Positions 1-64,000 of a stretch of 64,000 nucleotides of DNA are shown here, piece by piece. Location of the stretch: sequence record OR699282.2; one strand, 5' to 3'. Made by a program: the position numbers and the translations under genes. Each line of letters starts with the position of its first letter. Within the stretch, counting starts at the first letter, position 1. The stretch comes from Escherichia phage BAU.Micro_ELP-22. A model generated the notes under the pieces. The model was not told where the DNA came from, did not search any database, and saw nothing but the letters and a program-made list of their open reading frames with translations.

Positions 1-365
1 AGTAGGCAGAGGAAGTCTGCCGTACTTTGTAGTTTCCAAGCTCCTTTTCCATTTTTCAAATTACATCAAATGTAATCAAAAGTAATCACGCAATGATTAG
101 TACTGAATTATTACTTTCACCTTAATTTCAATTACCCCTTTACCCTTCGGGGTAAAATTCCATTACCCCTTGAGGCTCCAGCAAAAAGTTGGTTAGTACT
201 CCATCCTAAATCTCGATCCTAAAAATTTTGGAGTACCTATGAAATAAAAGTTGGATCTTCGAAAGTTGAAATTTACGTTGGGACGTTTATGATTTGTGGG
301 ATATAATGATGTTTGTAGTCGGGTAGTTCTCAAGAATATCAGTACTGAATGGTGAAAGAAAGTTA

Positions 366-393
366 TTGACATTATGATTCAGTACTGTATAAT
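366..393 (+). promoter_or_regulatory. sigma70-like promoter without downstream ORF
   Basis: TTGACA 366-371, 16-bp spacer with CAGTACTG, TATAAT 388-393. Confidence 0.45.
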
Positions 394-782
394 GTTCTAC
401 ATAGAGAGATGAGTTGCTGCGAACAATTCATTTACTCTACCTCCTGTCGTGAGACAGTACAGAAAAGATAGTTCCTCCTGTGGTGGTACATCTTTTTGAA
501 CCTCATATGAAAATCGTAATAACAGTACTGATATTAACAGAATGGTGTCAGTACTGATTTTAATCTAAATCATTATGCCACCAGCACAAGCTGGTGGATT
601 CCCTCTAACAGTATTCAGTACTACATGATAGTCTTCATCCTCCTAGGGTAACATAGTGAGGGCTATGATGGCAGTACTGAATACTCCCTTTCAAAAGATA
701 GATCTATGGTATAGTACTGACGGATTTTGGGTGTAGTTACCCTGGATGGATTTTGGGCGTAGATATGTCTAGCCCTCCAGAA

Positions 783-897
783 GTCTGGAAGTAAAGATGG
801 CTATCCATCTAGACGGCTAAACGGCTAGATTTCTGGATGGCTGGATGGCTAGACGTTTGGACGGCTAAACGGCTAGATGGTTACACGTCTGGAAGTA
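783..897. repeat. Short imperfect direct repeats
   Basis: ACGGCTAAACGGCTAGAT at 813-830 and 861-878; GTCTGGAAGTA at 783-793 and 887-897. Confidence 0.6.
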
Positions 898-1527
898 TAG
901 ACGGCTAAATCAAAATTTTATTTTGTTTTTTCCAATAGTTCCCCTACCGCGTGGGGATAGTTTCCCCGCAGTATCTGGTGTTAGATTTTTCTGAATCTGG
1001 AATCATTATCTTATAAACTGGGGGCAATGTCAACGACCTGGACGGATATTTTTAAAAATTTTTTCAGTACTGAATTTTGGGCGTAACTATGCACCCGGTG
1101 GGCTGGAGTCTTTCTCGACTTGATGGAACTATTATACAGTACTGGAAAAATAAAGCAATACCCTGGAAGCAAAAAAGTTTTAATTAATTTGCTTGCTATC
1201 CTGGGCCGGACTATGGTACTATAATTCAGTACTGAGAAAGTGCGTTTGCCTGCTAGGGTGCGGGAGTGTATCCTTTTTTTATATCTTGAATTTTGGGCGT
1301 AATTCCGCACCCTCTGGGGTTTCCGCTTTCTCGTGTCTATGTAGTAATTATACGCTTTTTCAGGATCAAGTCAATACCTAAAAACAAAATAATTGAAAAT
1401 AATTTAACGCGTTTAAACGGCCTGTAAAGCCCTGGAATGATTGGAATGGTGCAAATGTATAGCTTATGTGTATTAATGCGTTAGAATGCGTCTGAGGCCG
1501 TTTTTTGGGGTGTAGTAGTGATTTGGT

Positions 1528-1619
1528 TGATTCAGTACTGAATAATAGTACTCCTATATAGAAAGATAGTTCCCCTGGATTGATTCAGTACTGAATAATA
1601 GTACTCCTATATAGAAAGA
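1528..1619. repeat. Direct repeat, two copies of 39 bp
   Basis: TGATTCAGTACTGAATAATAGTACTCCTATATAGAAAGA at 1528-1566 and 1581-1619. Confidence 0.8.
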
Positions 1620-1645
1620 AAACTATTTTAAAAGTATTTGTAGAA

Positions 1646-1709
1646 AGTACTTGCACCGTACTGATAAAAGCGTATAATGTTTTACATCGAGAGCGGGAAC
1701 ACTTCCCGC
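1646..1709 (+). promoter_or_regulatory. Early promoter + stem-loop cassette (PeSL-like)
   Basis: AGTACT 1646-1651, -35 TTGCAC 1651-1656, -10 TATAAT 1673-1678, hairpin GCGGGAA-CAC-TTCCCGC 1693-1709. Confidence 0.7.
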
Positions 1710-1724
1710 TACACTTTAAAAGAG

Positions 1725-2096
1725 ATGAAAACGATGGCGACTCAAATCAATAAAATCATGCTTAACCTGGTAAACTTCCGCGATGAGATGAAAGGTCTTC
1801 CGGCTGAAACTGTAAAAATTCACATTGCAGCTTATCGGGAACTTATTGCAATGTTGCCGCTTAAGCGTGAACAATACGCCGCTACTTTGATGCTGGATTC
1901 AATGATCCATATAATGATCTCAAATGATTTGACGATGGTTTATCAGTATATGGGCGAAAATTTCGCGGTGTGTAGTAAGCCAGTACCAGGGATGGCAACA
2001 ACTGAGGAATTGCACGGCTTAAACTTAAAACAAGATGCATGGGATAATATGCCTCGTTTCCTGGTATGGGCTGACAGTGGCAAAATTTACAAATAA
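1725..2096 (+). CDS. hypothetical protein (123 aa)
   Basis: Track ORF 1677..2096 trimmed to first ATG after promoter/hairpin; SD-like AAGAG just upstream. Confidence 0.65.
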   Translation: MKTMATQINKIMLNLVNFRDEMKGLPAETVKIHIAAYRELIAMLPLKREQYAATLMLDSMIHIMISNDLTMVYQYMGENFAVCSKPVPGMATTEELHGLNLKQDAWDNMPRFLVWADSGKIYK

Positions 2097-2105
2097 GTTT
2101 AATAA

Positions 2106-2169
2106 AGTACTTGCATACTAAGTTAAAACAAGTATAATACTTTCTATCAGGTGGGGAATAGTTCCCCAC
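2106..2169 (+). promoter_or_regulatory. PeSL-like promoter cassette
   Basis: AGTACT 2106-2111, TTGCAT 2111-2116, TATAAT 2133-2138, hairpin GTGGGGAATAGTTCCCCAC 2151-2169. Confidence 0.7.
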
Positions 2170-2190
2170 TATAATTAAGAGATTAATTTT

Positions 2191-2424
2191 ATGAGTACTA
2201 TTTTAACTGTTTCTCAATCCGTTGCACTGACTGACCTATTAAACGCTTTAAGCCGTTGCACTGAGGTTGGCTTGTTTGATGTGGTTGACGTTGCACCGGA
2301 CGTTATTAATCATTTTTGTGATGCGATGGAAGAATGTAAGGAAGATGATAGCCGTATGATGGCGGTCGCCTTTGAGGAAGTACAGCCAGGTGAGATCAAA
2401 GGTTTACCAGTACTGAAAAAATAG
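2191..2424 (+). CDS. hypothetical protein (77 aa)
   Basis: ATG 2191 after SD-like AAGAG; downstream of PeSL 2106-2169. Confidence 0.7.
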   Translation: MSTILTVSQSVALTDLLNALSRCTEVGLFDVVDVAPDVINHFCDAMEECKEDDSRMMAVAFEEVQPGEIKGLPVLKK

Positions 2425-2486
2425 TACTTGCAAACTAAGTTTAAAAGCGTATAATGTTTTACATCAGGTGGGGAATAGTTCCCCAC
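2423..2486 (+). promoter_or_regulatory. PeSL-like promoter cassette
   Basis: AGTACT 2423-2428, TTGCAA 2428-2433, TATAAT 2450-2455, hairpin 2468-2486. Confidence 0.7.
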
Positions 2487-2506
2487 TATATAAGAGGATT
2501 AAAAAA

Positions 2507-2746
2507 ATGGCAAAATCAAAAATGTTCTTAGGTCACAAAAACAAAACTCATTGGAATGTAAGCCTGTGGATTAATAACGATGAGGGATTGTATCGGTTGG
2601 CCCTGGATTTTATTAACGACAACACTAATCGCAATGATGCGGCCCGTCATATGATGTTATTTTTAGAACAGACTGGACAAGATAAAACACCGGACGGATT
2701 CAAATATAGCACTACTGCGATCCGTGCGGCGATGGTTGGAATGTAA
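2507..2746 (+). CDS. hypothetical protein, early paralog family A (79 aa)
   Basis: Track ORF 2468 trimmed to ATG 2507 (SD AAGAGGA); paralog of 4620..4859 (GHKNKTHWNVSLWINN ... TPDGFKYSTTAIRAAMVGM). Confidence 0.7.
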   Translation: MAKSKMFLGHKNKTHWNVSLWINNDEGLYRLALDFINDNTNRNDAARHMMLFLEQTGQDKTPDGFKYSTTAIRAAMVGM

Positions 2747-2765
2747 TAGAATAGAATTTATTTAA

Positions 2766-2799
2766 AGTACTATCGCAAAAAATGATAGTACTTTATAAT
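2766..2799 (+). promoter_or_regulatory. Promoter-like site with AGTACT inverted repeat
   Basis: AGTACTATC...GATAGTACT inverted repeat 2766-2792, TATAAT 2794-2799; no clear -35. Confidence 0.45.
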
Positions 2800-2836
2800 A
2801 GTGTTTTATTCATACACCAACGATAAGGGCAACAGC

Positions 2837-3103
2837 ATGAATATTAAGTATTTTGCGACGCGTGAACAAGCTCGGATCGCCGCACGCCAGGACGGGGCAA
2901 CGTTTAAAGATATGGGCGTACAATCGGAACGTGGTAAACGTTGGGCCATTGTAAAGCGTAGTACCGCCAGATCATTACAGTACTGGTTAGCGGCCTTAAA
3001 AAGTCCCGATAGTGTATCGCGTCGAGTGGTAGAAATAAAGCTCGACCGAAAGGGCAACCGCGTGACCGTGTACCGTACTAAAAAGATTGCAGTACTTGAA
3101 TAA
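2837..3103 (+). CDS. hypothetical protein, early paralog family B (88 aa)
   Basis: Track ORF 2801 trimmed to ATG 2837; N-terminal YFATREQARIAAR..TFKDMG and C-terminal DRKGNRVTVY shared with 16025..16420. Confidence 0.65.
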   Translation: MNIKYFATREQARIAARQDGATFKDMGVQSERGKRWAIVKRSTARSLQYWLAALKSPDSVSRRVVEIKLDRKGNRVTVYRTKKIAVLE

Positions 3104-3105
3104 AA

Positions 3106-3169
3106 AGTACTTGCAAACTAAGTTTAAAAGCGTATAATGTTTTACATCGAGAGCGGGAACACTTCCCGC
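3106..3169 (+). promoter_or_regulatory. PeSL-like promoter cassette
   Basis: AGTACT 3106-3111, TTGCAA 3111-3116, TATAAT 3133-3138, hairpin GCGGGAACACTTCCCGC 3153-3169. Confidence 0.7.
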
Positions 3170-3190
3170 CTATAACCTGGAGTAATAAAA

Positions 3191-3421
3191 ATGACTAATA
3201 TGTATATGACTGAAGTTAAAACCGTAAAAGATACTACCACAAATAAAGTTACTTACTTACAGCGGATCTGTGGTGTATGGCAACGTATCAGCAAATCAAA
3301 GTACTTTAAATTAACATCATATGCAAACCGTTCGGATTCATTCAGTACTGAAATAAAAGGTAATAAAGTACACCAATATGGCACTTATTATTATTATAGC
3401 CTGGACGCGATTGCAGTATAA
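3191..3421 (+). CDS. hypothetical protein (76 aa)
   Basis: ATG 3191 with SD GGAG; follows PeSL. Confidence 0.7.
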   Translation: MTNMYMTEVKTVKDTTTNKVTYLQRICGVWQRISKSKYFKLTSYANRSDSFSTEIKGNKVHQYGTYYYYSLDAIAV

Positions 3422-3451
3422 GCAGTTTACAAATCTTTACAATTGCCGGTA

Positions 3452-3530
3452 TTGACTTATTTTGTCAGTACTGGCATAATGTATTCATTGGCAGATAAGC
3501 CGTAGCCCATAGGGTGCGGGAGTGTATCTA
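3452..3530 (+). repeat. Repeated intergenic element, type A (promoter-like + conserved GCCCAyAGGGTGC segment)
   Basis: TTGACT 3452-3457, CATAAT 3475-3480, then CATTG..AGATA..TAGCCCATAGGGTGCGGGAGTGTATCT; related copies at 10639, 14687, 17668, 19931. Confidence 0.6.
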
Positions 3531-3561
3531 TAGAAAAATTAGTTTAGTATAGTTACAATTG

Positions 3562-3625
3562 TGCACCCGGTGGGTTAGCTGTTGTCATGTGGTATATTAT
3601 GCCAGTACTTGATAATGCTGTCAAT
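3562..3625 (-). repeat. Repeated intergenic element, type B (minus-strand promoter-like + CTAACCCACCGGGTGC)
   Basis: Reverse complement reads TTGACA-17-CATAAT then ..CTAACCCACCGGGTGCAC; convergent with element at 3452-3530; similar to 5798-5869 and 12313-12388. Confidence 0.55.
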
Positions 3626-3665
3626 ACTTTTTTTTACTATTCAGTACTGAAAACTATTTTTAAAA

Positions 3666-3698
3666 AGTACTTGCAAACTATGTTTAAAGGCGTATAAT
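3666..3698 (+). promoter_or_regulatory. PeSL-type promoter driving a non-coding element
   Basis: AGTACT 3666-3671, TTGCAA 3671-3676, TATAAT 3693-3698. Confidence 0.65.
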
Positions 3699-3705
3699 GT
3701 TTTAC

Positions 3706-3780
3706 ATCAGGACGGGGAACGAAATAAGTAACTTCCCGTTAAGTAGCCCAGGAGTAAGGCACACGAAAAACTCCCCTGAT
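3706..3780 (+). ncRNA. Candidate small structured RNA (repeated about 75-nt element)
   Basis: Starts at predicted TSS; closing helix ATCAGG/CCTGAT plus internal helix ACGGGGAA/TTCCCGT; no ATG; second copy at 14831-14903 with substitutions and a 2-nt indel. Confidence 0.4.
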
Positions 3781-3788
3781 AAAATAGT

Positions 3789-3816
3789 TTGACAAATGTT
3801 TTTAAAAGCGTATAAT
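3789..3816 (+). promoter_or_regulatory. sigma70-like promoter
   Basis: TTGACA 3789-3794, 16-bp spacer, TATAAT 3811-3816. Confidence 0.6.
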
Positions 3817-3848
3817 ACTTACATCAACTACTGAATGAGGGTTACAAA

Positions 3849-4537
3849 ATGAAAACTATCACTACTACTACTTTCGTTATGGATTTTTCTGAATTGAACG
3901 CAGAACAAAAAACGTCAGCTATCGAACTGGTTCGGGAACGTGAAAAAAACTCAAACGACATTTTTCTGAATTGAACGCAGAACAAAAAACGTCAGCTATC
4001 GAACTGGTTCGGGAACGTGAAAAAAACTCAAACGACAATTATTTTTCTGAAAGTGAAATTGAATACTATAAAGAAACAGTACTACCGGAATATGGCATTA
4101 ATGACGCTGAAATACAATTCAGTGGTTTTTGGTCCCAGGGTGACGGTGCATCAATCAGTACTGACCACGTTGACGCAGTGAAGTTTTTACGCAAGGTAAG
4201 AGCATTAACTAAGTATCGCTCAATCCGTCACTTGCTGAATGAAGATGATTTGGCGATGAGTGTAAAGCGTTCGCACTCCCACTACTCGCATGAGAATACT
4301 GTAAGCGGGTACATTGAATCGGCTTACACTGATTTAACCGCAAAACAAGAAACGTTAGTTAATGAGCTTGAGGAACTACTCACTGAAACTATTCGTGAAT
4401 TGTCCCGCAAGTTGTACCGTGATTTAGAGAATGCATATGAGGATCAATTCACTACTGAAAACATTACGGCACTGATTGAGGGTAACGAGTATCAATTCAA
4501 TGTTATTGATGGCGTAGTGGAATCAATCGAATATTAA
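3849..4537 (+). pseudogene. Acidic hypothetical protein gene disrupted by a 77-bp perfect tandem duplication
   Basis: ATG 3849; units 3884-3960 and 3961-4037 identical; 77 is not a multiple of 3, so frame from 3849 stops at 3972-3974 and the remainder (3971..4537) lacks an ATG; removing one unit restores one ORF. Confidence 0.7.
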
Positions 4538-4544
4538 TTTAAAA

Positions 4545-4600
4545 AGTACTTGTTTAAAGGCGTATAATACTTTATATCGAGGCGGGGAGTGGTTCCCCGC
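4545..4600 (+). promoter_or_regulatory. Degenerate PeSL cassette (shortened spacer)
   Basis: AGTACT 4545-4550, TATAAT 4563-4568 but -35/-10 spacing collapsed relative to other copies; hairpin GCGGGGAGTGGTTCCCCGC 4582-4600. Confidence 0.4.
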
Positions 4601-4619
4601 TCAAACGAGGATTAAAAAA

Positions 4620-4859
4620 ATGGCTAGTACTAAAACTTACAACGGGCACAAAAACAAAACTCATTGGAATGTAAGCCTTTGGATTAATAACGGTGAGTCA
4701 TTGTATCGGCTTGCTCAAAGTTGCATCGCACAAAGTAGAACTAAAGATATTGCAGCGGAATGTATGTACCGCAGATTAAAAGCCAACGGTACTACTACAA
4801 CGCCGGACGGATTCAAATATAGCACTACTGCGATCCGTGCGGCGATGGTTGGAATGTAA
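4620..4859 (+). CDS. hypothetical protein, early paralog family A (79 aa)
   Basis: ATG 4620, SD GAGGA; paralog of 2507..2746. Confidence 0.7.
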   Translation: MASTKTYNGHKNKTHWNVSLWINNGESLYRLAQSCIAQSRTKDIAAECMYRRLKANGTTTTPDGFKYSTTAIRAAMVGM

Positions 4860-4916
4860 TATTCAGTACTGAGATAATGGCGGGTAATAGTTCCCGCCTT
4901 TACTGAGGGTTATCTA

Positions 4917-5204
4917 ATGAGTAAAGTAATAAAGTACAATGTGTTAAGCAAATCATTGTCTATCAGTGAATGCACCGATGGTTTTTGGATGTACGATGAA
5001 ACGCGTGGCATGAATTTAGCTATGCGTGCAAAAACTGCTGAGGCGGCGTATATTCAAGCACTGGAATACTACCAGGAACGTTTAAAGGAAGTAGAAGAAG
5101 ATTATAAAAGCCTCAAAGCGAAAGTAGATCATTTCGTCGGTCAATTCGTGGAAGACAACGACGAGGACGGGCACTACTGCGACCGTTGCGGATCTTACAG
5201 TTAA
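4917..5204 (+). CDS. hypothetical protein (95 aa), C-terminal Cys pair
   Basis: ATG 4917, SD GAGGG; start context CTGAGGGTTATCTAATGAGT repeated at next gene. Confidence 0.65.
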   Translation: MSKVIKYNVLSKSLSISECTDGFWMYDETRGMNLAMRAKTAEAAYIQALEYYQERLKEVEEDYKSLKAKVDHFVGQFVEDNDEDGHYCDRCGSYS

Positions 5205-5221
5205 GTACTGAGGATTATCTA

Positions 5222-5425
5222 ATGAGTGATTTAATCGACCGCATCAAAGAGCTTGAAGAAAAAGAATTGCAGTTGATCGGGTTACGGAATAAAGTATTCC
5301 ATGATTTAGGTGGCTTTATTAATGCCTGGGATAGTGGCGATCCTGATGCGTTACCTGCTAACCGCCAGGCGATGATCAATGATGTGCGTGGTGTCTTTGA
5401 GTATGTTTTAAAGCAATTAAATTAA
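5222..5425 (+). CDS. hypothetical protein (67 aa)
   Basis: Track ORF 5186 (TTG) trimmed to ATG 5222; SD GAGGA. Confidence 0.65.
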   Translation: MSDLIDRIKELEEKELQLIGLRNKVFHDLGGFINAWDSGDPDALPANRQAMINDVRGVFEYVLKQLN

Positions 5426-5428
5426 AAA

Positions 5429-5492
5429 AGTACTTGCAATTAGTTTTCAGTACTGTATAATGGTTTACATCAAAGGGAGAAATGGTTCTCCC
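5429..5492 (+). promoter_or_regulatory. PeSL-like promoter cassette
   Basis: AGTACT 5429-5434, TTGCAA 5434-5439, TATAAT 5456-5461, hairpin GGGAGAAATGGTTCTCCC 5475-5492. Confidence 0.7.
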
Positions 5493-5511
5493 TGGTAATG
5501 AGGAAAATAAA

Positions 5512-5733
5512 ATGGCAAATATCACTACTCTTTCCCAACTGGAAGCACTGGTTAAATCTATGCGGGAACATGCCGACAAAATCGGCGTACAAGATCCAGC
5601 CGTTTGCTTCTGCGACGAATTGAATGATGATACCCTGGTAATAGCAGAAGTCCAGGACGTTTCTAACTATTCCTCGCGTTACACTGGCGGCGTAGCAAAT
5701 AAAGGTGACTTCTGTTTATACCTTACAAAATAA
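5512..5733 (+). CDS. hypothetical protein (73 aa)
   Basis: Track ORF 5482 trimmed to ATG 5512; SD GAGGAA. Confidence 0.7.
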   Translation: MANITTLSQLEALVKSMREHADKIGVQDPAVCFCDELNDDTLVIAEVQDVSNYSSRYTGGVANKGDFCLYLTK

Positions 5734-5738
5734 CAACG

Positions 5739-5768
5739 CGGGGAGATAATAACTCCCCGTTACTTTTT
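5739..5768 (+). terminator. Rho-independent terminator
   Basis: Stem CGGGGAG/CTCCCCG 5739-5759 with loop ATAATAA, then TTACTTTTTC. Confidence 0.65.
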
Positions 5769-5797
5769 CAGTACTGAATCATTTAATAGACGGATCT

Positions 5798-5869
5798 CGG
5801 CACCCGGTGGGTTAGTGACTGTTTCGTCTTGATGTAGTAATTATGCCAGTACTGGATGCACTTGTCAAC
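5798..5869 (-). repeat. Repeated intergenic element, type B
   Basis: Reverse complement: TTGACA-17-CATAAT then ACATCAAGACGAAACAGTCACTAACCCACCGGGTGC. Confidence 0.55.
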
Positions 5870-5901
5870 AACTATTTTTCAAATACTTTTTATTAAAATA
5901 C

Positions 5902-5954
5902 TTGCTAATAGTTTTTAAACGCGTATAATGTTTTGCATAGGGGAGCGGTTCCCC
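5902..5954 (+). promoter_or_regulatory. PeSL-like promoter cassette
   Basis: TTGCTA 5902-5907, TATAAT 5924-5929, hairpin GGGGAGCGGTTCCCC 5940-5954. Confidence 0.65.
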
Positions 5955-5975
5955 TGGTAACTAAGGAATAAGAAA

Positions 5976-6212
5976 ATGCTTGAACAAATCAAATCAACGT
6001 CTGCTAATGTAACGGGAACGGTATCACACTTTATTGGTGATGAATCGCGGGGCGTTCCCTATTGTGCTGTACATGTAAACACTGAGGGTAACTACTGGTT
6101 TACGGTTTACGGATCATATTCATTTGGACGGCCAGGGCATCAAAAAATTCTGGATAAAGTACAGCCAACGGGTAAAAATATCACGGCTGAAATGTTTTAT
6201 AAAAAATCATAA
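5976..6212 (+). CDS. hypothetical protein (78 aa)
   Basis: ATG 5976, SD AAGGAA. Confidence 0.7.
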   Translation: MLEQIKSTSANVTGTVSHFIGDESRGVPYCAVHVNTEGNYWFTVYGSYSFGRPGHQKILDKVQPTGKNITAEMFYKKS

Positions 6213-6276
6213 AGTACTTGATAATAGTTTTTAGTACTGTATAATATTTTACATAGCACGGGGGAGCGGTTCCCCC
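6213..6276 (+). promoter_or_regulatory. PeSL-like promoter cassette
   Basis: AGTACT 6213-6218, TTGATA 6218-6223, TATAAT 6240-6245, hairpin GGGGGAGCGGTTCCCCC 6260-6276. Confidence 0.7.
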
Positions 6277-6296
6277 TGGTAACTAAGGATAATCAA

Positions 6297-6596
6297 ATGA
6301 AAATTGCAATCATCGCCCTGGCTTTATCTGTTTCCTCTTTCGCTGTTAATGCGTCGTTAGATGTGAGTAGTGAAAAATTCATTCAGTGCACTGTTGCGAT
6401 GACCAATGAAAGTACGGGCGAGATTGTTTTAAAGGATTTAGAGATCCAGCCACAAGCATTTAAAAACGGGCCGTTCCATGAAGAAGACGAAAACGGTAGC
6501 ACAACCATTTACTATGATGCCAGTACTAAACGCGGTTCGGTCACGGTTATGGATACTGAGAAAGTAACTCATACAGGCGTTATTAATTGCCGTTGA
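6297..6596 (+). CDS. small secreted/periplasmic protein (99 aa) with N-terminal signal peptide
   Basis: MKIAIIALALSVSSFAVNA-SLD: basic N-terminus, hydrophobic core, AxA-like cleavage motif; SD AAGGA. Confidence 0.65.
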   Translation: MKIAIIALALSVSSFAVNASLDVSSEKFIQCTVAMTNESTGEIVLKDLEIQPQAFKNGPFHEEDENGSTTIYYDASTKRGSVTVMDTEKVTHTGVINCR

Positions 6597-6617
6597 TTGA
6601 TACTACGGGGTAACATC

Positions 6618-6848
6618 ATGACAGCACGAATAGTTTTACTTAACGAAAGCAGTACTACACAACTACTTAACGCCGTGCATTATGATATTGAAACGAGCGT
6701 TAATCTTATCAGTACTGTCGTACTGTTGGACACTGGAAAGGTCGCCAATGATAAAGCGATTGCAGGTATACTAACGGATCTTGAGCCTGGTAGCAGTGCA
6801 CCAATAACGTTAAATGGTAAAGTGTTTAACATTTTACTTACTGATTAA
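6618..6848 (+). CDS. hypothetical protein (76 aa)
   Basis: Track ORF 6597 trimmed to ATG 6618 (GGGG upstream); immediately follows 6297..6596. Confidence 0.55.
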   Translation: MTARIVLLNESSTTQLLNAVHYDIETSVNLISTVVLLDTGKVANDKAIAGILTDLEPGSSAPITLNGKVFNILLTD

Positions 6849-6854
6849 GTACAT

Positions 6855-6883
6855 AGCCCACCTGGTGGGCTTTTTTGTTTTTG
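6855..6883 (+). terminator. Rho-independent terminator
   Basis: AGCCCACC..GGTGGGCT stem followed by TTTTTTGTTTTTG. Confidence 0.7.
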
Positions 6884-6930
6884 TAGTATCGTAGTACTGA
6901 GATACTTTGAAAATAGTTTTAAAAAAGTAG

Positions 6931-6958
6931 TTGACATTACCGCAGAAAAGCGTAGAAT
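6931..6958 (+). promoter_or_regulatory. sigma70-like promoter
   Basis: TTGACA 6931-6936, 16-bp spacer, TAGAAT 6953-6958. Confidence 0.6.
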
Positions 6959-6965
6959 GTATTAC

Positions 6966-7027
6966 ATCAAGACGGGGAGCACTAAGTAGACCGCCAGTAA
7001 GTCGAACGAAAAACTGGACACGTCGAG
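6966..7027 (+). ncRNA. Diverged third copy of the candidate structured RNA element
   Basis: ATCAAGACGGGGAGC..AAGTAG..CAGTAAG..ACGAAAAACT resembles 3706-3780 and 14831-14903; no ORF. Confidence 0.3.
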
Positions 7028-7081
7028 AAAACTTTGATACACTAATAAACGTAAACTAAACTTTAATTGAGGATTTATAAA

Positions 7082-7564
7082 ATGGCTAATGTAAAATCAT
7101 TCATCAAAGCACTGGTAGCAAATGAAACTAACGTCGCGGCTGAGATCCTGGCTGAACTGGATAACGATACCATGAAAGCGGTACGCAATAATTTTAACAT
7201 CGCGTACAGTACTGCGAAAGAACTACAAGCAAATAAAGCGGCAGAAATTGAAGCGGCAAAGGCGGCCCGTGAAGCAGAACTACAAGCAACAATCGAAAGT
7301 ATTCAGGCGGCAGTAGTTGGATTGGATCTGGAAGTAGTTACAGAGATGGCACAAAAAGCCCTGGCGGTTAAGTATGGGGAAGACAAGCCAGAAGTAAAAG
7401 CCAAAAAATGGATTCAGGAACGCGTAGCGGTAGTACTGGACAACGGGGAAGAATATCTGATTCCGGTGCGTGGTAACTGTATTGCGGTAGTACTGGACGC
7501 GATTAACTCCAGTGGTATGACTCGCGAGGAATGGATCGAAGCTCATCGCAAAGTTGAAGCATAA
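7082..7564 (+). CDS. hypothetical protein (160 aa), Ala/Glu-rich helical N-terminus
   Basis: Track ORF 7067 trimmed to ATG 7082, SD GAGGA; followed by strong terminator. Confidence 0.7.
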   Translation: MANVKSFIKALVANETNVAAEILAELDNDTMKAVRNNFNIAYSTAKELQANKAAEIEAAKAAREAELQATIESIQAAVVGLDLEVVTEMAQKALAVKYGEDKPEVKAKKWIQERVAVVLDNGEEYLIPVRGNCIAVVLDAINSSGMTREEWIEAHRKVEA

Positions 7565-7585
7565 CAATTAAAGTACTGAATCACT

Positions 7586-7613
7586 AGCCCACCTTAAACG
7601 GTGGGCTTTTTTG
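7586..7613 (+). terminator. Rho-independent terminator
   Basis: AGCCCACC-TTAAAC-GGTGGGCT then TTTTTTG. Confidence 0.8.
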
Positions 7614-7761
7614 TGTTTATCGTTTACCAGGCCACCAGCACCGCCTAGAAACGATTCTAACGCATTAAACTGATTATCTGATGCATTGCCCTAGCTGGTG
7701 GCGTTAAGGTCGTTGTAATGCGATTGAGAGCGTTTAAAGTATTTTGCAAAAAGTAATAAAA

Positions 7762-7822
7762 AGTACTTGCACGATTAAGAGATTAGCGTATAATGTTTTA
7801 CATCGAGAGGGGGAAACGGTTC
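7762..7822 (+). promoter_or_regulatory. PeSL-like promoter cassette
   Basis: AGTACT 7762-7767, TTGCAC 7767-7772, TATAAT 7789-7794, hairpin in GAGAGGGGGAAACGGTTCTCC. Confidence 0.65.
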
Positions 7823-7849
7823 TCCTTCCAAATCAAAGGAATCAAAACA

Positions 7850-8077
7850 ATGGCTATTATCATTACTCGCGTATCTGGTACTACTGGCAACGAACAAGTA
7901 GTTGCAGTCATTACCAACAAGGAAGGTGCGGAATTGCAAAATGCAATGAATACCTGGGCCGTTAATGAGTTCGGTCAGTGGGCAAGTGTAGCATACATTG
8001 AAACCTATCAAGTGCCGTCGATTAGTTTAACTGATTTGGGCGTTGAGCGTATCCTTTGCCTGGATGAATTAAATTAA
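7850..8077 (+). CDS. hypothetical protein (75 aa)
   Basis: Track ORF 7793 (starts inside promoter) trimmed to ATG 7850; SD AAGGAA. Confidence 0.7.
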   Translation: MAIIITRVSGTTGNEQVVAVITNKEGAELQNAMNTWAVNEFGQWASVAYIETYQVPSISLTDLGVERILCLDELN

Positions 8078-8080
8078 AAA

Positions 8081-8145
8081 AGTACTTGCAAAGTAAATCG
8101 AATAAAGTATAATACATTACATCAAGGGGAGAAATGATTCTCCCC
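8081..8145 (+). promoter_or_regulatory. PeSL-like promoter cassette
   Basis: AGTACT 8081-8086, TTGCAA 8086-8091, TATAAT 8108-8113, hairpin GGGGAGAAATGATTCTCCCC 8126-8145. Confidence 0.7.
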
Positions 8146-8162
8146 ACTACAAGGAAACTAAT

Positions 8163-8306
8163 ATGAAAACTTGTCAATGTGGTCAGAAATCTATTACTGG
8201 TTTAAAGCGGGGCGTTGCTCTTTGCCAGTACCATTATAATTTACAAGTATGGGGTAAAGAATGGGCCGACCAGGTGGAAGCAGCAAAGAAAGCAAAAAGT
8301 AAGTAA
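8163..8306 (+). CDS. small Cys-containing protein (47 aa), not in ORF track
   Basis: ATG 8163 after SD AAGGAA and PeSL; MKTCQCGQ...CQYHY possible metal-binding Cys cluster; stop 8304-8306. Confidence 0.5.
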   Translation: MKTCQCGQKSITGLKRGVALCQYHYNLQVWGKEWADQVEAAKKAKSK

Positions 8307-8318
8307 AAATATTATCAC

Positions 8319-8354
8319 AGTACTATTGACATAGTTTGATAGTACTGGCATAAT
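8319..8354 (+). promoter_or_regulatory. Class-II promoter (AGTACT-TTGACA ... AGTACT-CATAAT), no stem-loop
   Basis: AGTACT 8319-8324, TTGACA 8326-8331, AGTACT 8341-8346, CATAAT 8349-8354; near-identical at 11513-11548. Confidence 0.65.
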
Positions 8355-8397
8355 AGATTTTATCAAAACGACACATATTAATTTAAGGAATACCAAA

Positions 8398-8721
8398 ATG
8401 GCTAAAACTATCATCAACACCGTTTCCCTGGCTGCAATCCGTGCAATCAATGTTGACGGTAAACGTTGGACTGATTCATATGGCAATACTTATCATTCTT
8501 GTCATGTAAGCGTTGAACTGGATAACGGTTTGAATGATCTGGCGGTTGAATCATTTACTTATGGCTATGAAGATGCATATCAACAAACGGCGTTTGATCT
8601 CTTAAAGGAATCAGTAGACGGGCTTGATACTGTTGAAACCTCCCTTACTCGTTTATGTAATGATTTGTCTATCCCGTTGCATTGTACTGTACAGAATGTT
8701 AAACGTAAAAAAGATCTTTAA
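8398..8721 (+). CDS. hypothetical protein, early paralog family C (107 aa)
   Basis: ATG 8398, SD AAGGAA; shares RWTDSxGNTYHSC and DVKRKKD with 15606..15929. Confidence 0.7.
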   Translation: MAKTIINTVSLAAIRAINVDGKRWTDSYGNTYHSCHVSVELDNGLNDLAVESFTYGYEDAYQQTAFDLLKESVDGLDTVETSLTRLCNDLSIPLHCTVQNVKRKKDL

Positions 8722-8801
8722 TTAGCTTTACTTTATGCAGATACTTTGATATAGTGTCTGCATAGGGGAAAGAAATTAAATTAACTTAAGAGGATAGTAT
8801 A

Positions 8802-9071
8802 ATGAAAAATATCAGTACTTTAATCGATGCAGGTACACATGTTCGTCGGTCTATGGTTACAACCAGTACTACAAAACAAGTAGCAAGCGGTTATCTTGTA
8901 TTTGTGCACGATGGAAAACTCCTGGAACGTTCAATCAATTTTGATGTTAAAAACAATTGCCGTTTTATTATCTTTAAGCGTGAACAATATAAAATCGATT
9001 TACCAGCGAAGCCCATAAGCGGGGCGTACAACGTGCAATCATTGTTTGAGCGTCAACCATACACCTATTAA
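8802..9071 (+). CDS. hypothetical protein (89 aa)
   Basis: ATG 8802, SD AAGAGGA; imperfect palindrome ATGCAGATA...TGTCTGCAT upstream (8736-8765). Confidence 0.65.
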   Translation: MKNISTLIDAGTHVRRSMVTTSTTKQVASGYLVFVHDGKLLERSINFDVKNNCRFIIFKREQYKIDLPAKPISGAYNVQSLFERQPYTY

Positions 9072-9122
9072 TCAAAACATCGTTAGCGGTCGATTCAGGC
9101 CGCTTATATTGGGGATTATACC

Positions 9123-9395
9123 ATGAACGTTAATCAAGTACTGAATGAGATCGAAAGCATCATTAAACCGATGAAGCGTACTGATGCTATGTTAACACCG
9201 GAAGAATGCCGCCTTTATGAGCGTTACAGCGTCGAACAAGTCCAGGCAATGGCTATGGCTACCCCAGCCGTTAAACCGCCTGAGAATGCGTTACAGGACG
9301 TTACAGGGGATTATATCATTAATCCAGTACTAGGGAAGATGGCTGCAATCACCGAAGATCAACAAGACTACTTAAGCCAGTACTTAAAAGGTTAA
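9123..9395 (+). CDS. hypothetical protein (90 aa)
   Basis: ATG 9123, SD GGGG. Confidence 0.6.
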   Translation: MNVNQVLNEIESIIKPMKRTDAMLTPEECRLYERYSVEQVQAMAMATPAVKPPENALQDVTGDYIINPVLGKMAAITEDQQDYLSQYLKG

Positions 9396-9400
9396 TTAAT

Positions 9401-9610
9401 ATGCTTACTGTACAGGATAAGATCGACATCTTAAAGGTTAATATGTATGTGATTGATGCAGTACCTGGTAAAGTATTTGCATACGATGACACTACTGTAA
9501 GCAATTTCTACTATAGCCAGGACGTGGGGGATCTTTCTGTACAGTCGGTTATTGAAAACGTAGTTAATGCAGCGTATGAGCATTTACTTTCAAATAGTAC
9601 TTGCAATTAG
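9401..9610 (+). CDS. hypothetical protein (69 aa)
   Basis: ATG 9401 tightly following previous gene; last codons overlap the -35 of the next PeSL. Confidence 0.6.
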   Translation: MLTVQDKIDILKVNMYVIDAVPGKVFAYDDTTVSNFYYSQDVGDLSVQSVIENVVNAAYEHLLSNSTCN

Positions 9611-9660
9611 TTTTTAAACGCGTATAATGTTTTACATGAAGGGGAGAAATGATTCTCCCC
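9596..9660 (+). promoter_or_regulatory. PeSL-like promoter cassette
   Basis: AGTACT 9596-9601, TTGCAA 9601-9606, TATAAT 9623-9628, hairpin GGGGAGAAATGATTCTCCCC 9641-9660. Confidence 0.7.
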
Positions 9661-9679
9661 ACTAATTAAGGAATATGAA

Positions 9680-9826
9680 ATGAAAGCATCAAAAAAGAGT
9701 AATACTAAGAAAGCACGTTCAACCTTAGATGGGGTATTCCCTTTACGTTTCGTTGATGAAGTAGTTTCCTACCCGCCGGGCCTTACTCCTGAGATGGTAG
9801 AAAGTTTGCGTAAATCTAAAAAATAG
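9680..9826 (+). CDS. small basic protein (48 aa), not in ORF track
   Basis: ATG 9680 with SD AAGGAA at 7-nt spacing, directly after PeSL; Lys/Arg-rich. Confidence 0.5.
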   Translation: MKASKKSNTKKARSTLDGVFPLRFVDEVVSYPPGLTPEMVESLRKSKK

Positions 9827-9885
9827 TACTTGCAATTAGTTTTTAGTACTGTATAATAGTTTACATGAAGGGGAAAACGTTCCCC
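9825..9885 (+). promoter_or_regulatory. PeSL-like promoter cassette
   Basis: AGTACT 9825-9830, TTGCAA 9830-9835, TATAAT 9852-9857, hairpin GGGGAAAACGTTCCCC 9870-9885. Confidence 0.7.
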
Positions 9886-9908
9886 TTACACCTAACGAGG
9901 AAAGTATA

Positions 9909-10160
9909 ATGGAAACAATTTTAATCAAAGACACTGCTACTACTGTAACTTATGATAATGATTGCATTATCCCAGGGACTGAGTACGGCGAACGTGTACC
10001 CGTTCAAGTAGAGATTGATACCACATACATCGACAAGGCTGACCAGTGTATCACTATTGTAATTGGTGAATATCGTTTTCTACCAGAAGAGATCCAAAAA
10101 TGGCAGAATATGATTGACCGTGCGAAATTAGTCGCACAAAGTTTAAAATACAAAGTTTAA
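9909..10160 (+). CDS. hypothetical protein (83 aa)
   Basis: ATG 9909, SD GAGGAAAG. Confidence 0.7.
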   Translation: METILIKDTATTVTYDNDCIIPGTEYGERVPVQVEIDTTYIDKADQCITIVIGEYRFLPEEIQKWQNMIDRAKLVAQSLKYKV

Positions 10161-10163
10161 AAT

Positions 10164-10228
10164 AATACTTGCAATTAGTTTTTAGTACTGTATAATGTTT
10201 TACATGAAGGGGAGAAATGATTCTCCCC
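10164..10228 (+). promoter_or_regulatory. PeSL-like promoter cassette
   Basis: TTGCAA 10169-10174, TATAAT 10191-10196, hairpin GGGGAGAAATGATTCTCCCC 10209-10228. Confidence 0.7.
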
Positions 10229-10246
10229 AATAACAGGAGAAACAAA

Positions 10247-10399
10247 ATGAAACAATACAACGCTCGGTTTGATGTTACTATCGGTAACGGCAAAGGTCAA
10301 TTCTCTTTCAGTACTCGCCGCAGTTATACAGAAAACTTCCTGCGTAATTGTGCACTGACCGCCGCTCAAATTAAACATTATTTTCAGGCTAAAAAATGA
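10247..10399 (+). CDS. hypothetical protein (50 aa)
   Basis: Track ORF 10217 trimmed to ATG 10247; SD AGGAGA. Confidence 0.6.
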   Translation: MKQYNARFDVTIGNGKGQFSFSTRRSYTENFLRNCALTAAQIKHYFQAKK

Positions 10400-10485
10400 G
10401 ATCATTAGCTTATTACAGTTCGGCCCTGGTCGGTGCATTGATCGCGGCGTTGTTAGTAACCTATCTATTCTTTATGGTGATTTAA
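10396..10485 (+). CDS. tiny hydrophobic peptide (29 aa), candidate membrane peptide
   Basis: ATG 10396 overlaps upstream stop (ATGA); single hydrophobic stretch SALVGALIAALLVTYLFFMVI. Confidence 0.4.
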   Translation: MRSLAYYSSALVGALIAALLVTYLFFMVI

Positions 10486-10629
10486 ATGAATCCAACAGGT
10501 TTAAACTATAAAAGTTGTTCGGCATTTACGAAAGCAAATAAAGCGAATGCACGTAAAGCGAAAGTACAGGAATACATCAAGCAAGGCATGACGCGAAAGG
10601 CGGCGATTCTAAAAGCTAAAAATAAATGA
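10486..10629 (+). CDS. small basic protein (47 aa)
   Basis: ATG 10486 directly after TAA of preceding peptide; Lys-rich; not in ORF track. Confidence 0.35.
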   Translation: MNPTGLNYKSCSAFTKANKANARKAKVQEYIKQGMTRKAAILKAKNK

Positions 10630-10638
10630 AAAAAGTGG

Positions 10639-10717
10639 TTGACTCCGGTCAGCCATTTTGCTATTATATATTCATTGAGAGATAGCTCACTAGCCCACAG
10701 GGTGCAGGAGTGTATCT
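10639..10717 (+). repeat. Repeated intergenic element, type A
   Basis: TTGACTCCGGTCAG..TATTATAT then CATTGAGAGATAGCTCACTAGCCCACAGGGTGCAGGAGTGTATCT. Confidence 0.6.
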
Positions 10718-10766
10718 ATTGTATAATGTTTGAGTACTGAAAACTATTTTAAAGTATTTGATAAAA

Positions 10767-10830
10767 AGTACTTGCAAACTATCTCAATAAGCGTATAATG
10801 TTTTACATCGCAAGGGGAAACGGTTTCCCC
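10767..10830 (+). promoter_or_regulatory. PeSL-like promoter cassette
   Basis: AGTACT 10767-10772, TTGCAA 10772-10777, TATAAT 10794-10799, hairpin GGGGAAACGGTTTCCCC 10814-10830. Confidence 0.7.
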
Positions 10831-10850
10831 TAGTAATAAGGAAACGAATC

Positions 10851-11192
10851 ATGACTATCTCAATTGCTCAATCTAACTTTGAAAATGAAATCATCGCCCA
10901 GGCACTGCGTTTAAATGATGGTCGGGCCGAAATCAATTACGGTTTCAATTCAGGCGGTTGTGAAAAATATCAGTACTTTGTAACGGCTGATGGCGGTGTC
11001 CTGGGTATCAATACAGTTATTGTAAACATCCAAAAAATTAATTTCAATGATCCAGACGATAGCCAGTTTTACATCACTGGCGTAGACGTGAACTATGAGG
11101 ATGACTCACTAACTGATGATCACACTGGTGAGCGGTTAGAAAGTGCATACGGTGAAGATGATTATCAGTCCGGTCCAGAAGATTTCGAATAA
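10851..11192 (+). CDS. acidic hypothetical protein (113 aa) with D/E-rich C-terminal tail
   Basis: ATG 10851; C-terminal third strongly acidic (DDSLTDDHTGERLESAYGEDDYQSGPEDFE). Confidence 0.7.
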   Translation: MTISIAQSNFENEIIAQALRLNDGRAEINYGFNSGGCEKYQYFVTADGGVLGINTVIVNIQKINFNDPDDSQFYITGVDVNYEDDSLTDDHTGERLESAYGEDDYQSGPEDFE

Positions 11193-11206
11193 TATAAAAA
11201 AATAGT

Positions 11207-11265
11207 TTGACAATAGATTATAGTACTGTATAATAGTTTACATCAAGGGGAGAATAGTTCTCCCC
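11207..11265 (+). promoter_or_regulatory. PeSL-like promoter cassette
   Basis: TTGACA 11207-11212, TATAAT 11229-11234, hairpin GGGGAGAATAGTTCTCCCC 11247-11265. Confidence 0.7.
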
Positions 11266-11287
11266 ACTAACAGAGAGAGAAAACAAA

Positions 11288-11500
11288 ATGGCTAATATCC
11301 GGTCGAAATTAAAAAATGCAAAACAAGTTTTATTTTCAGATCATGAATACTTTAATAAAGATATTACAGGAGTTACAAGTATCAAGGAAGTAAAAGAAAA
11401 AACCGGCGTTTTGTGTGATGTGCGATTAGTTGGAACATTTGGGAATAACGTGCTATATCGCTGCGGTGATTACAATTTTACACTGACTATCATTAACTAA
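11288..11500 (+). CDS. hypothetical protein (70 aa)
   Basis: ATG 11288, SD-like GAGAGAGA. Confidence 0.65.
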   Translation: MANIRSKLKNAKQVLFSDHEYFNKDITGVTSIKEVKEKTGVLCDVRLVGTFGNNVLYRCGDYNFTLTIIN

Positions 11501-11512
11501 AAATATTATCAC

Positions 11513-11548
11513 AGTACTATTGACATAGTTTGATAGTACTGACATAAT
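11513..11548 (+). promoter_or_regulatory. Class-II promoter
   Basis: AGTACT 11513-11518, TTGACA 11520-11525, AGTACT 11535-11540, CATAAT 11543-11548. Confidence 0.65.
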
Positions 11549-11582
11549 AACTTTTATCAACTACACTACTAAGGAATTAAAA

Positions 11583-11762
11583 ATGGCTATCATCGCAAAA
11601 ACTGAAATCATCGGCCTGGATTCTATCATCATGACGTTTGAAGATCAAAAAGGTATGTATGTGGTTTCCTATGGTGATTATGTTCGGGAGTATGAAACGG
11701 TAGACGAAGCCTTTGAAAGTTACATTCGCCAGGTGAATAAAGCATACGACGACTACCGCTAA
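11583..11762 (+). CDS. hypothetical protein (59 aa), not in ORF track
   Basis: ATG 11583 with SD AAGGAA; downstream of class-II promoter. Confidence 0.55.
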   Translation: MAIIAKTEIIGLDSIIMTFEDQKGMYVVSYGDYVREYETVDEAFESYIRQVNKAYDDYR

Positions 11763-11773
11763 AATATATTACC

Positions 11774-11817
11774 AGTACTATTAAATCTATTGACAATGTT
11801 TGATAGTACTGTATAAT
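11774..11817 (+). promoter_or_regulatory. Class-II promoter
   Basis: AGTACT upstream, TTGACA 11790-11795, TATAAT 11812-11817. Confidence 0.6.
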
Positions 11818-11861
11818 AAGTTTTATCAACAGTAGTTAACTTAACCTAAGAGAGAAACAAA

Positions 11862-12005
11862 ATGATCGCACTGGATTCATTCATCGACGCAGTACTGGCA
11901 AAAACTGGCGAGGATCTGACCGCAGAACAATACGCAATGATCGAGCAATGCCAGCAAGACGGTAAATCGGTGAAAGATACTGTTAAGATTATCCGCAAGA
12001 TGTAA
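11862..12005 (+). CDS. hypothetical protein (47 aa), not in ORF track
   Basis: ATG 11862 with SD AAGAGAGA; followed by stem-loop 12012-12037. Confidence 0.5.
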   Translation: MIALDSFIDAVLAKTGEDLTAEQYAMIEQCQQDGKSVKDTVKIIRKM

Positions 12006-12011
12006 GATTAT

Positions 12012-12040
12012 AGCCCACTGGTTAACGCTGGTGGGCTTTA
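12012..12040 (+). terminator. Stem-loop, possible terminator (weak U-run)
   Basis: AGCCCAC..GTGGGCT then TTTAATTC. Confidence 0.45.
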
Positions 12041-12110
12041 ATTCATTACCCTATACAATGCCAGTACTAAACCGTTTATCTCGTTAGAATGCGTTACAGG
12101 ACGTTTAACA

Positions 12111-12308
12111 ATGATTAGCATGAAATCAGTACAAAAACAAATAGAAACATTATCAAAAATTAAACGTAAACAGTACTCCTTAGAATATACAATCAATGGT
12201 AACTATCATCTAATGAAAGAAAATAATTTTATAGTCATTGATGAATCATTGCAAATCATTAGTATAGTACTGAAAGCATTAATCAATGACAGAAAAAAAT
12301 TAAAATAA
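12111..12308 (+). CDS. hypothetical protein (65 aa)
   Basis: ATG 12111; weak SD; AT-rich. Confidence 0.4.
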   Translation: MISMKSVQKQIETLSKIKRKQYSLEYTINGNYHLMKENNFIVIDESLQIISIVLKALINDRKKLK

Positions 12309-12312
12309 ACTA

Positions 12313-12388
12313 TTGACAATATCATCCAGTACTGGCATAATACTTACATCAAGACGAGAACGTCACTAACCCATAGGGTGCACAAATG
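12313..12388 (+). repeat. Repeated intergenic element (B-type sequence, plus orientation)
   Basis: TTGACA 12313-12318, CATAAT 12336-12341, then ACATCAAGACGAGAACGTCACTAACCCATAGGGTGCACA. Confidence 0.55.
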
Positions 12389-12403
12389 TAACTGTATAAT
12401 ATT

Positions 12404-12434
12404 GATCAAAAAATGATCTGATCAATACTTGATC
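12404..12434. promoter_or_regulatory. Cluster of four GATC sites (TGATCA repeats)
   Basis: GATC at 12404, 12415, 12420, 12431 within 31 bp, directly downstream of TATAAT 12395-12400. Confidence 0.4.
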
Positions 12435-12639
12435 AATTTGCGTAAAGTAGTATAATTCTATGCAGTTGGTTAGACGAAAGGTTATGATTAGTAGTGCAAG
12501 TGTATAAAAATTTTCATGGTGTATCGTTCCGCACATATGGGGATGAATATGTGGTATCATGTGGATTGGAAAAAGTAAGAACAAGTAATATTATTGTCGC
12601 ATTACAGTACTATAGTATTTTTATAATGAGGTTAAAATA

Positions 12640-12897
12640 ATGGCTGTAGGATTCGCGAAAGATGGGGCCGAACAAGACGAGATTAACGCAGTGATTCAGG
12701 CTGCCGTTAACCACGCTAGAAAGCAAATTAACGCACAAATAGAATCACTGATACATTGCCTCGACTGCGGCGATATAATCCCTGAGAAACGACGCCAGGC
12801 CGTTAAGGGATGTAAGTACTGCATAACTTGCCAGGAGGATCATGATAGTACTTTTAAACGTCCCCCGCGTAATTGTTGGCATAGATCTATGAGATAA
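12640..12897 (+). CDS. TraR/DksA-family C4 zinc-finger protein (85 aa)
   Basis: C-x2-C...C-x2-C (CLDCGDIIPEKRRQAVKGCKYCITC) C-terminal zinc-finger arrangement typical of TraR/DksA; SD GAGG. Confidence 0.7.
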   Translation: MAVGFAKDGAEQDEINAVIQAAVNHARKQINAQIESLIHCLDCGDIIPEKRRQAVKGCKYCITCQEDHDSTFKRPPRNCWHRSMR

Positions 12898-12904
12898 AAA
12901 GTAA

Positions 12905-12932
12905 TTGACAGTACTGAAAGATAGTGTATAAT
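12905..12932 (+). promoter_or_regulatory. sigma70-like promoter
   Basis: TTGACA 12905-12910, 16-bp spacer with CAGTACTG, TATAAT 12927-12932. Confidence 0.65.
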
Positions 12933-12961
12933 GTTTTATATCTTAACTGAGGATAGTAATC

Positions 12962-13318
12962 ATGGGAATACAACATATCACGCGTACTACTGACAATGGC
13001 GAGATCACTGGCTATCAAGTACAGGGCAAAGTAGCACAATTGCAGTACTGGTTTGTTAAACGTGGAATCATTGCACCGGATCTTGATTATGACCGTGTAG
13101 CGTTTATTGATTCTCTTTATGTTGATCCTGATAGTCGGGGCAATGGTGAAGGTAACGAATTAATGAATGCCTTTATCGATGCCGCCGATGATTCAGATTG
13201 TATCATCTTAGAATGCGATACGGGAGAAGATAACGCCTTTAATCTTAAAGAATGGTACGAAGGTTTCGGATTCGAGGTATTGATAGATAGTGAATATCCT
13301 ATCATGATTTTATCATAG
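12962..13318 (+). CDS. GNAT-family N-acetyltransferase (118 aa)
   Basis: IDSLYVDPDSRGNGEGNELMNAFIDAA matches the GNAT acetyl-CoA binding motif (V-x-P-x-x-R-G-x-G); SD GAGGA. Confidence 0.65.
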   Translation: MGIQHITRTTDNGEITGYQVQGKVAQLQYWFVKRGIIAPDLDYDRVAFIDSLYVDPDSRGNGEGNELMNAFIDAADDSDCIILECDTGEDNAFNLKEWYEGFGFEVLIDSEYPIMILS

Positions 13319-13378
13319 TACTTGCATTTAGTTTTCAGTACTGTTATAGTACTTGCATCAAGGGGAAACATCTTCCCC
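13317..13378 (+). promoter_or_regulatory. PeSL-like promoter cassette
   Basis: AGTACT 13317-13322, TTGCAT 13322-13327, TATAGT 13345-13350, hairpin GGGGAA-ACAT-CTTCCCC 13363-13378. Confidence 0.6.
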
Positions 13379-13396
13379 TACTAAGAGGAAATAAAA

Positions 13397-13585
13397 ATGG
13401 AAAACTTATCAAGTATTTTAGTACAAGATGATTTCGGTAATCCTGGAAGTGCTATCATTGTTCGGGGTAATAAAGCAACATTTGTTATTGCTGGTGGACC
13501 TGTACAGCGTAGCATTAAAAACAATGCCGTTACTATTAATAATGTACGCTATCGCTTAGATAAAGAATTGATTCATAAACTGTAA
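13397..13585 (+). CDS. hypothetical protein (62 aa)
   Basis: ATG 13397, SD AAGAGGAA. Confidence 0.65.
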   Translation: MENLSSILVQDDFGNPGSAIIVRGNKATFVIAGGPVQRSIKNNAVTINNVRYRLDKELIHKL

Positions 13586-13612
13586 TATTAATTTAATAGA
13601 GGATAACAATAA

Positions 13613-13936
13613 ATGTACATTCATACTACTATCACAAAGGAAGTCCGTTGCCAGTTCGAAAGTATTCCGGGCGTATGTTTCATCACTGGTACGTTTTCCC
13701 CTGGTGATCGTGATAATCCAGTACTGTTACAATTACGCCATCCATCATGGGATAAAGCATTTGATCTACCGTTGAATGAATTCGCAACTACTGCTGAAAA
13801 GTACATTAAAAATATTCGCGAGAATGATCGACTATTCATTAATGCTTTTAGTGATTCCGCGTTAAGCGAGATCCACGGCGTATTGGTTGCAATCATGGAA
13901 TCAATGCAGAAAACTAAATTCAAACAAGGTGAATAA
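13613..13936 (+). CDS. hypothetical protein (107 aa)
   Basis: ATG 13613, SD AGAGGA; no own promoter, likely co-transcribed. Confidence 0.65.
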   Translation: MYIHTTITKEVRCQFESIPGVCFITGTFSPGDRDNPVLLQLRHPSWDKAFDLPLNEFATTAEKYIKNIRENDRLFINAFSDSALSEIHGVLVAIMESMQKTKFKQGE

Positions 13937-13942
13937 AAACTA

Positions 13943-14002
13943 TTGACAATGCAATCCAGTACTGTATAATAAGTTACATGAAGGGGAGAAATGATTCTCC
14001 CC
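13943..14002 (+). promoter_or_regulatory. PeSL-like promoter cassette
   Basis: TTGACA 13943-13948, TATAAT 13965-13970, hairpin GGGGAGAAATGATTCTCCCC 13983-14002. Confidence 0.7.
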
Positions 14003-14019
14003 ACTGAGAGGAAAGAAAA

Positions 14020-14232
14020 ATGCAAGGTCAACTAATCGTTCGTAAATGGTCTGATACTAACGAAAAACCGTGGGATGTACAATACATCGGACCGGATGGG
14101 GTATCACGTTATCAGCCTGGCGTAACGCATAGTACTGAGCAATATGCCGCCGCTCACCGCGAACGCCTGTTAGAATCCATGAAACAGGGATACGGTGAAA
14201 AATTCATTCAAGATCATTGGCTGAAAGATTAA
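14020..14232 (+). CDS. hypothetical protein (70 aa)
   Basis: ATG 14020, SD GAGAGGAAAG. Confidence 0.7.
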   Translation: MQGQLIVRKWSDTNEKPWDVQYIGPDGVSRYQPGVTHSTEQYAAAHRERLLESMKQGYGEKFIQDHWLKD

Positions 14233-14249
14233 TAGAAGGAGTACAGCTT

Positions 14250-14342
14250 ATGCAAATGAATCCGATGATTATTGTTTTAGCTGTACTTATGATCATTCAT
14301 GCAATTGTAGAAGTATTAACGCAATCAGGAGTAATAAAATGA
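14250..14342 (+). CDS. tiny hydrophobic peptide (30 aa), candidate membrane peptide
   Basis: ATG 14250 with strong SD AAGGAG at 7 nt; MQMNPMIIVLAVLMIIHAIVEVL hydrophobic; not in ORF track. Confidence 0.5.
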   Translation: MQMNPMIIVLAVLMIIHAIVEVLTQSGVIK

Positions 14343-14512
14343 TTCAAGTAGAATTATCAGTACTGAAAGATCTGTTTTATCGGTTAGGTACTACTGGAGA
14401 GTATCCTAAAAGTGATACCGCAAAACTTTTTGTATCACTCGACTTATGGCAACGCGAACAATTAGTAATGTCCTGGCGTAAAGGTAAAGCAGATAGCGAG
14501 GTGAAAGCATGA
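14339..14512 (+). CDS. hypothetical protein (57 aa)
   Basis: ATG 14339 overlaps upstream stop (ATGA); not in ORF track. Confidence 0.45.
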   Translation: MIQVELSVLKDLFYRLGTTGEYPKSDTAKLFVSLDLWQREQLVMSWRKGKADSEVKA

Positions 14513-14658
14513 AAGAATTCTTATTCGAAGTAGTGTTTCAAGGTGTCGGTAGTAACCAACTGATTCGCTCAAGTGGTTACAATGTTAACCAGGCATGGAA
14601 TAACATTAAACAAATGTACCCGAACGCTATCACCTATCGCAACCCGAAAGAAGTTTAA
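14509..14658 (+). CDS. hypothetical protein (49 aa)
   Basis: ATG 14509 overlaps upstream stop (ATGA); third member of a coupled mini-operon. Confidence 0.45.
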   Translation: MKEFLFEVVFQGVGSNQLIRSSGYNVNQAWNNIKQMYPNAITYRNPKEV

Positions 14659-14686
14659 AAATAATTGAAAAAGGGATTGACTCCGG

Positions 14687-14750
14687 TCAGTCCCTTTGCT
14701 ATTATATACGCATAGAAACAAATCAGCCCACAGGGTGCATAAATGTATCT
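14687..14750 (+). repeat. Repeated intergenic element, type A
   Basis: TTGACTCCGGTCAGTCCCTTTGCTATTATAT then CGCATAGAAACAAATCAGCCCACAGGGTGCATAAATGTATCT. Confidence 0.6.
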
Positions 14751-14790
14751 ATTGTTAGCTGGTGGCTAGTACTGAAAACTATTTTTAAAA

Positions 14791-14823
14791 AGTACTTGCA
14801 TTGTACTTAGAATCAAGTATAAT
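14791..14823 (+). promoter_or_regulatory. PeSL-type promoter driving non-coding element
   Basis: AGTACT 14791-14796, TTGCAT 14796-14801, TATAAT 14818-14823. Confidence 0.65.
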
Positions 14824-14830
14824 GTTTTAC

Positions 14831-14903
14831 ATCAGGACGGGGAACGAAACAAGTAACCCCGTTAAGTAGTCCAGGAGTAAGACATACGAAAACCTCCCCT
14901 GAT
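14831..14903 (+). ncRNA. Candidate small structured RNA (second copy)
   Basis: ATCAGGACGGGGAACGAAACAAGTAACCCCGTTAAGTAGTCCAGGAGTAAGACATACGAAAACCTCCCCTGAT; same layout as 3706-3780. Confidence 0.4.
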
Positions 14904-14911
14904 AAAAAAGA

Positions 14912-14940
14912 TTGACAATAGTTTGAAGTACTGATAAAAT
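14912..14940 (+). promoter_or_regulatory. sigma70-like promoter
   Basis: TTGACA 14912-14917, 17-bp spacer with AGTACT, TAAAAT 14935-14940. Confidence 0.5.
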
Positions 14941-14972
14941 AATCACATCAACTACTGATAAGGAAACATAAA

Positions 14973-15248
14973 ATGCGGATTCTACTGACAGCTAACGAAA
15001 TCGAACAAGTACTGACTACTAACCTGGAAGACTGGAAACGTGAAGCAGATATCCAGGCGGTTCAATGGCTTAACGATAAGTTAACGCCGGATGACTTAAG
15101 CAAGATTGTAGATCCTCAATTCTACGAAGATATTCACGACACCGCGTTAAGCGTCGAGGATGTACTAGATAAGCACTACATTGATACTGATTTGCAGGTT
15201 TACGGTCGTAAAAACTTTATCACTATTCACGATATTTACAATAATTAA
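14973..15248 (+). CDS. hypothetical protein (91 aa)
   Basis: ATG 14973, SD AAGGAA. Confidence 0.7.
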   Translation: MRILLTANEIEQVLTTNLEDWKREADIQAVQWLNDKLTPDDLSKIVDPQFYEDIHDTALSVEDVLDKHYIDTDLQVYGRKNFITIHDIYNN

Positions 15249-15249
15249 G

Positions 15250-15310
15250 TATTGACAAAGTATCTTAGTACTGTATAATAGTTTACATCGAGAGGGGGAA
15301 TGGTTCCCCT
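15250..15310 (+). promoter_or_regulatory. PeSL-like promoter cassette (identical 44-bp promoter, copy 1 of 3)
   Basis: TTGACA 15252-15257, TATAAT 15274-15279, hairpin GGGGGAATGGTTCCCC; same promoter at 15519 and 18096. Confidence 0.7.
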
Positions 15311-15334
15311 CCTAACTAAAAGAGAGAAATAAAA

Positions 15335-15517
15335 ATGGCTAAGTGCACTATCTGTAATAAAGAAATAGTATTAGTTCCAAGTGCCCGTGAACGTGCCGCT
15401 CGGTTCGGTGGCAAAGCGTCAGACTATACAAAAATGTTTACTGCCCATACAGCTTGCCAGGTAGCAAAACGTTCACAAGAAAGCGTAGAATTAATGCGTA
15501 AACTTTCCAAAAAATAA
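15335..15517 (+). CDS. small Cys-containing protein (60 aa)
   Basis: ATG 15335; CTICNKE ... HTACQ possible zinc-ribbon; SD-like AGAGAGA. Confidence 0.65.
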   Translation: MAKCTICNKEIVLVPSARERAARFGGKASDYTKMFTAHTACQVAKRSQESVELMRKLSKK

Positions 15518-15518
15518 G

Positions 15519-15582
15519 TATTGACAAAGTATCTTAGTACTGTATAATAGTTTACATCAAGTGAGGGGAAACGGTTCCCCTC
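15519..15582 (+). promoter_or_regulatory. PeSL-like promoter cassette (copy 2 of 3)
   Basis: TTGACA 15521-15526, TATAAT 15543-15548, hairpin GAGGGGAAACGGTTCCCCTC 15564-15582. Confidence 0.7.
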
Positions 15583-15605
15583 CTAACAAAGAGAGAGAAA
15601 TAAAA

Positions 15606-15929
15606 ATGGCTATGATCCTTACCCAGAAAGTGGAACTGAAAATTGTAACCTCCTTTGACATTAACGTTAATCGGTGGACTGATTCACACGGCAATACTTA
15701 CCACTCTTGCTACGTGTCTGCTTTAATTGGCGACCGCTGGGAAGACCTGGGACACGAAACCTTTACATACGGTTACGGTACACAAGGCGAATACACGGGC
15801 TTGGAGATCATTAAAGAAACCGTTATAGGTTTCAACCCGAAAGAAAAAGTTATTCACCGCATCGAGGAAGAGATCAACAAAGAAATAACAGTTCGCTACC
15901 ACGATGTAAAACGTAAGAAAGACATGTAA
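15606..15929 (+). CDS. hypothetical protein, early paralog family C (107 aa)
   Basis: Track ORF 15561 trimmed to ATG 15606; paralog of 8398..8721. Confidence 0.7.
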   Translation: MAMILTQKVELKIVTSFDINVNRWTDSHGNTYHSCYVSALIGDRWEDLGHETFTYGYGTQGEYTGLEIIKETVIGFNPKEKVIHRIEEEINKEITVRYHDVKRKKDM

Positions 15930-15943
15930 TAGAATCCATTTAA

Positions 15944-15980
15944 AGTACTATTTGACATTGCCCAGATAGTACTTTATAAT
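15944..15980 (+). promoter_or_regulatory. Class-II promoter
   Basis: AGTACT 15944-15949, TTGACA 15952-15957, 17-bp spacer with AGTACT, TATAAT 15975-15980. Confidence 0.65.
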
Positions 15981-16024
15981 AGACTCTAACTTGTAGTACT
16001 AACTTAACTAATAGGATGTATACC

Positions 16025-16420
16025 ATGATTACTAAATTCTACGCTACCCGTGAAGCTGCCCGTATTGTTGCACGCGAGGAAGGCGAAACATTTAAAGACA
16101 TGGGCAAAGATGCACCGAAAGGTCAACGCTGGGCCGTACAGTTCAAAGAGATCTCTGATATTGTGAATTCACCGGAGCCAGTACTAACAGCAGCAGAACT
16201 AAAACGAGCGGATTTACTGGCGTCAATACTTGATGCACAAGATGAGTTTATCGCTGATTCTGATATCAAAGTACAGACAAACCATACCGCATGGACTCAC
16301 GCGGATCACCTGGCAAACCTTAAGCGTCCAAGTGAACTGATTCGCAACCAGAAAGAGATCCGACACGACCGTAAGGGTAATCGTGTAACAGTATACAGTA
16401 AACGCCGCCAGGTTATCTAA
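16025..16420 (+). CDS. hypothetical protein, early paralog family B (131 aa)
   Basis: ATG 16025 (SD AGGA at 8 nt; alternative ATG 16016); paralog of 2837..3103. Confidence 0.65.
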   Translation: MITKFYATREAARIVAREEGETFKDMGKDAPKGQRWAVQFKEISDIVNSPEPVLTAAELKRADLLASILDAQDEFIADSDIKVQTNHTAWTHADHLANLKRPSELIRNQKEIRHDRKGNRVTVYSKRRQVI

Positions 16421-16441
16421 TAACTTGCAGTACTAACAACA

Positions 16442-16468
16442 CGGCGGGATCAGTTCCCGCCTTTTTTA
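16442..16468 (+). terminator. Rho-independent terminator
   Basis: GGCGGGA-TCAG-TTCCCGCC then TTTTTTA. Confidence 0.75.
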
Positions 16469-16481
16469 TAGGACAAACAAA

Positions 16482-16736
16482 ATGATTAAGGTTCAACTAT
16501 ATAAAGATAACATCTTACGGGTACACTATAAAGCACCACAGAGAATCATCACAAAGGCCGTACAGCTTGCTAATGAGTTTATTAATGGTAACCTATTACC
16601 TAGGAAGTTAAGCAACGGGAAACTGCGTGTAATCGACGTGGACACTAACAACAGGATAGTAATCGAGAACACAGGAAAGATAAACCTTTATGAGCATCAA
16701 CAATACAATAAGAAAATAAAACTAATATCACGTTGA
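16482..16736 (+). CDS. hypothetical protein (84 aa)
   Basis: ATG 16482; SD weak. Confidence 0.6.
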   Translation: MIKVQLYKDNILRVHYKAPQRIITKAVQLANEFINGNLLPRKLSNGKLRVIDVDTNNRIVIENTGKINLYEHQQYNKKIKLISR

Positions 16737-16790
16737 CAGTACTCAAATGTTTTAGTACTATATGTACATACCAACACGGGGAGAAACAAA

Positions 16791-17033
16791 ATGATTACTT
16801 TAGAAAAACGTATCAAAGAAACTACATCGCTGGTGGAACTGTTAACAGTACTCAAATGTAAAACTACTCGGTTTAGTACACCGGACTTTATTAATATGGT
16901 TGATGTTAACGGTCGTTATCGTATTGCAGTAGAACAAGGCACGGCAAAAGTATTCAGTACTAAAAACACTAAGGAAGTGATTCACGCGGTTAGTGTGAAA
17001 AAAGTGGTTGCCATTGATAGTAAAGTACTGTAA
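16791..17033 (+). CDS. hypothetical protein (80 aa)
   Basis: ATG 16791, SD GGGGAG. Confidence 0.65.
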   Translation: MITLEKRIKETTSLVELLTVLKCKTTRFSTPDFINMVDVNGRYRIAVEQGTAKVFSTKNTKEVIHAVSVKKVVAIDSKVL

Positions 17034-17064
17034 GATAGTTTCATTAACTCAAGGAGAACATGCA

Positions 17065-17649
17065 ATGCGTAATTATACTAAATTCATCCGTACCCTGTCA
17101 GAAATGGAAACCAACAAAGAGATCCTTTCAGCTTGTCGGTTAGCTGGCCTGGAGATCATCGGTGCTGGTTCTTCCCGTATAGTTTTCGCTTTAAATGATC
17201 GGTTAGTGATTAAGGTCGCGAATTGTGATGCGGGTGTAGAACAAAATGAAACTGAATGTAAGGTATGGAATTTTTTAGACTATGACCGCCCTCAGTTGAA
17301 ACAGTACTTTGCAAAGGTGCATATGCATTTATGCGATCCTGATAATATGTTTATCGTTATGGATCGGTTGAGTACTGCAAGCAAAGGCAGTGTGAAGCAC
17401 GTAAACGCGTGCAATGAATTAAAGTACAATATTAAACGTAATGCAATCGAACGCCAGCACCGCTTTGCTGATGCACTACAACACGTTGATGATACATTAT
17501 CAACACTAACGATAAGAGATATCAGAAAACAGAATATCGGCCAGGATCGTAATGGACTTATTAAAGTACTTGATTACGGTTTAACCAGCAATATCTGGAA
17601 TCAGTACTATAAAAAGCGTGATGTGGCAGCAAGTAAGGTAACACGATAA
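17065..17649 (+). CDS. minimal Ser/Thr protein kinase-like protein (194 aa)
   Basis: Track ORF 17008 trimmed to ATG 17065 (SD AAGGAG, 8 nt); Gly-rich loop GAGSSRIVF, Lys in VIKVAN, catalytic-loop-like RDIRKQNIG, DFG-like LDYG. Confidence 0.65.
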   Translation: MRNYTKFIRTLSEMETNKEILSACRLAGLEIIGAGSSRIVFALNDRLVIKVANCDAGVEQNETECKVWNFLDYDRPQLKQYFAKVHMHLCDPDNMFIVMDRLSTASKGSVKHVNACNELKYNIKRNAIERQHRFADALQHVDDTLSTLTIRDIRKQNIGQDRNGLIKVLDYGLTSNIWNQYYKKRDVAASKVTR

Positions 17650-17667
17650 AAAAGATTAAAAAAGGGA

Positions 17668-17746
17668 TTGACTCCGGTCAGTCCCTTTGCTATTATATAT
17701 CCATTGAGAGATAACTCACTGACCCATAGGGTGCGGAAGTGTATCT
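17668..17746 (+). repeat. Repeated intergenic element, type A
   Basis: TTGACTCCGGTCAGTCCCTTTGCTATTATAT then CATTGAGAGATAACTCACTGACCCATAGGGTGCGGAAGTGTATCT. Confidence 0.6.
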
Positions 17747-17785
17747 ATTATATAAGTATTCAGTACTGAAAACTATTTGATAAAA

Positions 17786-17850
17786 AGTACTTGCATTGTA
17801 CTTAGAATCAAGTATAATGTTTTATATCGAGAGGGGGAAATGGTTCTCCC
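17786..17850 (+). promoter_or_regulatory. PeSL-like promoter cassette
   Basis: AGTACT 17786-17791, TTGCAT 17791-17796, TATAAT 17813-17818, hairpin GGGGGAAATGGTTCTCCC 17833-17850. Confidence 0.7.
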
Positions 17851-17872
17851 TGGTATATTAAGGAATAAAATC

Positions 17873-18094
17873 ATGACTACAATGACTTGCATTTACGCTT
17901 CCAATCTTCTGAATGATGCGGCCTTTAATGTTGATTCAGAATATCAATGTTATCGGGATGAAAATAAAAAAGTTTTTGTAGTTGATAATAATGGTTTCCA
18001 TATTGAATTGCAATCCGGTTTCACTGGTGTTGATGGTAAATCAGTATGGGGCGTACAGGATGATAAAGGCACATATCATTTTAAACGTAATTAA
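17873..18094 (+). CDS. hypothetical protein (73 aa)
   Basis: Track ORF 17777 trimmed to ATG 17873; SD AAGGAA. Confidence 0.7.
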   Translation: MTTMTCIYASNLLNDAAFNVDSEYQCYRDENKKVFVVDNNGFHIELQSGFTGVDGKSVWGVQDDKGTYHFKRN

Positions 18095-18095
18095 G

Positions 18096-18156
18096 TATTG
18101 ACAAAGTATCTTAGTACTGTATAATAGTTTACATCAAGGGGAGAATAGTTCTCCCC
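18096..18156 (+). promoter_or_regulatory. PeSL-like promoter cassette (copy 3 of identical promoter)
   Basis: TTGACA 18098-18103, TATAAT 18120-18125, hairpin GGGGAGAATAGTTCTCCCC 18138-18156. Confidence 0.7.
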
Positions 18157-18180
18157 ACACCAATAAAAGGAAACATAATT

Positions 18181-18453
18181 ATGTCTAGCTACTCCGCTAC
18201 TATGATCATTAAAGATATGAACGGTAATCCTACTTCTGCTGGTGGATCATTTGGAAACATTAATTTAGATGGTCGGTTATCCATGCAATCAGCAATCGAT
18301 GCAGCGAAAGAAGTTTTTAAGAATGAATGTACTGTTAGTAAGCTGGATTATATGGGATTTGCTATCGAAAAAACTAATCGTTTTGTGAACTACAAAAAAC
18401 CATTGATGATTGATACTAACCTGAAAGCTAACGAAGTGGAGTACTTATTATGA
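18181..18453 (+). CDS. hypothetical protein (90 aa)
   Basis: ATG 18181, SD AAAGGAAA. Confidence 0.7.
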   Translation: MSSYSATMIIKDMNGNPTSAGGSFGNINLDGRLSMQSAIDAAKEVFKNECTVSKLDYMGFAIEKTNRFVNYKKPLMIDTNLKANEVEYLL

Positions 18454-18641
18454 CAGTTGAAGAAGTTAAAAAAGTACTGGCAGTACTACGCTATCATAAT
18501 CATTGCAAGGTGAAGAATGATCCTGATTATCTCGATTCATCCCTGGAAGAGGATACACTACAAGCAATAAGCCATATGCAAACATTAGCAAAGCGTATGA
18601 CTGAAAAGAACATGCCGGACTATATCGGAAATAAAATTTAA
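18450..18641 (+). CDS. hypothetical protein (63 aa)
   Basis: ATG 18450 overlaps upstream stop (ATGA). Confidence 0.6.
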   Translation: MTVEEVKKVLAVLRYHNHCKVKNDPDYLDSSLEEDTLQAISHMQTLAKRMTEKNMPDYIGNKI

Positions 18642-18643
18642 AA

Positions 18644-18710
18644 AGTACTTGCATTGTAGTTAGATTAACGTATAATGTTTTATATCGAGAGGGGGAAATG
18701 GTTTCCCCTC
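18644..18710 (+). promoter_or_regulatory. PeSL-like promoter cassette
   Basis: AGTACT 18644-18649, TTGCAT 18649-18654, TATAAT 18671-18676, hairpin GAGGGGGAAATGGTTTCCCCTC 18687-18710. Confidence 0.7.
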
Positions 18711-18728
18711 AAGTCCAGGAGATACACC

Positions 18729-18992
18729 ATGAACACTATCGAAATCACTATCAATGCACACGTATACGACAACGTAGTACTGCAAACTACTATGACCGCT
18801 AATGATACCAGTACTTTGCGGAATACTGTTATTAGTGCCGTATGTGCCGCTATCGGTGATGTCGCCCTGGAAAATGCAAAACACGTAAACGATGGTTTCA
18901 CTATGTGCAAACGTGATAACGCAAAACATATCATCGTAGAAGGTTACGGCGGTGTAGAATATAATGTTTATATGAAAAAAGTACTTGCATAA
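18729..18992 (+). CDS. hypothetical protein (87 aa)
   Basis: Track ORF 18675 trimmed to ATG 18729 (SD AGGAGA); C-terminal codons overlap -35 of next PeSL. Confidence 0.7.
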   Translation: MNTIEITINAHVYDNVVLQTTMTANDTSTLRNTVISAVCAAIGDVALENAKHVNDGFTMCKRDNAKHIIVEGYGGVEYNVYMKKVLA

Positions 18993-19041
18993 TAACTAAA
19001 ACAAAGTATAATGTTTTGCATAGGGGGAGATATCCTCCCCC
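18980..19041 (+). promoter_or_regulatory. PeSL-like promoter cassette
   Basis: AGTACT 18980-18985, TTGCAT 18985-18990, TATAAT 19007-19012, hairpin GGGGGAGATATCCTCCCCC 19023-19041. Confidence 0.7.
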
Positions 19042-19059
19042 ACTAAAAGGAGTAATAAA

Positions 19060-19284
19060 ATGGCTAACTTTGATGAACTGATGCGGGAAGTAGCTACCCT
19101 GGCAGAAGAAAAGAAATCATTCGATTCTATCTATAGCACCGCTCACCGTGATTCAGTACTGGCATGTAACCAGGATCAAAAAGATGAACTAATCGCCACC
19201 TATCATGAAGCATGGAAGTACTACCGACAATGGGAGAAAGAAGAAAGAGAGTCTACCATTGACGGCCTCAATAATCTAATCTAA
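19060..19284 (+). CDS. hypothetical protein (74 aa)
   Basis: ATG 19060, SD AAGGAG. Confidence 0.7.
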   Translation: MANFDELMREVATLAEEKKSFDSIYSTAHRDSVLACNQDQKDELIATYHEAWKYYRQWEKEERESTIDGLNNLI

Positions 19285-19296
19285 AAGTTTTATTTC

Positions 19297-19333
19297 AGTA
19301 CTATTGACATAGCTTGATAGTACTGATGTAATA
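19297..19333 (+). promoter_or_regulatory. Class-II promoter
   Basis: AGTACT 19297-19302, TTGACA 19304-19309, AGTACT in spacer, -10-like GTAATA. Confidence 0.55.
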
Positions 19334-19360
19334 ACTTTACTAACTACAAGGGGAAACATA

Positions 19361-19618
19361 ATGGAACAGTTCACACAATATCGGGTAAATCCTCAAGCTA
19401 TGGCCTACGTAGAAGACCATAAAACATTACCAGTACTAACACCAATTAAAGGCCATATCTATCGTGCAATGTCATGGAATACCGCCCAGGATAGATATAC
19501 TACCGCTGGCGTGGGTATGTATTGCGGGAATGGTGAATGGTTTGATCCAAATAATCCGGTAGCCATTGACAGTACTGAAAAAATGAAATGGGCCGACTAC
19601 ATCGAAGATATTTCATAA
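19361..19618 (+). CDS. hypothetical protein (85 aa)
   Basis: ATG 19361, SD GGGGAAA. Confidence 0.65.
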   Translation: MEQFTQYRVNPQAMAYVEDHKTLPVLTPIKGHIYRAMSWNTAQDRYTTAGVGMYCGNGEWFDPNNPVAIDSTEKMKWADYIEDIS

Positions 19619-19625
19619 AAACTAT

Positions 19626-19686
19626 TTGACAGTACTAACCAGTAATGTATAATGTTTTACATAGAGCGGGGGAATAGTTCTCCCGC
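19626..19686 (+). promoter_or_regulatory. PeSL-like promoter cassette
   Basis: TTGACA 19626-19631, TATAAT 19648-19653, hairpin GCGGGGGAATAGTTCTCCCGC 19666-19686. Confidence 0.7.
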
Positions 19687-19708
19687 CAATAGTTTGGAGT
19701 AAAACATT

Positions 19709-19909
19709 ATGTCTATCGCTATCGCCCTGGTTGAAGTACTGAAAGAAGCTAAAGCCAACCAGATCGACGTAAAGATCCAGGAACTACAAAACGGCGTAAT
19801 CGGCTGTACTTGTACCGCTGGTGGAGCGGCAGACTATCGAGAACACGAATCACTCGAATCACTGGTTCGGTATCTTACCATGATCGTTGATGATTGGAGA
19901 ATCATCTAA
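19709..19909 (+). CDS. hypothetical protein (66 aa)
   Basis: ATG 19709, SD GGAG. Confidence 0.65.
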   Translation: MSIAIALVEVLKEAKANQIDVKIQELQNGVIGCTCTAGGAADYREHESLESLVRYLTMIVDDWRII

Positions 19910-19930
19910 CAAAAAAGAATAAAAAAGGGA

Positions 19931-20004
19931 TTGACTCCGGTCAGTCCCTTTGCTATTATATACGCATAGACAAAAACTAGCCCACAGGGTGCATAGGTGT
20001 ATCC
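19931..20004 (+). repeat. Repeated intergenic element, type A
   Basis: TTGACTCCGGTCAGTCCCTTTGCTATTATAT then CGCATAGACAAAAACTAGCCCACAGGGTGCATAGGTGTATCC. Confidence 0.6.
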
Positions 20005-20070
20005 AAAATATATAGTTAATAACGGTGAGTAACTATCTGCTGGTGGAGTGAAAACTATTAATAAAAAAGT

Positions 20071-20100
20071 ATTGACAAAGTATATCAGTACTGCGATAAT
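20071..20100 (+). promoter_or_regulatory. sigma70-like promoter
   Basis: TTGACA 20071-20076, spacer with CAGTACTG, GATAAT 20095-20100. Confidence 0.55.
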
Positions 20101-20153
20101 GTATCTCGTAGGGCGGCAATGGTGCAACGGCCCACAAAGTTAGGAGATTCAAA

Positions 20154-20486
20154 ATGAGTACTTCAATCGCTATCGTTAAAGCTTTCATCCGTACCAATGT
20201 TTCATCTGTATTCATCGACGGACTGGATCGTGAAGTAGAATACTCAATCATTATCGCACAGACTGCAAACGGTGCTCGGTATATCCTCAATGATAGTGAA
20301 GCAAATCACTACTACTTCACTAAAGCTACTGGCTTTAAACGCATCGATGCCGATGTAGTATACGCTAAGATGAATAAGCTGGTAGACAAGATTAACGCTA
20401 AAGGCACTATTGATTTACAGTACTGGACCGAAACCGATCCAGAATATGGATCTCACCGCTACCTGAATCCAGGTATCAAAATGTAA
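20154..20486 (+). CDS. hypothetical protein (110 aa)
   Basis: ATG 20154, SD AGGAGA. Confidence 0.7.
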   Translation: MSTSIAIVKAFIRTNVSSVFIDGLDREVEYSIIIAQTANGARYILNDSEANHYYFTKATGFKRIDADVVYAKMNKLVDKINAKGTIDLQYWTETDPEYGSHRYLNPGIKM

Positions 20487-20488
20487 AA

Positions 20489-20554
20489 AGTACTTGCATA
20501 GTACTTAGATTCATGTATAATGTTTTACATAGAGAGGGGGAAATGGTTCTCCCT
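20489..20554 (+). promoter_or_regulatory. PeSL-like promoter cassette
   Basis: AGTACT 20489-20494, TTGCAT 20494-20499, TATAAT 20516-20521, hairpin GAGGGGGAAATGGTTCTCCCTC 20533-20554. Confidence 0.7.
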
Positions 20555-20575
20555 CCTAAATTAAGGAGTTTTATC

Positions 20576-20977
20576 ATGACCTTCTCAATCACTTCCTTCG
20601 CTGACGTTTTAGTACTGGCTCGGACTTTTGGTAAAGATGCACTGGAGTACGCTGTAAGTAATGGCACTATCCAACCGGAACAGTGCCGCATCATTGGAAA
20701 CTGCAAACGTTGGGCGGTATCCAATACTATTGCACTGGAAAACTTCCACGATGGCAACAATGAATATTCTGTTGATGTAGTATTCGAAGCCGTTGATCTC
20801 GGCGGTATCTATAATACTAACCTGAATGATGTGCGTATCGTTCGCACTGGGTTCGGTGCTTATGATGTATCTATTCGTGAAGCTATGAACACCGGATACA
20901 TTAGCAAGGACTTACTTGCTCACATCATGCAGCTGTGTACGGAACGTAACGAAGCACGCACTATCTTAGGACTGTAA
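20576..20977 (+). CDS. hypothetical protein (133 aa)
   Basis: Track ORF 20513 trimmed to ATG 20576; SD AAGGAG. Confidence 0.7.
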   Translation: MTFSITSFADVLVLARTFGKDALEYAVSNGTIQPEQCRIIGNCKRWAVSNTIALENFHDGNNEYSVDVVFEAVDLGGIYNTNLNDVRIVRTGFGAYDVSIREAMNTGYISKDLLAHIMQLCTERNEARTILGL

Positions 20978-21045
20978 GCGTTACACATCACCAAACATCA
21001 TAGGCCGCTCTCTAGCGGCCTTAACTATATCAGGAGTACATACAC

Positions 21046-21255
21046 ATGATCTATACAGTATACAGCGTCCTAGGCACTATTGCAGGCGTACATGATAACG
21101 TCGATAGTGCTATGCGTACAGTACTGCAACAGGTTCCACTAAAGCCTAAGACCATTAAGCAGATGACAGCACGACTAACCAGGGCGACCGATGGCGTGGA
21201 AGTATGGCAGGACTACGGGGATACACAGATAATCGTTAGCGTAACGAAGGATTAA
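21046..21255 (+). CDS. hypothetical protein (69 aa)
   Basis: ATG 21046, SD AGGAG; last gene before the compositional shift. Confidence 0.65.
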   Translation: MIYTVYSVLGTIAGVHDNVDSAMRTVLQQVPLKPKTIKQMTARLTRATDGVEVWQDYGDTQIIVSVTKD

Positions 21256-21505
21256 TGCGTAAAGGGATCTAGTACTGATTCAGAAAAAAGTCAAGGCGTT
21301 TTTTAAATTATGCGTTAAAAAAATGCATAGGTAATCCCTTGACTTTTTTGAAATAAAAGGGATTGGACTATGGCAAAATGCGTAGGGGGCTAAAGGGCGG
21401 GTAACCTTTAGCGACTTCGATAAAGGGGTATTACGAATAAAATGTTATTGATTTTTTATACGAATCGTATATTATAGGATTGATATTATTTTTAATGGAG
21501 TCCCT
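21256..21505. promoter_or_regulatory. Boundary intergenic region with nested inverted repeats; probable array promoter
   Basis: AAAAAAGTCAAGG (21283-21296) / CCTTGACTTTTTT (21337-21350); GCTAAAGG..CCTTTAGC hairpin near 21388-21412; TTGATT 21448-21453 plus TATTAT-like -10. Confidence 0.45.
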
Positions 21506-21703
21506 ATGCGTATTTTAACTAAAGAACAGCACCACGAAAGACTTATCAATAACATGGCTATGATAATGTATAAGTCCCATGACCGTGGTATTGCCTATAA
21601 GCGTGAATTAATTATGGCACTATTCATTGGAACTAACTTTCAGGAAAGGTATGTCAACGATTGGATTTGGTATTTAATTGAAGATATAACGAGTAAACTA
21701 TGA
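21506..21703 (+). CDS. small tandem family F1 paralog (65 aa)
   Basis: ATG 21506, SD GGAG; C-terminal FIGTNFQERYV..WI..LI..I core. Confidence 0.65.
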   Translation: MRILTKEQHHERLINNMAMIMYKSHDRGIAYKRELIMALFIGTNFQERYVNDWIWYLIEDITSKL

Positions 21704-21900
21704 AAATGCGTATTTTAAATAAAGAAGAATATCAATCACTGTTACGTAAAAACTTCACAAAGATTTATAATACAGACACACACGTAGAACGAATGGAGTT
21801 ATACCTTTTGATTACTTTGGGAACTAACTATCAGGAAAGATGGGTGATTCAATATATGGATACATTGAAAAATAAAATATTGTCCACGAGGAAACAATGA
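21700..21900 (+). CDS. F1 paralog (66 aa)
   Basis: ATGA stop/start overlap; LGTNYQERWV core. Confidence 0.65.
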   Translation: MKMRILNKEEYQSLLRKNFTKIYNTDTHVERMELYLLITLGTNYQERWVIQYMDTLKNKILSTRKQ

Positions 21901-22106
21901 AAACTATAACACGAACCCAATCATACGGTCTTATCTTGAAATACATGGACTTAATGGTGGATATCAGCAAAGACCTTCCTAAAACTGAAATTGAAGTTGC
22001 AAGAGCAGAGATCCGCATGTTGGCTGTACTGAACACAAACCATCAGGAAGATTATGTTGAAGAATGGATTCGATTTTTAATAGAAGATATTAAGAGTAAA
22101 CTATGA
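21897..22106 (+). CDS. F1 paralog (69 aa)
   Basis: ATGA overlap; LNTNHQEDYV core. Confidence 0.65.
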   Translation: MKTITRTQSYGLILKYMDLMVDISKDLPKTEIEVARAEIRMLAVLNTNHQEDYVEEWIRFLIEDIKSKL

Positions 22107-22318
22107 TTATTATAGAAAACTCATATCAATATACTGAACGCATCGCTGCCAGACAACTTGAAATCCTCATAATATACGAAGAGACTTCTGATTTAAACTT
22201 AGCCGAGGTATTGGAAAATGATATACTATTGGGTGCATTCTTAGGAACAGACTATCAGAAGTATTATGAGGAAAAGTATTTGTCATCTCTTGAGAAATAT
22301 ATCAGGAGCAAATTATGA
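22103..22318 (+). CDS. F1 paralog (71 aa)
   Basis: ATGA overlap; LGTDYQKYY core. Confidence 0.65.
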   Translation: MIIIENSYQYTERIAARQLEILIIYEETSDLNLAEVLENDILLGAFLGTDYQKYYEEKYLSSLEKYIRSKL

Positions 22319-22527
22319 TTTTTTTAACACCAGAAGAATATAAGAAACGTTTCAATTCCGCACAGGGTGAAATCTTACTTATATACCTTTCAAATGCAGA
22401 CCTTAACTTATCAAGGGTATTAGAAAAAGATTTACTTATGGGTGCATTCCTTGATACAGACTTTCAGGTGTATTATGTAGGGGAATACTTAATTGCACTT
22501 CAGAATTATATCAGGAGTAAACTATGA
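22315..22527 (+). CDS. F1 paralog (70 aa)
   Basis: ATGA overlap; LDTDFQVYYV core; close to 22103..22318. Confidence 0.65.
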   Translation: MIFLTPEEYKKRFNSAQGEILLIYLSNADLNLSRVLEKDLLMGAFLDTDFQVYYVGEYLIALQNYIRSKL

Positions 22528-22742
22528 AACATTTAAGTAACTCCGAGAAGAATAAAATTATCGTTGCTGCAATAAACAAATATTTTACACTTCCTCACAC
22601 AGAAGGTTTATGTGTAAGGGAACACAGGATAAACACCACCGATATACGCATGATGGCTGTACTGGGGACGAACTTTCAGGAAGAGTATGTTGTTGCACAC
22701 ATAGTTGCCCTCACTGATCTAATAAGGGACAAATGTAAATGA
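22524..22742 (+). CDS. F1 paralog (72 aa)
   Basis: ATGA overlap; LGTNFQEEYV core. Confidence 0.65.
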   Translation: MKHLSNSEKNKIIVAAINKYFTLPHTEGLCVREHRINTTDIRMMAVLGTNFQEEYVVAHIVALTDLIRDKCK

Positions 22743-22996
22743 AACACTTAACTGATGATGAATTTGAAACTATAATTCGTAAACTAACCCCCATCACAAG
22801 GATAGTCTACGGTGACCCCAGCCTTACATGGAACCAAATGCGAGCTAAAGTTAATGAGCTATGGTTGCTGTACTTTATGGGGACTCAATATCAAGATAAG
22901 TTTTGCACAGAATATATCGAACAATTAACGAATGTTATACAGGATAAACTAGATGATTATTTGCTCACAAAACATGAAGACTTTATCAGGAGTTGA
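22739..22996 (+). CDS. F1 paralog (85 aa) with C-terminal extension
   Basis: ATGA overlap; MGTQYQDKF core; stop displaced so the reading frame runs into the next gene. Confidence 0.6.
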   Translation: MKHLTDDEFETIIRKLTPITRIVYGDPSLTWNQMRAKVNELWLLYFMGTQYQDKFCTEYIEQLTNVIQDKLDDYLLTKHEDFIRS

Positions 22997-23225
22997 GTAT
23001 CAAACTGCCCTATTCTCTTTAATCCATGCCCTTAGAAAAAACAATGCCTTATATGGTGCACCTGAAGTGGATGTTATCAACGGTGAACTTTATCTTATGA
23101 AATTCATTGGAACAAACTATCAAGATCTGTTCATTCAACGATACTTATCAGCATTAAGAAACCAAATCCAATATAAAACCCAGAGAGCCAAAAAAGAATG
23201 GAATAAACAATGCGACACAGACTAA
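22953..23225 (+). CDS. F1 paralog (90 aa; start uncertain, alt ATG 22974)
   Basis: IGTNYQDLFI core. Confidence 0.6.
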   Translation: MIICSQNMKTLSGVEYQTALFSLIHALRKNNALYGAPEVDVINGELYLMKFIGTNYQDLFIQRYLSALRNQIQYKTQRAKKEWNKQCDTD

Positions 23226-23458
23226 ATCACAAAATGTATTGTAAACTATTACAGACACTGGCACAGAAACACTATGACACGGTATCTGGAATATTACCCT
23301 ATGATATCATGCGTTTACTTCACTGTGAGGCCGAGATGCTTGTACTGATGACAGGCACTGATAAAAACGCAATTGCCAAATCAATAGATATGTTCATCGA
23401 AGCACACTGCCAACACATGAGAACCGAAATCTGGAGGAAAGAGAATGATAATCCTTAA
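23210..23458 (+). CDS. F1 paralog, divergent (82 aa; start uncertain)
   Basis: MTGTDKNAIAKSIDMFI core variant. Confidence 0.55.
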   Translation: MRHRLNHKMYCKLLQTLAQKHYDTVSGILPYDIMRLLHCEAEMLVLMTGTDKNAIAKSIDMFIEAHCQHMRTEIWRKENDNP

Positions 23459-23660
23459 TGAGTATCAGTATCATTGGAGGTTACAAACTATCAAATCAAA
23501 AGTGTATAGTATTGTGTTAAACAAATCTATTGCACAAGAGGACAAATGTGTTATAATAGCTGAAATGAAGTTGGGTGCTTTCGTAGGGACAAACTATCAA
23601 AACATCTACACTGACGTATTGTTAAGTGCCTTACGTAACAAGGTGGTATCCAAAATATGA
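23445..23660 (+). CDS. F1 paralog (71 aa)
   Basis: VGTNYQNIY core. Confidence 0.65.
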   Translation: MIILNEYQYHWRLQTIKSKVYSIVLNKSIAQEDKCVIIAEMKLGAFVGTNYQNIYTDVLLSALRNKVVSKI

Positions 23661-23875
23661 GAAATTTACAAGGCTTTGAATACATCAGACTCCTGAAAAC
23701 ATGTGGAAGCAGAAGGAGAATGATATCAAGCGATAAGAGCATCCAAGCTAACCTTAAGCACGCACTAGTAACTGAACTCTATGTAGGTGCACTCTTAGGC
23801 ACAAACTATCAACAAATGTATGTAGATCTATGGATTGACGCTCTACAGAAAGAGGTTAAAAGTAAATGCAAATGA
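23657..23875 (+). CDS. F1 paralog (72 aa)
   Basis: ATGA overlap; LGTNYQQMYV core. Confidence 0.65.
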   Translation: MRNLQGFEYIRLLKTCGSRRRMISSDKSIQANLKHALVTELYVGALLGTNYQQMYVDLWIDALQKEVKSKCK

Positions 23876-24084
23876 TTAATTTAAGTAAAGACGAATTTTA
23901 TGTTATACTGGCGAAAACTTATCCAGCACGTAAGGCCGTTTATGATAGTCACATTATTGAACCCTCAAAGAAGTTGATTTTAGTAAATGAGATAAAGATG
24001 CTTTCAGTCTTAGGAACAAACTATCAAGAGAATGCTGTACTGATGTTAATTGATGCCCTCCAGAGAGAGGTTAAACGTAAATGA
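23866..24084 (+). CDS. F1 paralog (72 aa)
   Basis: LGTNYQENAV core. Confidence 0.65.
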   Translation: MQMINLSKDEFYVILAKTYPARKAVYDSHIIEPSKKLILVNEIKMLSVLGTNYQENAVLMLIDALQREVKRK

Positions 24085-24311
24085 AAATGATTAATTTAAC
24101 TTACCATGAATATCAAAAACGTTTAAATGCATCCAGAGATATAAGGATTCAAATATTCAATAACAAAAAATTGAAACCTGATACCAGAAGAATCAAAATC
24201 ATAGAAGCCGTGTTGTGTAACTTCCTAGGGACTAACTATCAGGAAGGTAAGGTAGAAAACTATCTTATAGAACTCATGAATAGTATTGAAAATAAATGTA
24301 AGGGTAATTAA
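24081..24311 (+). CDS. F1 paralog (76 aa)
   Basis: ATGA overlap; LGTNYQEGKV core. Confidence 0.65.
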   Translation: MKMINLTYHEYQKRLNASRDIRIQIFNNKKLKPDTRRIKIIEAVLCNFLGTNYQEGKVENYLIELMNSIENKCKGN

Positions 24312-24312
24312 C

Positions 24313-24552
24313 ATGAAAATGATTAAATTATCTCAAGCAAAATATAAAGAACGCCTGGTGAAAATTGCACCTGGACTTAATGAAATCCATCACGGAGAAG
24401 TCATTAAACACGGAAATAAGATGATTATGAAACTTGAGTTAAAGGTGGGTGCATTCATAGGAACAAACTATCAGGAGTATTATGTAGATGAATACATAAT
24501 CGCACTTAAGAGATACATTGGAAGAAAACTATATATACAAACTAAAGAATAG
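24313..24552 (+). CDS. F1 paralog (79 aa)
   Basis: Track ORF 24286 trimmed to ATG 24313; IGTNYQEYYV core; shares about 50-bp junction repeat with next gene. Confidence 0.6.
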   Translation: MKMIKLSQAKYKERLVKIAPGLNEIHHGEVIKHGNKMIMKLELKVGAFIGTNYQEYYVDEYIIALKRYIGRKLYIQTKE

Positions 24553-24581
24553 TATTGAAAATAAATGTAAGGGTATTTAAC

Positions 24582-24845
24582 ATGAAAATGATTAATTTAA
24601 GTAAAGATGAATATACCGAGCGTATGACAAAAATTACGCACAAACGTAATACAATCTATCACAACCCAGAAATTCAACACAGTAAGAAAATGATTATGAT
24701 GCGTGAGTTAAAGATGGGTGTATTCTTAGGAACAAACTATCAAGATACAGAAGTAAATCGCTTAATCGCGGAGTTACTACTGGAAATCAGAGGTAAGCTG
24801 TACTTTCATCAAATGACCCAACCACTGAGGTGTACTGATCGATGA
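24582..24845 (+). CDS. F1 paralog (87 aa)
   Basis: Track ORF 24555 trimmed to ATG 24582; LGTNYQDTEV core. Confidence 0.6.
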   Translation: MKMINLSKDEYTERMTKITHKRNTIYHNPEIQHSKKMIMMRELKMGVFLGTNYQDTEVNRLIAELLLEIRGKLYFHQMTQPLRCTDR

Positions 24846-25093
24846 ATGCGATGAATATTGTGAATAACATCAGATTAGCAGAAAGATTTGATAGAATTGG
24901 GGAAGCACTGAGAAGATACGATAAAGAATATGGTCATTTGAGCTTTTCTATAGAAAAGAGATATGAACTTGAAGCAGAGTTTAAAATGCAGAGTCTCTTA
25001 GGCACACAGTATCAAAACCAATATATTCAAACTTGGATTGATTGTTTAATCCAGACAATTTACGTAAGAAACATTAAATGCAAAATGAAATGA
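24842..25093 (+). CDS. F1 paralog (83 aa)
   Basis: ATGA overlap; LGTQYQNQYI core. Confidence 0.65.
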   Translation: MNAMNIVNNIRLAERFDRIGEALRRYDKEYGHLSFSIEKRYELEAEFKMQSLLGTQYQNQYIQTWIDCLIQTIYVRNIKCKMK

Positions 25094-25332
25094 TATACTT
25101 AACACATGATGAGTTAACAGAAAGACTAGATAAATCCAAAAGACTTACAAATAAACTTCCTCACAACACAAATCAAACCCCAGCAGAAAGGAGTGCAGAA
25201 GTTTTATTCCAAAGATTACCATACCTTCTTGGAACTGATAGGCAAGAGTATCACATTGAACGTATAATTAAATATCTCAAAATTACTATTAAGGAAAAAG
25301 TAAATGCAAATGAAATACTTAACAGACGATGA
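25078..25332 (+). CDS. F1 paralog (84 aa; start uncertain)
   Basis: LGTDRQEYHI core; close paralog of 25304..25555. Confidence 0.6.
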   Translation: MQNEMIYLTHDELTERLDKSKRLTNKLPHNTNQTPAERSAEVLFQRLPYLLGTDRQEYHIERIIKYLKITIKEKVNANEILNRR

Positions 25333-25555
25333 GTTAAAAGAACGACTAATTAAATCCAGAAAACTTACAAATCAACTTCCAAACGACACAAACAAGTCAC
25401 ATGCCGAAAGGAGTGCAGAAGTTTTATACATTCAACTCATGTACTTTCTTGGCACTGACAGACAAGAGTATTACATTGAAAGTATGCTTCGATATCTTAA
25501 ATTCTCTATAAAGGAAAAGATACATGCTCAAGAATTTAAAAATCCTAACAGTTAA
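25304..25555 (+). CDS. F1 paralog (83 aa; start uncertain)
   Basis: LGTDRQEYYI core; shares HAERSAEVL with previous gene. Confidence 0.6.
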   Translation: MQMKYLTDDELKERLIKSRKLTNQLPNDTNKSHAERSAEVLYIQLMYFLGTDRQEYYIESMLRYLKFSIKEKIHAQEFKNPNS

Positions 25556-25766
25556 TGAATATCATACGATTGTAATGAAAACTAATAGTGCAATTTCTAA
25601 AAAATCAAACCCCAAGTACATACTGGAACACACATTTGAAGAACGTCAATTAGCTTTAGTTGAAGCAAAACTTCTTGCACTCCTAGGAACAAACTATCAA
25701 GAAGAATACATCAGAAAACTAATATACCTTTTAACTAAACATATAAGAAAAAGAAAAAATGCATGA
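25524..25766 (+). CDS. F1 paralog (80 aa)
   Basis: LGTNYQEEYI core. Confidence 0.6.
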   Translation: MLKNLKILTVNEYHTIVMKTNSAISKKSNPKYILEHTFEERQLALVEAKLLALLGTNYQEEYIRKLIYLLTKHIRKRKNA

Positions 25767-25993
25767 AACACTTGACAGATGATGAACATGGGCTTATAGT
25801 AATGGATGTAATCAACATCGAATACAAAAAGTTGATACGCTACCGTTGTTATGAAGATAAGCAACTCGTTCTAGCAGAACAGAAGTTGTTTCGACTCTTA
25901 AACACAAACTTCCAAGCACAATACGAAGAATCGTATATGTACCTTTTGGCGAGGAAAGCAAAAAGAGATTATGAAAATTTTAAGCAAAGGTGA
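25763..25993 (+). CDS. F1 paralog (76 aa)
   Basis: ATGA overlap; LNTNFQAQY core. Confidence 0.65.
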   Translation: MKHLTDDEHGLIVMDVINIEYKKLIRYRCYEDKQLVLAEQKLFRLLNTNFQAQYEESYMYLLARKAKRDYENFKQR

Positions 25994-26186
25994 TTCAGTA
26001 ATATTACTTATAGAGAGTTCAAGTAAATTCTTAAACATAACACTGTCTGATATAGATGAAGATGACAAAGAAGTACTGAGAGCAGATTTAAGAGTACTGT
26101 TACATATCGGAACAAACCTACAAGAAGAATATGTAGAGTGCTACATCAATGAACTTAAAGAATTAGTACTGAGAACATGCAAATGA
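25971..26186 (+). CDS. F1 paralog (71 aa)
   Basis: IGTNLQEEYV core. Confidence 0.6.
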   Translation: MKILSKGDSVILLIESSSKFLNITLSDIDEDDKEVLRADLRVLLHIGTNLQEEYVECYINELKELVLRTCK

Positions 26187-26419
26187 AAATCCTTTCACCA
26201 AGTGAATACCACGAACTATTAAGTAGTTTAATTCTAAAATTGTATATAGCAAAGACCACAGATTTACCTGATGAAGAAAAAAATATTCTAATGAGTGAAA
26301 TCTATGTTAATTCTACCCTAGGGACTAACTATCAAGAATGTAATATTAATGATTACATCAAAGAACTAAAAAGGTTTATCCAATGCAAATGCGAATCATT
26401 ACCGAAACAGAATACCTAA
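26177..26419 (+). CDS. F1 paralog (80 aa)
   Basis: LGTNYQECNI core; close paralog of next gene. Confidence 0.65.
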   Translation: MQMKILSPSEYHELLSSLILKLYIAKTTDLPDEEKNILMSEIYVNSTLGTNYQECNINDYIKELKRFIQCKCESLPKQNT

Positions 26420-26625
26420 CAATCATAAATGGACTGTTTTTGAAGTTATTTGCCATTAACACATCAAAACTACCAGATACTGATAAAATTATTAAGTTAA
26501 ATGAAATCTATGTTCAAGCTACACTGGGAACTAACTATCAAGAAGCCAATGTGTATAATTACATTAATACACTCAAAAGGGTAATAAAATTAAAATGCAC
26601 AAACAGCCAATACACAAACCACTAG
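26383..26625 (+). CDS. F1 paralog (80 aa)
   Basis: LGTNYQEANV core. Confidence 0.65.
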   Translation: MQMRIITETEYLTIINGLFLKLFAINTSKLPDTDKIIKLNEIYVQATLGTNYQEANVYNYINTLKRVIKLKCTNSQYTNH

Positions 26626-26825
26626 GAACAGCAGAATACATTGAACTCATGGCATTACACTTCTCATCCTTTCAGAAACTTAGGCGAGAATCAAAGAATG
26701 ATTTAGAATATACCATCAGAGGTTCCGATTTAAGAATGCTTCTCACCCTAGACACAGATTCCCAAGAGCGATTTGTCAATGAGCATATTAGAGCACTTTT
26801 AATGGAAATTCAAAGTAAACTATGA
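26595..26825 (+). CDS. F1 paralog (76 aa)
   Basis: LDTDSQERFV core. Confidence 0.6.
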   Translation: MHKQPIHKPLGTAEYIELMALHFSSFQKLRRESKNDLEYTIRGSDLRMLLTLDTDSQERFVNEHIRALLMEIQSKL

Positions 26826-27037
26826 AGATAATATCAAACCAAGAGTACTTGGCACTATTCAGGAAGAATAATCACAAATATATGGCACTTGATTCAAGAA
26901 CTGATATAAGTGAACTTGAAAAAAATCTTTTGCGTTCAGATATGATAGTACTGACACTCTTAGGAACACAGCATCAAGAGAGAACTGTTAATTCACACAT
27001 AGGGATTCTTATGCAGATAGTACAGGAAAAGATATGA
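26822..27037 (+). CDS. F1 paralog (71 aa)
   Basis: ATGA overlap; LGTQHQERTV core. Confidence 0.65.
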   Translation: MKIISNQEYLALFRKNNHKYMALDSRTDISELEKNLLRSDMIVLTLLGTQHQERTVNSHIGILMQIVQEKI

Positions 27038-27255
27038 GAATCATAACACAACAAGATATTCTTAAGTTCACAAGGGTTCATGCATCTGAATTTGATGCTA
27101 TATTATCAAAAAGTTACAACAACCCTTATACACAAGATGTACATTACAGTGAATTATGGATGTATATACTTTTAGGTACAAATAAGCAAGAGCAAGCCGT
27201 ACAGAAGTATTTGACAGCTTTACGTGATGCTACTGCTAATGGAGTACATGTTTAA
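27034..27255 (+). CDS. F1 paralog (73 aa)
   Basis: ATGA overlap; LGTNKQEQAV core. Confidence 0.65.
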   Translation: MRIITQQDILKFTRVHASEFDAILSKSYNNPYTQDVHYSELWMYILLGTNKQEQAVQKYLTALRDATANGVHV

Positions 27256-27256
27256 T

Positions 27257-27499
27257 ATGAAAGTACTGACAGAACTAGAAATGTATCATAGATTTAATAA
27301 GTACTATCATTTACTTAAGCCTATACAGAGGATTAAATGTCCATTTGAAGAGAAACAGGTTTTAATCTATGAGCACAAGTTCTTTGTATCATTAGGTACA
27401 GATCAACAAGAGTACTATTTGACGTTGTACTTGATTACATTAATAGATTTAATTCACTATAAAACCAAACAAGCTAATAAAGAGAAATATGAAAACTAA
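27257..27499 (+). CDS. F1 paralog (80 aa)
   Basis: Track ORF 27224 trimmed to ATG 27257; LGTDQQEYYL core. Confidence 0.6.
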   Translation: MKVLTELEMYHRFNKYYHLLKPIQRIKCPFEEKQVLIYEHKFFVSLGTDQQEYYLTLYLITLIDLIHYKTKQANKEKYEN

Positions 27500-27833
27500 T
27501 ATACAACTCAAGGTATATAAATCATTTGAACATACATATATCAAAAGTAGTCTATGTAGAGATGTAATGGATTACAAGGGTAAGCCATTCACAATTACCT
27601 ATGATTCTTATGTTAGTGATTTATATATATCATTTGTTAATTACGAAAATAAAATATACAAGCACGTTGATATTAAAGATTTAAGTACTTTATCACCAGA
27701 GGAATACTTTCAGGAATCATTAGTATGGGATTTAGAGTTTCCTATGCCATTAGTACATAAGATGATAGTACTAATGAAAGAATCTAAACAGGAGCCTAAT
27801 GGTGATTATGAAGAACACACAGTTGAGTATTAA
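27489..27833 (+). CDS. large tandem family F2 paralog (114 aa)
   Basis: PEEYFQESLVWD core followed by short helical C-terminus. Confidence 0.6.
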   Translation: MKTNIQLKVYKSFEHTYIKSSLCRDVMDYKGKPFTITYDSYVSDLYISFVNYENKIYKHVDIKDLSTLSPEEYFQESLVWDLEFPMPLVHKMIVLMKESKQEPNGDYEEHTVEY

Positions 27834-28203
27834 AAGTACTGATAATATTAAGAGTTATACAAGCTCAAGTACTGTGACAATCGAAGTGAATTCTCTTAAT
27901 GCTGGTAATACAGTAGATAAGTTCTTTATTGCTCAAGGGTACAGGAAAGATATTCATCAATATTGTTCAGTATATGGGGAGTACAATAGTACTGAAGATA
28001 TAATTTATTGGTCAACACATCAAGATTATATAACTAAAATTGGCGTTCCAGATGTTAGTACTTTATCTGAAGAAGAATACTTTCAGTACAGCTTAATATG
28101 TGATGTACCTATACCTTTAGGGTTAATCAAGGGTATACAGGAAGAGGTTCATAAGCTTAAATCCATGAGTAAAGGTACTTTCATTAGAACAGTGCAATAC
28201 TAG
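27799..28203 (+). CDS. F2 paralog (134 aa; start uncertain)
   Basis: EEEYFQYSLICD core. Confidence 0.6.
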   Translation: MVIMKNTQLSIKSTDNIKSYTSSSTVTIEVNSLNAGNTVDKFFIAQGYRKDIHQYCSVYGEYNSTEDIIYWSTHQDYITKIGVPDVSTLSEEEYFQYSLICDVPIPLGLIKGIQEEVHKLKSMSKGTFIRTVQY

Positions 28204-28204
28204 C

Positions 28205-28233
28205 TTGACAGTACTTTTCATTACTGATATAGT
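28205..28233 (+). promoter_or_regulatory. sigma70-like promoter inside array
   Basis: TTGACA 28205-28210, 17-bp spacer with AGTACT, TATAGT 28228-28233. Confidence 0.55.
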
Positions 28234-28262
28234 ACACTAACGTTAATCATAGGGTAAAAATT

Positions 28263-28508
28263 ATGTTAAATTTTTTAAATTTTCTTATCGTCTTGTGTAT
28301 TGTTCTTGGGATTGCACCATTTGTATTGTATTTCATGGATTCAGATGAAATGCAAAAGATGAATTGCACAAGGACAGGACAGAGTAGAGTAGAGACGATT
28401 CTTATGCCTGTTACGGTTATTGTTAATAATATGCCCATTACCAACATGGTCCCTACCCTAACGACAACGTACCAGTACTCTTGTGCTGACGGAGAGAGGT
28501 GGAGATGA
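28263..28508 (+). CDS. small membrane protein (81 aa), not a family member
   Basis: N-terminal hydrophobic helix FLNFLIVLCIVLGIAPFVLYF; own promoter; SD AGGG. Confidence 0.6.
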   Translation: MLNFLNFLIVLCIVLGIAPFVLYFMDSDEMQKMNCTRTGQSRVETILMPVTVIVNNMPITNMVPTLTTTYQYSCADGERWR

Positions 28509-28816
28509 AATTTAATATAGCAAAAACATCGAGTATATGTATTTTTGGTTATGCAGAAGAGTTAGGTGATATTGACATTCTTTTGTACAAAAAGGATGGT
28601 GTTATGCATTTCAAGTACCAGGATGAAGAGGCAGACAATTATCTTTTACCTAATTTAGTACAAATGCAGGAAGAGGAATTATTCCAGTACAGCTTAGTAT
28701 ACGACATTGATATTTGCACGATGCCAGTACTAATTAGTATTCAAAAAGTGATGCTCGATATGTATGATAAGCTAATACAAGGTATGTCAGGGAGGATCAT
28801 TGAAATTGACATATAA
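28505..28816 (+). CDS. F2 paralog (103 aa)
   Basis: Track ORF 28499 (GTG) trimmed to ATG 28505; EEELFQYSLVYD core. Confidence 0.6.
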   Translation: MKFNIAKTSSICIFGYAEELGDIDILLYKKDGVMHFKYQDEEADNYLLPNLVQMQEEELFQYSLVYDIDICTMPVLISIQKVMLDMYDKLIQGMSGRIIEIDI

Positions 28817-28838
28817 GAATATACCTAATGCATATGAA

Positions 28839-29012
28839 ATGAAGTACAGGGAGTTTATTAAAAATGTACACACCGATCCTTTTAATATCAAAATATCAGA
28901 GTTTGATGTATTATTTTATCTAGGGTCAATAGCACAGGATCAATGCGTTGATAAGCTCATATGGTCCTTGAAAATGGAGATACAATGCAGACCCAAATAT
29001 ATAAAAAGGTAG
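28839..29012 (+). CDS. F1-type paralog embedded in F2 array (57 aa)
   Basis: Track ORF 28800 (TTG) trimmed to ATG 28839; FYLGSIAQDQCV core. Confidence 0.55.
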   Translation: MKYREFIKNVHTDPFNIKISEFDVLFYLGSIAQDQCVDKLIWSLKMEIQCRPKYIKR

Positions 29013-29248
29013 ATTCTTTATTGTACGCTTCAAAGTACAGGGATTTTTGTTTACGAGGGGGAGAGGAAGATTTCTCTCTGAGATTATCTGAATTTAATAT
29101 GTTATTTTATCTTGGTACAAAAGATCAAGAAGATACAGTACAGAAATTTATCAAGCACCTTGAACAAAAAATTAATATGCAAATTTTGATGCTTAAGTTA
29201 CAGAATGAGATAAATGAATATGAATCCAGAAATAGTTCAGGATCTTAA
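28961..29248 (+). CDS. F1-type paralog embedded in F2 array (95 aa; alt ATG 28985)
   Basis: FYLGTKDQEDTV core. Confidence 0.55.
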   Translation: MVLENGDTMQTQIYKKVDSLLYASKYRDFCLRGGEEDFSLRLSEFNMLFYLGTKDQEDTVQKFIKHLEQKINMQILMLKLQNEINEYESRNSSGS

Positions 29249-29606
29249 AAAAGTAATATTTCTTTTGAATACCAGAAGTGAATTGTATACAGAGTTAAAA
29301 GAGATTAATGCATTTTATCAGAATTTTGTAATCCAAGAGATCAGTGATTTAATTACAGATGCATTATTTGAATTCTCGGAGAAATACAAAGGTTCAGAGT
29401 TCAGTGTTAAGAATGTTATTCGTCCAAGTGCAAGGAAAATTATATTATCACATTTTACATTTGACAATAAAGATTTATTCAGTCATAATCCAAGTACAGC
29501 TTTATATTTTATTCCTGATTCAGACAAAAATCATCCTATTCATTACGGATGGATTTTGTCATATATAGTACAAGGAAAGGAGTATCCTATTAAATGGAAA
29601 GATTAG
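29214..29606 (+). CDS. hypothetical protein (130 aa)
   Basis: Long ORF in array, no family core recognised. Confidence 0.5.
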   Translation: MNMNPEIVQDLKKVIFLLNTRSELYTELKEINAFYQNFVIQEISDLITDALFEFSEKYKGSEFSVKNVIRPSARKIILSHFTFDNKDLFSHNPSTALYFIPDSDKNHPIHYGWILSYIVQGKEYPIKWKD

Positions 29607-29754
29607 GGCGATTAGATTATTACACAATTAATACAAATTATTTGTTGCGTAATATAAAATCCGATTACAAAATATGGATAAAGAACAGAGATAGCATGTG
29701 TTATGAATTTTATTTAGATTATGCTATCAAACGATTTTTAAGAGAAGAACATTA

Positions 29755-29958
29755 ATGCAAAAGATTAATACGATAACATTAAATGCATTACAGGATTCAT
29801 TATTAGATAGTATTAAGATGTATTACAATATACATTTGAAGGGTGGTATTGATAATTACGATTATTATTTGAGTTTAATTACATTTGAGCACCTTTCAGT
29901 ACAGGACAGGATTTTACATCCTACAAATCCTAGGTATCCATCGATAGGTAAATTATGA
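29755..29958 (+). CDS. hypothetical protein (67 aa)
   Basis: ATG 29755; ATGA overlap with next gene. Confidence 0.5.
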   Translation: MQKINTITLNALQDSLLDSIKMYYNIHLKGGIDNYDYYLSLITFEHLSVQDRILHPTNPRYPSIGKL

Positions 29959-30503
29959 ATGAGATAGAGTTATTAGCACACAAGATAAGTACAATAATGC
30001 TTATCCTCAATAACAACCATCCTATATCGCATATAGATGGAATCCTGAGTCAGAGAACAGGTGGTAGTTTATATTTGTCCATAAACGCAGATATCGCAAG
30101 GAAATACATTGATATTGATGTTGAAATCGAATATGATACAACGGGGATTGTTGATGTAGGTGCATTAATCAGTTCAAATCCAGTATCAGCATCCCCATTG
30201 ACCAAAGGTGTTAGTACAGGATTCGAAGGGTATTTGTGGTACAATACCAATGATGATTATTTTATATATCAGCATTCCAATACAAATTATGATGAAGACA
30301 AATTTCAGTTCATAGACCCTTATGATGAAGCTGGCGTATTCCAACAATCATTAATCACAAAACCGCATGAGATGATGTATCTAATGTTATTCAGTACAAT
30401 GCATTTGAATTCATTAATTAAAGGTTTAAAATTTTATATTCAATTAAATTTAGTCCATGTAGTTTATGATTTATTAATGCAAGGATATAGTTATGAAGTA
30501 TAA
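29955..30503 (+). CDS. F2 paralog (182 aa), member of duplicated unit
   Basis: MNEIELLAHKIST N-terminus and LMQGYSYEV C-terminus shared with 30575..31081; VFQQSLI core. Confidence 0.65.
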   Translation: MNEIELLAHKISTIMLILNNNHPISHIDGILSQRTGGSLYLSINADIARKYIDIDVEIEYDTTGIVDVGALISSNPVSASPLTKGVSTGFEGYLWYNTNDDYFIYQHSNTNYDEDKFQFIDPYDEAGVFQQSLITKPHEMMYLMLFSTMHLNSLIKGLKFYIQLNLVHVVYDLLMQGYSYEV

Positions 30504-30574
30504 AATGTTGTATACCCCAAGATATGATTTATGTTGAATTAGAAGATGATGCATCCATCAATAGGTAATAATAT
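30493..30574 (+). pseudogene. Truncated, frameshifted remnant of a copy of gene 31071..31382
   Basis: ATGAAGTATAAAATGTTGTATACCCCAAGATATGATTTATGTTGAATTAGAAGATGATG matches start of 31071 gene but has 1-nt insertion and early stop. Confidence 0.6.
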
Positions 30575-31081
30575 ATGAATGAGATAGAATTATTAGCACA
30601 CAAGATTAGTACAGTAATGCTTATGCTCAAGAATAATCATTCTATGCATAAGTACATTTATATAGGTGATTTACGCATAGAAGATAGATATGATAAATTA
30701 TCGTTTTTGTTTAAAGATGAAAGTAATGCAAAAGTTTGTTTTGCAGCATTTGCCCAAGGCAATCCAGAACAAGCATCTCCTGTTATATACGAAAATAGTG
30801 AAGGGTATTTGTGGGTCAACACAAACGATTATTTCTTTTATGATTTGAAACAAAATGATGAAGTAGAAGCACGAATTGATTTAATTGATATTAGTTCAGA
30901 TTGTAGTTCTGAATTATTTCAGAAATCGTTATTATACAGTCCTCGTCAAATACATTATCTAAAGTTATTCAGTTCATTGTACGCGAATCCTTTAATTAAG
31001 GGTTTTAAATTTTATATCAAAATTCCGTACCTTTCAAACGTTTATGATATTTTGATGCAAGGATATAGTTATGAAGTATAA
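30575..31081 (+). CDS. F2 paralog (168 aa), duplicated unit
   Basis: Paralog of 29955..30503; ELFQKSLLY core. Confidence 0.65.
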   Translation: MNEIELLAHKISTVMLMLKNNHSMHKYIYIGDLRIEDRYDKLSFLFKDESNAKVCFAAFAQGNPEQASPVIYENSEGYLWVNTNDYFFYDLKQNDEVEARIDLIDISSDCSSELFQKSLLYSPRQIHYLKLFSSLYANPLIKGFKFYIKIPYLSNVYDILMQGYSYEV

Positions 31082-31382
31082 AATGATGTATACCCCAGAT
31101 ATGATTTATGTTGAATTAGAAGATGATGACGATGGGTGGAATTTGATTTATTCAAGAAGTTCAGGTTGGTACATGGCACATTTAAATGATTCGATAGTTA
31201 CAGATTATTTTGTAGATTTCAATACATTATCCGATGAAGAATTGTTCCAACAGCAATTAGTGATTGACACGGGTGGTTATGATGTCTTATTATTAAAAAA
31301 GATACAAAAAGCTGTTATTGATTTTAAGCCCATGATATGGCAAAGGAAATATTATGACCTCGAAGTACCATACCAGCAATGA
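31071..31382 (+). CDS. F2 paralog (103 aa)
   Basis: DEELFQQQLVID core. Confidence 0.6.
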   Translation: MKYKMMYTPDMIYVELEDDDDGWNLIYSRSSGWYMAHLNDSIVTDYFVDFNTLSDEELFQQQLVIDTGGYDVLLLKKIQKAVIDFKPMIWQRKYYDLEVPYQQ

Positions 31383-31920
31383 AATTCAGTACACCTACGC
31401 TAATGCCATCCTTATGGGACAAAAGTTAGCTTGTATTGTTGCAGCCTTATATAATGCCCAGAAATATCACAAGCGTCATTTCCACAAATGTATTGGTATT
31501 ATTCCATCGAAGTACAATACATATATTGCGTGCACGAGTCATTTTGATAAACGATTCAATACACCTGATACCCCAAATTCCCGTAGTGTTATTGGTCTTT
31601 TGGATTTCGCCCCTGGTGCTGTTATTGGAAAGAATGATTTAGAGTACGCATGGTATAATAAAAATGCCCCGTTAGTAATGGTAAAATATGATACAGAAAC
31701 GAACAAAACAATAGAGTACAATACATATAAATCAGAGGAAGAATTTTTCCAAGGTTCATTGCTTGTACCAGTGCGTTTGTTGTTTTATAATGTCCTTATT
31801 AGTACAGTACACAATAGTCCATTACACAAGAATCACAAAATTAATTTCAATTTTTGTGCTTATGCGATTGATGGTGTGTATGAGTGTTTAATGGAGGTAT
31901 TGAGTTATGAAGCTGAATAA
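31354..31920 (+). CDS. F2 paralog (188 aa; start uncertain)
   Basis: EEEFFQGSLL core. Confidence 0.6.
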   Translation: MTSKYHTSNEIQYTYANAILMGQKLACIVAALYNAQKYHKRHFHKCIGIIPSKYNTYIACTSHFDKRFNTPDTPNSRSVIGLLDFAPGAVIGKNDLEYAWYNKNAPLVMVKYDTETNKTIEYNTYKSEEEFFQGSLLVPVRLLFYNVLISTVHNSPLHKNHKINFNFCAYAIDGVYECLMEVLSYEAE

Positions 31921-32248
31921 TACATTTGATATTAATAAGTTAAGAGAATGGTTTTATAGTATTGAAATTGAAGCCATCCCGTATCATAGATATGAACAAT
32001 ATAATTTAACCAGTATTGATATCAGTGAGTTGTACGCGTATTATCAAAGTGCATTAGAGATGCATAAGTTATTTTTGAGTACAGATTTTGTTCTAAATTA
32101 CAATTTTGAGGAATTTAAAAATTATAATTTAGTACAGAAATATGTAGTAGCAAAGTACATGTACAATCAAGGAATCAAAGGTTGCATCGAATTCAATACC
32201 GTTCTTGTTTTAGTTGAGGTAATTTTATGCACCGCATGTCTGATTTAG
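31907..32248 (+). CDS. F2-like paralog, divergent (113 aa)
   Basis: ELYAYYQSAL variant core. Confidence 0.5.
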   Translation: MKLNNTFDINKLREWFYSIEIEAIPYHRYEQYNLTSIDISELYAYYQSALEMHKLFLSTDFVLNYNFEEFKNYNLVQKYVVAKYMYNQGIKGCIEFNTVLVLVEVILCTACLI

Positions 32249-32733
32249 AGTTCAGTTTAGATGCAGCATTTAAATTTGTTCACAAAATAGAAACAATATA
32301 CAGTACATTATGTGCAATAACATCAGTATCAAAAGAGCTTGATGTTGGTGAAAGGTATCAGGTGTGGAATAATTCATTTTTTAATAAAGAACATTCTTCG
32401 ACGGCATTTTATATTTTAGCATTTAATCCCAGCAATTGTTACCCAGAGAAGCATGAACGTTATCCGAATGACGACATGTGGTTTGAGTACAAAGAAGATT
32501 CTGATATGTCGTCAATTGTAGTTCCTGATGATTTTAATGCACAAGATTTAACAGAAGAGTGGTGGTTCCAGCAGAATTTAGTACATGATGATATTGATTT
32601 ATTTTTCTATATTGCATTTAAAATGCTTTATCACAACAATATAGTTAAAGAAAGTGTATCGTTTTCATGTCTATATATTGATGATTTGTACAATGAAATT
32701 CAAATAAACATGCCCAGAACGCCTGTATCGTAA
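32227..32733 (+). CDS. F2 paralog (168 aa)
   Basis: EEWWFQQNLVHD core. Confidence 0.6.
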   Translation: MHRMSDLEFSLDAAFKFVHKIETIYSTLCAITSVSKELDVGERYQVWNNSFFNKEHSSTAFYILAFNPSNCYPEKHERYPNDDMWFEYKEDSDMSSIVVPDDFNAQDLTEEWWFQQNLVHDDIDLFFYIAFKMLYHNNIVKESVSFSCLYIDDLYNEIQINMPRTPVS

Positions 32734-32815
32734 GATATGGGCTTTTTTCGTTTTGGTATTGACATAGAAGACCAAAGCTGTTATCATGTGTATTCATTTT
32801 AAAGGAGAACATATA

Positions 32816-33328
32816 GTGAGTTTCATAATCCCAAGTACATACGAAGATGCATCAAGTGCAGTTCATAAGATTCATTATATTTTTAATTTAATTATTAGAT
32901 CTGCAAAAATTAAAATGTATGCACCTCTTGTGACAAATAATCGAAATGAAGAAATTTTTATTAGCACAGACAAAATTATTTTTCCATATTTCAATGAAGA
33001 TAGATTGTGGTTCATACATTTAGCTGCATTACAAAAATATAAGATGTCAATTCGTAATAATTTGGTTATACCGTTATATCATCCCGATATTGGAGAGGAT
33101 GAGTATTTTCAGTACAGCACAGTACACCGCCATGAAGATATCTTTGCTGCTATGCTTATTGCTAAATTGAACACCGTTGATTTGGAGCAGTACAAATACA
33201 ATAATAAATCATGTAAGATCATAATCCCTGCATTCATAGCTCTTTATGATTATGTGGTGCATAACAAAAAAGATGATACATATGCTTTCAATGAAGAGTA
33301 TTTGAATTTTTTTAAGGAGAAAATATGA
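32816..33328 (+). CDS. F2 paralog (about 170 aa; GTG start favoured)
   Basis: GTG 32816 has strong SD AAGGAG at 8 nt; alternative ATG 32786 lacks SD; EDEYFQYSTVH core. Confidence 0.55.
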   Translation: MSFIIPSTYEDASSAVHKIHYIFNLIIRSAKIKMYAPLVTNNRNEEIFISTDKIIFPYFNEDRLWFIHLAALQKYKMSIRNNLVIPLYHPDIGEDEYFQYSTVHRHEDIFAAMLIAKLNTVDLEQYKYNNKSCKIIIPAFIALYDYVVHNKKDDTYAFNEEYLNFFKEKI

Positions 33329-33864
33329 GCAGTACAACAGTATCAAAAGTACAGAAAGCAATGTCATTCAATGAAATTGGTACATTTAAAGATAAGATCA
33401 TTGATTGCCTTGAATACATGATTTGTAGTAATATCGAAAGTATCGAGATATTTAACAAGACAAATCGCTCTTACCATATGATGTACATTGCAAACAATAA
33501 TGGTATCATTCCATTTATTTCGGATAGTACAATATGGTACGCATGTGATACGAAAAAATACACAGCAGGTTCGTATAGCTTAGGGTCACATACGGAATTG
33601 ATTATTCCTGAGCATTGTATGCAAGAAGAAGAATATTTTCAAATGCAATGTATACATTCACCATTAGTGTTGTTTAGTTTATATATTATACCTTATATCA
33701 CCAAATGTGTTCATGAGAATAAAGCTCCGTGGAATCATGAATTTGTATCGTTGAAGTTATTGTATAATGTATTAGTAGAATATTATGATTACAGGCACAA
33801 TGGTACAATCAGTGATGTATGGGAATTTGAATCGCTAAGGGTGAAAACATACACAGGTGAATGA
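33325..33864 (+). CDS. F2 paralog (179 aa)
   Basis: ATGA overlap; EEEYFQMQCIH core. Confidence 0.6.
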   Translation: MSSTTVSKVQKAMSFNEIGTFKDKIIDCLEYMICSNIESIEIFNKTNRSYHMMYIANNNGIIPFISDSTIWYACDTKKYTAGSYSLGSHTELIIPEHCMQEEEYFQMQCIHSPLVLFSLYIIPYITKCVHENKAPWNHEFVSLKLLYNVLVEYYDYRHNGTISDVWEFESLRVKTYTGE

Positions 33865-34480
33865 TATGACCAGAATTAAAATGTATGATTTGATGCAGTA
33901 CAGTAAAATTGCCATTCCAGTGCTTAATAAAGTGCTGGATGCATTCATTGCCAAATACCCTGAGAATTCAGTGTTATGTATTCCATTTAGTGTTCCAGAT
34001 AAAGATGATATATTCCAAGTGAATGTCAGTACACGTGGTATTACATTACAGCAGAAATACATGGATACGGAATATTATGGAATAAAGTTGGATTCAGTAC
34101 AGGGTTCAAAATCAGCCTATGATTTTTTTGTTCCTAATAATATAGAGTCATGGGAAACAAACATTTCAAAGAAAGATGAAAATGATGTTCCTATTAGTGG
34201 TGTGTTCAACAATAAAGTTTTTTATTATTACGAAACCGACAAATTCCCTGAAGAGTTATATTACAATTCAGAAATGAATGAAGATGTAGATGCATTCATG
34301 TTTCAATTATCTTTAGTACATGATATCATTGATGTTCAAGAGTTAAGAGCAGAAATCAATTTAGCTAAAGAGTTATCGGACATGCTGCCACCGTTTAGTA
34401 TGCTTTTTTGTGAAGGTGGTTATTTTTCAAAAGAAGTGTTTGAACATTTCGTAGATGTTGTAAAAGGGTTGGATATATAG
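33857..34480 (+). CDS. F2 paralog (207 aa)
   Basis: DAFMFQLSLVHD core. Confidence 0.6.
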   Translation: MNDMTRIKMYDLMQYSKIAIPVLNKVLDAFIAKYPENSVLCIPFSVPDKDDIFQVNVSTRGITLQQKYMDTEYYGIKLDSVQGSKSAYDFFVPNNIESWETNISKKDENDVPISGVFNNKVFYYYETDKFPEELYYNSEMNEDVDAFMFQLSLVHDIIDVQELRAEINLAKELSDMLPPFSMLFCEGGYFSKEVFEHFVDVVKGLDI

Positions 34481-34481
34481 T

Positions 34482-34676
34482 ATGCTTACAGTTGATGTTA
34501 AACAAAAATACCGTAAGTTTGATTGGTTCACCGACAGTTTCCAGCTTGAATTATTACATTTGAATATCTGTGAAACATTATGTGCAGAAACACAAGATGA
34601 ATTTGATGATAGAGTGATGAACATAGTAATGCTTTCTTGCTTTAAACATTTTGGTTATTTTTTCGGACAGAATTGA
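34482..34676 (+). CDS. hypothetical protein (64 aa)
   Basis: ORF between family members; no core recognised. Confidence 0.45.
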   Translation: MLTVDVKQKYRKFDWFTDSFQLELLHLNICETLCAETQDEFDDRVMNIVMLSCFKHFGYFFGQN

Positions 34677-34684
34677 GGTAAAAA

Positions 34685-35203
34685 ATGCATCAACACAAGC
34701 ATCATTCATATGATTTTGCAATTAACATTATGAAGTTCATTCGAGCGTTGGAGGATGGGAAGCTTAGTCATAAGTACAGAAAAGAGGGTAACAATTGGTT
34801 CAGAAATGATGATGATGAGTTCAGAAGTCATAAGATTGTTTACAGCAATAATTACAGTGCCAATTACCTACAAGATGTAGTGATGTGTTTTGAATACGTG
34901 TTGCAGTTCAGGGGTTCAATCCAGGATGAGTTGATGGAGCACATGTACATCAGATACCTTCCAATGCTCAAAGATGAAAATGTATTATTAAATTCAATAT
35001 ACCAACGAGTTCGTGAAATTGAGTGCAGGGATATATTAGATACAGAAGAATCGTATTTCCAGCAATCCCTGATTTATGCACCTGATTTATTACAGGTACA
35101 TAATTTGTTTAATACATTACGTCAAAACATCAGTACAGACATATTTTTGTCATTATCGGATTATGATACATTTGTCAAAGATTTAGAGGAAATAGGTTTA
35201 TGA
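34685..35203 (+). CDS. F2 paralog (172 aa)
   Basis: EESYFQQSLIY core. Confidence 0.6.
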   Translation: MHQHKHHSYDFAINIMKFIRALEDGKLSHKYRKEGNNWFRNDDDEFRSHKIVYSNNYSANYLQDVVMCFEYVLQFRGSIQDELMEHMYIRYLPMLKDENVLLNSIYQRVREIECRDILDTEESYFQQSLIYAPDLLQVHNLFNTLRQNISTDIFLSLSDYDTFVKDLEEIGL

Positions 35204-35544
35204 GTCAATTTTCGGTTTATATAGTAAACGTCAGTAAAGATGGTAGTTTAATTGAATTTGATGTAGTTGATAACAATGATAATTCATATGGTATTAAGGT
35301 ACAGGACAATGATGTACAGTTCAGTACAAGGACAAATTTTGAGAATCCAGTCCAAGTTCCGAATTTCATAGAAGATGAAGCTGCACGATTCCAATACGAA
35401 ACGGCATATGACAATGTACATATGCATATTATTATGCAAACGAGTTTAGTTCAATTAGTTCCTTTGTTCAGACAAAATATATATGTACATGAAGTGTCGA
35501 TTAATGGCATTCAAAGTTCCGTTTTGTTCGGTACAAATATGTAA
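35200..35544 (+). CDS. F2 paralog, divergent (114 aa)
   Basis: ATGA overlap; ARFQYETAYD core variant. Confidence 0.55.
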   Translation: MSQFSVYIVNVSKDGSLIEFDVVDNNDNSYGIKVQDNDVQFSTRTNFENPVQVPNFIEDEAARFQYETAYDNVHMHIIMQTSLVQLVPLFRQNIYVHEVSINGIQSSVLFGTNM

Positions 35545-35554
35545 GGAAAGTACA

Positions 35555-36106
35555 ATGAGTTCAATGAGTTTATTAGATACATTAGAAAAAGACAGAAGTG
35601 CAATTAAGCGTTTAAAAGAGCAAGTACAAAAGATTGTATACAACGTTGATAAGTTTGAAGTCCCAGGAAGATTTGGTGATATTTCCCATACGGAGATCAA
35701 ATCCCTTAAGTCAGATTTGTTGATTAAAAATAAAAATGGGTTGATTTTAGTTTTGAGTTCAGATATGATGGGGGCAACACATAGTTATAATGCAGTATCG
35801 GTGCGTTCAGAGTGTGAAGGTATATATCTATCACAGGGTTTCAATAGCGAGACACAGGTTTGTTTTTGTGATGCAGTACATGACCCTATGAAGTTCACGA
35901 GAAGTGAAGCCCAAGCGTTATTAGAGCTATCAGACGAGAGTTTGTTTCAGTACAGTACAATGTATGACAATGATAAGCTTCGTTGTATGTACGCTGTAAA
36001 GCATTATACACAGGAGTTTTCTGGATTTGCATACCTTTTAGTTAGAACCAATACCAGATATATTGATATGTTAGAAGATTACATCGATAAAGTTGTTAAT
36101 GTATGA
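35555..36106 (+). CDS. F2 paralog (183 aa)
   Basis: Track ORF 35483 trimmed to ATG 35555 (SD AAGGAAAG); DESLFQYSTMYD core. Confidence 0.6.
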   Translation: MSSMSLLDTLEKDRSAIKRLKEQVQKIVYNVDKFEVPGRFGDISHTEIKSLKSDLLIKNKNGLILVLSSDMMGATHSYNAVSVRSECEGIYLSQGFNSETQVCFCDAVHDPMKFTRSEAQALLELSDESLFQYSTMYDNDKLRCMYAVKHYTQEFSGFAYLLVRTNTRYIDMLEDYIDKVVNV

Positions 36107-36296
36107 TGTATTATTATGGGATGGGATAATGCTGATGAAAGAGTTATTTGAAGATCAGTTCAATACATATGTGGATAATATTCTTTATTCCAGCCGTGCT
36201 AGTCAACGAGGAAATCGTGCTTACAATATAGATTACCTATTAGTGGTGCTGAGTTCACAGTACACCTACGCTGTACAGAGGACATATTATGAATAA
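36093..36296 (+). CDS. hypothetical protein (67 aa)
   Basis: Small overlapping ORF, no core. Confidence 0.4.
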   Translation: MLMYDVLLWDGIMLMKELFEDQFNTYVDNILYSSRASQRGNRAYNIDYLLVVLSSQYTYAVQRTYYE

Positions 36297-36492
36297 TTTT
36301 AGAGATGTTGCTAAGGAGAAGTTCAAGTGCAGTTTAGATTACGGTTTAAATGATTTTCTTACATGCACAATGTACAGGAATGATGATTATGAGCAATCCG
36401 TAATTTCGTTGCACAGATATTTCGAAATAATTTACGCAAGATATCTTAGAAGGTTAGATGGGATAGGGGATTGGAATTATGATTACGTTTGA
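36289..36492 (+). CDS. hypothetical protein (67 aa)
   Basis: Small overlapping ORF, no core. Confidence 0.4.
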   Translation: MNNFRDVAKEKFKCSLDYGLNDFLTCTMYRNDDYEQSVISLHRYFEIIYARYLRRLDGIGDWNYDYV

Positions 36493-36688
36493 AGAGCCGG
36501 AAGTGTTAAGTTCGCATAGTATTAAGGGTTTTGAATACATGATGGATTTGATTTTGAAGGATACATATTTGGTTCAGAGTGTAGATAATACGGTACACCG
36601 AGTATTGAATTTATACGAGATGACGAGTCGAAGGCTTTGTGCGATGAAAAGGATTGAAGAAATCAAGCTTTCTAGGCTGAATAAATAG
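36479..36688 (+). CDS. hypothetical protein (69 aa)
   Basis: Small overlapping ORF, no core. Confidence 0.4.
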   Translation: MITFEEPEVLSSHSIKGFEYMMDLILKDTYLVQSVDNTVHRVLNLYEMTSRRLCAMKRIEEIKLSRLNK

Positions 36689-36884
36689 AGACGTTTCATT
36701 TTTACAGGCCGCAGGGGGTCAAAAAAATTTCCGCTGAAAAACATGCTAAGGTATATGTTTAATATAAAGTTTTATATTGTGTTTTTCAGAGTACAGTCCA
36801 TGTTTCCTGAAACAAAAAATACCCCGCCCCCGCAACGTGCTCCTTATATTGGAGTTTACCTTATTAATTATAGTAGAGATTAAG

Positions 36885-37262
36885 ATGGAAATAAAATATA
36901 ATGAATTTTGTGCAAGGACATGGATGTACACTGGTGAGTTAGTTACGCACTCTAACTTATACAAGGGTGATTTAAACTACGCTAGGGACAAGATTTTAAA
37001 GTACTGGAATGCTGACTTTTATTTGATGGATTTTAGTACTGGGTTTCATGGGATATCTATCGAGATGCCGGACTATACAGTACTTGATGATGCTGCACTG
37101 TTCCAGGAGGCATTAGTATTTGATAAGAAGTACATCTGTACATTAGAAGAGATGATTGAATTACAGCGTAGAATTAAATGTATTCACAGGGAATGTATAG
37201 ATATCTGGTGCAGTACTGGTGAGGCCGATTTCTGGAAATTTTTTAATCTAGGAGAAGAGTGA
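36885..37262 (+). CDS. F2 paralog, subfamily ELFQESLVFDKKY (125 aa)
   Basis: Track ORF 36777 trimmed to ATG 36885; MPDYTVLDDAALFQEALVFDKKYICTLEE. Confidence 0.6.
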   Translation: MEIKYNEFCARTWMYTGELVTHSNLYKGDLNYARDKILKYWNADFYLMDFSTGFHGISIEMPDYTVLDDAALFQEALVFDKKYICTLEEMIELQRRIKCIHRECIDIWCSTGEADFWKFFNLGEE

Positions 37263-37618
37263 TGGAATTTGATTTTTTAATATCAGTACATACTTTCAAG
37301 CACAGTTATCAGTACTTTTGTAATTTAAACAAAGGTGATTTAATGCACAGTGCGAATGAGTATGTTCATTACACTCAGGGTAAATTTACATTCATTGATT
37401 ACAGTTCATTACAGTATCCACACCAAGATATGCCGGACTATACATTAATGGATACCGCAGAACTATTCCAAGAATCATTAGTATTTGATAAGAAGTACTT
37501 GTGTACATTTGAAGAAGTTATTGCAATACAAAATGAAATGAAAGAGTATGCTGCTTTGCATAAACCCAATGCAAGTATTAATCAAGAATACAAATTCAAT
37601 TTAGGAATTCAAGAATGA
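37259..37618 (+). CDS. F2 paralog, same subfamily (119 aa)
   Basis: ATGA overlap; MPDYTLMDTAELFQESLVFDKKYLCTFEE. Confidence 0.65.
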   Translation: MMEFDFLISVHTFKHSYQYFCNLNKGDLMHSANEYVHYTQGKFTFIDYSSLQYPHQDMPDYTLMDTAELFQESLVFDKKYLCTFEEVIAIQNEMKEYAALHKPNASINQEYKFNLGIQE

Positions 37619-37974
37619 CATATGATTATTCTATGTACTATTATAAGTTACCTAAAGGATGGGACTTGTGCTGTAATCTTATTAAGGGCGACTCGGAACA
37701 TGAGTTGAGTTTATATATGCATTACAAAGATTCTTGTTTTAAATTTATTCATGTATCACATGACGACTATGACTATGAATCTGAGAGTCTTATAGATTAT
37801 ACAGTACTGGACGATGGCGAACTATTTCAGGCTGCATTAGTGTTTGATAAGAATAAGTACTCCTGTACATTTGAAGAAATGGTTTCTTTGCAAAATGAAA
37901 TGAAGAGATTTGAAAAAGAAAACGTATTTAATCCATCCCCATCAAGAACGAATAATTATTATTTCAATATATGA
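37615..37974 (+). CDS. F2 paralog, same subfamily (119 aa)
   Basis: ATGA overlap; IDYTVLDDGELFQAALVFDKNKYSCTFEE. Confidence 0.65.
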   Translation: MTYDYSMYYYKLPKGWDLCCNLIKGDSEHELSLYMHYKDSCFKFIHVSHDDYDYESESLIDYTVLDDGELFQAALVFDKNKYSCTFEEMVSLQNEMKRFEKENVFNPSPSRTNNYYFNI

Positions 37975-37983
37975 GATTATAAA

Positions 37984-38475
37984 ATGACATTACAGAGTTC
38001 ATTGGAAAAAGCAAAGAAGATTCATGAGTACATGAATATGGCAAAAGAAGGTTCAGTTTACGGTGTTTTCAAAGACACAAGTACTCAATATTATGTACCG
38101 GATAACCTCCTTTATAATGACTGCTCAGATACAGAAACGTGCGTACTGGATACAGAAACGTGCATACTAGATACCGACCCTAATGATTATGAATGCTTCA
38201 TTAATATGCATAATGAGTACATGGTCTATATTAATGATACAGATACCATCAACAGTACTGACAGCGATTCCAATGACATTATAATTCCGAGTGAAGTACT
38301 GGAAGGTCCGTGGGATAGTGAAGAGTATTACTTCCAACAAAGTACTGTATATGATAATGAAGTACTTGATGTTATTATAATTATGTGGTACTTTAAAAGT
38401 ATTGGTTCTGGGAACTTCTATTTCGATTACAAATACGTAAAGAAAACTGTAGATAACGGTATTAACAGGGGTTGA
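37984..38475 (+). CDS. F2 paralog, subfamily MSLESALK (163 aa)
   Basis: EEYYFQQSTVYDNEVLDVIIIMWYFKSIG; very close to 39387..39878. Confidence 0.65.
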   Translation: MTLQSSLEKAKKIHEYMNMAKEGSVYGVFKDTSTQYYVPDNLLYNDCSDTETCVLDTETCILDTDPNDYECFINMHNEYMVYINDTDTINSTDSDSNDIIIPSEVLEGPWDSEEYYFQQSTVYDNEVLDVIIIMWYFKSIGSGNFYFDYKYVKKTVDNGINRG

Positions 38476-38476
38476 A

Positions 38477-38947
38477 ATGAGTTTAGAAAGAGCATTAGAG
38501 ATTGCGAAGTTAATTGATTTATGCAGCAAAGAAATTGTAGCAAATTGTCTTAATGGATATCTATTCAAGGAAGGTAAATCTTATTGTCGAATGAGATACG
38601 ATGACAGTAGTGAGTACATTCACATGTATGAAGAAAACTTAGATTCTTCTGAAACAACACTCAATGGGTGTGATGTTAATTTGGAAGATAATTACATGTA
38701 CTTCTGTCGTGATGCTGATATTTTAATACAAGATTCTGACATTATATCTGGTGCAGCAGAGAAACATCTTCCGTATTCAGTACTGGATAATGACTGGGGA
38801 AGTGAAGAGTTCTACTTCCAGCAGAATACTATCTACGAGGAATATGTGCTTGACAAGCTTGTCATTCTGTGGTACTTTAATAATACCGATTGTCCTAGCT
38901 TCTATCTGGACTTGGATCTACTACGAGTTATTAAAGAGGATATATGA
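38477..38947 (+). CDS. F2 paralog, same subfamily (156 aa)
   Basis: EEFYFQQNTIYEEYVLDKLVILWYF. Confidence 0.65.
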   Translation: MSLERALEIAKLIDLCSKEIVANCLNGYLFKEGKSYCRMRYDDSSEYIHMYEENLDSSETTLNGCDVNLEDNYMYFCRDADILIQDSDIISGAAEKHLPYSVLDNDWGSEEFYFQQNTIYEEYVLDKLVILWYFNNTDCPSFYLDLDLLRVIKEDI

Positions 38948-39384
38948 GTTTAGCAAGTGCACTTAAACTGGCACACAAAATACATCACTTCCACGATAAC
39001 ATAAAAAGTGGTTTCTATGGTGATAAAGTAAGTGCATTTGGTAATGAGTATTATCTATCAGGTATAAAGACATACTCTGATGATATTTTACTTATGGGCC
39101 ATGATAAAGACAATACTATACAGTACTCTTCATGTAGTCAATATACTAGTTTCTTTGTATATATTCCAGGTACTAAGATTACTTTTGACACATCAAATAC
39201 ACCTGTTGACTTCGGGGTACTTGATGGGCCGTGGGGTACTGAAGAGTATTACTTCCAACAGAGTCTTATTTTTAACCAAGAAATGCTTGATTCCTTGGTT
39301 GTTTTGTGGTACTTTAAGGAATTGAATTTTGAACCCTTCTTCCTTGACTGGGGAGCATGTGAATATTTAAGTACAGGGGATTAG
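38944..39384 (+). CDS. F2 paralog, same subfamily (146 aa)
   Basis: ATGA overlap; EEYYFQQSLIFNQEMLDSLVVLWYF. Confidence 0.65.
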   Translation: MSLASALKLAHKIHHFHDNIKSGFYGDKVSAFGNEYYLSGIKTYSDDILLMGHDKDNTIQYSSCSQYTSFFVYIPGTKITFDTSNTPVDFGVLDGPWGTEEYYFQQSLIFNQEMLDSLVVLWYFKELNFEPFFLDWGACEYLSTGD

Positions 39385-39386
39385 TA

Positions 39387-39878
39387 ATGTCATTAGAAAG
39401 TGCATTGAAAGAAGCAAAGAAGATTCATGAGTACATGATTATGGTACAAGAAGGTTCAGTGCCTGGTGTGTATAAAACATCTGATACTGAATTTTTTGTA
39501 AAAGACCGCGACGATTATGATGAGTCAGAGATACATGCAGAAACGTTAGTACTACACACTGATACGGGTGATACTGATGACTGTGAATATCATATGTACA
39601 ATCAGTACATTAGTTATTGTAGAGATGAAGATATTATAATTTACAGCCCTGATTACGATGATTATGACACAATCATTCCGTATTCAGTACTAGAAGGTCC
39701 GTGGGATAGTGAAGAATATTACTTCCAGAATAGTACGTTGTACAATGAAGAAGAATTAGATGTTATTGTAATTATGTGGTACTTTAAAAGTATTGGTTCT
39801 GATAGTTTCTATTTCGATTATGAATACGTAGAGAATACTGTAGGGGAAGATAATGTCATTACAAAGTGCTCTGGATAA
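39387..39878 (+). CDS. F2 paralog, same subfamily (163 aa)
   Basis: EEYYFQNSTLYNEEELDVIVIMWYFKSIG. Confidence 0.65.
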   Translation: MSLESALKEAKKIHEYMIMVQEGSVPGVYKTSDTEFFVKDRDDYDESEIHAETLVLHTDTGDTDDCEYHMYNQYISYCRDEDIIIYSPDYDDYDTIIPYSVLEGPWDSEEYYFQNSTLYNEEELDVIVIMWYFKSIGSDSFYFDYEYVENTVGEDNVITKCSG

Positions 39879-40296
39879 AGCAAAAGAACTACAGGTATAT
39901 ATTGAAGATATCAAGGCTGGGAAGTTCGAAGAAGTATACAAAGCCGAGAATGGTAACTACTACAAGGATAGTGATTTTGCTACAACTACAGTTATTCTTG
40001 GGTTGAATTCCAAAAGTCCCGCAGATTTTTCACAATACAATCCAGATGCAGAATTTATCAGTTATGCTTATGGTGGTGAAATCCGTTTTTATAATCGCAG
40101 CAGACCTTTAAAATTGAACTTTGAAGTACTGAAAGGTCCGTGGGATAGTGAAGAGTATTACTTTCAGAATAGTACTTTGTATGATGATGAAGTACTAGAT
40201 ACTTTAGTTATTATGTGGTACTTTAAAAGTATTGATAGTACAAGGTTTTATTTGGATTATGAATATGTACGTGCCGAACATAAGGGTAAACGATGA
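39853..40296 (+). CDS. F2 paralog, same subfamily (147 aa)
   Basis: EEYYFQNSTLYDDEVLDTLVIMWYFKSID. Confidence 0.65.
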   Translation: MSLQSALDKAKELQVYIEDIKAGKFEEVYKAENGNYYKDSDFATTTVILGLNSKSPADFSQYNPDAEFISYAYGGEIRFYNRSRPLKLNFEVLKGPWDSEEYYFQNSTLYDDEVLDTLVIMWYFKSIDSTRFYLDYEYVRAEHKGKR

Positions 40297-40607
40297 AATT
40301 ATTATACAGTATTCAGTACATTCCAGGTACAATTAGTTTAATGTATTTCTTCGATCATGATAATTTCCAGCACCTTGCCGTTAGAAGATGTAATGAATCT
40401 TTAATGATTGAATATCTTCACGATTGTGATTATCTTCCTGACTTCCTTGAATGTGATTACAGAGATGATCATGAATCATTTATTTTTCAGGAATCACTTG
40501 TATGGGATAAGAGAATTAATTTTTATGCTTTACTTGAGATACAAAAACATGTGAAGTACTACTGGGATTACTTAATTACCCAAAAATATATAGAGATTGA
40601 AATATAA
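40293..40607 (+). CDS. F2 paralog (104 aa)
   Basis: ATGA overlap; HESFIFQESLVWD core. Confidence 0.6.
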   Translation: MKLLYSIQYIPGTISLMYFFDHDNFQHLAVRRCNESLMIEYLHDCDYLPDFLECDYRDDHESFIFQESLVWDKRINFYALLEIQKHVKYYWDYLITQKYIEIEI

Positions 40608-41080
40608 TGTACGAAAGTGATCTTAAGCACGCTGAGGAATTAGTTAATATAGTAAAGTTCTTTCAAAATAATGTAAAGTACTTAGACGACAAAGGGGCAT
40701 ATATTAGTACTATAAGTGTTGGTACAGATATTCTAGGATTAGGTAATGAATATAAGTACGAGTCCCATGATTATGATTTGGAATTCAAGTACTTCGAATG
40801 GAATCCTGGAACTTTCTATTCAATCGATGAAAGTGGGAAATATTTTGAATTCACCGAAGAAGACGTACTATTCTTAAATTCAGAAGATGCTTACTTCCAG
40901 TACAGTACTATATACCCAAATAGTGCATTAAGATCTTTAGTAGTTTTTAATGCATTTCTGAAAGAGAACTTTAATAATTCTATATTCATTGATTTAAATT
41001 ATGTATATGAACTAAATCAGGTGATATATATGGAGTCCAGAAAAAATGAGTTACGAAAGTGCAATCAAGAAAGCAAATGA
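40607..41080 (+). CDS. F2 paralog (157 aa)
   Basis: EDAYFQYSTIY core. Confidence 0.6.
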   Translation: MYESDLKHAEELVNIVKFFQNNVKYLDDKGAYISTISVGTDILGLGNEYKYESHDYDLEFKYFEWNPGTFYSIDESGKYFEFTEEDVLFLNSEDAYFQYSTIYPNSALRSLVVFNAFLKENFNNSIFIDLNYVYELNQVIYMESRKNELRKCNQESK

Positions 41081-41492
41081 TATTCTAAAAGTTGTTAAGT
41101 TCTTCAAAGAAAATCCTGAATACGTAGATGATGAACGAAGAGAAGTTTCTAATGGCACGAAGATTACAATTGATTCTTTATTTGATACTAGCAACAACAA
41201 CTGTAGTACTATTGAATTAGCATACGATTATATTTCATTGAACAGAAAATATGATGAAGTTACGATAGAGCGTCATGAGAATGAAGAATCTTTTAAAATT
41301 TCTGATATTTTATCTCTGAGTACAGAAGAAGGGTACTTCCAGGGAAGTACTGTTTATAATGAAGGAACACTAGACAATCTATGTACATTTAGTGTACTAT
41401 ATCAGAAGTCAGTACTGGATATATTTTATCTAGACACTGAAAAACTTGATAGGTTAGTTGATTTCGTTACTATAGAAGAGGCATCCGTTTGA
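41046..41492 (+). CDS. F2 paralog (148 aa)
   Basis: EEGYFQGSTVY core. Confidence 0.6.
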   Translation: MSYESAIKKANDILKVVKFFKENPEYVDDERREVSNGTKITIDSLFDTSNNNCSTIELAYDYISLNRKYDEVTIERHENEESFKISDILSLSTEEGYFQGSTVYNEGTLDNLCTFSVLYQKSVLDIFYLDTEKLDRLVDFVTIEEASV

Positions 41493-42025
41493 GAAAAATT
41501 AACATTAATGATTATGATGCATTACAAGATTTATCAAAAAAGATTCGCACTATCGTACCAGTACTGAAGAAATGCAGTACTGGTTTAATCGATCCTAGTA
41601 CTGTTGTTAATGAGAAGTACAATTTTCATTATGTATTACAGGGTACTGGGGCATTCCAGAAGTGTGAGGTGCGTGAGACACACGTAATTGATACATCATT
41701 GTTTTCTATTGGTGCACCTGTGTCGAATAATACTATTTTCCTAGACAACGCTGGAAATATTCAACAATTAACATTTAAGAAAAGGAAAAAGAACAATAAC
41801 ATTGGTGTGTATGCGATGAAGTGGGGTCAACCTGATTTGAAGCGTGAAATTCACATCCCTAAGTACAATTACAATGCATTTGACGAACAGTGTTTTCAAC
41901 TATCGTGTACTGACCCTGACTATGCTATTATTCAGTTCTATATGGAATTGCAGATAGCATTTAACAGTAATTTGTATATTAACTTATTGGCGATGAACAT
42001 CGATGAAGTATTCAAAAACATTTAA
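41489..42025 (+). CDS. F2 paralog, divergent (178 aa)
   Basis: ATGA overlap; DEQCFQLSCTD core variant. Confidence 0.55.
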   Translation: MRKININDYDALQDLSKKIRTIVPVLKKCSTGLIDPSTVVNEKYNFHYVLQGTGAFQKCEVRETHVIDTSLFSIGAPVSNNTIFLDNAGNIQQLTFKKRKKNNNIGVYAMKWGQPDLKREIHIPKYNYNAFDEQCFQLSCTDPDYAIIQFYMELQIAFNSNLYINLLAMNIDEVFKNI

Positions 42026-42221
42026 TCGAATTGAATACATGAGAACTGTGAGTGCAGTGTGGGACATATGGTTCACTACTAAACCAAAAATGGATTACCA
42101 TGACTTTAAGCTCTTGTTCTTCGTTGGCTCTAACAAACAGGATGTTGCAATGAAGGGTTATATTCAGCACTTACAGGAACTAATCCAGAAGAGAATATAT
42201 GAAAATAATAGACCAAAATGA
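42003..42221 (+). CDS. F1-type paralog embedded in F2 array (72 aa)
   Basis: FFVGSNKQDVAMKGYIQHLQELI core. Confidence 0.55.
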   Translation: MKYSKTFNRIEYMRTVSAVWDIWFTTKPKMDYHDFKLLFFVGSNKQDVAMKGYIQHLQELIQKRIYENNRPK

Positions 42222-42390
42222 CATTGCTAAACTATTCAATATATATTCTACTAGAATGATGCAAACAGACTCATATAGTACTGAATTCAAAGAGTTGAAA
42301 GTCCTGATGTACTTGGGAACCCAATATCAGGAACAAGTTATTTTGGAATATATTAATTCGCTGAAGAAGGATATCCGTTATGTACGATGA
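42199..42390 (+). CDS. F1-type paralog embedded in F2 array (63 aa)
   Basis: MYLGTQYQEQVILEYINSL core. Confidence 0.6.
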   Translation: MKIIDQNDIAKLFNIYSTRMMQTDSYSTEFKELKVLMYLGTQYQEQVILEYINSLKKDIRYVR

Positions 42391-42940
42391 TTTAGATCTT
42401 GCGTTTGAACGTATGGTAATTTTAATGCAATGTGCAGAAATGCATGAAACAATCCGTCGCACCAAAGGGATTGAATATACAAGTAAACTATTCTCATACG
42501 AAAGTCGTCGAGGGATGGATCATTTTTACTGCACTGATTGTTCAAAGTTTTCAGTACTGAAATATTATCATCCTACTGTTTCCAATAATAGTTTAATATC
42601 CACATATGACGGTGATCTGTTTAGTGTAATGTATGACACATTACATCCATCAATTTCAATCTATAAAGATTGCGATAGTAGTTTATCGTATATAATTGAA
42701 GATTACTTATCTCCTAATACTGAAGAGAATATTTTTCAGAACAGTGTGTTGTATGATGAATTAAGTATAAAATGCATCTATATGTTCAATAAGTTAAAAG
42801 AGTACGCCGATAATAATTACTTAATTGATAAGTTAGCAGTATTGTCTGTTTCCGTTTTTAATACAAATGACATTGATATGAAATACTATAATGAGATTTG
42901 TAAAGTACATCATATGTATAAGGAACTATTATGTCAATAA
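42380..42940 (+). CDS. F2 paralog (186 aa)
   Basis: EENIFQNSVLYD core. Confidence 0.6.
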   Translation: MYDDLDLAFERMVILMQCAEMHETIRRTKGIEYTSKLFSYESRRGMDHFYCTDCSKFSVLKYYHPTVSNNSLISTYDGDLFSVMYDTLHPSISIYKDCDSSLSYIIEDYLSPNTEENIFQNSVLYDELSIKCIYMFNKLKEYADNNYLIDKLAVLSVSVFNTNDIDMKYYNEICKVHHMYKELLCQ

Positions 42941-43533
42941 ATGCAAATAAATGTTGTAGTGCAGATGTGCATTTGTTTTTTAAGAAATTAGCAAATGATA
43001 TTATATATATGCAGGAAATGATTTATCACAAACGAGCGGATTTAGAAAAAGCATTAGTACAGTTCTCATTTATGCTTGATGGTGATATATTTCTAGAGAG
43101 TGATGCATTGCGAATAGTATTAGACAAAAATGCTAAAAGATTTTTATTTCATATAGATAATAAATTATGTTCCTCCGTATGTCGTACTTTTTATAATCGT
43201 GATTCGGACTTATATCAATTCCTTTATTCTAAAGGTGCAGTAGAAGCATCATATGGTGATGGTTATGCCCTAGGAAAGAGTATTCCATTTATGAAATCAT
43301 TTAAAATAGAACACATCAGTACTGATGAAGATGTAATGTTCACAAATGATATAACTATGGGACGTGAAGATGCAATGCGATATATTACAAATTCTATGCA
43401 TACATTCTTTCAACGAACAGAATTTGATAATGTATATATATCAAATGTAAATATTTTCAATGACCTGTGTCAGTACTTGAAAAGTGTTTGTGATTTTGAT
43501 GAAAGCTATTGTAAGCTATACACTGAGGTATAA
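42931..43533 (+). CDS. hypothetical protein in array (200 aa), core not evident
   Basis: Long ORF; possible degenerate core DVMFTNDIT. Confidence 0.5.
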   Translation: MSINANKCCSADVHLFFKKLANDIIYMQEMIYHKRADLEKALVQFSFMLDGDIFLESDALRIVLDKNAKRFLFHIDNKLCSSVCRTFYNRDSDLYQFLYSKGAVEASYGDGYALGKSIPFMKSFKIEHISTDEDVMFTNDITMGREDAMRYITNSMHTFFQRTEFDNVYISNVNIFNDLCQYLKSVCDFDESYCKLYTEV

Positions 43534-43538
43534 AACCA

Positions 43539-43901
43539 ATGAACACATTAAGTATTACATACTATACAACTAAAAAATTAGTTACTTGTTTAATATCATT
43601 GAAGACAAATCATGATGATATGTTTGATATGGCGGCATATGAATTAGAATTATCAGAAGATGGCTTCAAGAGCTATGAAGTATATAGCTATGTTCGTGAA
43701 GATGTAATTGACACTACACTAATGCAAGAGGATGAGTTATTCCAAGAAAGTTTAGTATGGGATAATAAGTACGATTGTAACTTTGATTTCTTATGTTTAA
43801 TCCAGAAAGAAATGAAAAGAATCTTTGATAATTATCCAGTGAAGAGATTGAGTACTGGACCGGAGCAGTACAGGAGAATTTTATTCCGTTATGAAGACTG
43901 A
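43539..43901 (+). CDS. F2 paralog, ELFQESLV subfamily (120 aa)
   Basis: EDELFQESLVWDNKYDCNFD. Confidence 0.6.
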   Translation: MNTLSITYYTTKKLVTCLISLKTNHDDMFDMAAYELELSEDGFKSYEVYSYVREDVIDTTLMQEDELFQESLVWDNKYDCNFDFLCLIQKEMKRIFDNYPVKRLSTGPEQYRRILFRYED

Positions 43902-44226
43902 ATTAGTGAAAGTAATGTACGCTACTCATATTAAACTACTACTTGTGAAATTTGATTATAATAAAAAACATAATGATTTCTATACTTTAATTCGTGATGA
44001 AAATACATTCTCCTTGCGATGCAACAATATACCGTTGAAGATAAATGATTTTACTTCACTTGACGAGGGTGAATTATTTCAAGAATCATTAGTTTTTAAT
44101 AGTAATATAAAAATTGATATAGAAGTTATTAAAAAATACCAGATTTTATTGAACAAAATTATGAATTGTTATCCATGTGAAATAGGTGGTCATATGCAGT
44201 TCAAATCAAAAATGTATGAATTATGA
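43891..44226 (+). CDS. F2 paralog, ELFQESLV subfamily (111 aa)
   Basis: EGELFQESLVFNSN. Confidence 0.6.
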   Translation: MKTELVKVMYATHIKLLLVKFDYNKKHNDFYTLIRDENTFSLRCNNIPLKINDFTSLDEGELFQESLVFNSNIKIDIEVIKKYQILLNKIMNCYPCEIGGHMQFKSKMYEL

Positions 44227-44233
44227 GGTTTAT

Positions 44234-44770
44234 ATGTTAGATGAAAAAATGAACAATGGAACACAATATAATCATCTTAAGTTAGATACATTCGAATCAG
44301 CTATCAGTACTGCACAAGATATAATTGATATTATCAAGTTCATTAAAGAAAATAAGTTCAAATGTTTGAAAATACTAAATCGTTCAATGTACCGTGATAA
44401 CAATATTCATGTATCAGTACGTAGACCGAAAGATAAAGAAAGTGGGAGAGATTTCTATAACAACAGTGAGCAGTTCGAATGTGAATATGATCCAGAATTC
44501 AGAGGCGGTTTCATGTGTTACAGTATAAAGGATACCTCACACATTGAGATACGTTCATCGAAAGGTGGCATACGTACATTAGAGTTCATTGATATAGTTT
44601 TAAATCAGGAATACTACTTTCAACTATCATTATTGTTTCCTGCATACGATTTAGGAGTTCTATTCATGTATAAGTACTTTTATGAGCACTGGAATGAAGA
44701 CTTCTATCTGGACTTAGAAGATTACCAATTAGTTTGGAAAGAAATGGTAGAACTTCGCAATCCCTCTTGA
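44234..44770 (+). CDS. F2 paralog (178 aa)
   Basis: Track ORF 44186 trimmed to ATG 44234 (SD GAGG); QEYYFQLSLLF core. Confidence 0.6.
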   Translation: MLDEKMNNGTQYNHLKLDTFESAISTAQDIIDIIKFIKENKFKCLKILNRSMYRDNNIHVSVRRPKDKESGRDFYNNSEQFECEYDPEFRGGFMCYSIKDTSHIEIRSSKGGIRTLEFIDIVLNQEYYFQLSLLFPAYDLGVLFMYKYFYEHWNEDFYLDLEDYQLVWKEMVELRNPS

Positions 44771-44819
44771 CACCCACCGATTCTTTGTGATATAATCCCT
44801 TTATATTAATTGTAAAGGG
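44767..44819 (+). promoter_or_regulatory. Internal array promoter with stem-loop
   Basis: TTGACA 44767-44772, 18-bp spacer, TG-n-TATAAT 44791-44796, hairpin CCCTTTA..TAAAGGG 44797-44819. Confidence 0.6.
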
Positions 44820-44829
44820 TTATAACACA

Positions 44830-45306
44830 ATGTCCAAAGACCTATCATTTAGCAATGCACAAAAAATAGCAAAAGACATTATCAGGGTTTATAAATTCCT
44901 TGCGAATGTTACTGAAGATTTTTCCGTGGGGGAACATAAAGTTATTAAACGAAATGGATACCTTTCATTTATGGATGGGTTACTCTATAGTTCAGATGAA
45001 TCAACTTGTAGCATTAGAGTACTTGATGAAGTACCAAGTGGTGATTTTATTTCATACCATTTTCCAAGTTCAGATAATTTCAAATACTACAATCATCTTC
45101 TTATAAATGAAGCATTTAATACGATTGTAATTAACACTGAAGAAGAGTTCTTCCAGTACAGTACTGTGTATCCAGAGAGGATTGTTTTCAGTTCAGTGAT
45201 TTTAACAGCCCTTAAAAATGAACTAAATTCCGATAGTGATCATTTCTACTTGGACCTGAACAATGTCGATTGTATTATTGAGTACCTGGAGAAAAATGGT
45301 TTATGA
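44830..45306 (+). CDS. F2 paralog (158 aa)
   Basis: EEEFFQYSTVYP core. Confidence 0.6.
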   Translation: MSKDLSFSNAQKIAKDIIRVYKFLANVTEDFSVGEHKVIKRNGYLSFMDGLLYSSDESTCSIRVLDEVPSGDFISYHFPSSDNFKYYNHLLINEAFNTIVINTEEEFFQYSTVYPERIVFSSVILTALKNELNSDSDHFYLDLNNVDCIIEYLEKNGL

Positions 45307-45788
45307 TTACTACAGAATATGATTACTATGGTGTTTTAGAATTTACAGAAAATATCTATCGCATTGCAAAGGAGTTCAGAAGTCCTAAGCCTTTTGGTGG
45401 AATGCCTTTTGGTGGTATGTTTCAATACGATGAGTTCAGTTCATCTAAAGGAAGACTAGCATTTACTAATGGTAGAGGTAATCAAATCTACGCGGAGTAC
45501 TTTGATGATAATGACTTTCATTACAAAGCCGAATACATTTCATATTGCCCTGGGTCTGATTTGAAGATTAATATTGATACATTTAGAGAAGCAGTATTTG
45601 TTCCGTATAATGATTTAGTCTTCATGTCAGAGGAAATGTACTTTCAGGGTTCTTGTATTCATGATGTAAAAGTACTTAATGCTATGTTATTTTATGGTGC
45701 ACTACTTAATCATTACAAATACAATCAACGATTCTTTTTAGATTTAGCAGTCTACTATAAATGCGTGGATTATTTGAATGCAAAATAA
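45303..45788 (+). CDS. F2 paralog (161 aa)
   Basis: ATGA overlap; EEMYFQGSCIHD core. Confidence 0.6.
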   Translation: MITTEYDYYGVLEFTENIYRIAKEFRSPKPFGGMPFGGMFQYDEFSSSKGRLAFTNGRGNQIYAEYFDDNDFHYKAEYISYCPGSDLKINIDTFREAVFVPYNDLVFMSEEMYFQGSCIHDVKVLNAMLFYGALLNHYKYNQRFFLDLAVYYKCVDYLNAK

Positions 45789-46140
45789 GAAAACAATTCA
45801 GTACATGACGGATGGCAATGAATGCTTTGCTTCAAGATATGAATTCAACAAGAACCATTTCGTAACCTATATCCCTGAATATAATCAGTTTTATCTACAG
45901 ATTTACCAAAATGATTCATATATGAATGAGATATATTCTGAAATAAAAATCCTGGATTATAGTACTTTATCAGAAGAGGAATTGTTTCAGCAGAGCACTA
46001 TCAGTACTGAAGATGTGTATGAAATAATGGAATACCAGAAGGTACTTAAATATTTCCATGAAGTTCAGGATATACAAATGGATAGTGTTAAAGCGTGGAA
46101 TTATAACACATACGAGGTAAATTATGTTCGAAATGATTAA
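45778..46140 (+). CDS. F2 paralog (120 aa)
   Basis: EEELFQQSTIS core. Confidence 0.6.
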   Translation: MQNKKTIQYMTDGNECFASRYEFNKNHFVTYIPEYNQFYLQIYQNDSYMNEIYSEIKILDYSTLSEEELFQQSTISTEDVYEIMEYQKVLKYFHEVQDIQMDSVKAWNYNTYEVNYVRND

Positions 46141-46537
46141 AATTATGCAACGATGTATTGTAGACCAACACGGGATATATGGATATAGTTTAAGTGCTCC
46201 TATTGACAAAAATAAAACAACCTATGTAAGCTATAATGCTGTACAAGGATTTGATATATTCATTGATGCCAACAATAAAATCAAACAAGCTAAGGATGTG
46301 TCTATAATGACCCCTGACGAGCTATTTCAGTACAGCTTAGTTCTGCCTACCTGTATTGATTTACAACGTCTAGGAGCTATACAGAAGGTTTTACGCGAAC
46401 ATAAAGTACAACCCAATAAAGTCACACACATTCCAGAAACAATCTTCAAAACCATAGAAGTAGAAACTCCTGATTATATGTTAAGTGATGATGAGTACTA
46501 CGAGAAACACTTCCCTGGTAAAGTTTGGAGAGACTAA
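46124..46537 (+). CDS. F2 paralog (137 aa)
   Basis: PDELFQYSLVLP core. Confidence 0.6.
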   Translation: MFEMIKIMQRCIVDQHGIYGYSLSAPIDKNKTTYVSYNAVQGFDIFIDANNKIKQAKDVSIMTPDELFQYSLVLPTCIDLQRLGAIQKVLREHKVQPNKVTHIPETIFKTIEVETPDYMLSDDEYYEKHFPGKVWRD

Positions 46538-47019
46538 TGAACCGAAAGTACAGAGAAACTATGAAGTTCGCTAAGGAGTGTTTAGAGACAGTTGATTTCA
46601 TTTTCGATAACAAAGACTCACTGGGTCATCACTTCGTAATTACAAAGAAAGAAGATAAGAGATACAAGTGTGAAAGATTAGGATACAGTATTGAGTTCTC
46701 CTTAATGATTGATGGAATGATAAACTCCTTATATGAATGTGGTAAGACTGATTACCTTTCATTTAGATCATGGAGTGAAGGTATCATGTTCTTGAGAACA
46801 AATGGAGTTTTATATCCGTTTCTTGATGATTTATCAGAAGAAAGTTACTTTCAAAATAGTTTAATTTACACAGAAAAAGAACTCAAGATGCTATTCATTA
46901 TGTCGTACTTTAAAAAGTACTGCAATTTTAAATCATTATCTTTTGAGATCTCTGCAATGAAAGTATTCATTAAAAATGTAAAAGAATTAAAGAGGATTTA
47001 CGATGTACATAGAAAATGA
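46525..47019 (+). CDS. F2 paralog (164 aa)
   Basis: EESYFQNSLIY core. Confidence 0.6.
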   Translation: MERLMNRKYRETMKFAKECLETVDFIFDNKDSLGHHFVITKKEDKRYKCERLGYSIEFSLMIDGMINSLYECGKTDYLSFRSWSEGIMFLRTNGVLYPFLDDLSEESYFQNSLIYTEKELKMLFIMSYFKKYCNFKSLSFEISAMKVFIKNVKELKRIYDVHRK

Positions 47020-47545
47020 TAATGTAAAATGCATTGCCGACATTTGTATAAAATTAATGAAAATTTTCATTAACCCAAAATACAAGACTCGTTCTTTACG
47101 TCATAATATTGATGAGCATTGTACCATTAATATACTAGGTAGTATTCTTGATGTAAAATATGATGGTAAAATGTTATTCGGTATAAGAGAAGAGAAGATA
47201 GATGATGCATTCTTTTCTTCTAAAGATAAATTTGAACCTTCTGATTATAAAGTGATTATTCGTGATGATAGCATCTATATTAGTAGTGATTATTCAAATT
47301 ACTTCGATAAAATATACACTGAAAACGTTGACTACCATTATGAAATGATTGATTTACCAGTAACAGACATTGATATGGAGAGAATCAAATTTTCATTATC
47401 AGATAATGAGTACTTAGGTATACAAACATATTATTCACTACAAGGAAAGATTCCACCTGCTATGTATATAAGGATTGAGATTGGTAATGTATTCAATGAT
47501 AAGGTTATATCAATTGCTGATAAAATATTGAGGGTTGAATTATGA
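47003..47545 (+). CDS. hypothetical protein in array (180 aa), core not evident
   Basis: Long ORF, ATGA coupling to next gene. Confidence 0.5.
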   Translation: MYIENDNVKCIADICIKLMKIFINPKYKTRSLRHNIDEHCTINILGSILDVKYDGKMLFGIREEKIDDAFFSSKDKFEPSDYKVIIRDDSIYISSDYSNYFDKIYTENVDYHYEMIDLPVTDIDMERIKFSLSDNEYLGIQTYYSLQGKIPPAMYIRIEIGNVFNDKVISIADKILRVEL

Positions 47546-48105
47546 ATATCAATGATTACCAATTTCATAGGCTTGAATTTCGTCATTGTGTTGCATTTGC
47601 AAAAACATTGATGTGCATCATTGACACTCTTTCATCCAAACAATTTCGTAAGGATAATGATTTATTTCTGAAAAAAGGTCGTGTAACATCATCCGATATC
47701 AGTGTTGAACTATTTGTTGATATCAGTGTTGATACCGGAGACAGTACAAGGGTTGGTTGTATAGGTCATATTGGTACACATTGCTTCACATGGAATCCAA
47801 ATACAAGTCAAGTACGAATTGATTATAGAAATTCACGTTGGGTTGATCTTAGTACTGAATCCGATTTAGAATCAGCTATGTTCCAGCTAAGTTTAATTCA
47901 CAATCCTAATGAACTTCTTTACATTATTACTTTCAGTTATCTGTTACAAAACTACGATAATCCATCAGGGTTTTTCATAGAATCGGATATAGAAGAAATT
48001 ATGGAAGAGTTTCCTAGTTTAAAGGATATTCTGGAAGAAAAAGATTTCTATGAAGACTTCAGAGATTTATACGACATGCACTTGGAGTTATTTAAGAATG
48101 GATAA
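47542..48105 (+). CDS. F2 paralog (187 aa)
   Basis: ATGA overlap; LESAMFQLSLIHN core. Confidence 0.6.
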   Translation: MNINDYQFHRLEFRHCVAFAKTLMCIIDTLSSKQFRKDNDLFLKKGRVTSSDISVELFVDISVDTGDSTRVGCIGHIGTHCFTWNPNTSQVRIDYRNSRWVDLSTESDLESAMFQLSLIHNPNELLYIITFSYLLQNYDNPSGFFIESDIEEIMEEFPSLKDILEEKDFYEDFRDLYDMHLELFKNG

Positions 48106-48616
48106 AGATGATATTCTAATTAGACTAATTAAGAGTTTAATAAAGTTCTCAAATAATGATGTCGATACATACAAAGTAGGGGATATTGAATTCAAATCAT
48201 TTGGTATGTACGGTGAGGACAAAACATATTATGCGTCAATGAAAATTCAAGATTTTCACGAGATGTTAATATCGTTATCATATGAAGATGTTGATCCAAG
48301 ATGGAGTTCCAGTATTTCACTATCGAGAATGGTAATTCGTAGTAAGCATCGTTACATTTCGTCAAAGAATACTCCTAACTTGATTAATATTGTGTTGAAT
48401 GAAAATACCAATCCTATATCTAAACTTGATATCGTACCGTTAACCGATGAAGTACTTTTTCAATTGAGTACCATTTGTGATGAAGATGTGATATCATGTA
48501 TGAAAATTTATGAGACGGTTGGGAGTGATATTCCCATGAACTATTACCTAACGATAGATGGAACATACCTCAGAGATGAAGCTCTAGCGTACATTGACAG
48601 TGTTTTACCAAAATAA
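48098..48616 (+). CDS. F2 paralog (172 aa)
   Basis: Track ORF 48050 trimmed to ATG 48098 (overlaps upstream stop); DEVLFQLSTICD core. Confidence 0.55.
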   Translation: MDKDDILIRLIKSLIKFSNNDVDTYKVGDIEFKSFGMYGEDKTYYASMKIQDFHEMLISLSYEDVDPRWSSSISLSRMVIRSKHRYISSKNTPNLINIVLNENTNPISKLDIVPLTDEVLFQLSTICDEDVISCMKIYETVGSDIPMNYYLTIDGTYLRDEALAYIDSVLPK

Positions 48617-48640
48617 AGACCCTTATTGGGTCTTTTTGTG
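48617..48640 (+). terminator. Rho-independent terminator inside array
   Basis: AGACCC-TTATT-GGGTCT then TTTTTGTGTTT. Confidence 0.75.
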
Positions 48641-48648
48641 TTTACGTC

Positions 48649-48677
48649 TTTACAGTAGCATTCAGATGTGTTATAAT
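48649..48677 (+). promoter_or_regulatory. Promoter with extended -10
   Basis: TG-T-TATAAT 48669-48677; weak -35 TTACAG; precedes gene 48705. Confidence 0.5.
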
Positions 48678-48704
48678 CGCTTTTAATAGAGTACAGGAGA
48701 AGAT

Positions 48705-49271
48705 ATGAGTACTGAATTAATTAAAGAAGTTACCTTACTTCTGAAGCATTGTTTTAAGTTCATTCCTGATACTGGTTCACGCCAGTACATTAAAGTTAAT
48801 GAGAAATATAACATCAATATCCTTGTATCTGAAACTGCGAGCAGTTATGCTAACATTGAGTTGGATTCTGAAGAAAAATATACAGTATTACAAATCATAG
48901 CAGATGTACAACGTAAACAAGATTATCGTTCTTCATTTTACAACGATTATCTGTGTGTTTGCTCAAACTTCAGTGAGAATAAAATTGTGTATAAGAATTT
49001 ATACACACATGAAGTGATTGATACATATAATTATAAAATTTCATCTGATGAATACAATGTGCTAATGTTCAACGCAAACCTTTTGTATGATGCCAGTACT
49101 GTACGCTGTTTAGAGTTAGCATATAAAATTCCAAAGATCATGGAAAGAAAAGATTTGATTCACTTTAAAACTATTTTAAAATACAGTACAAAAGAATTAG
49201 AGGATTTAGTACAGGCTCTTAAGAATTTCATTAATGAACATGTACCTGTTAAATTCGAGGATGCACAATGA
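48705..49271 (+). CDS. F2-like paralog (188 aa)
   Basis: SD AGGAGA; variant core VLMFNANLLYD. Confidence 0.55.
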   Translation: MSTELIKEVTLLLKHCFKFIPDTGSRQYIKVNEKYNINILVSETASSYANIELDSEEKYTVLQIIADVQRKQDYRSSFYNDYLCVCSNFSENKIVYKNLYTHEVIDTYNYKISSDEYNVLMFNANLLYDASTVRCLELAYKIPKIMERKDLIHFKTILKYSTKELEDLVQALKNFINEHVPVKFEDAQ

Positions 49272-49852
49272 ACCATATCAGAACTAAAATTTTGAGACTC
49301 ATGCATGACATTGCAGAACTTTCAGAGATTCATGACATTACAGAAATTGTTGAATTTGATGATTATCGACTGAAAATTGAAAACAAATCCAAACATCGTT
49401 TTGGATCAGTTCAGTTGGATGTATATAAAACTTATGAATTTTCTAAAAAAATTAAAAGTTCATGGGATACGATTACTATGTACATTCGCACATCCAGAAA
49501 TCGTGAACGTATTGGTTCTATTTCTTCTAATATGGTATTTGCGAATGCATTACATGAAAAAATGAATAAAATTGTAGAATCTGATTTCAGTGAAGATGAT
49601 GGTTTTATTGGGTTGGATGTTCCACCAGAATTAGACCAAAGTGAAGATATTCGAGATGCATTCATTTTCCAGAAATCATTGTTGGACAATTACAAAGAAT
49701 TCGAGTACTTAATGCTTTGTTACGATACTGCAAAAGTTCTTGATTGTGGTGAACTAGTTATGTACAATGATTTTATCAATTACAAGACTGATGTTCTGAA
49801 TACACTACTTCAAAATATAGAATCGGTTAAGGAAAAATATGAACGCTTATAG
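49268..49852 (+). CDS. F2 paralog (194 aa)
   Basis: ATGA overlap; DAFIFQKSLLDN core. Confidence 0.6.
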   Translation: MNHIRTKILRLMHDIAELSEIHDITEIVEFDDYRLKIENKSKHRFGSVQLDVYKTYEFSKKIKSSWDTITMYIRTSRNRERIGSISSNMVFANALHEKMNKIVESDFSEDDGFIGLDVPPELDQSEDIRDAFIFQKSLLDNYKEFEYLMLCYDTAKVLDCGELVMYNDFINYKTDVLNTLLQNIESVKEKYERL

Positions 49853-50417
49853 TTATATGACAGAACGCCATCAGTTATTATATGATATCAGTACAAAAAT
49901 GTTATCAATTGTTAGTAGTGCAAAAGAAATTGAAAAACAATACCTCATCCGTGATGTAGCAATTTCATCTAAATGTTGGTCCAATGAATATTACGATCAC
50001 GGTATTCTTACTATTTCTGGGGCTAGAAATATTTGTATTGTAAAAAATAAAAATAAAAGTAATGAAGAGTGTGAGATTATAACCGATATACAAATTAAGG
50101 ATGATGGAAGTTTTTCACACCACCCATTCCATATTAGTACTATTGGTGTTTTATATAATATTAAAGTACTATTCGGTGATGAAGAGTATGTGTTAAAATC
50201 TATCAATCCAGAATCAAGTACAGTTGAAGAAGAACTGTTCCAGATGAGCACTGTTATACCTGAAGAGGTTCTTAGTACTGTTATTTTTTGTAGTTTAATT
50301 TATCATGAATACAAAAAGTACCAGTTCGATTTCCACATGTTAGGAACATACATCTTCAATAATTTGAATGTAGATCGTTTAACAGCATTAAATGCAGCAA
50401 TGGATAAGGTGCTATAA
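49839..50417 (+). CDS. F2 paralog (192 aa)
   Basis: EEELFQMSTVIP core. Confidence 0.6.
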   Translation: MNAYSYMTERHQLLYDISTKMLSIVSSAKEIEKQYLIRDVAISSKCWSNEYYDHGILTISGARNICIVKNKNKSNEECEIITDIQIKDDGSFSHHPFHISTIGVLYNIKVLFGDEEYVLKSINPESSTVEEELFQMSTVIPEEVLSTVIFCSLIYHEYKKYQFDFHMLGTYIFNNLNVDRLTALNAAMDKVL

Positions 50418-50845
50418 TGACAAGAGATGATTGTTTGTACATATGGGATATAATTGAAACTACACTTTCAAATCCAGAAAATTATAAAACAAAAAAAAGA
50501 CAACGACACAAAATATGGATAGATTTGTTCGTTGAGGGCATACACGCAGTGACTATTTGGGATTCACCGAGGGCATCATCATCTACTCTGTTGGACAATG
50601 AATGCATTGATTGCATTAATTCCACTTTTCATCTCCACGGTACTACAATTTTTGGTACATTTCTGGATATTGAAAGTAAAGATGATATTGATTCACTTGC
50701 GTTACAATACCAAGTACTATATAATACTAAATTAATTTACGATTTAGTACTAGCTTCTTATGTGTATAAATTAATGATGAAATATAATCATATTTCTGTT
50801 TCAGTTTATACTAAGGATATTCTTTCATTAAGAGACAAAACATGA
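50417..50845 (+). CDS. F2-like paralog, divergent (142 aa)
   Basis: Variant core SLALQYQVLYN. Confidence 0.5.
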   Translation: MTRDDCLYIWDIIETTLSNPENYKTKKRQRHKIWIDLFVEGIHAVTIWDSPRASSSTLLDNECIDCINSTFHLHGTTIFGTFLDIESKDDIDSLALQYQVLYNTKLIYDLVLASYVYKLMMKYNHISVSVYTKDILSLRDKT

Positions 50846-51351
50846 GTTTATTAAATGCACGCGAATTGGTTGAGATGTATGAGATTTTGTCTTCATATAA
50901 AAATTCTCCAAAAGATGTAATTCTAAACAAAAAGTTCCATGTCAGTGTTGAACATATAACAAATATAGATATGATTTCTTTGGTGGAAAGTAATAAGTCA
51001 GGTCTGGAGCGTGATATCATGCGTTTGATTTATATTCCTAAACCATCATATACTAATGATAGTACTATTAGCAATGAGACATTCATGTATAGTCCTGGTA
51101 CGGATTCTACTATAGTATCGCTGTCCAATAAATCAATGGATACTTTCCAATTCATCTATACCAGTACTGATAACATTGAAGAAATTGAATTTCAAAACAA
51201 TACATTAAGTCCATGTAGTAGTGTTATAACCTTTATGTCATATCTATGGTCAACTAAAACAAGTGCTGTTGTATATAGTTCAAATTATACACAAGATAGT
51301 ATTGTTGAATCATATAAAGTTCTAAAGGAATACTATGAAAATAACAAATGA
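50842..51351 (+). CDS. hypothetical protein in array (169 aa)
   Basis: ATGA overlap; weak variant MDTFQFIYTSTD. Confidence 0.5.
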   Translation: MSLLNARELVEMYEILSSYKNSPKDVILNKKFHVSVEHITNIDMISLVESNKSGLERDIMRLIYIPKPSYTNDSTISNETFMYSPGTDSTIVSLSNKSMDTFQFIYTSTDNIEEIEFQNNTLSPCSSVITFMSYLWSTKTSAVVYSSNYTQDSIVESYKVLKEYYENNK

Positions 51352-51916
51352 TTTTATTAAAAGTGTAGTACACCCTATGCTTAGTATTATGAAAAAAATA
51401 CAGAATCTACCGGAAGATAACGATTACAAGTTTAATCGTTTTGATTCAGATGTGTTTTGTATTGAAATTGAAATTAATAACAATCGTAATTTACATTTAA
51501 AATTCAAAGAATCTTCGAGTCCGTACTACAACTTTGATATGAATTTTAAAATAGATACTGACATTGAAGAAAACGTAATATCAAATCATACTAGCAAAAA
51601 TGGTTTTATGCATAGAACTACTATGTACAATAATAAAAATAGTATTATATCTAAATGGAATCAACAATTCACTAAAATTTGTGAAATTGAATATAATGAT
51701 TTTGGTGAAGAACATTACTTTCAGTTAAGTACAATTCATGAACTTCCACCATATGATTATGTTAAAACATGGTTTGATATTCATAATATAATTGATGATG
51801 CAATCAAACTTCCATTTGGTGTGTCAATATCATATACTGCTCCTAAAACATTTGTTTTTACTGAAGATATGATTATGAAAAAGATATGGGCAATCATCCC
51901 ACTTATGATGGATTAA
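51335..51916 (+). CDS. F2 paralog (193 aa)
   Basis: EEHYFQLSTIHE core. Confidence 0.6.
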   Translation: MKITNDFIKSVVHPMLSIMKKIQNLPEDNDYKFNRFDSDVFCIEIEINNNRNLHLKFKESSSPYYNFDMNFKIDTDIEENVISNHTSKNGFMHRTTMYNNKNSIISKWNQQFTKICEIEYNDFGEEHYFQLSTIHELPPYDYVKTWFDIHNIIDDAIKLPFGVSISYTAPKTFVFTEDMIMKKIWAIIPLMMD

Positions 51917-51921
51917 ATTTG

Positions 51922-51947
51922 TACCAGGGGTTGACTCTGGTTTTTTT
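51922..51947 (+). terminator. Possible terminator (short stem, long T-run)
   Basis: ACCAGG..CTGGT then TTTTTTT; overlaps candidate -35 TTGACT. Confidence 0.4.
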
Positions 51948-51977
51948 GTATGATACATTGTTCTCAAGGAGAATTTT

Positions 51978-52529
51978 ATGAACTACAATCATGATCTTTT
52001 TACATTATGTGCATCCAAATGTGTTGAAGGATGGGCAGATAAAATCAATACCATAATTCATCGATATCTCGTCTTTAGTTCCCGTGCACGAAGTGAGGGG
52101 GCTATGGATTTCAAATATACACTATCTATTGATGGTGTAACTATCCATGCAGACGAAGAACGTCTGAACATTAATTTGTATGATTCCTGTGTATTTGCTA
52201 TTCACCAAAAGATGGGGAAAGGATGGGGTTGTAATAACATTAACTCCAAAGCTATCTTTTGGGTTGGTCACCATCAGACAGTACTTGATCCTTCAATCAA
52301 ATCTAATCTTTTATCCGATAATATGGTTTATGATTTATTGTACTCCGAAGAACAACATTTTCAGTTAAGTACATTACATGATCTGGCACAGTACGAGGAT
52401 TGTTACAAAACATTAGAACTATGCCATTCCCTTGAACTTAAAGATAAATTGATACAAGTTTACCCTTCATTCTTTCATGAAGAAGTACAAAGTACACTAG
52501 ATCATATTTTATATGGATACGATAAATGA
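51978..52529 (+). CDS. F2 paralog (183 aa)
   Basis: SD AAGGAG; EEQHFQLSTLHD core. Confidence 0.6.
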   Translation: MNYNHDLFTLCASKCVEGWADKINTIIHRYLVFSSRARSEGAMDFKYTLSIDGVTIHADEERLNINLYDSCVFAIHQKMGKGWGCNNINSKAIFWVGHHQTVLDPSIKSNLLSDNMVYDLLYSEEQHFQLSTLHDLAQYEDCYKTLELCHSLELKDKLIQVYPSFFHEEVQSTLDHILYGYDK

Positions 52530-53128
52530 GAAAAAGTTATCAAGAAGCTATTGACTTAATTCGTGAAGTTATCAAGGTGGCTCCTGCTGCTATTGAGTTC
52601 AAGAAGTCCATATACAAGAAGTATGGTTCAATGTCGAGTATGTGCTTTCAAAAGAAACGTAGAGCATTCACTACCCAGTACTGGAATGATTCTATCATCC
52701 TGAGCAATGAGACTCAGCGTATTTTAACACTAGAATCTGAACCTAATGAGTACGGGGAAGGGAACATTTGTGTACCTGATTATGATGAAATTAACTTCAA
52801 CTGCGGTGATTTTGAAACAACATTATTACTTCATGAGGGTTATCCAGAAGGTGATGTATTAGCTGAGTACAATCCAAAAACTAAAATTCTCAAAAGAGGA
52901 ATCCAGTTCACTATTAATAACAAAGATGATGTTCAAGCAGCACTGATGCAACTGAGTACAAGTGAACCTATCACTATTAGTGTAGAAGAGTTATGGGGAA
53001 TTATTTCAGTACTCAATGAGTGCTACAAAGTAAAATCATTGCGTAAACACAGCATTATATTACATACCAATATGGCAAATATAAAATGTAAGCACATTCA
53101 AGAAATGGTGGTTCCAGATGGACTTTAA
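52526..53128 (+). CDS. F2-like paralog (200 aa)
   Basis: ATGA overlap; variant AALMQLSTSEP. Confidence 0.5.
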   Translation: MRKSYQEAIDLIREVIKVAPAAIEFKKSIYKKYGSMSSMCFQKKRRAFTTQYWNDSIILSNETQRILTLESEPNEYGEGNICVPDYDEINFNCGDFETTLLLHEGYPEGDVLAEYNPKTKILKRGIQFTINNKDDVQAALMQLSTSEPITISVEELWGIISVLNECYKVKSLRKHSIILHTNMANIKCKHIQEMVVPDGL

Positions 53129-53702
53129 AGAAATTGAAAGTAAATTAAAGTACTTCAAAGATATCAAACTTCTTTGGAAAAAGTATAAAGTTGATTACAA
53201 TTTCAGTGATGATGAGACAATAAAATACATTGAGATTAATATCAAAATCAAGTTCAAGAATAATAATTATGGTGAAGTAACCTTAAATCATACTGGTATA
53301 TCACTCAAGGACTATGATGGTACAACACTCGCATATTTTGACTTCACACCAGAACCAGGTGAAACACTACTTAGTGAGATAAATTCCTATGACATGGAAG
53401 TGTTCGGCGGGAATCCGTTACTGTTCCGACTTTCTGAAGAGTGGAGTGAAGAGTACTACACTTACAAAGATGGTGTAGTACTTGACATTCATGGAGAAGT
53501 TGTGAATGACTTGGAAGAACGTTTGTTCCAAGAATTGTGTGTTTCAAATACTTCATATGCATACAATCATATCCTTGACATGTTTGATTTATATAGTAAA
53601 ATAGATGCTGAAATGAAGGCACATGGTATTCATTACCTTACAATTAACGACTATGCTCAACTCGAAACCGCTGTGAAAGCATTGACTAAAGTACTGAAAT
53701 AG
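53118..53702 (+). CDS. F2 paralog (194 aa)
   Basis: EERLFQELCVSN core. Confidence 0.55.
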   Translation: MDFKEIESKLKYFKDIKLLWKKYKVDYNFSDDETIKYIEINIKIKFKNNNYGEVTLNHTGISLKDYDGTTLAYFDFTPEPGETLLSEINSYDMEVFGGNPLLFRLSEEWSEEYYTYKDGVVLDIHGEVVNDLEERLFQELCVSNTSYAYNHILDMFDLYSKIDAEMKAHGIHYLTINDYAQLETAVKALTKVLK

Positions 53703-53711
53703 GAATGAAAT

Positions 53712-54125
53712 ATGAAACTGTATCATGCGAGTACTGTAAAAATTGATAACTTTTATATCCCGTATGGTGGTCTTCATATGGGAGGTAAACACAGTGCTTT
53801 GGAAGCTGCATTACGCAAGCTGAGAAGCCCACTGAACGTAGTAGACGCATGTACAGTATACTTGCATACCTTAGAAGTTGATGTTGATAACGTGCTTCTG
53901 TGTGAAGATTTAGGCAGTGATGATGAGTGGCGTTCACTTATTGAGAATTGCACTGCTCAAGGTTATGATGCTGTTCAGTACAAAAATGATTACGAGCCAG
54001 ACAATGTTCCTAGCTTTATGATTTGGGATGCATCTAAAGTTCGCATCATTGAAGTTGATGCTATGCATATGGATGAAGCTGAAATGATTATCGAAGATTT
54101 TCTTGATGAATATGAAGGTGTATAA
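53712..54125 (+). CDS. hypothetical protein (137 aa), not a family member
   Basis: ATG 53712 with SD AGGAA; no F1/F2 core; acidic C-terminus. Confidence 0.55.
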   Translation: MKLYHASTVKIDNFYIPYGGLHMGGKHSALEAALRKLRSPLNVVDACTVYLHTLEVDVDNVLLCEDLGSDDEWRSLIENCTAQGYDAVQYKNDYEPDNVPSFMIWDASKVRIIEVDAMHMDEAEMIIEDFLDEYEGV

Positions 54126-54661
54126 TGACTGACCCGATGGTAGCACTGGCACGTACTAAGTTACTATTAAAGATTGGTGAGATTTTTACGGTTCTTCTGT
54201 CCAATAATATTGATATTACTGAGCTAGATATTAAGCAACCGTGGGAAGTGACTATGTTCTCGGCGTTCCACCGATTGTCATATAAAGGTGAAAGTGTTCT
54301 TGATTTTAACCCTAAAGCAAAATTCATAGATTATGCTGCGTTGTACAGAGAGTTGCACCGAAATATTTATTCCGGTTGTATAACCAATAACTTCAAAGAA
54401 ATTAAAGTTCAAACTGCATCACATGAGTTCAATGATTTACTTTATCCAGAATTTAATCTAACGGAAGAATTACTCTTTCAGTACTCGTTAATTCTCACAA
54501 ATCTCGAAACGCTAGAGTACTACAAAGAGTTAGTAGATATTTTTATGAATACACGTCTTTCAAAAGATATTGTGATATTCTGGTATACAGAGCATGTTAC
54601 GGAGGAATTGCTTACTGAATTTCTTCTAAATATGACAGCTATAAAGGAGAAGTTATGTTAG
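54125..54661 (+). CDS. F2 paralog (178 aa)
   Basis: TEELLFQYSLIL core. Confidence 0.6.
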   Translation: MTDPMVALARTKLLLKIGEIFTVLLSNNIDITELDIKQPWEVTMFSAFHRLSYKGESVLDFNPKAKFIDYAALYRELHRNIYSGCITNNFKEIKVQTASHEFNDLLYPEFNLTEELLFQYSLILTNLETLEYYKELVDIFMNTRLSKDIVIFWYTEHVTEELLTEFLLNMTAIKEKLC

Positions 54662-55128
54662 ATATTTTAGGAAACATCGACACTGCAAATTATTTTATTC
54701 AAGATGCATTGTTTAATACAGTACAACAAGGTTTAGAAGTTCACCACAATGTTTATCAGGGTGATGGATATTTTGTTGATATTATCGAGACACGTAAAAA
54801 TACATTTAATGTTAACATTACGACGCTTGGAAGACAGAACATTGCACGAATTTTAGTAAGTAAAGATGAAATAGTACTGAGATACAGTGCTAAGTTTATG
54901 TTGACTTATAAGAAAAAAACTGATATGTTCAGTACTAATTTATTTGATGAGCCATTTGACCTTGAAGATATTGAAGCTACTTTCTTTACTCAAAGTACTA
55001 TGGTAAAATACACTGATGTTCAATTTTCTGCTGATGTAATGTCGGAAACATTACAAATGATCAAGGTATTATTTTATGCATTTGAGCAATTTAGAGAAGA
55101 AAGAAACAAGGTTAACAACCACAGATGA
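54655..55128 (+). CDS. F2-like paralog (157 aa)
   Basis: Variant core EATFFTQSTMV. Confidence 0.5.
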   Translation: MLDILGNIDTANYFIQDALFNTVQQGLEVHHNVYQGDGYFVDIIETRKNTFNVNITTLGRQNIARILVSKDEIVLRYSAKFMLTYKKKTDMFSTNLFDEPFDLEDIEATFFTQSTMVKYTDVQFSADVMSETLQMIKVLFYAFEQFREERNKVNNHR

Positions 55129-55489
55129 ACTAATAGAGGCGATCACTAAGGAGTCAAAATACCACAAAGGGATTCGTCTATATTTTATAGATATTGGTTC
55201 AATGGAAGGCATATACATTTATGGTTCACAATCTTTATCTTATGATGTAATGCCAAAAAAACATGTAAAAATCTTTTTAGGTTCAGATAAAAAAACTTTC
55301 TTGACAATTAATGATAAAAACGTTATTATGAATTCGTTGGGTCATGATAAGGTGGAAATTGATCTAAACACACTGGAGGATATTGATTTTTTTCAATACG
55401 AGTGTTTAGGTGTTGACTTACATGGCATTAGTAGCGATATGATAAAATCATTAATCAAATATTTCGAAGGTGTTCATAAATGTATCTAA
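55076..55489 (+). CDS. F2-like paralog (137 aa; start uncertain)
   Basis: Variant core DIDFFQYECLG. Confidence 0.5.
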   Translation: MHLSNLEKKETRLTTTDELIEAITKESKYHKGIRLYFIDIGSMEGIYIYGSQSLSYDVMPKKHVKIFLGSDKKTFLTINDKNVIMNSLGHDKVEIDLNTLEDIDFFQYECLGVDLHGISSDMIKSLIKYFEGVHKCI

Positions 55490-55977
55490 CTAAATCAATG
55501 AAAAATTCATTTGATAAAATCAAGAGTTGTCTTGATGGGGAAAATATTACAAGTGTTACACAAACTGCTGACCAAATTCAAAGCAGTTCAAGTGATTGTA
55601 CTGTTATTTTAGGTTTACATAGTCTACGTTTATCAATAGTAAATAATATTGACAACACTGCTATTGTAATCACACCATGCCATATTCAAAATGAGAATGG
55701 TGTATATCTTCATCACATGGGAACAGTATTTCATATTTTCAATACAAACGAAAACATTGTTAAGGAATACAAATCTCTTAATATTGATTCAGGTGAATTA
55801 TTTCAAATGAGTACTTTGTACTCATGTAATTTTACAGATACTTCATGTATTTTGCCATTTTTCTTGGAAATTATTAAGAAAATGGAAAATTTAAAACGTG
55901 AATACAATAAAGAAATGGTTCCTGAAGCTATATTAAATATTACTAATGCTATAGAGAAGTATAATGCAGTGACTTAA
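55480..55977 (+). CDS. F2 paralog (165 aa)
   Basis: SGELFQMSTLYS core; last member before array ends. Confidence 0.6.
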   Translation: MYLTKSMKNSFDKIKSCLDGENITSVTQTADQIQSSSSDCTVILGLHSLRLSIVNNIDNTAIVITPCHIQNENGVYLHHMGTVFHIFNTNENIVKEYKSLNIDSGELFQMSTLYSCNFTDTSCILPFFLEIIKKMENLKREYNKEMVPEAILNITNAIEKYNAVT

Positions 55978-56019
55978 TAAAAACGCACATGGAGTGCATT
56001 AGAAGATCAAGGATAGATC

Positions 56020-56493
56020 ATGGAGATTAAAACTGTTGAAAATGGGAAAATTGATGACATTTTAGAGTTGGACGCATTCAAAGTTCATGATATAATGTTT
56101 AATGTGAAGGACATTATTCAATGTCTATTTTTGTGTAGCAAGACAATGCATGATTTTTTTCACAACCCAAATACTAACGTTTTTATACTAACAATCAGTA
56201 CTGAAAACTCGTTTATCATGGGTATGCCTATGAGTACAAATGAACAATATATTGATTGTGTTATTCGTAATAACGATAGTATTACGCCACAATCTGAAGT
56301 ACGTAAAAAGAAAAACACCTACACAATCAAAGATGATAAAATTATGATGTGCTGTAGTAAAGGGTTTATATTAGATAATTTTATCATCAAAGACAGTTAT
56401 CACGACTTTAAAGTGTCTGAAAATCAATCCAATGTAGTTCTTTATGCGAGTGACATAGAAAGTCTAACAGTTAAAGATCCCAGTTTGGAGTAA
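56020..56493 (+). CDS. hypothetical protein (157 aa)
   Basis: ATG 56020, SD-like AAGGA; no family core. Confidence 0.6.
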   Translation: MEIKTVENGKIDDILELDAFKVHDIMFNVKDIIQCLFLCSKTMHDFFHNPNTNVFILTISTENSFIMGMPMSTNEQYIDCVIRNNDSITPQSEVRKKKNTYTIKDDKIMMCCSKGFILDNFIIKDSYHDFKVSENQSNVVLYASDIESLTVKDPSLE

Positions 56494-56495
56494 GT

Positions 56496-56627
56496 ATGGC
56501 TAAGAAAGTAAACAATTTCGTACAGAAACACATGAATGAGTTTAACAAGCCTCAGACACATGTTGATCGTAAGAAAGAAATGAAAAATGGTAAAGTAAAA
56601 CACAAGTCGAGATTTATTCTCGACTAA
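56496..56627 (+). CDS. small basic protein (43 aa), not in ORF track
   Basis: ATG 56496 with SD GGAG at 5 nt; Lys-rich. Confidence 0.45.
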   Translation: MAKKVNNFVQKHMNEFNKPQTHVDRKKEMKNGKVKHKSRFILD

Positions 56628-56656
56628 TTTTTTGTCTAAATTTATGGAGATTTTAT

Positions 56657-57508
56657 ATGTTAGATAGCACTGACTTTCGCAATTTCAAAAAGTATTCAGT
56701 TCTTGAACATATAAACGAATTTCTAAATTCTACTACACCATTTGGCATCAGTGCGTTCGACTCATACGATGGGTATAGAATCTTCTCATGCAATGACTTT
56801 CAAATTTCCGTCAAAAAAGGTTTTACAAAAGAAGTTGCAATTCGTGATGTAGTACTGTATAGCGATTCTTCCATTTCTTACTGTCATGATGCGAACAATT
56901 TTGAATCTCTTTCAACACCTAATTGTTCATACTACAAATCCCATGACACGATGATGTACAAAGAACAACATATCAATGGTGTTTCGTTCTATAAAACGAA
57001 CAGTGATAAGTCATATACATCGAGAGATGATTTTGGAAAGTACACATGTACTATGCACGCGGATAATGAAAAAACAAGCTACACACATTCATTCGAGTCC
57101 AAATTCAAAGAGAGTGACTTTTCAAATATCACTATTCAAGAACAAGTTACAGAAGAAGGTGTTGTATATCGTAGTACTGCATTCTTTCGCATGAAAGATA
57201 TTGTCACTGGTAGACCAATGATGTACAATATTGACATATATATGAAAGGTGATATATCCGAAGTAGTGATTAGTACTGGTTATCGTGAAAAATATACAGT
57301 TACGATGGAATCACCAGATGCATCACTAGTTCACCTCTTTAACAATTTATACACATTCCAATTCGAACTTAGTTTCGAACCCAATGAATATCAAATATTC
57401 GATGTATTAAAAAGTAATATTATTAATAAGTTAGAATATTACTACAAGTTAGGTGGGAAAATGAGCATAGTTAATACTATGTTACATAACATAAAAGAAA
57501 CATTATAA
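56657..57508 (+). CDS. hypothetical protein (283 aa)
   Basis: ATG 56657, SD GGAG; Ser/Thr/Tyr-rich. Confidence 0.65.
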   Translation: MLDSTDFRNFKKYSVLEHINEFLNSTTPFGISAFDSYDGYRIFSCNDFQISVKKGFTKEVAIRDVVLYSDSSISYCHDANNFESLSTPNCSYYKSHDTMMYKEQHINGVSFYKTNSDKSYTSRDDFGKYTCTMHADNEKTSYTHSFESKFKESDFSNITIQEQVTEEGVVYRSTAFFRMKDIVTGRPMMYNIDIYMKGDISEVVISTGYREKYTVTMESPDASLVHLFNNLYTFQFELSFEPNEYQIFDVLKSNIINKLEYYYKLGGKMSIVNTMLHNIKETL

Positions 57509-57523
57509 ATTGGAGGATTTGGG

Positions 57524-57817
57524 ATGGATACTAAATTCAAAGTTATATTTAAAACTAAGCCGTATATTCCGCATACAGCAGAACGTTTTATACCACATGG
57601 TGCAGAGGAAATTATTCACCATGATGGTACAAAGTTATATCTAGTGCCATGTTCATATGAACGTGCAGTAGAAATGTTACTCATGAATTCTAAATTATGT
57701 ACAAACAAGTACATTAGCTACTTATACAATGAACATATTTTAGATTTTAATGATGAAAATATGTTTATTCTAGCAATTGAAGATTTTAATAATTGGTACA
57801 ACATTATTAAAATCTGA
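57524..57817 (+). CDS. hypothetical protein (97 aa)
   Basis: ATG 57524, SD GGAGGA. Confidence 0.65.
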   Translation: MDTKFKVIFKTKPYIPHTAERFIPHGAEEIIHHDGTKLYLVPCSYERAVEMLLMNSKLCTNKYISYLYNEHILDFNDENMFILAIEDFNNWYNIIKI

Positions 57818-57825
57818 TAAAAATA

Positions 57826-57863
57826 TTGTGAACATATTAAATCTTTATGATATAATGTTCACA
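57826..57863 (+). promoter_or_regulatory. Promoter overlapped by 9-bp inverted repeat (candidate operator)
   Basis: TGTGAACAT 57827-57835 and ATGTTCACA 57855-57863 flank/overlap TATAAT 57851-57856. Confidence 0.5.
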
Positions 57864-57887
57864 TCTTTTTTGATAATGGAGATATAG

Positions 57888-58274
57888 ATGAATACAAGTT
57901 CAATCCTAAAAGCAATTGGTGGTGTTTTACTTATTGAAGTGAAAGGTGAACCAAAACTATGCTGTTTGGAAGATATGAAGAATACAAAACACTTCAGTAC
58001 TGGTCAGATTTTTAATGCCATTCGTGTTCTAAATGATAAATCAATCGCTGATTATGGTAAAGTTTGGCCTGTATATCAAAACGCAGAGGGTGATATCAGT
58101 TCTGACTGGAAAACCATCGAAGCAGTTCGACAAAGTTGCGATAGTGACTGGGACTTTATTGTCGAAGTATGTGATCAACTACAAGAAGATGTTCCAGAAA
58201 TTGTCGAACGAAAAGAAGTCCTAGCACGACTTGAAAAATTCCGTCACGGAACACTACAGTATGACACAATCTAA
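57888..58274 (+). CDS. hypothetical protein (128 aa)
   Basis: ATG 57888, SD GGAG. Confidence 0.65.
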   Translation: MNTSSILKAIGGVLLIEVKGEPKLCCLEDMKNTKHFSTGQIFNAIRVLNDKSIADYGKVWPVYQNAEGDISSDWKTIEAVRQSCDSDWDFIVEVCDQLQEDVPEIVERKEVLARLEKFRHGTLQYDTI

Positions 58275-58323
58275 TCTGCTTATTAAAAATATCTAATTAA
58301 CATTATATAAAAGGAATTTAAAA

Positions 58324-58629
58324 ATGGAAGACAATGGAATGAAATTTGATATGTTTGAAGGTGTACCAGAGTTCGATTTCAATAAACTTGAAAATGGTGA
58401 AGAATCAGAACTAGTAAGTGTTACACTAAAATCAGATACCAAAAAGAAATATTCCCCATCAGTTCGTTCACGTTCTCAAGAAGAATATGAAACCTTCATT
58501 GAGAGTATTCATTACGAAACGTTCCATCATGCAGATGGTACTCCGTATGAAGTTCGTGTTACAGTACTGAAGCCTGAAGTAAACCCAATGGAAAATCTAC
58601 GTCCTGTTTACTGCTGGGCAAGCCACTAA
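58324..58629 (+). CDS. hypothetical protein (101 aa)
   Basis: ATG 58324, SD AAGGAA; followed by strong terminator. Confidence 0.65.
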   Translation: MEDNGMKFDMFEGVPEFDFNKLENGEESELVSVTLKSDTKKKYSPSVRSRSQEEYETFIESIHYETFHHADGTPYEVRVTVLKPEVNPMENLRPVYCWASH

Positions 58630-58639
58630 TAAACCAAAG

Positions 58640-58669
58640 GACGGGATATAATATCTCGTCTTTTTTTTT
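58640..58669 (+). terminator. Rho-independent terminator
   Basis: GACGGGATAT..ATATCTCGTC stem then nine T. Confidence 0.8.
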
Positions 58670-58681
58670 GTCTGGAGATAT

Positions 58682-59530
58682 ATGAAACTTTATCTAATCG
58701 TTGACTACAGTAAGGGTTATTATGACTACGCAGAAGAATCTGAAGGGTATTGCTCGTCTACTAATGTCAATGTACGCACCAGTAGTACACATGAGCATGA
58801 ATCTATTACAAACCTAAAAGATTTCATCGCATATCGAGCATTTGAAAAGAATTTCTGTCGTAGTAGATATTCGAAGTTTGAGTACCCGTTAATTGATGTT
58901 CCTGATGAATTGATGTTCCAGTTAATGCTCACTGGAGTACAAGATTATGATTACATCGCGTACAATCACATTACTAAGAAAATTTATATCGGTACGTCAA
59001 CACATGACATTTCTATGTATGCATCATGCCCCGATGATCGAATGAATGATAGAAAATCATACTATAGTGGATCAGTTGGTTCAAATGATTCATTAAATAA
59101 AAATTTATTCTTTGAGTACGAGTTTGATAATCATCGAGGGAAAAAAGACCGAGAAGATTATTGTACTGAAATTGATAGTACCAATGGATATGAAGAAGTG
59201 AAAGAAGCGATAATGCCATATATCCTTGACAAGTACTACAAAGATTTTCAGTACTGTAGTAATTTTCTAATCCGAAATTCTATCATAATCGGTCGTCAAA
59301 GTACTGCATTCTCTAAGTACTACAATGATTCCCCTGTTGCTGAAAATGAAAACTGTAATATTCTCTCAATCCCACGTGAAGATATGGTATTCATGTTCAC
59401 ATCTTTCATTGAAGATGATGAGTTGTATGTAAAAAACAAGCACAGGTTCATGCCAAGTAAGATTGAGGTTATGAGAAGCTTAAGTGCAGATATCTTAACT
59501 AATTTCACTGAAAAAACAGAATACAACTGA
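58682..59530 (+). CDS. hypothetical protein (282 aa)
   Basis: ATG 58682, SD GGAGA. Confidence 0.65.
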   Translation: MKLYLIVDYSKGYYDYAEESEGYCSSTNVNVRTSSTHEHESITNLKDFIAYRAFEKNFCRSRYSKFEYPLIDVPDELMFQLMLTGVQDYDYIAYNHITKKIYIGTSTHDISMYASCPDDRMNDRKSYYSGSVGSNDSLNKNLFFEYEFDNHRGKKDREDYCTEIDSTNGYEEVKEAIMPYILDKYYKDFQYCSNFLIRNSIIIGRQSTAFSKYYNDSPVAENENCNILSIPREDMVFMFTSFIEDDELYVKNKHRFMPSKIEVMRSLSADILTNFTEKTEYN

Positions 59531-59560
59531 GACATACCATAAGTTTATGATATAATGTAA

Positions 59561-59594
59561 GGTGACAGCAGAATATGTTGTCGCCTTTTTTTTT
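59561..59594 (+). terminator. Rho-independent terminator
   Basis: GGTGACAGC-AGAATAT-GTTGTCGCC (G-U tolerant) then nine T. Confidence 0.7.
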
Positions 59595-60132
59595 AATCCT
59601 GAAAGGTTCCATATGGAAATGATTAAAGCCTAATCCACTCGAAAAGTAGAGGGTAGATGAGTAGTCCTTTCAGTACGAACAGCAAATGAAACCCGTTAGA
59701 TGATGGCATAGTTTGAACCACTCACGGCAATGCGGCTGTATAAAGAACTCCAATAGGATAAAGAGAGTTCCTCGATAGACATATAAGGATCGCACCTTAC
59801 CAATTATCTAAGGGAGATTTCATGAGAAATTTGCGGTCGTAATTTATACAAAATAGTTGCGTCCAAAATTCGTGAAATCAAATACAAGTACTGGTCATAT
59901 GGTATTTGTATTATGTGTCGGGATGTTTAAGACCGACGACCGTTGCTACAAGAACCGCGATAGAGAGAAACAGAGCAACCCGCTTTCGTCTCGTAAGAGA
60001 ATTCGTGATATGAACTATGTGAAGGCCACCAGCGTCAAACTTTTTTGTTCTTTCCCCTGCGGGGGGATGAAATATGCTCAAGCAAACCCCGTCAATATTA
60101 ATTAAAAGAAAATAGTACTTGTAGAATTAGAC
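59595..60132. other. Non-coding island, GC-richer than flanks
   Basis: No ORF with RBS; contains hairpin TCCCCTGCGGGGGGA near 60052-60068; no tRNA-like T-loop seen. Confidence 0.45.
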
Positions 60133-60753
60133 ATGCGTAGCATGGTAATTCTACTGATGTTGATGGAATCAACGTCACGTATATTCATTGATGTTTCCAT
60201 AGGAATAATGATGGCATTTATTAGAAAACAAAAAACTTTTACCTATAAGACTTTGGATTTTGTTGATTGTGAAAACCAATTACAAGATGAAGATAACTTT
60301 ACAGGATTTGTTGTTATTAAAGAAAAAGGATGCATTTCGTATATAAAGGAATTACAGAACGGCATTGAAGTTACTTCAGTCAAATTACTTCCTACACAAA
60401 AACCAACAATATTAAAAGCACAGTATGGTAATTATTTCGAGGAAAGATATAGTAATAATTTAATAAGTGTTAAGGCTCATATTATAAAAGGAGAACTAGA
60501 AGGAGAATATAGAAAATACAACCCACAAGGAAAATGTGTTTGGGTTAAATACTTCAATTCAGGAAATGATGTAACATCTGAAATAATTGAGTTTTTAGGT
60601 TTAACATGTACCCCTGAAACTCTTCATGATTACAAATTTAATACTGAAGAAGAGTTTAATCTGATGATGCGTTATGGTTCACATTTTAAATTTTTATATG
60701 AATATAACATTGACAGTAGTACTTTTGATAAGATAGTACAGAACTGTCTCTAA
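60133..60753 (+). CDS. hypothetical protein (206 aa; alternative start ATG 60208 with SD AGGAA)
   Basis: Long ORF; possible MORN-like G..Y..NG repeats (weak). Confidence 0.55.
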   Translation: MRSMVILLMLMESTSRIFIDVSIGIMMAFIRKQKTFTYKTLDFVDCENQLQDEDNFTGFVVIKEKGCISYIKELQNGIEVTSVKLLPTQKPTILKAQYGNYFEERYSNNLISVKAHIIKGELEGEYRKYNPQGKCVWVKYFNSGNDVTSEIIEFLGLTCTPETLHDYKFNTEEEFNLMMRYGSHFKFLYEYNIDSSTFDKIVQNCL

Positions 60754-60769
60754 CAAAAGGAATTATATA

Positions 60770-61291
60770 ATGTCGAAGAAGGATGCTTCGAAAAAACATT
60801 CAGTACATTTTAGTACTGGTAAAGATAACTGGACAACTCCAAAAGATTTCTTTGAAGAGTTAGATGAGTTATGGGGATTTACGCTTGATGCTGCTTGTGT
60901 TGATGAGACTGCATTATGTGAGAATTATTTTACACCAAATGATGATTCTCTTTCACAGGATTGGGGAAAGAATATAGTTTGGTTGAACCCTCCATATAGT
61001 GATTTGAAAACATGGTTATCTAAAGCAGTAGATGCGTATAATAAAGGAGCAACTGTATTAATTCTTGTACCATCAAGAACGGATACTATAGCCTTTCAGG
61101 ATTATGCTGCGAAAGTTTGTGATTGTATTTGTTTTATTAAGGGAAGGTTACGATTTGGTATCCCAGAAGAACCAGAGAAGAAAACAGATTCAGCACCATT
61201 TCCTTCGTGTCTGATAGTACTGGATAAGTACTTAACCACTGCTAAAATCAATTATCTTAAATCTCTTGGATTGGTGATGAAGAATTTATGA
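60770..61291 (+). CDS. dam: DNA N6-adenine methyltransferase, phage Dam type (173 aa)
   Basis: FTLDAAC...VWLNPPYS: target-binding/catalytic NPPY motif and overall layout typical of small phage Dam methylases; SD AAGGAA. Confidence 0.8.
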   Translation: MSKKDASKKHSVHFSTGKDNWTTPKDFFEELDELWGFTLDAACVDETALCENYFTPNDDSLSQDWGKNIVWLNPPYSDLKTWLSKAVDAYNKGATVLILVPSRTDTIAFQDYAAKVCDCICFIKGRLRFGIPEEPEKKTDSAPFPSCLIVLDKYLTTAKINYLKSLGLVMKNL

Positions 61292-61821
61292 AAGAAACAT
61301 GCGTATTAACTTTTGGACGTGTTAATCCCGTACATCGTGGACATGGTTTAGTTTTTGAAAAGGCCAAAACATTACAAGAACAGTACAATGCTGATTTAAA
61401 AATATATCTAAGCACCAGTACTGACAATATAAAAAACCCACTCCCACCTGAACTAAAAATGTATTATACAGAGGGATTTTATCCTTCAGTGCAAGAGAAC
61501 ATCTACACAGAAGACAATCTGTTTGATATAATGAGAGAACTGGATGGAAAGTACTTAGATGTTCTTTTCATATGTGGTTCTGACCGTATTGATTCTTTTC
61601 AAAAAACTCTTGACATGTACAATGGTAAGTTGTATAATTTTTGTAGTATAAAAGTAATTCAAGCAGGTATTGACCGTAATGTAAGTCAATATAGCTCAAC
61701 ACAAATGCGTAACTTCGCAAAAAATGAAGATTTTGATAGTTTTCGTGAGTTTTTACCTGGAAATGACGAGAACTTAAAAATACAATTATTTGAAGACGTT
61801 ATAAAATACATGAGGAAATAA
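61288..61821 (+). CDS. HxGH-motif nucleotidyltransferase (NMNAT/NadD-like adenylyltransferase) (177 aa)
   Basis: ATGA overlap with dam; FGRVNPVHRGH (G-x-F-x-P-x-H-x-G-H) and C-terminal SSTQMR (S-x-T-x-x-R) motifs. Confidence 0.7.
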   Translation: MKETCVLTFGRVNPVHRGHGLVFEKAKTLQEQYNADLKIYLSTSTDNIKNPLPPELKMYYTEGFYPSVQENIYTEDNLFDIMRELDGKYLDVLFICGSDRIDSFQKTLDMYNGKLYNFCSIKVIQAGIDRNVSQYSSTQMRNFAKNEDFDSFREFLPGNDENLKIQLFEDVIKYMRK

Positions 61822-61823
61822 TT

Positions 61824-62117
61824 ATGTCAGTACTGTTCAAAACCAATCCAGTACTTTGGGATCAAAATGAGCAATCAGGATTTCGTTCCATCCATGTTGA
61901 ATACAAAGGTAATACTGTAGTTGCAATTATTGCTAACAAAACTCTAGGAAACTGGACTGCACAGGTTGTTCCTATGGGATATTCTTACACATCTGATGAG
62001 GTTCAATTCCTGGCTGAACTATATCGTCAAGTGCCGTTTATCATTAATGTACTAGAAGGTAATGATACATTATCACATGCAGATGTGATTAATTTTCTTG
62101 GAAACTTGCATGTGTGA
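61824..62117 (+). CDS. hypothetical protein (97 aa)
   Basis: ATG 61824 two nt after upstream stop. Confidence 0.6.
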   Translation: MSVLFKTNPVLWDQNEQSGFRSIHVEYKGNTVVAIIANKTLGNWTAQVVPMGYSYTSDEVQFLAELYRQVPFIINVLEGNDTLSHADVINFLGNLHV

Positions 62118-62397
62118 TGAAATAAATCTTACAGGATATTTTTTACAAGAATCAATGATTAAATTTAGTGATAAATTTTCAGTACTGGATGGTATCGAAA
62201 TGTGGCATGTCAAACCACTGTTCCACACTTTCAGTAAAGAGCACAAAATGTTATTGACTGAAGCGAGTAAATCAAATAACATATGTGAAATCAAAATTGG
62301 TGTAAATGTCTATAAAGGGATGGTTATCTTTTTTGACAATAACAGCAACTACTTTTATATTGTTAAGGAGCATTACGTTGACAAATACAAATACTAA
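62110..62397 (+). CDS. hypothetical protein (95 aa)
   Basis: Track ORF 62098 (TTG) trimmed to ATG 62110; overlaps upstream gene by 8 nt. Confidence 0.55.
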   Translation: MCDEINLTGYFLQESMIKFSDKFSVLDGIEMWHVKPLFHTFSKEHKMLLTEASKSNNICEIKIGVNVYKGMVIFFDNNSNYFYIVKEHYVDKYKY

Positions 62398-62992
62398 TAC
62401 ATACTTCCGTTATCTTCGCTTAGGTCTTTCCCTACGTCCGATCCGTGGAAAGTGCGATTCACTCGCTGACCTTGACTATGCATATGCATTACATCATGAA
62501 GGTGTACAGTATGTATTGGGTGATTATGGTGAATTTGAAGAAACAAATGACAGTACTGGAATTAATGCTGGTGTAGAAAATCTTAACAACATTGCTAACA
62601 GTTCTCGCCATGACATTGTGTTACAGATTCAAAACTTTATTGAGCAGCACACAGGTAAACGTGTTTGGTGCTATGTCGGTACTGATGCACAAATGTCAAT
62701 TTCATTCGGTAACGATGAAGGATATGTTGCACAGCTTATTATGGATTTTGAATCTGAAGAGAAGTTTTTAGAATTCAAAGAAAAGATTATTCAGTCACTT
62801 GTTGATATGGGTATCCCCGAAGATAAAATGCCAGAAGTTCAAAACATTGATGAATTTGTTTTGATTCCATCTGATGAGAAATATGATGCAATGTTTACTG
62901 CCCTTAATATTCCAGGAGTTATTGTGGAGTACTTTGATGATGGTGATGATAGTATCTATATCGATCTAGATGACGATGACGACGATGAATAA
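62378..62992 (+). CDS. acidic hypothetical protein (204 aa), poly-Asp C-terminus, probable TTG start
   Basis: TTG 62378 preceded by SD AAGGAG at 7 nt; C-terminus DDGDDSIYIDLDDDDDDE. Confidence 0.55.
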   Translation: MTNTNTNTYFRYLRLGLSLRPIRGKCDSLADLDYAYALHHEGVQYVLGDYGEFEETNDSTGINAGVENLNNIANSSRHDIVLQIQNFIEQHTGKRVWCYVGTDAQMSISFGNDEGYVAQLIMDFESEEKFLEFKEKIIQSLVDMGIPEDKMPEVQNIDEFVLIPSDEKYDAMFTALNIPGVIVEYFDDGDDSIYIDLDDDDDDE

Positions 62993-62998
62993 TGTACA

Positions 62999-63027
62999 TA
63001 GCCCGACATAAGTTCGGGCTATTTTTG
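62999..63027 (+). terminator. Rho-independent terminator
   Basis: TAGCCCGA-CATAAGT-TCGGGCTA then TTTTTG. Confidence 0.8.
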
Positions 63028-63038
63028 TAAGGGGATAT

Positions 63039-63314
63039 ATGAATTATAAAGTTCTACAATATACATACAGTGTTTTGTTTGATTTACATCACAATGGAAG
63101 ATATCTCAATACAATACGAGAAAACACATTCACTCATACTATCTGGATTAATCACTTAATAATGATACGTGAATATTTTGTTAATAGTGAGATAATCATT
63201 CGTGGTAAAAAACAGAAGATAGAACAAGTTAATAGTTTTGGTGGTAAATTAGTACTATCATTTATAGATAGTAATACTAATGAAAGATATAGTATAGATT
63301 TGGTGGACATATGA
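63039..63314 (+). CDS. tandem family F3 paralog (91 aa)
   Basis: MNYKVLQYTYSVLFDLHHNG; SD GGGGA. Confidence 0.6.
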   Translation: MNYKVLQYTYSVLFDLHHNGRYLNTIRENTFTHTIWINHLIMIREYFVNSEIIIRGKKQKIEQVNSFGGKLVLSFIDSNTNERYSIDLVDI

Positions 63315-63577
63315 ATTATAAAGATTTCCTACTAACATACAAGATTATTCGAGATTTAGCACACGACAATGATAGCCCTAGTCTAGAAGACACATGCACT
63401 GAAATGATTCATACAATTCGTGGTAAGATTAAAAAAAAATTCAGTACTGTTATTATTGGTGATGACCATGCAGAATTTTCTGATATAATCATTAGACGTG
63501 ATGGTAAAGTTGAGGTTCAGTACTACACTGATTTTGGATTTACCAGTATTCCGTTGGAGATATTCCCTTGGGATTAA
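63311..63577 (+). CDS. F3 paralog (88 aa)
   Basis: ATGA overlap; MNYKDFLLTYKIIRDLAHDN. Confidence 0.6.
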   Translation: MNYKDFLLTYKIIRDLAHDNDSPSLEDTCTEMIHTIRGKIKKKFSTVIIGDDHAEFSDIIIRRDGKVEVQYYTDFGFTSIPLEIFPWD

Positions 63578-63879
63578 ATTTAAATGATATACAATTCACT
63601 TATAAGATCCTATATGATTTGTATGATGTATACCTTGTTAGTAACAAAATAGGTTCACATAACCCATACAAAGAACAACCATTTATTGATTTATATATTG
63701 AGTACTTAGATTCAGTAGGTGAATATATAAAAAAGAATTACAGTACTTTTATCGATGGAAATGATAAATTCGATTTCTATGGTGTGCAATCATATAATGG
63801 TATAATCCATGTTCAATTTCAGGAAATAACCGATAGGGGATTTATCGAGATTAAAGTTGTGAAGTTGGTGAATTTATAA
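63568..63879 (+). CDS. F3 paralog (103 aa), no in-frame ATG (TTG start?)
   Basis: LNDIQFTYKILYDLYDV; TTG 63568 with SD GGAGA upstream; may be decaying. Confidence 0.45.
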   Translation: MGLNLNDIQFTYKILYDLYDVYLVSNKIGSHNPYKEQPFIDLYIEYLDSVGEYIKKNYSTFIDGNDKFDFYGVQSYNGIIHVQFQEITDRGFIEIKVVKLVNL

Positions 63880-63889
63880 GAGGTTACAT

Positions 63890-64000
63890 ATGTTATTAAA
63901 TGATATACAATTCACATACAAATTTTTGTATATCCAATACGCTACGGTTGATGCTGGAGAATATCTCTACAGTGAAATCTATCGTTCGGTATGGATAAAG
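63890..64000 (+). CDS. F3 paralog, 5' partial (runs off window)
   Basis: ATG 63890; MLLNDIQFTYKFLY matches previous gene. Confidence 0.55.
   Translation, partial: MLLNDIQFTYKFLYIQYATVDAGEYLYSEIYRSVWIK

Follow-up and report, generated by a model that had tools for sequence, protein, structure and literature searches.

What is the role of the promoter-plus-hairpin module that recurs through the left part of the genome of Escherichia phage BAU.Micro_ELP-22 (OR699282.2)? The stretch analyzed here (the window; 64,000 nucleotides) begins at the left end of the genome of an Asteriusvirus (121Q/PBECO4/phAPEC6-like) jumbo coliphage; the T4-type context in which the first-pass annotation had placed the module was not borne out. 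The first position of the window aligns with the first of vB_Ec-M-J, and the annotated repeat of the latter (1-21525) ends at window position ~21407. By this alignment, a direct terminal repeat occupies 1-21407 and contains the whole cassette array. It seems fairly probable that the region is a host-takeover (early) array of ~53 small genes in a ~21.4-kb direct terminal repeat. We likewise consider it rather likely that this Asteriusvirus array consists of cassettes that recombine with one another and carry a leader hairpin selected for stability or insulation.

The promoters are concentrated at this end of the window. The + strand of positions 1-24000 contains 32 matches to TTGNNN-N16-TA[TG]AAT, against 0.5 (maximum 3) expected from dinucleotide shuffles of the same interval, and 24-64 kb on that strand contains none; the - strand has two. 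All but one of the 32 lie within or adjoin 1646-20554, with 31 between 1651 and 20576. Nearly all have a 16-bp spacer, previously given as 16-17 bp. AGTACT was correctly assigned to these promoters (27 of 31, at two fixed offsets), yet this hexamer is also over-represented about 20-fold across the whole window.

Within the first 34 nt past the -10, 24 of the 32 promoters have a predicted fold of -10 kcal/mol or lower, versus 2.7-4.3% of background windows. Hand curation yielded 25 canonical cassettes, 23 and a further two (4548, 13321) whose -35 or -10 is damaged, and three more promoters (3671, 6931, 14796) have a longer structure downstream without an ORF. Promoter, hairpin and covariation statistics confirm the repeated module that the first-pass annotation described, its number being 25-28 instead of about 30. 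The module does not precede most small early genes, as had been stated, since 25 of about 53 (about half) have a canonical cassette upstream. In these 25, a G/C-rich stem of 6-9 bp closes a loop of 3-5 nt that differs widely in sequence and length (tag, atga, atgg, cac, gcggt, atatc). Measured from the -10, the stem begins 8-14 nt downstream (mean 11.9, sd 1.3), and its far end lies 17-24 nt upstream of the ATG; the position of the hairpin is fixed relative to the promoter. With the transcription start placed from promoter geometry alone, the predicted leader measures 45 +/- 2.7 nt and its hairpin begins at +2 to +7, leaving a 5' overhang of 1-6 unpaired nt (median 5). In predicted leader folds, 74-77% of the Shine-Dalgarno region is unpaired.

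All cassettes are on the + strand. The first, a model match at 1651-1736, has its -35 (TTGCAC) at 1651, a -10 ending at 1678, a hairpin at 1692-1710 (AGCGGGAA cac TTCCCGCT) and an ATG at 1734. Others, with hairpin and ATG in brackets, lie at 3111-3193 (3153-3169, GCGGGAA cac TTCCCGC; 3191), 5434-5514 (5474-5493, AGGGAGAA atgg TTCTCCCT; 5512), 7767-7852 (7807-7828, GAGGGGGAA acgg TTCTCCTTC, with two G.U pairs; 7850), 8086-8165 (8126-8145, GGGGAGAA atga TTCTCCCC; 8163), 11207-11290 (11247-11265; 11288), 13943-14022 (13983-14002; 14020), 18985-19062 (19023-19041, GGGGGAG atatc CTCCCCC; 19060), 19626-19711 (19666-19686, GCGGGGGAA tag TTCTCCCGC; 19709) and 20494-20578 (20534-20555, GAGGGGGAA atgg TTCTCCCTC; 20576). 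Variants include 4542-4622, with a truncated -35 (4581-4601, GGCGGGGA gtggt TCCCCGCT; 4620), and 13321-13399, with a degenerate -10 (13361-13379, AGGGGAA acatc TTCCCCT; 13397). Over the segment that runs from its -10 across the hairpin and into the gene, the former matches the phi92-like phage PaulScherrer at 82% of nucleotides. All of the example arm pairs listed by the first-pass annotation were found, except that the last reads GGGGGAG/CTCCCCC, the extra C belonging to the loop.

Several + strand elements in the array are built differently. A cassette-type promoter at 3671-3788 is followed by a longer structure (3711-3740) and ~90 nt without an ORF before the next promoter, and is possibly a small RNA; a copy lies at 14796-14911 (structure 14836-14863), and a promoter with a TAGAAT -10 and a long non-coding leader at 6931-7081. 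At 10632-10667, a composite 12-bp hairpin includes the -35 (TTGACT, N17, TATTAT) in a PeSL-like terminator/promoter (PeSL, promoter-early stem-loop), and elements of the same type occupy 14670-14705, 17661-17696 and 19924-19959. Promoters without a hairpin comprise consensus examples at 3789-3816, 11790-11817, 12905-12932 and 15952-15980, a TTGACA-N17-CATAAT class with an upstream TG at 8326-8354 and 11520-11548, and others at 14912-14940 and 16733-16761, the latter inside a 62-85 bp junction repeat where relatives have an extra gene. Such promoters serve about 10 further genes in the array; that about 10 of them work in this form is a counterpoint to the need for a hairpin.

If the cassettes were strict PeSLs, their hairpins would terminate or attenuate read-through from the upstream cassette, as for one RB49 stem-loop. 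PeSL stem-loops are likewise poly-G/poly-C and reported to terminate (PMC2839356), and canonical terminators are few in the array, so that read-through must be limited in some way. No cassette hairpin is followed by a U-tract, however, and for this reason none scores as a terminator. They also lie 1-6 nt past the predicted start, where a terminator would abort the cassette's own transcript, and the region has separate terminator-like hairpins (6855, 7586, 16443 and the four composite elements). We therefore regard termination as unlikely.

A role as the binding site of a phage or host RNA-binding factor, as in nut/boxB- or put-like antitermination, or of a processing nuclease or 5'-end modifying enzyme, is also quite unlikely. 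Like nut and put elements, the hairpin is promoter-proximal on every transcript, and the A start and conserved leader AUC/AUA are fixed. Its loops vary in sequence and length, however, and its stems differ between phage groups, so there is no conserved recognition surface; a search of Rfam gave no match. A RaK2-like Klebsiella jumbo phage and phi92-like phages have the same cassette architecture with unrelated stem sequences.

Our reading that the cassettes recombine with one another draws on a comparison of breakpoints between the window array and four relatives. The comparison gave 28 indels or replacements with 51 endpoints, of which 30 are in cassettes versus 17.9% expected (p = 8e-11); part of this enrichment is to be anticipated, since an indel is viable only if it ends between genes. 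In 12 events both ends lie in cassettes, and most of these have one cassette as a junction repeat of 54-101 bp. The cassette at 2111-2193 (hairpin 2150-2170, GGTGGGGAA tag TTCCCCACT; ATG 2191) is the left copy of an 80-bp repeat around the gene at 2191-2424, which phAPEC6 lacks. Those at 5902-5978 (5938-5956, TAGGGGA gcggt TCCCCTG; 5976) and 6218-6299 (6260-6276, GGGGGA gcggt TCCCCC; 6297) share an 85-bp repeat in the comparison with TH47, as do 17791-17875 (17832-17851; 17873) and 18649-18731 (18689-18710, GAGGGGGAA atgg TTTCCCCTC; 18729) a 72-bp repeat. At 10772-10853 (10813-10831, AGGGGAAA cgg TTTCCCCT; 10851) the repeat is 92 bp and ECO103 4-12-1 carries an extra gene; at 15252-15337 (15292-15311, GAGGGGGA atgg TTCCCCTC; 15335) and 15521-15608 (15563-15582; 15606) it is 97 bp and three relatives lack the gene at 15335-15517; at 18098-18183 (18138-18156; 18181) it is 101 bp. 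The cassette at 9601-9682 (9641-9660; 9680) marks a recombination junction, and those at 2428-2509 (2467-2487; 2507), 9830-9911 (9868-9887, AAGGGGAA aacg TTCCCCTT; 9909) and 10169-10249 (10209-10228; 10247) come from the same breakpoint comparison. Relatives have thus gained, lost and replaced genes at the cassettes, with the signature of homologous recombination between neighboring cassettes that leaves one cassette at the junction. The proposal that small genes come, go and swap at PeSL-type units therefore holds.

Selection on the hairpin was assessed in 136 distinct cassette sequences, with shuffles and slid partners as controls. Paired cells made up 92.9% versus 83.6% in shuffles, cells changed on both stem sides numbered 126 versus 43, and the covariation score was 0.426 versus 0.244 (0 of 500 shuffles reached 0.426; slid-partner maximum 0.184), counts that are not independent because paralogous copies have stems of common descent, and for which the alignment (A2) had been fitted to structure. 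All eight of the eight stem pairs show compensatory changes, many with G.U intermediates; the covariance analysis of aligned cassettes that the first-pass annotation had proposed thus supports covariation. Between orthologues, the -10 changed at 0 of 390 positions, and changes per site were 0.029 and 0.046 in the stem arms, 0.096 in the loop, 0.070 in the leader and 0.119 in the spacer. Single stem changes between orthologues kept the pair through G.U in 17 cases versus two A.C (p = 0.0007), and selection therefore acts on the + strand RNA. An unbiased count among paralogues gave 20 G.U versus nine A.C (p = 0.06), and the more stable fold is on the + strand in 26 hairpins versus nine on the - strand (p = 0.012). 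Covariation, orthologue changes and strand-fold asymmetry agree that selection acts on the hairpin as + strand RNA in transcript leaders, as had been suggested.

These data also bear on whether the inverted repeat acts as DNA, either as an operator for a dimeric phage repressor of early transcription or as a recombination-stimulating cruciform. Its location (+2 to +27) is typical of operators, its GGGGAA...TTCCCC core is fairly conserved within Asteriusvirus, and PeSL crossovers have been mapped to the loop or next to it. However, RaK2-like and phi92-like stems are completely different in sequence and retain complementarity, the loops are of varying length and non-palindromic, and tolerance of G.U but not A.C is an asymmetry meaningless in duplex DNA; we consider a DNA role very unlikely. 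It is highly improbable that the hairpin is a translational switch whose pyrimidine-rich 3' arm masks the Shine-Dalgarno sequence unless held by the 5' arm: in silico removal of the 5' arm lowers the unpaired fraction of that sequence from 0.77 to 0.50, but a shuffled 3' arm likewise gives 0.51, so the masking effect comes from base composition, and we know of no natural process that yields transcripts without the 5' arm.

The hairpin is instead probably a 5'-proximal mRNA stability or insulation element, and no terminator. Ahead of about half of the ~53 genes, the cassette would form a self-contained expression unit of about 85 bp: an A-rich tract with the upstream gene's stop codon, AGTACT, a near-consensus host sigma-70 promoter (TTGCAA or TTGACA and TATAAT, 16 bp apart), a conserved yAy motif whose A is the predicted start, 1-6 unpaired nt, a 6-9 bp G-rich/C-rich RNA hairpin, a linker rich in A and stop codons, a Shine-Dalgarno sequence and ATG. 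The hairpin may make the 5' ends of short early mRNAs less accessible to RppH and RNase E. Both enzymes require single-stranded 5' ends, which is why 5' structures stabilize mRNA (review, PMC3997798). The hairpin may also leave the ribosome site free irrespective of the upstream gene, and in read-through transcripts it could double as a 3' barrier. According to work from the Belasco laboratory, protection is reportedly strongest when at most about 2-4 nucleotides at the 5' end are unpaired; the predicted median overhang is 5 nt, and protection may therefore be partial. About half of the array genes would thus share a portable unit of strong host-type promoter, 5' RNA hairpin and ribosome site, with recombination between units providing gene turnover.

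We found no published description of these leader-hairpin cassettes in the literature, but known systems resemble them in part. Lambda nut boxB and HK022 put also place a small RNA structure just 3' of early promoters. They differ in that their loops or structures are conserved and are bound by N or RNA polymerase, at one or two sites per genome, versus about 25 copies with variable loops here. SPO1 and T5 have host-takeover or pre-early arrays of many small genes with strong host-type promoters, in a long terminal redundancy that enters first, and share with this phage the placement of such genes in a long terminal repeat. To our knowledge, a conserved leader hairpin and cassette-mediated shuffling have not been described for those arrays. 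The E. coli ompA and papA leaders likewise have a stable hairpin close to the mRNA 5' end, upstream of a free ribosome-binding site; the element here differs in being repeated and portable, on some 25 phage genes, with a putative stabilizing role and a predicted overhang (median 5 nt) above the optimum given earlier. The ompA and papA 5'-terminal stem-loops are mRNA stabilizers (Emory, Bouvet and Belasco 1992, as cited in PMC3997798).

The closest comparison is with the PeSLs reported in the T4-like phages RB49/phi1, T4/PST and KVP40/nt-1 (Arbiol 2010, PMC2839356; Comeau 2014, PMC4122927). The units of both kinds are repeated, measure about 85-100 bp and share a layout: the upstream gene's stop codon within an A/T-rich tract, an early promoter of sigma-70 type, a stem-loop formed by a G-tract and a C-tract, then the Shine-Dalgarno sequence and ATG. 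Both cluster between small ORFan genes of a hyperplastic region, and the indels and replacements that distinguish close relatives have their ends in them. PeSL stem-loops are described as located mostly 5' of the promoter, in its spacer or across its -35 or -10 box, and as terminating upstream transcription (PMC2839356, PMC4122927). In this Asteriusvirus phage, by contrast, the stem-loop is always 3' of the -10 and predicted start, in the 5' UTR of its own gene; it has no U-tract, and hence no terminator signature; and the array is restricted to a direct terminal repeat. The four composite elements, with a hairpin over the -35, are closer to PeSL anatomy than the cassettes are. The proposed match to the PeSLs of T4-type phages therefore stands for units of gene shuffling and fails for lineage, hairpin position and terminator signature. 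The module is a PeSL-like cassette of different anatomy, outside the described set, whose hairpin probably differs in function too.

On the + strand of window positions 1-24000, the promoter pattern TTGNNN-N16-TA[TG]AAT has 32 matches, against an expectation of 0.5 (maximum 3) in dinucleotide shuffles, 2 matches on the - strand and 0 on the + strand of the other 40 kb. The 34 nt after the promoter fold at -10 kcal/mol or below in 24 of the 32 cases, compared with 2.7-4.3% of background windows. Curation yielded 25 canonical cassettes, units of ~85 bp that we name by start coordinate, with hairpins of -11 to -16 kcal/mol that consist of a 6-9 bp stem (5' arm nearly all purine, 3' arm nearly all pyrimidine) and a 3-5 nt loop. 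In all 25, the stem begins 8-14 nt past the -10 (mean 11.9, SD 1.3), and an ATG preceded by a Shine-Dalgarno sequence lies 17-24 nt beyond the stem end. Although z-scores of single hairpins against shuffles are modest (-1.3 to -5.2), the set is significant because its position is constant. Upstream, a tract of the form AAAA(A)GTAC holds the stop codon of the preceding gene. An Rfam search of positions 1-24000 returned no match at E <= 1.

Positions 1600-9600 match the ~350-kb Asteriusvirus jumbo myophages of E. coli, including ECO103 4-12-1, phAPEC6, UE-S1 and TH47; coverage is patchy, and identity is 90-97%. Position 1 of phage vB_Ec-M-J aligns with window position 1, and the end of its annotated direct terminal repeat (1-21525) maps to window position ~21407; the cassette region noted in the first-pass annotation is therefore nearly coextensive with the terminal repeat of a jumbo phage that is not of the T4 type. 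Terminal repeats of other Asteriusvirus genomes measure 20.7-21.0 kb (PMC13070987, PMC11895373). G+C content is 36-41% within the repeat versus ~31% past it. The first-pass annotation also had the module preceding most small genes. By a crude gene count, the terminal repeat contains 53 + strand genes, 25 of them with the full module and ~10 more with the promoter alone, so that the proportion is nearer half.

Several other features mark this end of the genome. Degenerate short repeats (GGCTAGAT, GGCTAAAC and GGATGG) occupy 720-900, ~0.8 kb from the left genome end, and may be linked to the terminus or to packaging. Window 1-21300 has 19 copies of CCCTGG, a hexamer that includes the Dcm site CCWGG, versus 1.6 expected. 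Just beyond the terminal repeat, at 21506-24084, lies a paralogous array in which 12 or more ORFs of ~65-90 aa overlap tightly, share the motif GTNYQE or LGTNYQ and have no promoters of their own. An 85-bp tandem duplication (~3890-3974 and ~3975-4060), absent from relatives, breaks ORF 3849-4537 in two (3849-3974 and 3971-4537) and represents either genuine disruption or an assembly artefact.

To align the cassettes, we used a covariance model built from those of the window with a hand-set structure. It replaced a plain MAFFT alignment, in which 3-nt and 4-nt loops were out of register and the RNAalifold structure was weak. Across the window plus 18 related loci, the model has 249 matches; the 32 in the window all lie before 20.6 kb. 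Covariation statistics were computed on 136 distinct best sequences. In these, 92.9% of cells are paired versus 83.6% in shuffles, and 126 cells are altered on both sides versus 43. The covariation score of 0.426, compared with 0.244 for shuffles, was reached by 0 of 500 shuffles, and slid-partner controls scored at most 0.184. Compensatory change occurs in all eight stem pairs, with ~95 G.U cells, bearing out the co-varying stem arms described in the first-pass annotation.

Because this alignment was made to fit the structure and the copies share ancestry, two further tests were added. Among orthologous cassettes of the four relatives, the -10 is unchanged (0 of 390 positions), and change per site is 0.029 and 0.046 in the two stem arms, 0.096 in the loop, 0.070 in the leader, 0.119 in the spacer and 0.050 in coding DNA; cassette 15521 is left out of this comparison, with no other effect. 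Single stem changes between orthologues preserve the pair in 17 cases, nearly all as G.U wobble, and give A.C in 2 (p = 0.0007). Among unique hairpins, 26 fold better on the + strand than on the complement, versus 9 with the opposite preference (p = 0.012). The orthologue substitution count is a cleaner test than the corresponding count in paralogues, which is 20 G.U versus 9 A.C under an unbiased, symmetric rule (p = 0.06). An earlier paralogue count of 19 versus 3 was discarded as biased, the hairpin finder having accepted G.U only. Wobble asymmetry is meaningful for + strand RNA only and thus supports the proposal, also made in the first-pass annotation, that selection acts on RNA structure.

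Judged from promoter geometry only, transcription is predicted to begin 8 nt past the -10, at the A of a conserved yAy motif. The predicted leader would be 39-50 nt long (mean 45, SD 2.7), the hairpin would begin between +2 and +7, and ~75% of the Shine-Dalgarno region would be unpaired; the 5' overhang, resting on the same predicted start, would be 1-6 nt (median 5). A transcriptional terminator is a disfavoured explanation for the hairpin: a terminator scan listed 0 of the cassette hairpins, no T run follows the stem to supply a U-tract, and a terminator so near its own start would abort the transcript of its own gene. Self-abortion and the missing U-tract therefore make a 5'-proximal stability and insulation element the most likely role, as we infer it. 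Placed near the predicted 5' end, the hairpin would stabilize early mRNA by limiting the access of RppH and RNase E and would insulate the ribosome site, and it could serve as a 3' barrier in read-through transcripts. RppH and RNase E require single-stranded 5' ends, which accounts for stabilization by 5' structures (PMC3997798). Known stabilizers of this kind are stem-loops a few nucleotides from the 5' terminus that prolong mRNA half-life in an RNase E/RppH-dependent manner. Counting against this role, the predicted median overhang exceeds the optimum for protection, and ~10 promoters of the array operate without a hairpin. An operator or protein-recognition role is also disfavoured, as the sequences of stem and loop are free to vary. 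A switch that masks the Shine-Dalgarno sequence was rejected, since masking of the ribosome site is as strong with a shuffled 3' arm.

We used collinear megablast chains against ECO103 4-12-1, phAPEC6, UE-S1 and TH47 to define 28 distinct indel or replacement events. Of 51 distinct endpoints, 30 fall inside a cassette (+/-15 nt), versus 17.9% expected (p = 8e-11), an enrichment that is partly expected because viable indels have to end between genes. Both ends lie in cassettes in 12 events. In most of these a single cassette survives, in the relative or in the window, and can be aligned with the copies on either flank, producing a junction repeat of 54-101 bp. Such events involve, for example, gene 2191-2424 (flanked by cassettes 2111 and 2428), gene 5976-6212 (5902 and 6218), gene 9909-10160 (9830 and 10169), gene 15335-15517 (15252 and 15521), and three genes between cassettes 17791 and 18649. 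The one-cassette junction repeats are the specific evidence for shuffling and are the footprint of homologous recombination among neighbouring cassettes, as proposed for the promoter-early stem-loop (PeSL) cassettes of T4-like phages. Together, the events, their endpoints and these junctions uphold the earlier suggestion that cassettes are sites of small-gene shuffling.

The layout recurs in other phage lineages. In a RaK2-like Klebsiella jumbo phage (97% identical to RaK2 in the region), TTGACA-N16-TATAAT is followed by a 9-14 nt leader, a hairpin and then, ~20-30 nt on, GGAG and ATG; its stems (GGAGATTCCA/TGGAATCTCC, GGGGATACA/TGTATCCCT and GGGAATGAA/TTCATTCCC) are unrelated to those of the window. 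Two phi92-like Justusliebigvirus genomes (~150 kb) also have the cassette layout, with stems GGCGGGAAA/TTTCCCGCC and GGGCGGCA/TGCCGCCC. That position and pairing are kept across lineages while sequence is free is the strongest evidence of covariation. We speculate, with considerable doubt, that a portable early-gene cassette is common to at least three unrelated large enterobacterial phage groups (Asteriusvirus, RaK2-like Alcyoneusvirus and phi92-like Justusliebigvirus), that genes travel with it between these lineages, and that its hairpin is a dedicated shield with which early mRNAs survive when the phage induces 5'-end-dependent attack on mRNA of the host. A possible instance of a gene moving with its cassette between lineages is window 4556-4690: this segment begins at the -10, includes the hairpin and extends over the gene's first 70 nt, and it is 82% identical to phage PaulScherrer. 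Separately, 13 records that carry the name "Campylobacter phage" have matches to this coliphage region. One of them, A145 (MG065645), is classed as Justusliebigvirus (phi92-like) and contains coliphage-type cassettes; its Campylobacter host label therefore looks doubtful.

The hexamer AGTACT (a ScaI site, often CAGTACTG) is 10- to 24-fold over-represented in the window and the RaK2-like locus, with observed/expected counts of 137/6.2 in the terminal repeat, 118/10.9 in the rest of the window and 204/8.4 in the RaK2-like locus; the phi92-like loci have no enrichment (0 observed, 1.5 expected). Its spread over the three codon phases (61/45/59) and its enrichment outside ORFs mean that selection acts on the DNA. 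Within promoters it takes one of two constant positions: across the 5' edge of the -35, or directly next to the -10. No paper in the literature searched mentions AGTACT together with "jumbo".

The region also contains conserved non-coding elements of ~100-170 bp (~1070-1330, 3452-3624, 5770-5868, 10632-10745, 12313-12400, 14670-14780, 17661-17770 and 19924-20010) with the motifs tagcccaYagggtgc and gcacccggtggg and no Rfam match. Convergent promoters border some of them, for example at 3452-3480 (+ strand) and 3624-3596 (- strand), and at 5868-5840 (- strand); the elements may be sense/antisense small RNAs. Three further units (3671-3788, 14796-14911 and 6931-7081) combine a cassette-type promoter with a structured RNA of ~90-150 nt and no ORF; those at 3671 and 14796 are copies of one another kept in relatives, and all three may be small RNAs. 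Cassette-type hairpins (GGCGGG...CCCGCC) without a canonical promoter occur at 4879-4898 and 16443-16461, the latter followed by TTTTTT and scoring as a terminator.

Published accounts of RaK2, its relative CBB, PA5oct, the Asteriusvirus phages fEgEco12 and Sharanji, and rV5 describe at most sigma-70-like promoters, with no promoter-linked leader hairpin and no cassette-bounded indels, and no paper in the literature searched describes PeSLs for this group of jumbo phages. Our analysis extends the shuffling of genes by cassettes, known from T4-like phages, to jumbo and phi92-like phages, and places it in the terminal repeat, presumably the first DNA into the cell. This provides a testable handle on the expression and renewal of host-takeover genes in very large phages. 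The cassette is also a compact natural part for phage engineering, joining a strong promoter, a 5' hairpin and a ribosome site, and its ~250 instances can be used as they stand to design mutations.

A PeSL combines an early promoter of sigma-70-like type with a poly-G/poly-C stem-loop; an A/T-rich tract contains the stop codon of the gene before it, and a Shine-Dalgarno sequence and ATG complete the unit. PeSLs are concentrated in hyperplastic regions, mediate indels and are described as excising as encapsidated minicircles (PMC2839356, PMC4122927). The first-pass annotation equated the present units with PeSLs, and much of that match holds: the cassettes share the repeated -35/-10 motif and A/T-rich tract with its upstream stop, a stable G-tract/C-tract stem-loop (here 25 hairpins), a Shine-Dalgarno sequence and start codon at the motif's 3' end, and a hyperplastic setting among small ORFans in which indels and replacements of close relatives end in the motifs. 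Phage lineage, stem-loop position and terminator signature differ. The genome is not that of a T4-like myovirus, its best matches being ~350-kb Asteriusvirus. In PeSLs the stem-loop is found ahead of the -35, in the spacer between the two boxes or across one of them, and only rarely past the -10 but before the start, and it serves to terminate transcription coming from upstream (PMC2839356, PMC4122927). In the present cassettes, by contrast, the stem is downstream of the predicted start in 25 of 25, and the stem-loop forms part of the transcribed leader, where it is under selection at the RNA level. A hairpin overlaps the -35 only in four separate composite elements (10632, 14670, 17661 and 19924), each with a 12-bp hairpin containing the -35 hexamer, then N17 and TATTAT. 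By their sequence, these four look like true PeSL-type terminator/promoter elements and may close blocks of cassettes.

Follow-up and report, generated by a model that had tools for sequence, protein, structure and literature searches.

The left end of the jumbo coliphage Escherichia phage BAU.Micro_ELP-22 (OR699282.2) carries three pairs of related small genes whose members lie kilobases apart, which raises the question of how such dispersed pairs came about. A preliminary description of the window (the whole stretch of 64,000 nucleotides analysed here) ascribed them to cassette-mediated duplication and transposition, each copy with a promoter cassette of its own. We consider it most probable, at roughly 65%, that the pairs are old products of cassette-mediated module shuffling within and between phages, kept by selection.

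The window corresponds to the left end of an Asteriusvirus genome of the 121Q/PBECO4 group, among the RaK2-like jumbo phages. A direct terminal repeat (DTR) probably extends over 1..21406 (+ strand), collinear with the DTR annotated at 1-21525 in OQ718158; in fEgEco12 the DTR has been demonstrated experimentally (PMC13070987). About 55 small one-gene modules on the + strand and all of the cassettes lie inside the repeat (bases 1 to ~21,400), and sigma70-type promoters together with the terminal position suggest that these genes act early. Related genomes cover 37% to 82% of a 15-kb stretch of the repeat, in 3-15 aligned pieces. The terminal repeat is a hyperplastic region of small variable ORFans and the site of the shuffling. 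A Pfam scan of 47 repeat proteins returned only ParE-like, DksA/TraR zinc-finger, GNAT and DUF domains, and none of recombinase, transposase or homing-endonuclease type. The window also has head-to-tail arrays of paralogues, at 21.5-27.3 kb and 36.8-40.3 kb.

The pairs are formed by p1a (2507..2746) and p1b (4620..4859), p2a (2837..3103) and p2b (16025..16420), and p3a (8398..8721) and p3b (15606..15929), all on the + strand. Their relatedness, as first described, is borne out: p1a and p1b share 63% identity over all 79 aa without gaps (BLASTP E 7e-36), p2a and p2b 35% (E 2e-19), with the N- and C-terminal blocks aligned, and p3a and p3b 36% over all 107 aa, again ungapped (E 2e-27). When all 347 ORFs of the window were compared with one another by BLASTP (E 5e-33, 5e-17 and 6e-25 for pairs 1, 2 and 3), these were the only dispersed pairs in 1-21 kb, and HMM profiles recovered no further members of the three families there. 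Each pair falls into a single PHROG (871, 8127 and 6246, respectively). The six paralogues have DUF7249 (pair 1) or no domain at all, and structural modelling of families 1 and 3 offered no clue to function.

Purifying selection acts on all six genes, as estimated by the dN/dS comparison that the preliminary description had proposed beside pairwise alignment. Omega between orthologues ranges from 0 to 0.5, well below 1 throughout (p1a, 0.07-0.18; p1b, 0.07-0.10; p2a, 0-0.15; p2b, 0.21-0.29; p3a, about 0.5; p3b, 0.09-0.12), and counterparts with 84-100% aa identity are found in 20-40 phages sequenced independently. The pairs keep the same slots in most relatives and are fixed across the genus, and between the copies of pairs 2 and 3 synonymous sites are saturated. 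Recent transposition of any pair is thereby ruled out; for pairs 2 and 3 the saturation also places timing and direction beyond recovery.

Modules in the repeat follow one order: an AT-rich stretch, a predicted sigma70 promoter, often a GC-rich hairpin opening the leader, a Shine-Dalgarno sequence and a small ORF, the Shine-Dalgarno and start codon of the downstream gene making up the 3' end of the cassette. A 68-nt cassette family is present in at least 24 copies, and exact TTGNNN-N16-18-TANAAT sites number 30 in 1-21 kb vs 6 in the other 43 kb. Two cassette classes, with and without a hairpin, stand side by side. Leaders fold at -9 kcal/mol or below in 29/46 cases (about 60%), those of p1a, p1b and p3b at -14 to -16 kcal/mol (z -2.4 to -3.4); the hairpin is absent from 17/46 upstream regions, including those of p2a, p2b and p3a. 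The predicted hairpin lies a constant ~12-15 nt downstream of the -10 box and is therefore probably transcribed, as a 5' leader hairpin. Cassettes are mostly most similar to those physically adjacent to them. Homologous cassettes also occur in Phapecoctavirus; Phapecoctavirus nieznany has the same promoter-hairpin-Shine-Dalgarno architecture, and homologues of seven adjacent early genes of this phage are dispersed and reordered across the window's repeat.

Recombination between these repeated cassettes adds, removes and relocates single-gene modules in the repeat, a conclusion that is well supported. In 7/7 gene indels examined against relatives, the genome that lacks the gene has a hybrid cassette, its 5' side corresponding to the left cassette and its 3' side to the right one, the crossover lying within the identical core of the promoter; informative sites at the seven junctions change a single time from left-type to right-type. 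Unique breakpoints fall mostly (36/43) in intergenic regions +/-15 nt, which amount to 38% of the sequence (p = 7e-10), and at 10 junctions the aligned pieces overlap by 43-103 bp. Selection against broken genes would likewise concentrate breakpoints at gene boundaries, and only the hybrid-cassette pattern argues specifically for recombination between cassettes. Genes have changed slots as well: in 121Q the p1b slot is occupied by a homologue of gene 5976, and in EJP2 the genes of p1a and p1b type stand in each other's slots. Events inside genes were also seen: a tandem duplication of 77 nt occupies 3883-4037, and an indel lies inside 9123-9395. A transposable element with its own enzyme was considered and rejected, given that no such domain was found by Pfam in the 47 proteins and that the seven junctions look like those of plain homologous exchange.

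Pair 2 appears to be a lineage-specific duplication that took its promoter along. Family 2 is represented by a short form of 88 aa (p2a) and a long form of 131 aa (p2b), the latter having a central linker of ~45 aa that is missing from p2a and resembling the single copy of RaK2-type phages. The two promoter regions (p2a, 2747..2836; p2b, 15930..16024; both + strand) are homologous and begin directly past the preceding stop codon. That of p2b comprises TTGACA (15952-15957), a 17-nt spacer and TATAAT (15975-15980); that of p2a has a good -10 (2794-2799) and a degenerate -35 (ATCGCA, 2772-2777). Full-length family 2 is found only in RaK2-like jumbo phages, as a single copy in Alcyoneusvirus and as two copies in Asteriusvirus, and the closest-relative test is accordingly compatible with true paralogues. 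In the left slot of EJP2, EJP2_516 is a chimera whose promoter, leader and N-terminus are p2b-like and whose C-terminus is p2a-like.

The members of pair 1, in contrast, are not each other's closest relatives, since p1a is 92% identical in aa (82% in nt) to gene g124 of P. nieznany vs 63% to p1b. Family 1 is widespread (287 phage records). In neighbour-joining trees, built here from proteins of 79-107 aa, p1a and the Phapecoctavirus-type genes with which it shares its allele type split off the p1b clade in 100% of bootstraps; that clade is confined to Asteriusvirus among phage records, and p1b is absent from its slot in 121Q and several others. The p1a cassette (2418..2506, + strand) consists of a -35 (TTGCAA, 2428-2433), a 16-nt spacer, a -10 (TATAAT, 2450-2455), a leader hairpin of -14 kcal/mol (2468-2486) and a Shine-Dalgarno (2492-2498). 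The p1b cassette (4540..4619, + strand) has its -10 at 4563-4568, hairpin at 4581-4601 and Shine-Dalgarno at 4606-4611, and a 9-nt deletion (GCAAACTAA), seen in this genome only, took its -35 and part of the spacer. The corresponding span is 3-15 nt longer in every deposited relative with a complete region, and vB_Ec-M-J and phAPEC6, the two relatives aligned base by base, retain the 9 nt. The leader hairpin type and the Shine-Dalgarno region are common to p1a and p1b, as is the whole promoter in relatives.

Family 3 is also widespread (203 phage records, 1035 database proteins). Both members of pair 3 have nearer metagenomic relatives (45-50%) than each other; yet p3a, p3b and EJP2_015 group in a single major clade of the family by neighbour-joining, which may reflect an ancient duplication. 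Among 36 matched phage records, all close (>=90%) copies of p3b come from Asteriusvirus-type jumbo phages. The p3a slot is polymorphic: in phAPEC6 it holds gp525, a Phapecoctavirus-type allele with 81% aa and 78% nt identity to P. nieznany g125 and 37% aa identity to p3a, behind a promoter that matches the window's exactly as far as about +1. The cassettes of the pair belong to unrelated classes, each ranking 22-38 of 45 as a match for its partner. The hairpin-less p3a cassette (8300..8397, + strand; TTGACA 8326-8331, 17-nt spacer with TG, CATAAT 8349-8354) is 94% identical to the cassette at 11494-11560. The p3b cassette (15512..15605, + strand; TTGACA 15521-15526, 16-nt spacer, TATAAT 15543-15548, leader hairpin of -14.5 kcal/mol at 15563-15582) finds its nearest match in the neighbouring cassette at 15243-15334.

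The earlier picture thus needs to be narrowed. Cassette-mediated duplication and transposition stands for the region, with its hybrids, breakpoints and slot changes, for pair 2 with its shared promoter and in part for pair 1, whose leader and Shine-Dalgarno are shared; it does not stand as a recent process, nor for the unrelated cassettes of pair 3, and the copies of pair 1 are not closest relatives. The comparison of flanking cassettes for shared ancestry, proposed at the outset, divides in the same way, linking the copies of pairs 1 and 2 but not those of pair 3. Likewise, all six copies do have promoter regions of their own, although p1b lacks a -35 here and that of p2a is degenerate.

Identical cores of 30-60 bp are common to the cassettes, and homologous recombination between them would therefore delete, insert, replace and relocate modules. 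Such exchange could take place inside one genome and between co-infecting phages with homologous cassettes, e.g. Phapecoctavirus. A promoter-plus-gene module may thus have been duplicated within the RaK2-like/Asteriusvirus lineage to give pair 2, p2a losing the central linker afterwards and the two loci later swapping sequence. Pairs 1 and 3 may instead derive from widespread early-gene families, two divergent allele classes of which now sit in two slots, the class of p1a, and of the p3a slot of phAPEC6, being that of Phapecoctavirus. The closeness of these two to Phapecoctavirus and the unrelated cassettes of pair 3 mean that, for pairs 1 and 3, allele capture from a gene pool common to several phages is at least as good an explanation as intragenomic duplication. 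We infer both the recombination machinery involved and the direction of transfer. Two copies have probably been kept for divergent specificities of host-takeover or counter-defence proteins. No junction directly recording the creation of these pairs was found, their flanks having since been overwritten.

It is unlikely, in our judgement, that every pair was instead duplicated inside the lineage, one copy moving to a new slot together with its promoter cassette. Pair 2 fits such a history in its promoter region and copy numbers, the leader and promoter common to pair 1 and the single major clade of pair 3 agree with it, and modules have been relocated in 121Q and EJP2; but p1a is much nearer to Phapecoctavirus genes, among which neighbour-joining suggests that it is nested, the copies of pair 3 are nearer to metagenomic proteins and have unrelated cassettes, and no transposase or recombinase domain was found among the 47 repeat proteins scanned. 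The opposite extreme, in which all pairs are pseudo-paralogues acquired independently from other phages with no duplication at any time, appears somewhat more doubtful still. The wide distribution of families 1 and 3 and the cross-family near-identity of p1a and of the phAPEC6 allele speak for it, and the homologous cassettes of Phapecoctavirus could act as crossover sites, yet the restriction of full-length family 2 to RaK2-like phages, its copy numbers, the shared promoter region and the EJP2 chimera point to internal duplication followed by exchange.

Perhaps the cassettes had no mechanistic part, illegitimate recombination striking anywhere and selection purging the events that break genes. 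Survivor bias would by itself gather breakpoints between genes, and the intragenic events above do exist. Nonetheless, a single cassette with one left-to-right switch inside an identical core at 7/7 junctions, together with the long overlaps, is what homologous exchange between direct repeats, unlike random end joining, leaves behind, and makes this account very improbable. That the similarities reflect chance, ORF calling or an assembly artefact of the terminal repeat has practically nothing in its favour except the small size of the ORFs; it is refuted by the E-values, the conservation in relatives and omega, and a single copy of the repeat contains both members of each pair.

Old cassette-mediated shuffling, the reading that we prefer, has parallels in several known systems. 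In phage T5, a long terminal repeat contains small pre-early genes that are driven by strong host-type promoters and presumably begin host takeover, and the repeat described here is likewise a long direct terminal repeat packed with small promoter-led genes. We know of no two-step DNA transfer in Asteriusvirus, however, and of no uniform promoter-hairpin cassette ahead of nearly every gene in T5. In integrons, arrays of single-gene cassettes gain, lose and reorder their members through a repeated recombination sequence beside each gene. The modules of the repeat are similarly gained, lost and reordered at a repeated flanking sequence, but they come with no integrase or attC-type site and with a promoter each, and their junctions resemble plain homologous exchange, no recombinase domain being found in the repeat. 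Another comparison is offered by the tandem arrays of small paralogous genes in RaK2-like genomes, such as those of the window and of CBB, in which 22 paralogous ORFs were reported (PMC5259590). These arrays are head-to-tail, often translationally coupled and without individual promoter cassettes, whereas the three pairs are dispersed, 2-13 kb apart, with a promoter for each copy.

The closest likeness is to the promoter-early stem-loops (PeSLs) of the T4-like phages RB49/phi1, T4/PST and KVP40/nt-1 (Arbiol et al. 2010, PMC2839356; Comeau et al. 2014, PMC4122927), studied by inverse PCR and reporter assays for mini-circles and stem-loop terminator activity (PMC2839356). Both systems repeat, between genes, an AT-rich stretch, a near-consensus sigma70 promoter, a G-run/C-run stem-loop, a Shine-Dalgarno and a start codon; both gather their cassettes in a hyperplastic region of small ORFans; and in both, close relatives differ by cassette-bounded insertions, deletions and replacements of single genes with chimeric junction cassettes. 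They differ in that the cassettes here occupy a 21-kb direct terminal repeat instead of hyperplastic regions in the genome interior, include a second, hairpin-less class and are shared, genes included, with another phage family (Phapecoctavirus). The hairpin, which in T4-like phages lies upstream of, within or overlapping the promoter, here lies downstream of the -10, near one of the five positions reported for phi1, but probably forms part of the transcript. As the genome is that of a RaK2-like jumbo phage, an Asteriusvirus outside the T4-like subfamily, we name the system PeSL-like in a new lineage. On this comparison, the cassette system of the repeat can be regarded as modular shuffling of the PeSL type, and the three pairs as conserved by-products of an already described process, a real but fairly ordinary finding.

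Pairwise alignment bore out the preliminary description of three dispersed paralogue pairs among the early genes. By BLASTP, the products of 2507-2746 (p1a) and 4620-4859 (p1b) share 63% aa identity over all 79 residues (E 7e-36) and those of 8398-8721 (p3a) and 15606-15929 (p3b) 36% identity over all 107 residues (E 2e-27). Those of 2837-3103 (p2a) and 16025-16420 (p2b) share 35% identity (E 2e-19), with conserved N- and C-terminal blocks that are separated, in the long copy 16025-16420 only, by a linker of ~45 residues. Each pair falls into one PHROG, and pair 1 corresponds to Pfam DUF7249. In an all-against-all comparison of the 347 ORFs of the window, the first 21 kb contained no dispersed pairs beyond these three, and family profiles recovered no extra members of the three families there. 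A fourth pair, lost from the window, was suspected from the 94% identity of the cassettes (repeated intergenic promoter units before small early genes) at 8300-8366 and 11494-11560; it was rejected, as EcMJ_016, an extra gene of phage vB_Ec-M-J, is unrelated to EcMJ_025. The paralogue pairs themselves are ordinary, and it is the surrounding context that forms the useful result.

The dN/dS comparison likewise upheld the pairs. All six genes gave omega values of 0.07-0.5 between orthologues (vB_Ec-M-J, 121Q and phAPEC6), which marks them all as functional coding genes. When partners were compared, pairs 2 and 3 showed saturation at synonymous sites (pS 0.77-0.81), and pair 1 gave dS 0.62, dN 0.34 and omega 0.56, its differences clustering in the middle of the protein. 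The same three pairs, in the same slots (positions in the gene order) and with no other pairs, are found in vB_Ec-M-J and phAPEC6; in 121Q, p1b is missing and the other two pairs are present. The three pairs are old, mostly fixed features, and these genes are not undergoing ongoing transposition. Pfam and PHROGs place the six paralogues in uncharacterised families only, and the family 1 profile matched no solved structure. The family 1 model (four helices, pLDDT 82) had no significant fold match in PDB or BFVD, nor did the family 3 model (a three-stranded sheet with helices, pLDDT 91) in PDB (best E 0.02, TM <0.4); a faint resemblance of family 3 to an RNase-H-like fold was not trustworthy and was set aside. 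Their position, promoter type, purifying selection and the mid-protein differences of pair 1 suggest that two diverged copies are kept for different host targets.

The region 2000-17000 matches Asteriusvirus jumbo coliphages (BF17, vB_Ec-M-J, E9.1, 121Q, PBECO4, phAPEC6 and others) at 87-97% identity, with a coverage of just 37-82% that is broken into 3-15 pieces. The genome of vB_Ec-M-J is collinear with the window from base 1 and its record marks a direct terminal repeat at 1-21525, which places the repeat end near base 21,406 of the window; for the related phage fEgEco12, PhageTerm and restriction digests have verified a repeat of ~21 kb (PMC13070987). All promoter cassettes of the window lie inside the terminal repeat, where a 68-nt cassette family has at least 24 copies, and exact TTGNNN-N16-18-TANAAT sites number 30 in 1-21 kb versus 6 in the remaining 43 kb. 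Class A cassettes consist of a -35 box (TTGCAA, TTGCAT or TTGACA), a 16-nt spacer and TATAAT followed by a GC hairpin of -12 to -20 kcal/mol, with 46-57 nt from the -10 box to the ATG; class B cassettes have TTGACA, a 17-nt spacer with TG, and C/T/GATAAT without a hairpin. The claim that each copy has its own promoter cassette stood with caveats: p1a, p3b and p1b belong to class A and p3a to class B, p2b has a consensus promoter without a hairpin, and p2a has a p2b-type element whose -35 box is degenerate. A 9-nt deletion at 4545-4568 (GCAAACTAA) has taken the -35 box from the p1b promoter. These 9 nt are kept in both relatives aligned base by base, and among the 22 deposited relatives covering the whole p1b promoter region the best match reached at most 94.6%, all spans being 3-15 nt longer. 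Transcription of p1b may now rely on read-through from upstream. By analogy with stem-loops at the 5′ ends of E. coli mRNAs, the leader hairpin may protect the transcript.

The terminal repeat showed clear marks of recombination at these cassettes. Against three relatives, 36 of the 43 unique alignment ends fall in intergenic DNA ±15 nt, a zone making up 38% of the sequence (p = 7e-10). This zone was adopted because many cassettes start at the final codons of the gene before them, and with the use of unique ends it supersedes a strict CDS-versus-intergenic test (27/64, p = 0.02). Selection against broken genes alone could yield an enrichment of breakpoints between genes, and the junctions were therefore inspected directly. 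For seven single-gene indels, comprising modules (cassette plus gene) present in the window (2191-2424, 9909-10160 and 15335-15517) and four present in relatives (at window positions ~8300, 16750, 18100 and 20090), three cassettes were aligned: the left one, the right one and the lone one of the genome lacking the gene. In all seven, the lone cassette was left-type at the 5′ informative sites and right-type at the 3′ sites, with one switch inside the identical promoter core, which is the mark of homologous recombination between direct repeats. Modules 2191-2424 and 15335-15517 directly precede p1a and p3b, respectively, and because of these flanking indels the p1a and p3b cassettes are most like those of their physical neighbours.

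Slots have changed occupants as well. In 121Q, a homologue of gene 5976 (genes are named here by start coordinate) lies in the p1b slot and is missing from the window-equivalent position. Phage EJP2 (OQ411014.1) shares many genes with window 1-21,400, at 46-96% aa identity and in heavily permuted order: homologues of 11288-11583 come before 8802, 18729 before 18450, and 15335 between 5512 and 5976. Its p1b slot is taken by a block of 2191 and a p1a-type gene, and its left slot by a p1b-like gene and a long family 2 gene, making its terminal-repeat region a good natural experiment on module shuffling. A Pfam scan of 47 terminal-repeat proteins (window 1734-21,252) detected a ParE-like toxin domain in one (E 6e-11), a DksA/TraR zinc finger in another (12640-12897) and a GNAT acetyltransferase in a third (12962-13318), the remainder having DUF matches or none; searches of the entire window for Rfam families and tRNAs had no hits. 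Domains of recombinases, transposases or homing endonucleases were absent from the 47 proteins, and general recombination is therefore the economical explanation. The cassette mechanism operates in this region. The proposal of cassette-mediated duplication and transposition holds for the region, given the hybrid cassettes and slot changes, and for pair 2, while it oversimplifies pairs 1 and 3.

Duplication is best seen in pair 2. Full-length family 2, its distribution being defined by tblastn, is confined to RaK2-like jumbo phages, occurring singly in RaK2, K64-1 and Muenster and in two copies in Asteriusvirus. Comparison of the flanking cassettes pointed to common ancestry: the upstream regions of p2a and p2b are alike from the preceding stop codon (ATGTAATAGAAT...ATTTAAAGTACTAT...GATAGTACTTTATAATAG) and their promoter parts are reciprocal best matches. 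Moreover, EJP2_516, the family 2 gene in the left slot of EJP2, is p2b-like from its promoter and leader through the N-terminus to the linker (81% nt identity to 15924-16199) and p2a-like at the C-terminus (86% nt identity to 2990-3784). This chimera, together with the shared upstream region, indicates that p2a is the long form minus the linker and that both loci share history. Judged from these sequences, pair 2 is most probably a real duplication of a promoter-plus-gene module. An ancestral gene pair in RaK2 gained no support, as HMM profiles found no family 1 or 3 gene beside its single family 2 gene.

For the other two pairs, the capture of divergent alleles from a pool common to other phages fits at least as well as duplication. 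The flanking-cassette comparison gave a mixed answer for pair 1: the leader and Shine-Dalgarno regions of p1a and p1b are specifically alike, and the entire promoter is alike in relatives. Yet p1a has 92% aa (82% nt) identity with Phapecoctavirus nieznany gene 124, compared with just 63% aa identity with p1b. Neighbour-joining placed p1a within a group of genes from ~150-kb contigs, and the p1b clade contains Asteriusvirus-sized and short contigs exclusively; the unrooted tree separates p1a and the Phapecoctavirus types from the p1b clade in 100% of 300 bootstraps. In 121Q and several other genomes, the p1b slot lacks p1b. In pair 3 the flanking cassettes gave no sign of common ancestry, being of different classes, with the partner ranking 22-38 of 45. 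Within family 3 (~1000 members), p3a, p3b and EJP2_015 fall in one major clade, p3a and p3b each being nearer to metagenomic relatives (45-50%) than to the partner (36%). The p3a slot of phAPEC6 holds a gene that is 81% aa and 78% nt identical to nieznany g125, against 37% to p3a, and keeps the window's promoter up to ~+1. Here one allele has replaced another, and the left breakpoint of the exchange falls within the cassette.

Genes common to two phage families can be seen in nieznany, which has the same promoter, hairpin and Shine-Dalgarno architecture as the window and cassette parts that align with window cassettes at 77-90%. Seven adjacent nieznany genes have window homologues at 18181, 1734, 11583, 8398/15606, 2507/4620, 7850 and 2837/16025, in scrambled order, the homology to 2837/16025 being limited to the N-terminal domain. 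Some shuffled early genes and cassettes are 80-92% identical to those of another phage family, and dispersed homologues in such regions should not be read as simple duplications. Host-takeover or counter-defence genes thereby have a concrete, testable route along which they could spread among the virulent coliphages of therapy cocktails.

The palindrome AGTACT is the commonest hexamer of the window, with 255 sites against 17.5 ± 4.3 expected from dinucleotide shuffles (AAAAAA has 106). There are 137 sites in 1-21,300 and none in ~21,300-26,000 or 30,000-36,000. Each cassette carries about two sites, separated by ~20 bp, one immediately 5′ of the -35 box and the other in the spacer, and the motif is also found in coding regions in all three frames. 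A 16-20 fold excess is common to the loci of other Asteriusviruses and Klebsiella phage RaK2 and is missing at the Phapecoctavirus locus (1 site in 16 kb). We found no literature tying AGTACT to these phages, and its use as a marker of recently imported genes was abandoned, the genes being too short to inform.

Perhaps the terminal repeat of Asteriusvirus-type jumbo phages is an open exchange platform, integron-like without an integrase, whose modules cross families, and AGTACT is a dedicated site in it; we consider the two together improbable, at roughly one chance in eight. Homologous promoter-hairpin cassettes may let single early-gene modules cross phage families during co-infection with large coliphages that are unrelated, among them Phapecoctavirus and perhaps also Vequintavirinae and phi92-like phages. 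AGTACT, lying inside the crossover cores, may be a dedicated protein-binding or recombination-stimulating site and not a passive feature.

Other repeats accompany the cassettes. A perfect 77-nt tandem duplication at 3883-4037 (2.0 copies, 100% identity) shifts the frame of gene 3849-4537, intact in 121Q and phAPEC6, and splits it into ORFs of 41 and 188 aa; vB_Ec-M-J has another insertion at this site with the frame kept, and the duplication may be recent, may mark a hotspot or may be an artefact of sequencing. An orphan promoter has six copies in long intergenic gaps (3430-3560, 10615-10770, 12300-12420, 14653-14790, 17644-17790 and 19907-20060), four with a -35 TTGACT within a 12-bp hairpin, AAAGGGATTGACTCCGGTCAGTCCCTTT, then TATTAT, and an invariant element, CCCAYAGGGTGC...GTGTAWC, lies ~25 nt downstream. 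With no ORF downstream and no Rfam match, these units are candidate small RNAs or protein-binding sites. A ~200-nt non-coding repeat at 3635-3834 and 14768-14958 (84-88% identical; weaker at 6915-7085) carries a class A promoter, a ~75-nt conserved untranslated segment with two potential hairpins, and a second promoter that serves the unrelated genes 3849 and 14973; it may combine a small RNA with tandem promoters. Just past the terminal repeat start head-to-tail arrays of small paralogous genes (21,506-27,255; 29,955-31,920; 36,777-37,974; 37,984-40,296), without individual promoter cassettes and in lower-GC DNA (0.31); the array at 21,506-27,255 has ~27 genes of 65-96 aa with often overlapping stop and start codons and is largely without AGTACT. 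Finally, a degenerate tandem repeat at 779-907, with an 8-bp sub-period (GGATGGCT / AGACGGCT / AAACGGCT), lies ~0.8 kb from the left physical genome end in a 1.7-kb stretch without convincing genes and may be related to termini, packaging or replication.

The closest known system is that of the promoter-early stem-loops (PeSLs) of T4-like phages, which comprise an AT-rich stretch, a sigma70 promoter, a G/C stem-loop, a Shine-Dalgarno sequence and an ATG, cluster in hyperplastic regions and form chimeric motifs at indels (PMC2839356, PMC4122927). We found no description of the Asteriusvirus cassettes in the searchable literature, whose coverage is incomplete. The window cassettes share the anatomy and junction pattern of PeSLs, and the junction evidence for modular shuffling in this terminal repeat is unusually clean. 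They differ from PeSLs in their host lineage, a RaK2-like jumbo phage, in their location in a terminal repeat, in a hairpin uniformly placed downstream of the -10 box, in the presence of a hairpin-less class alongside the hairpin class, and in being common, with their genes, to different phage families. Shuffling in the 21-kb terminal repeat of this 350-kb phage is the same cassette-mediated modular process as in T4-like phages, and the finding is a new example, of modest interest, of a known type of system.
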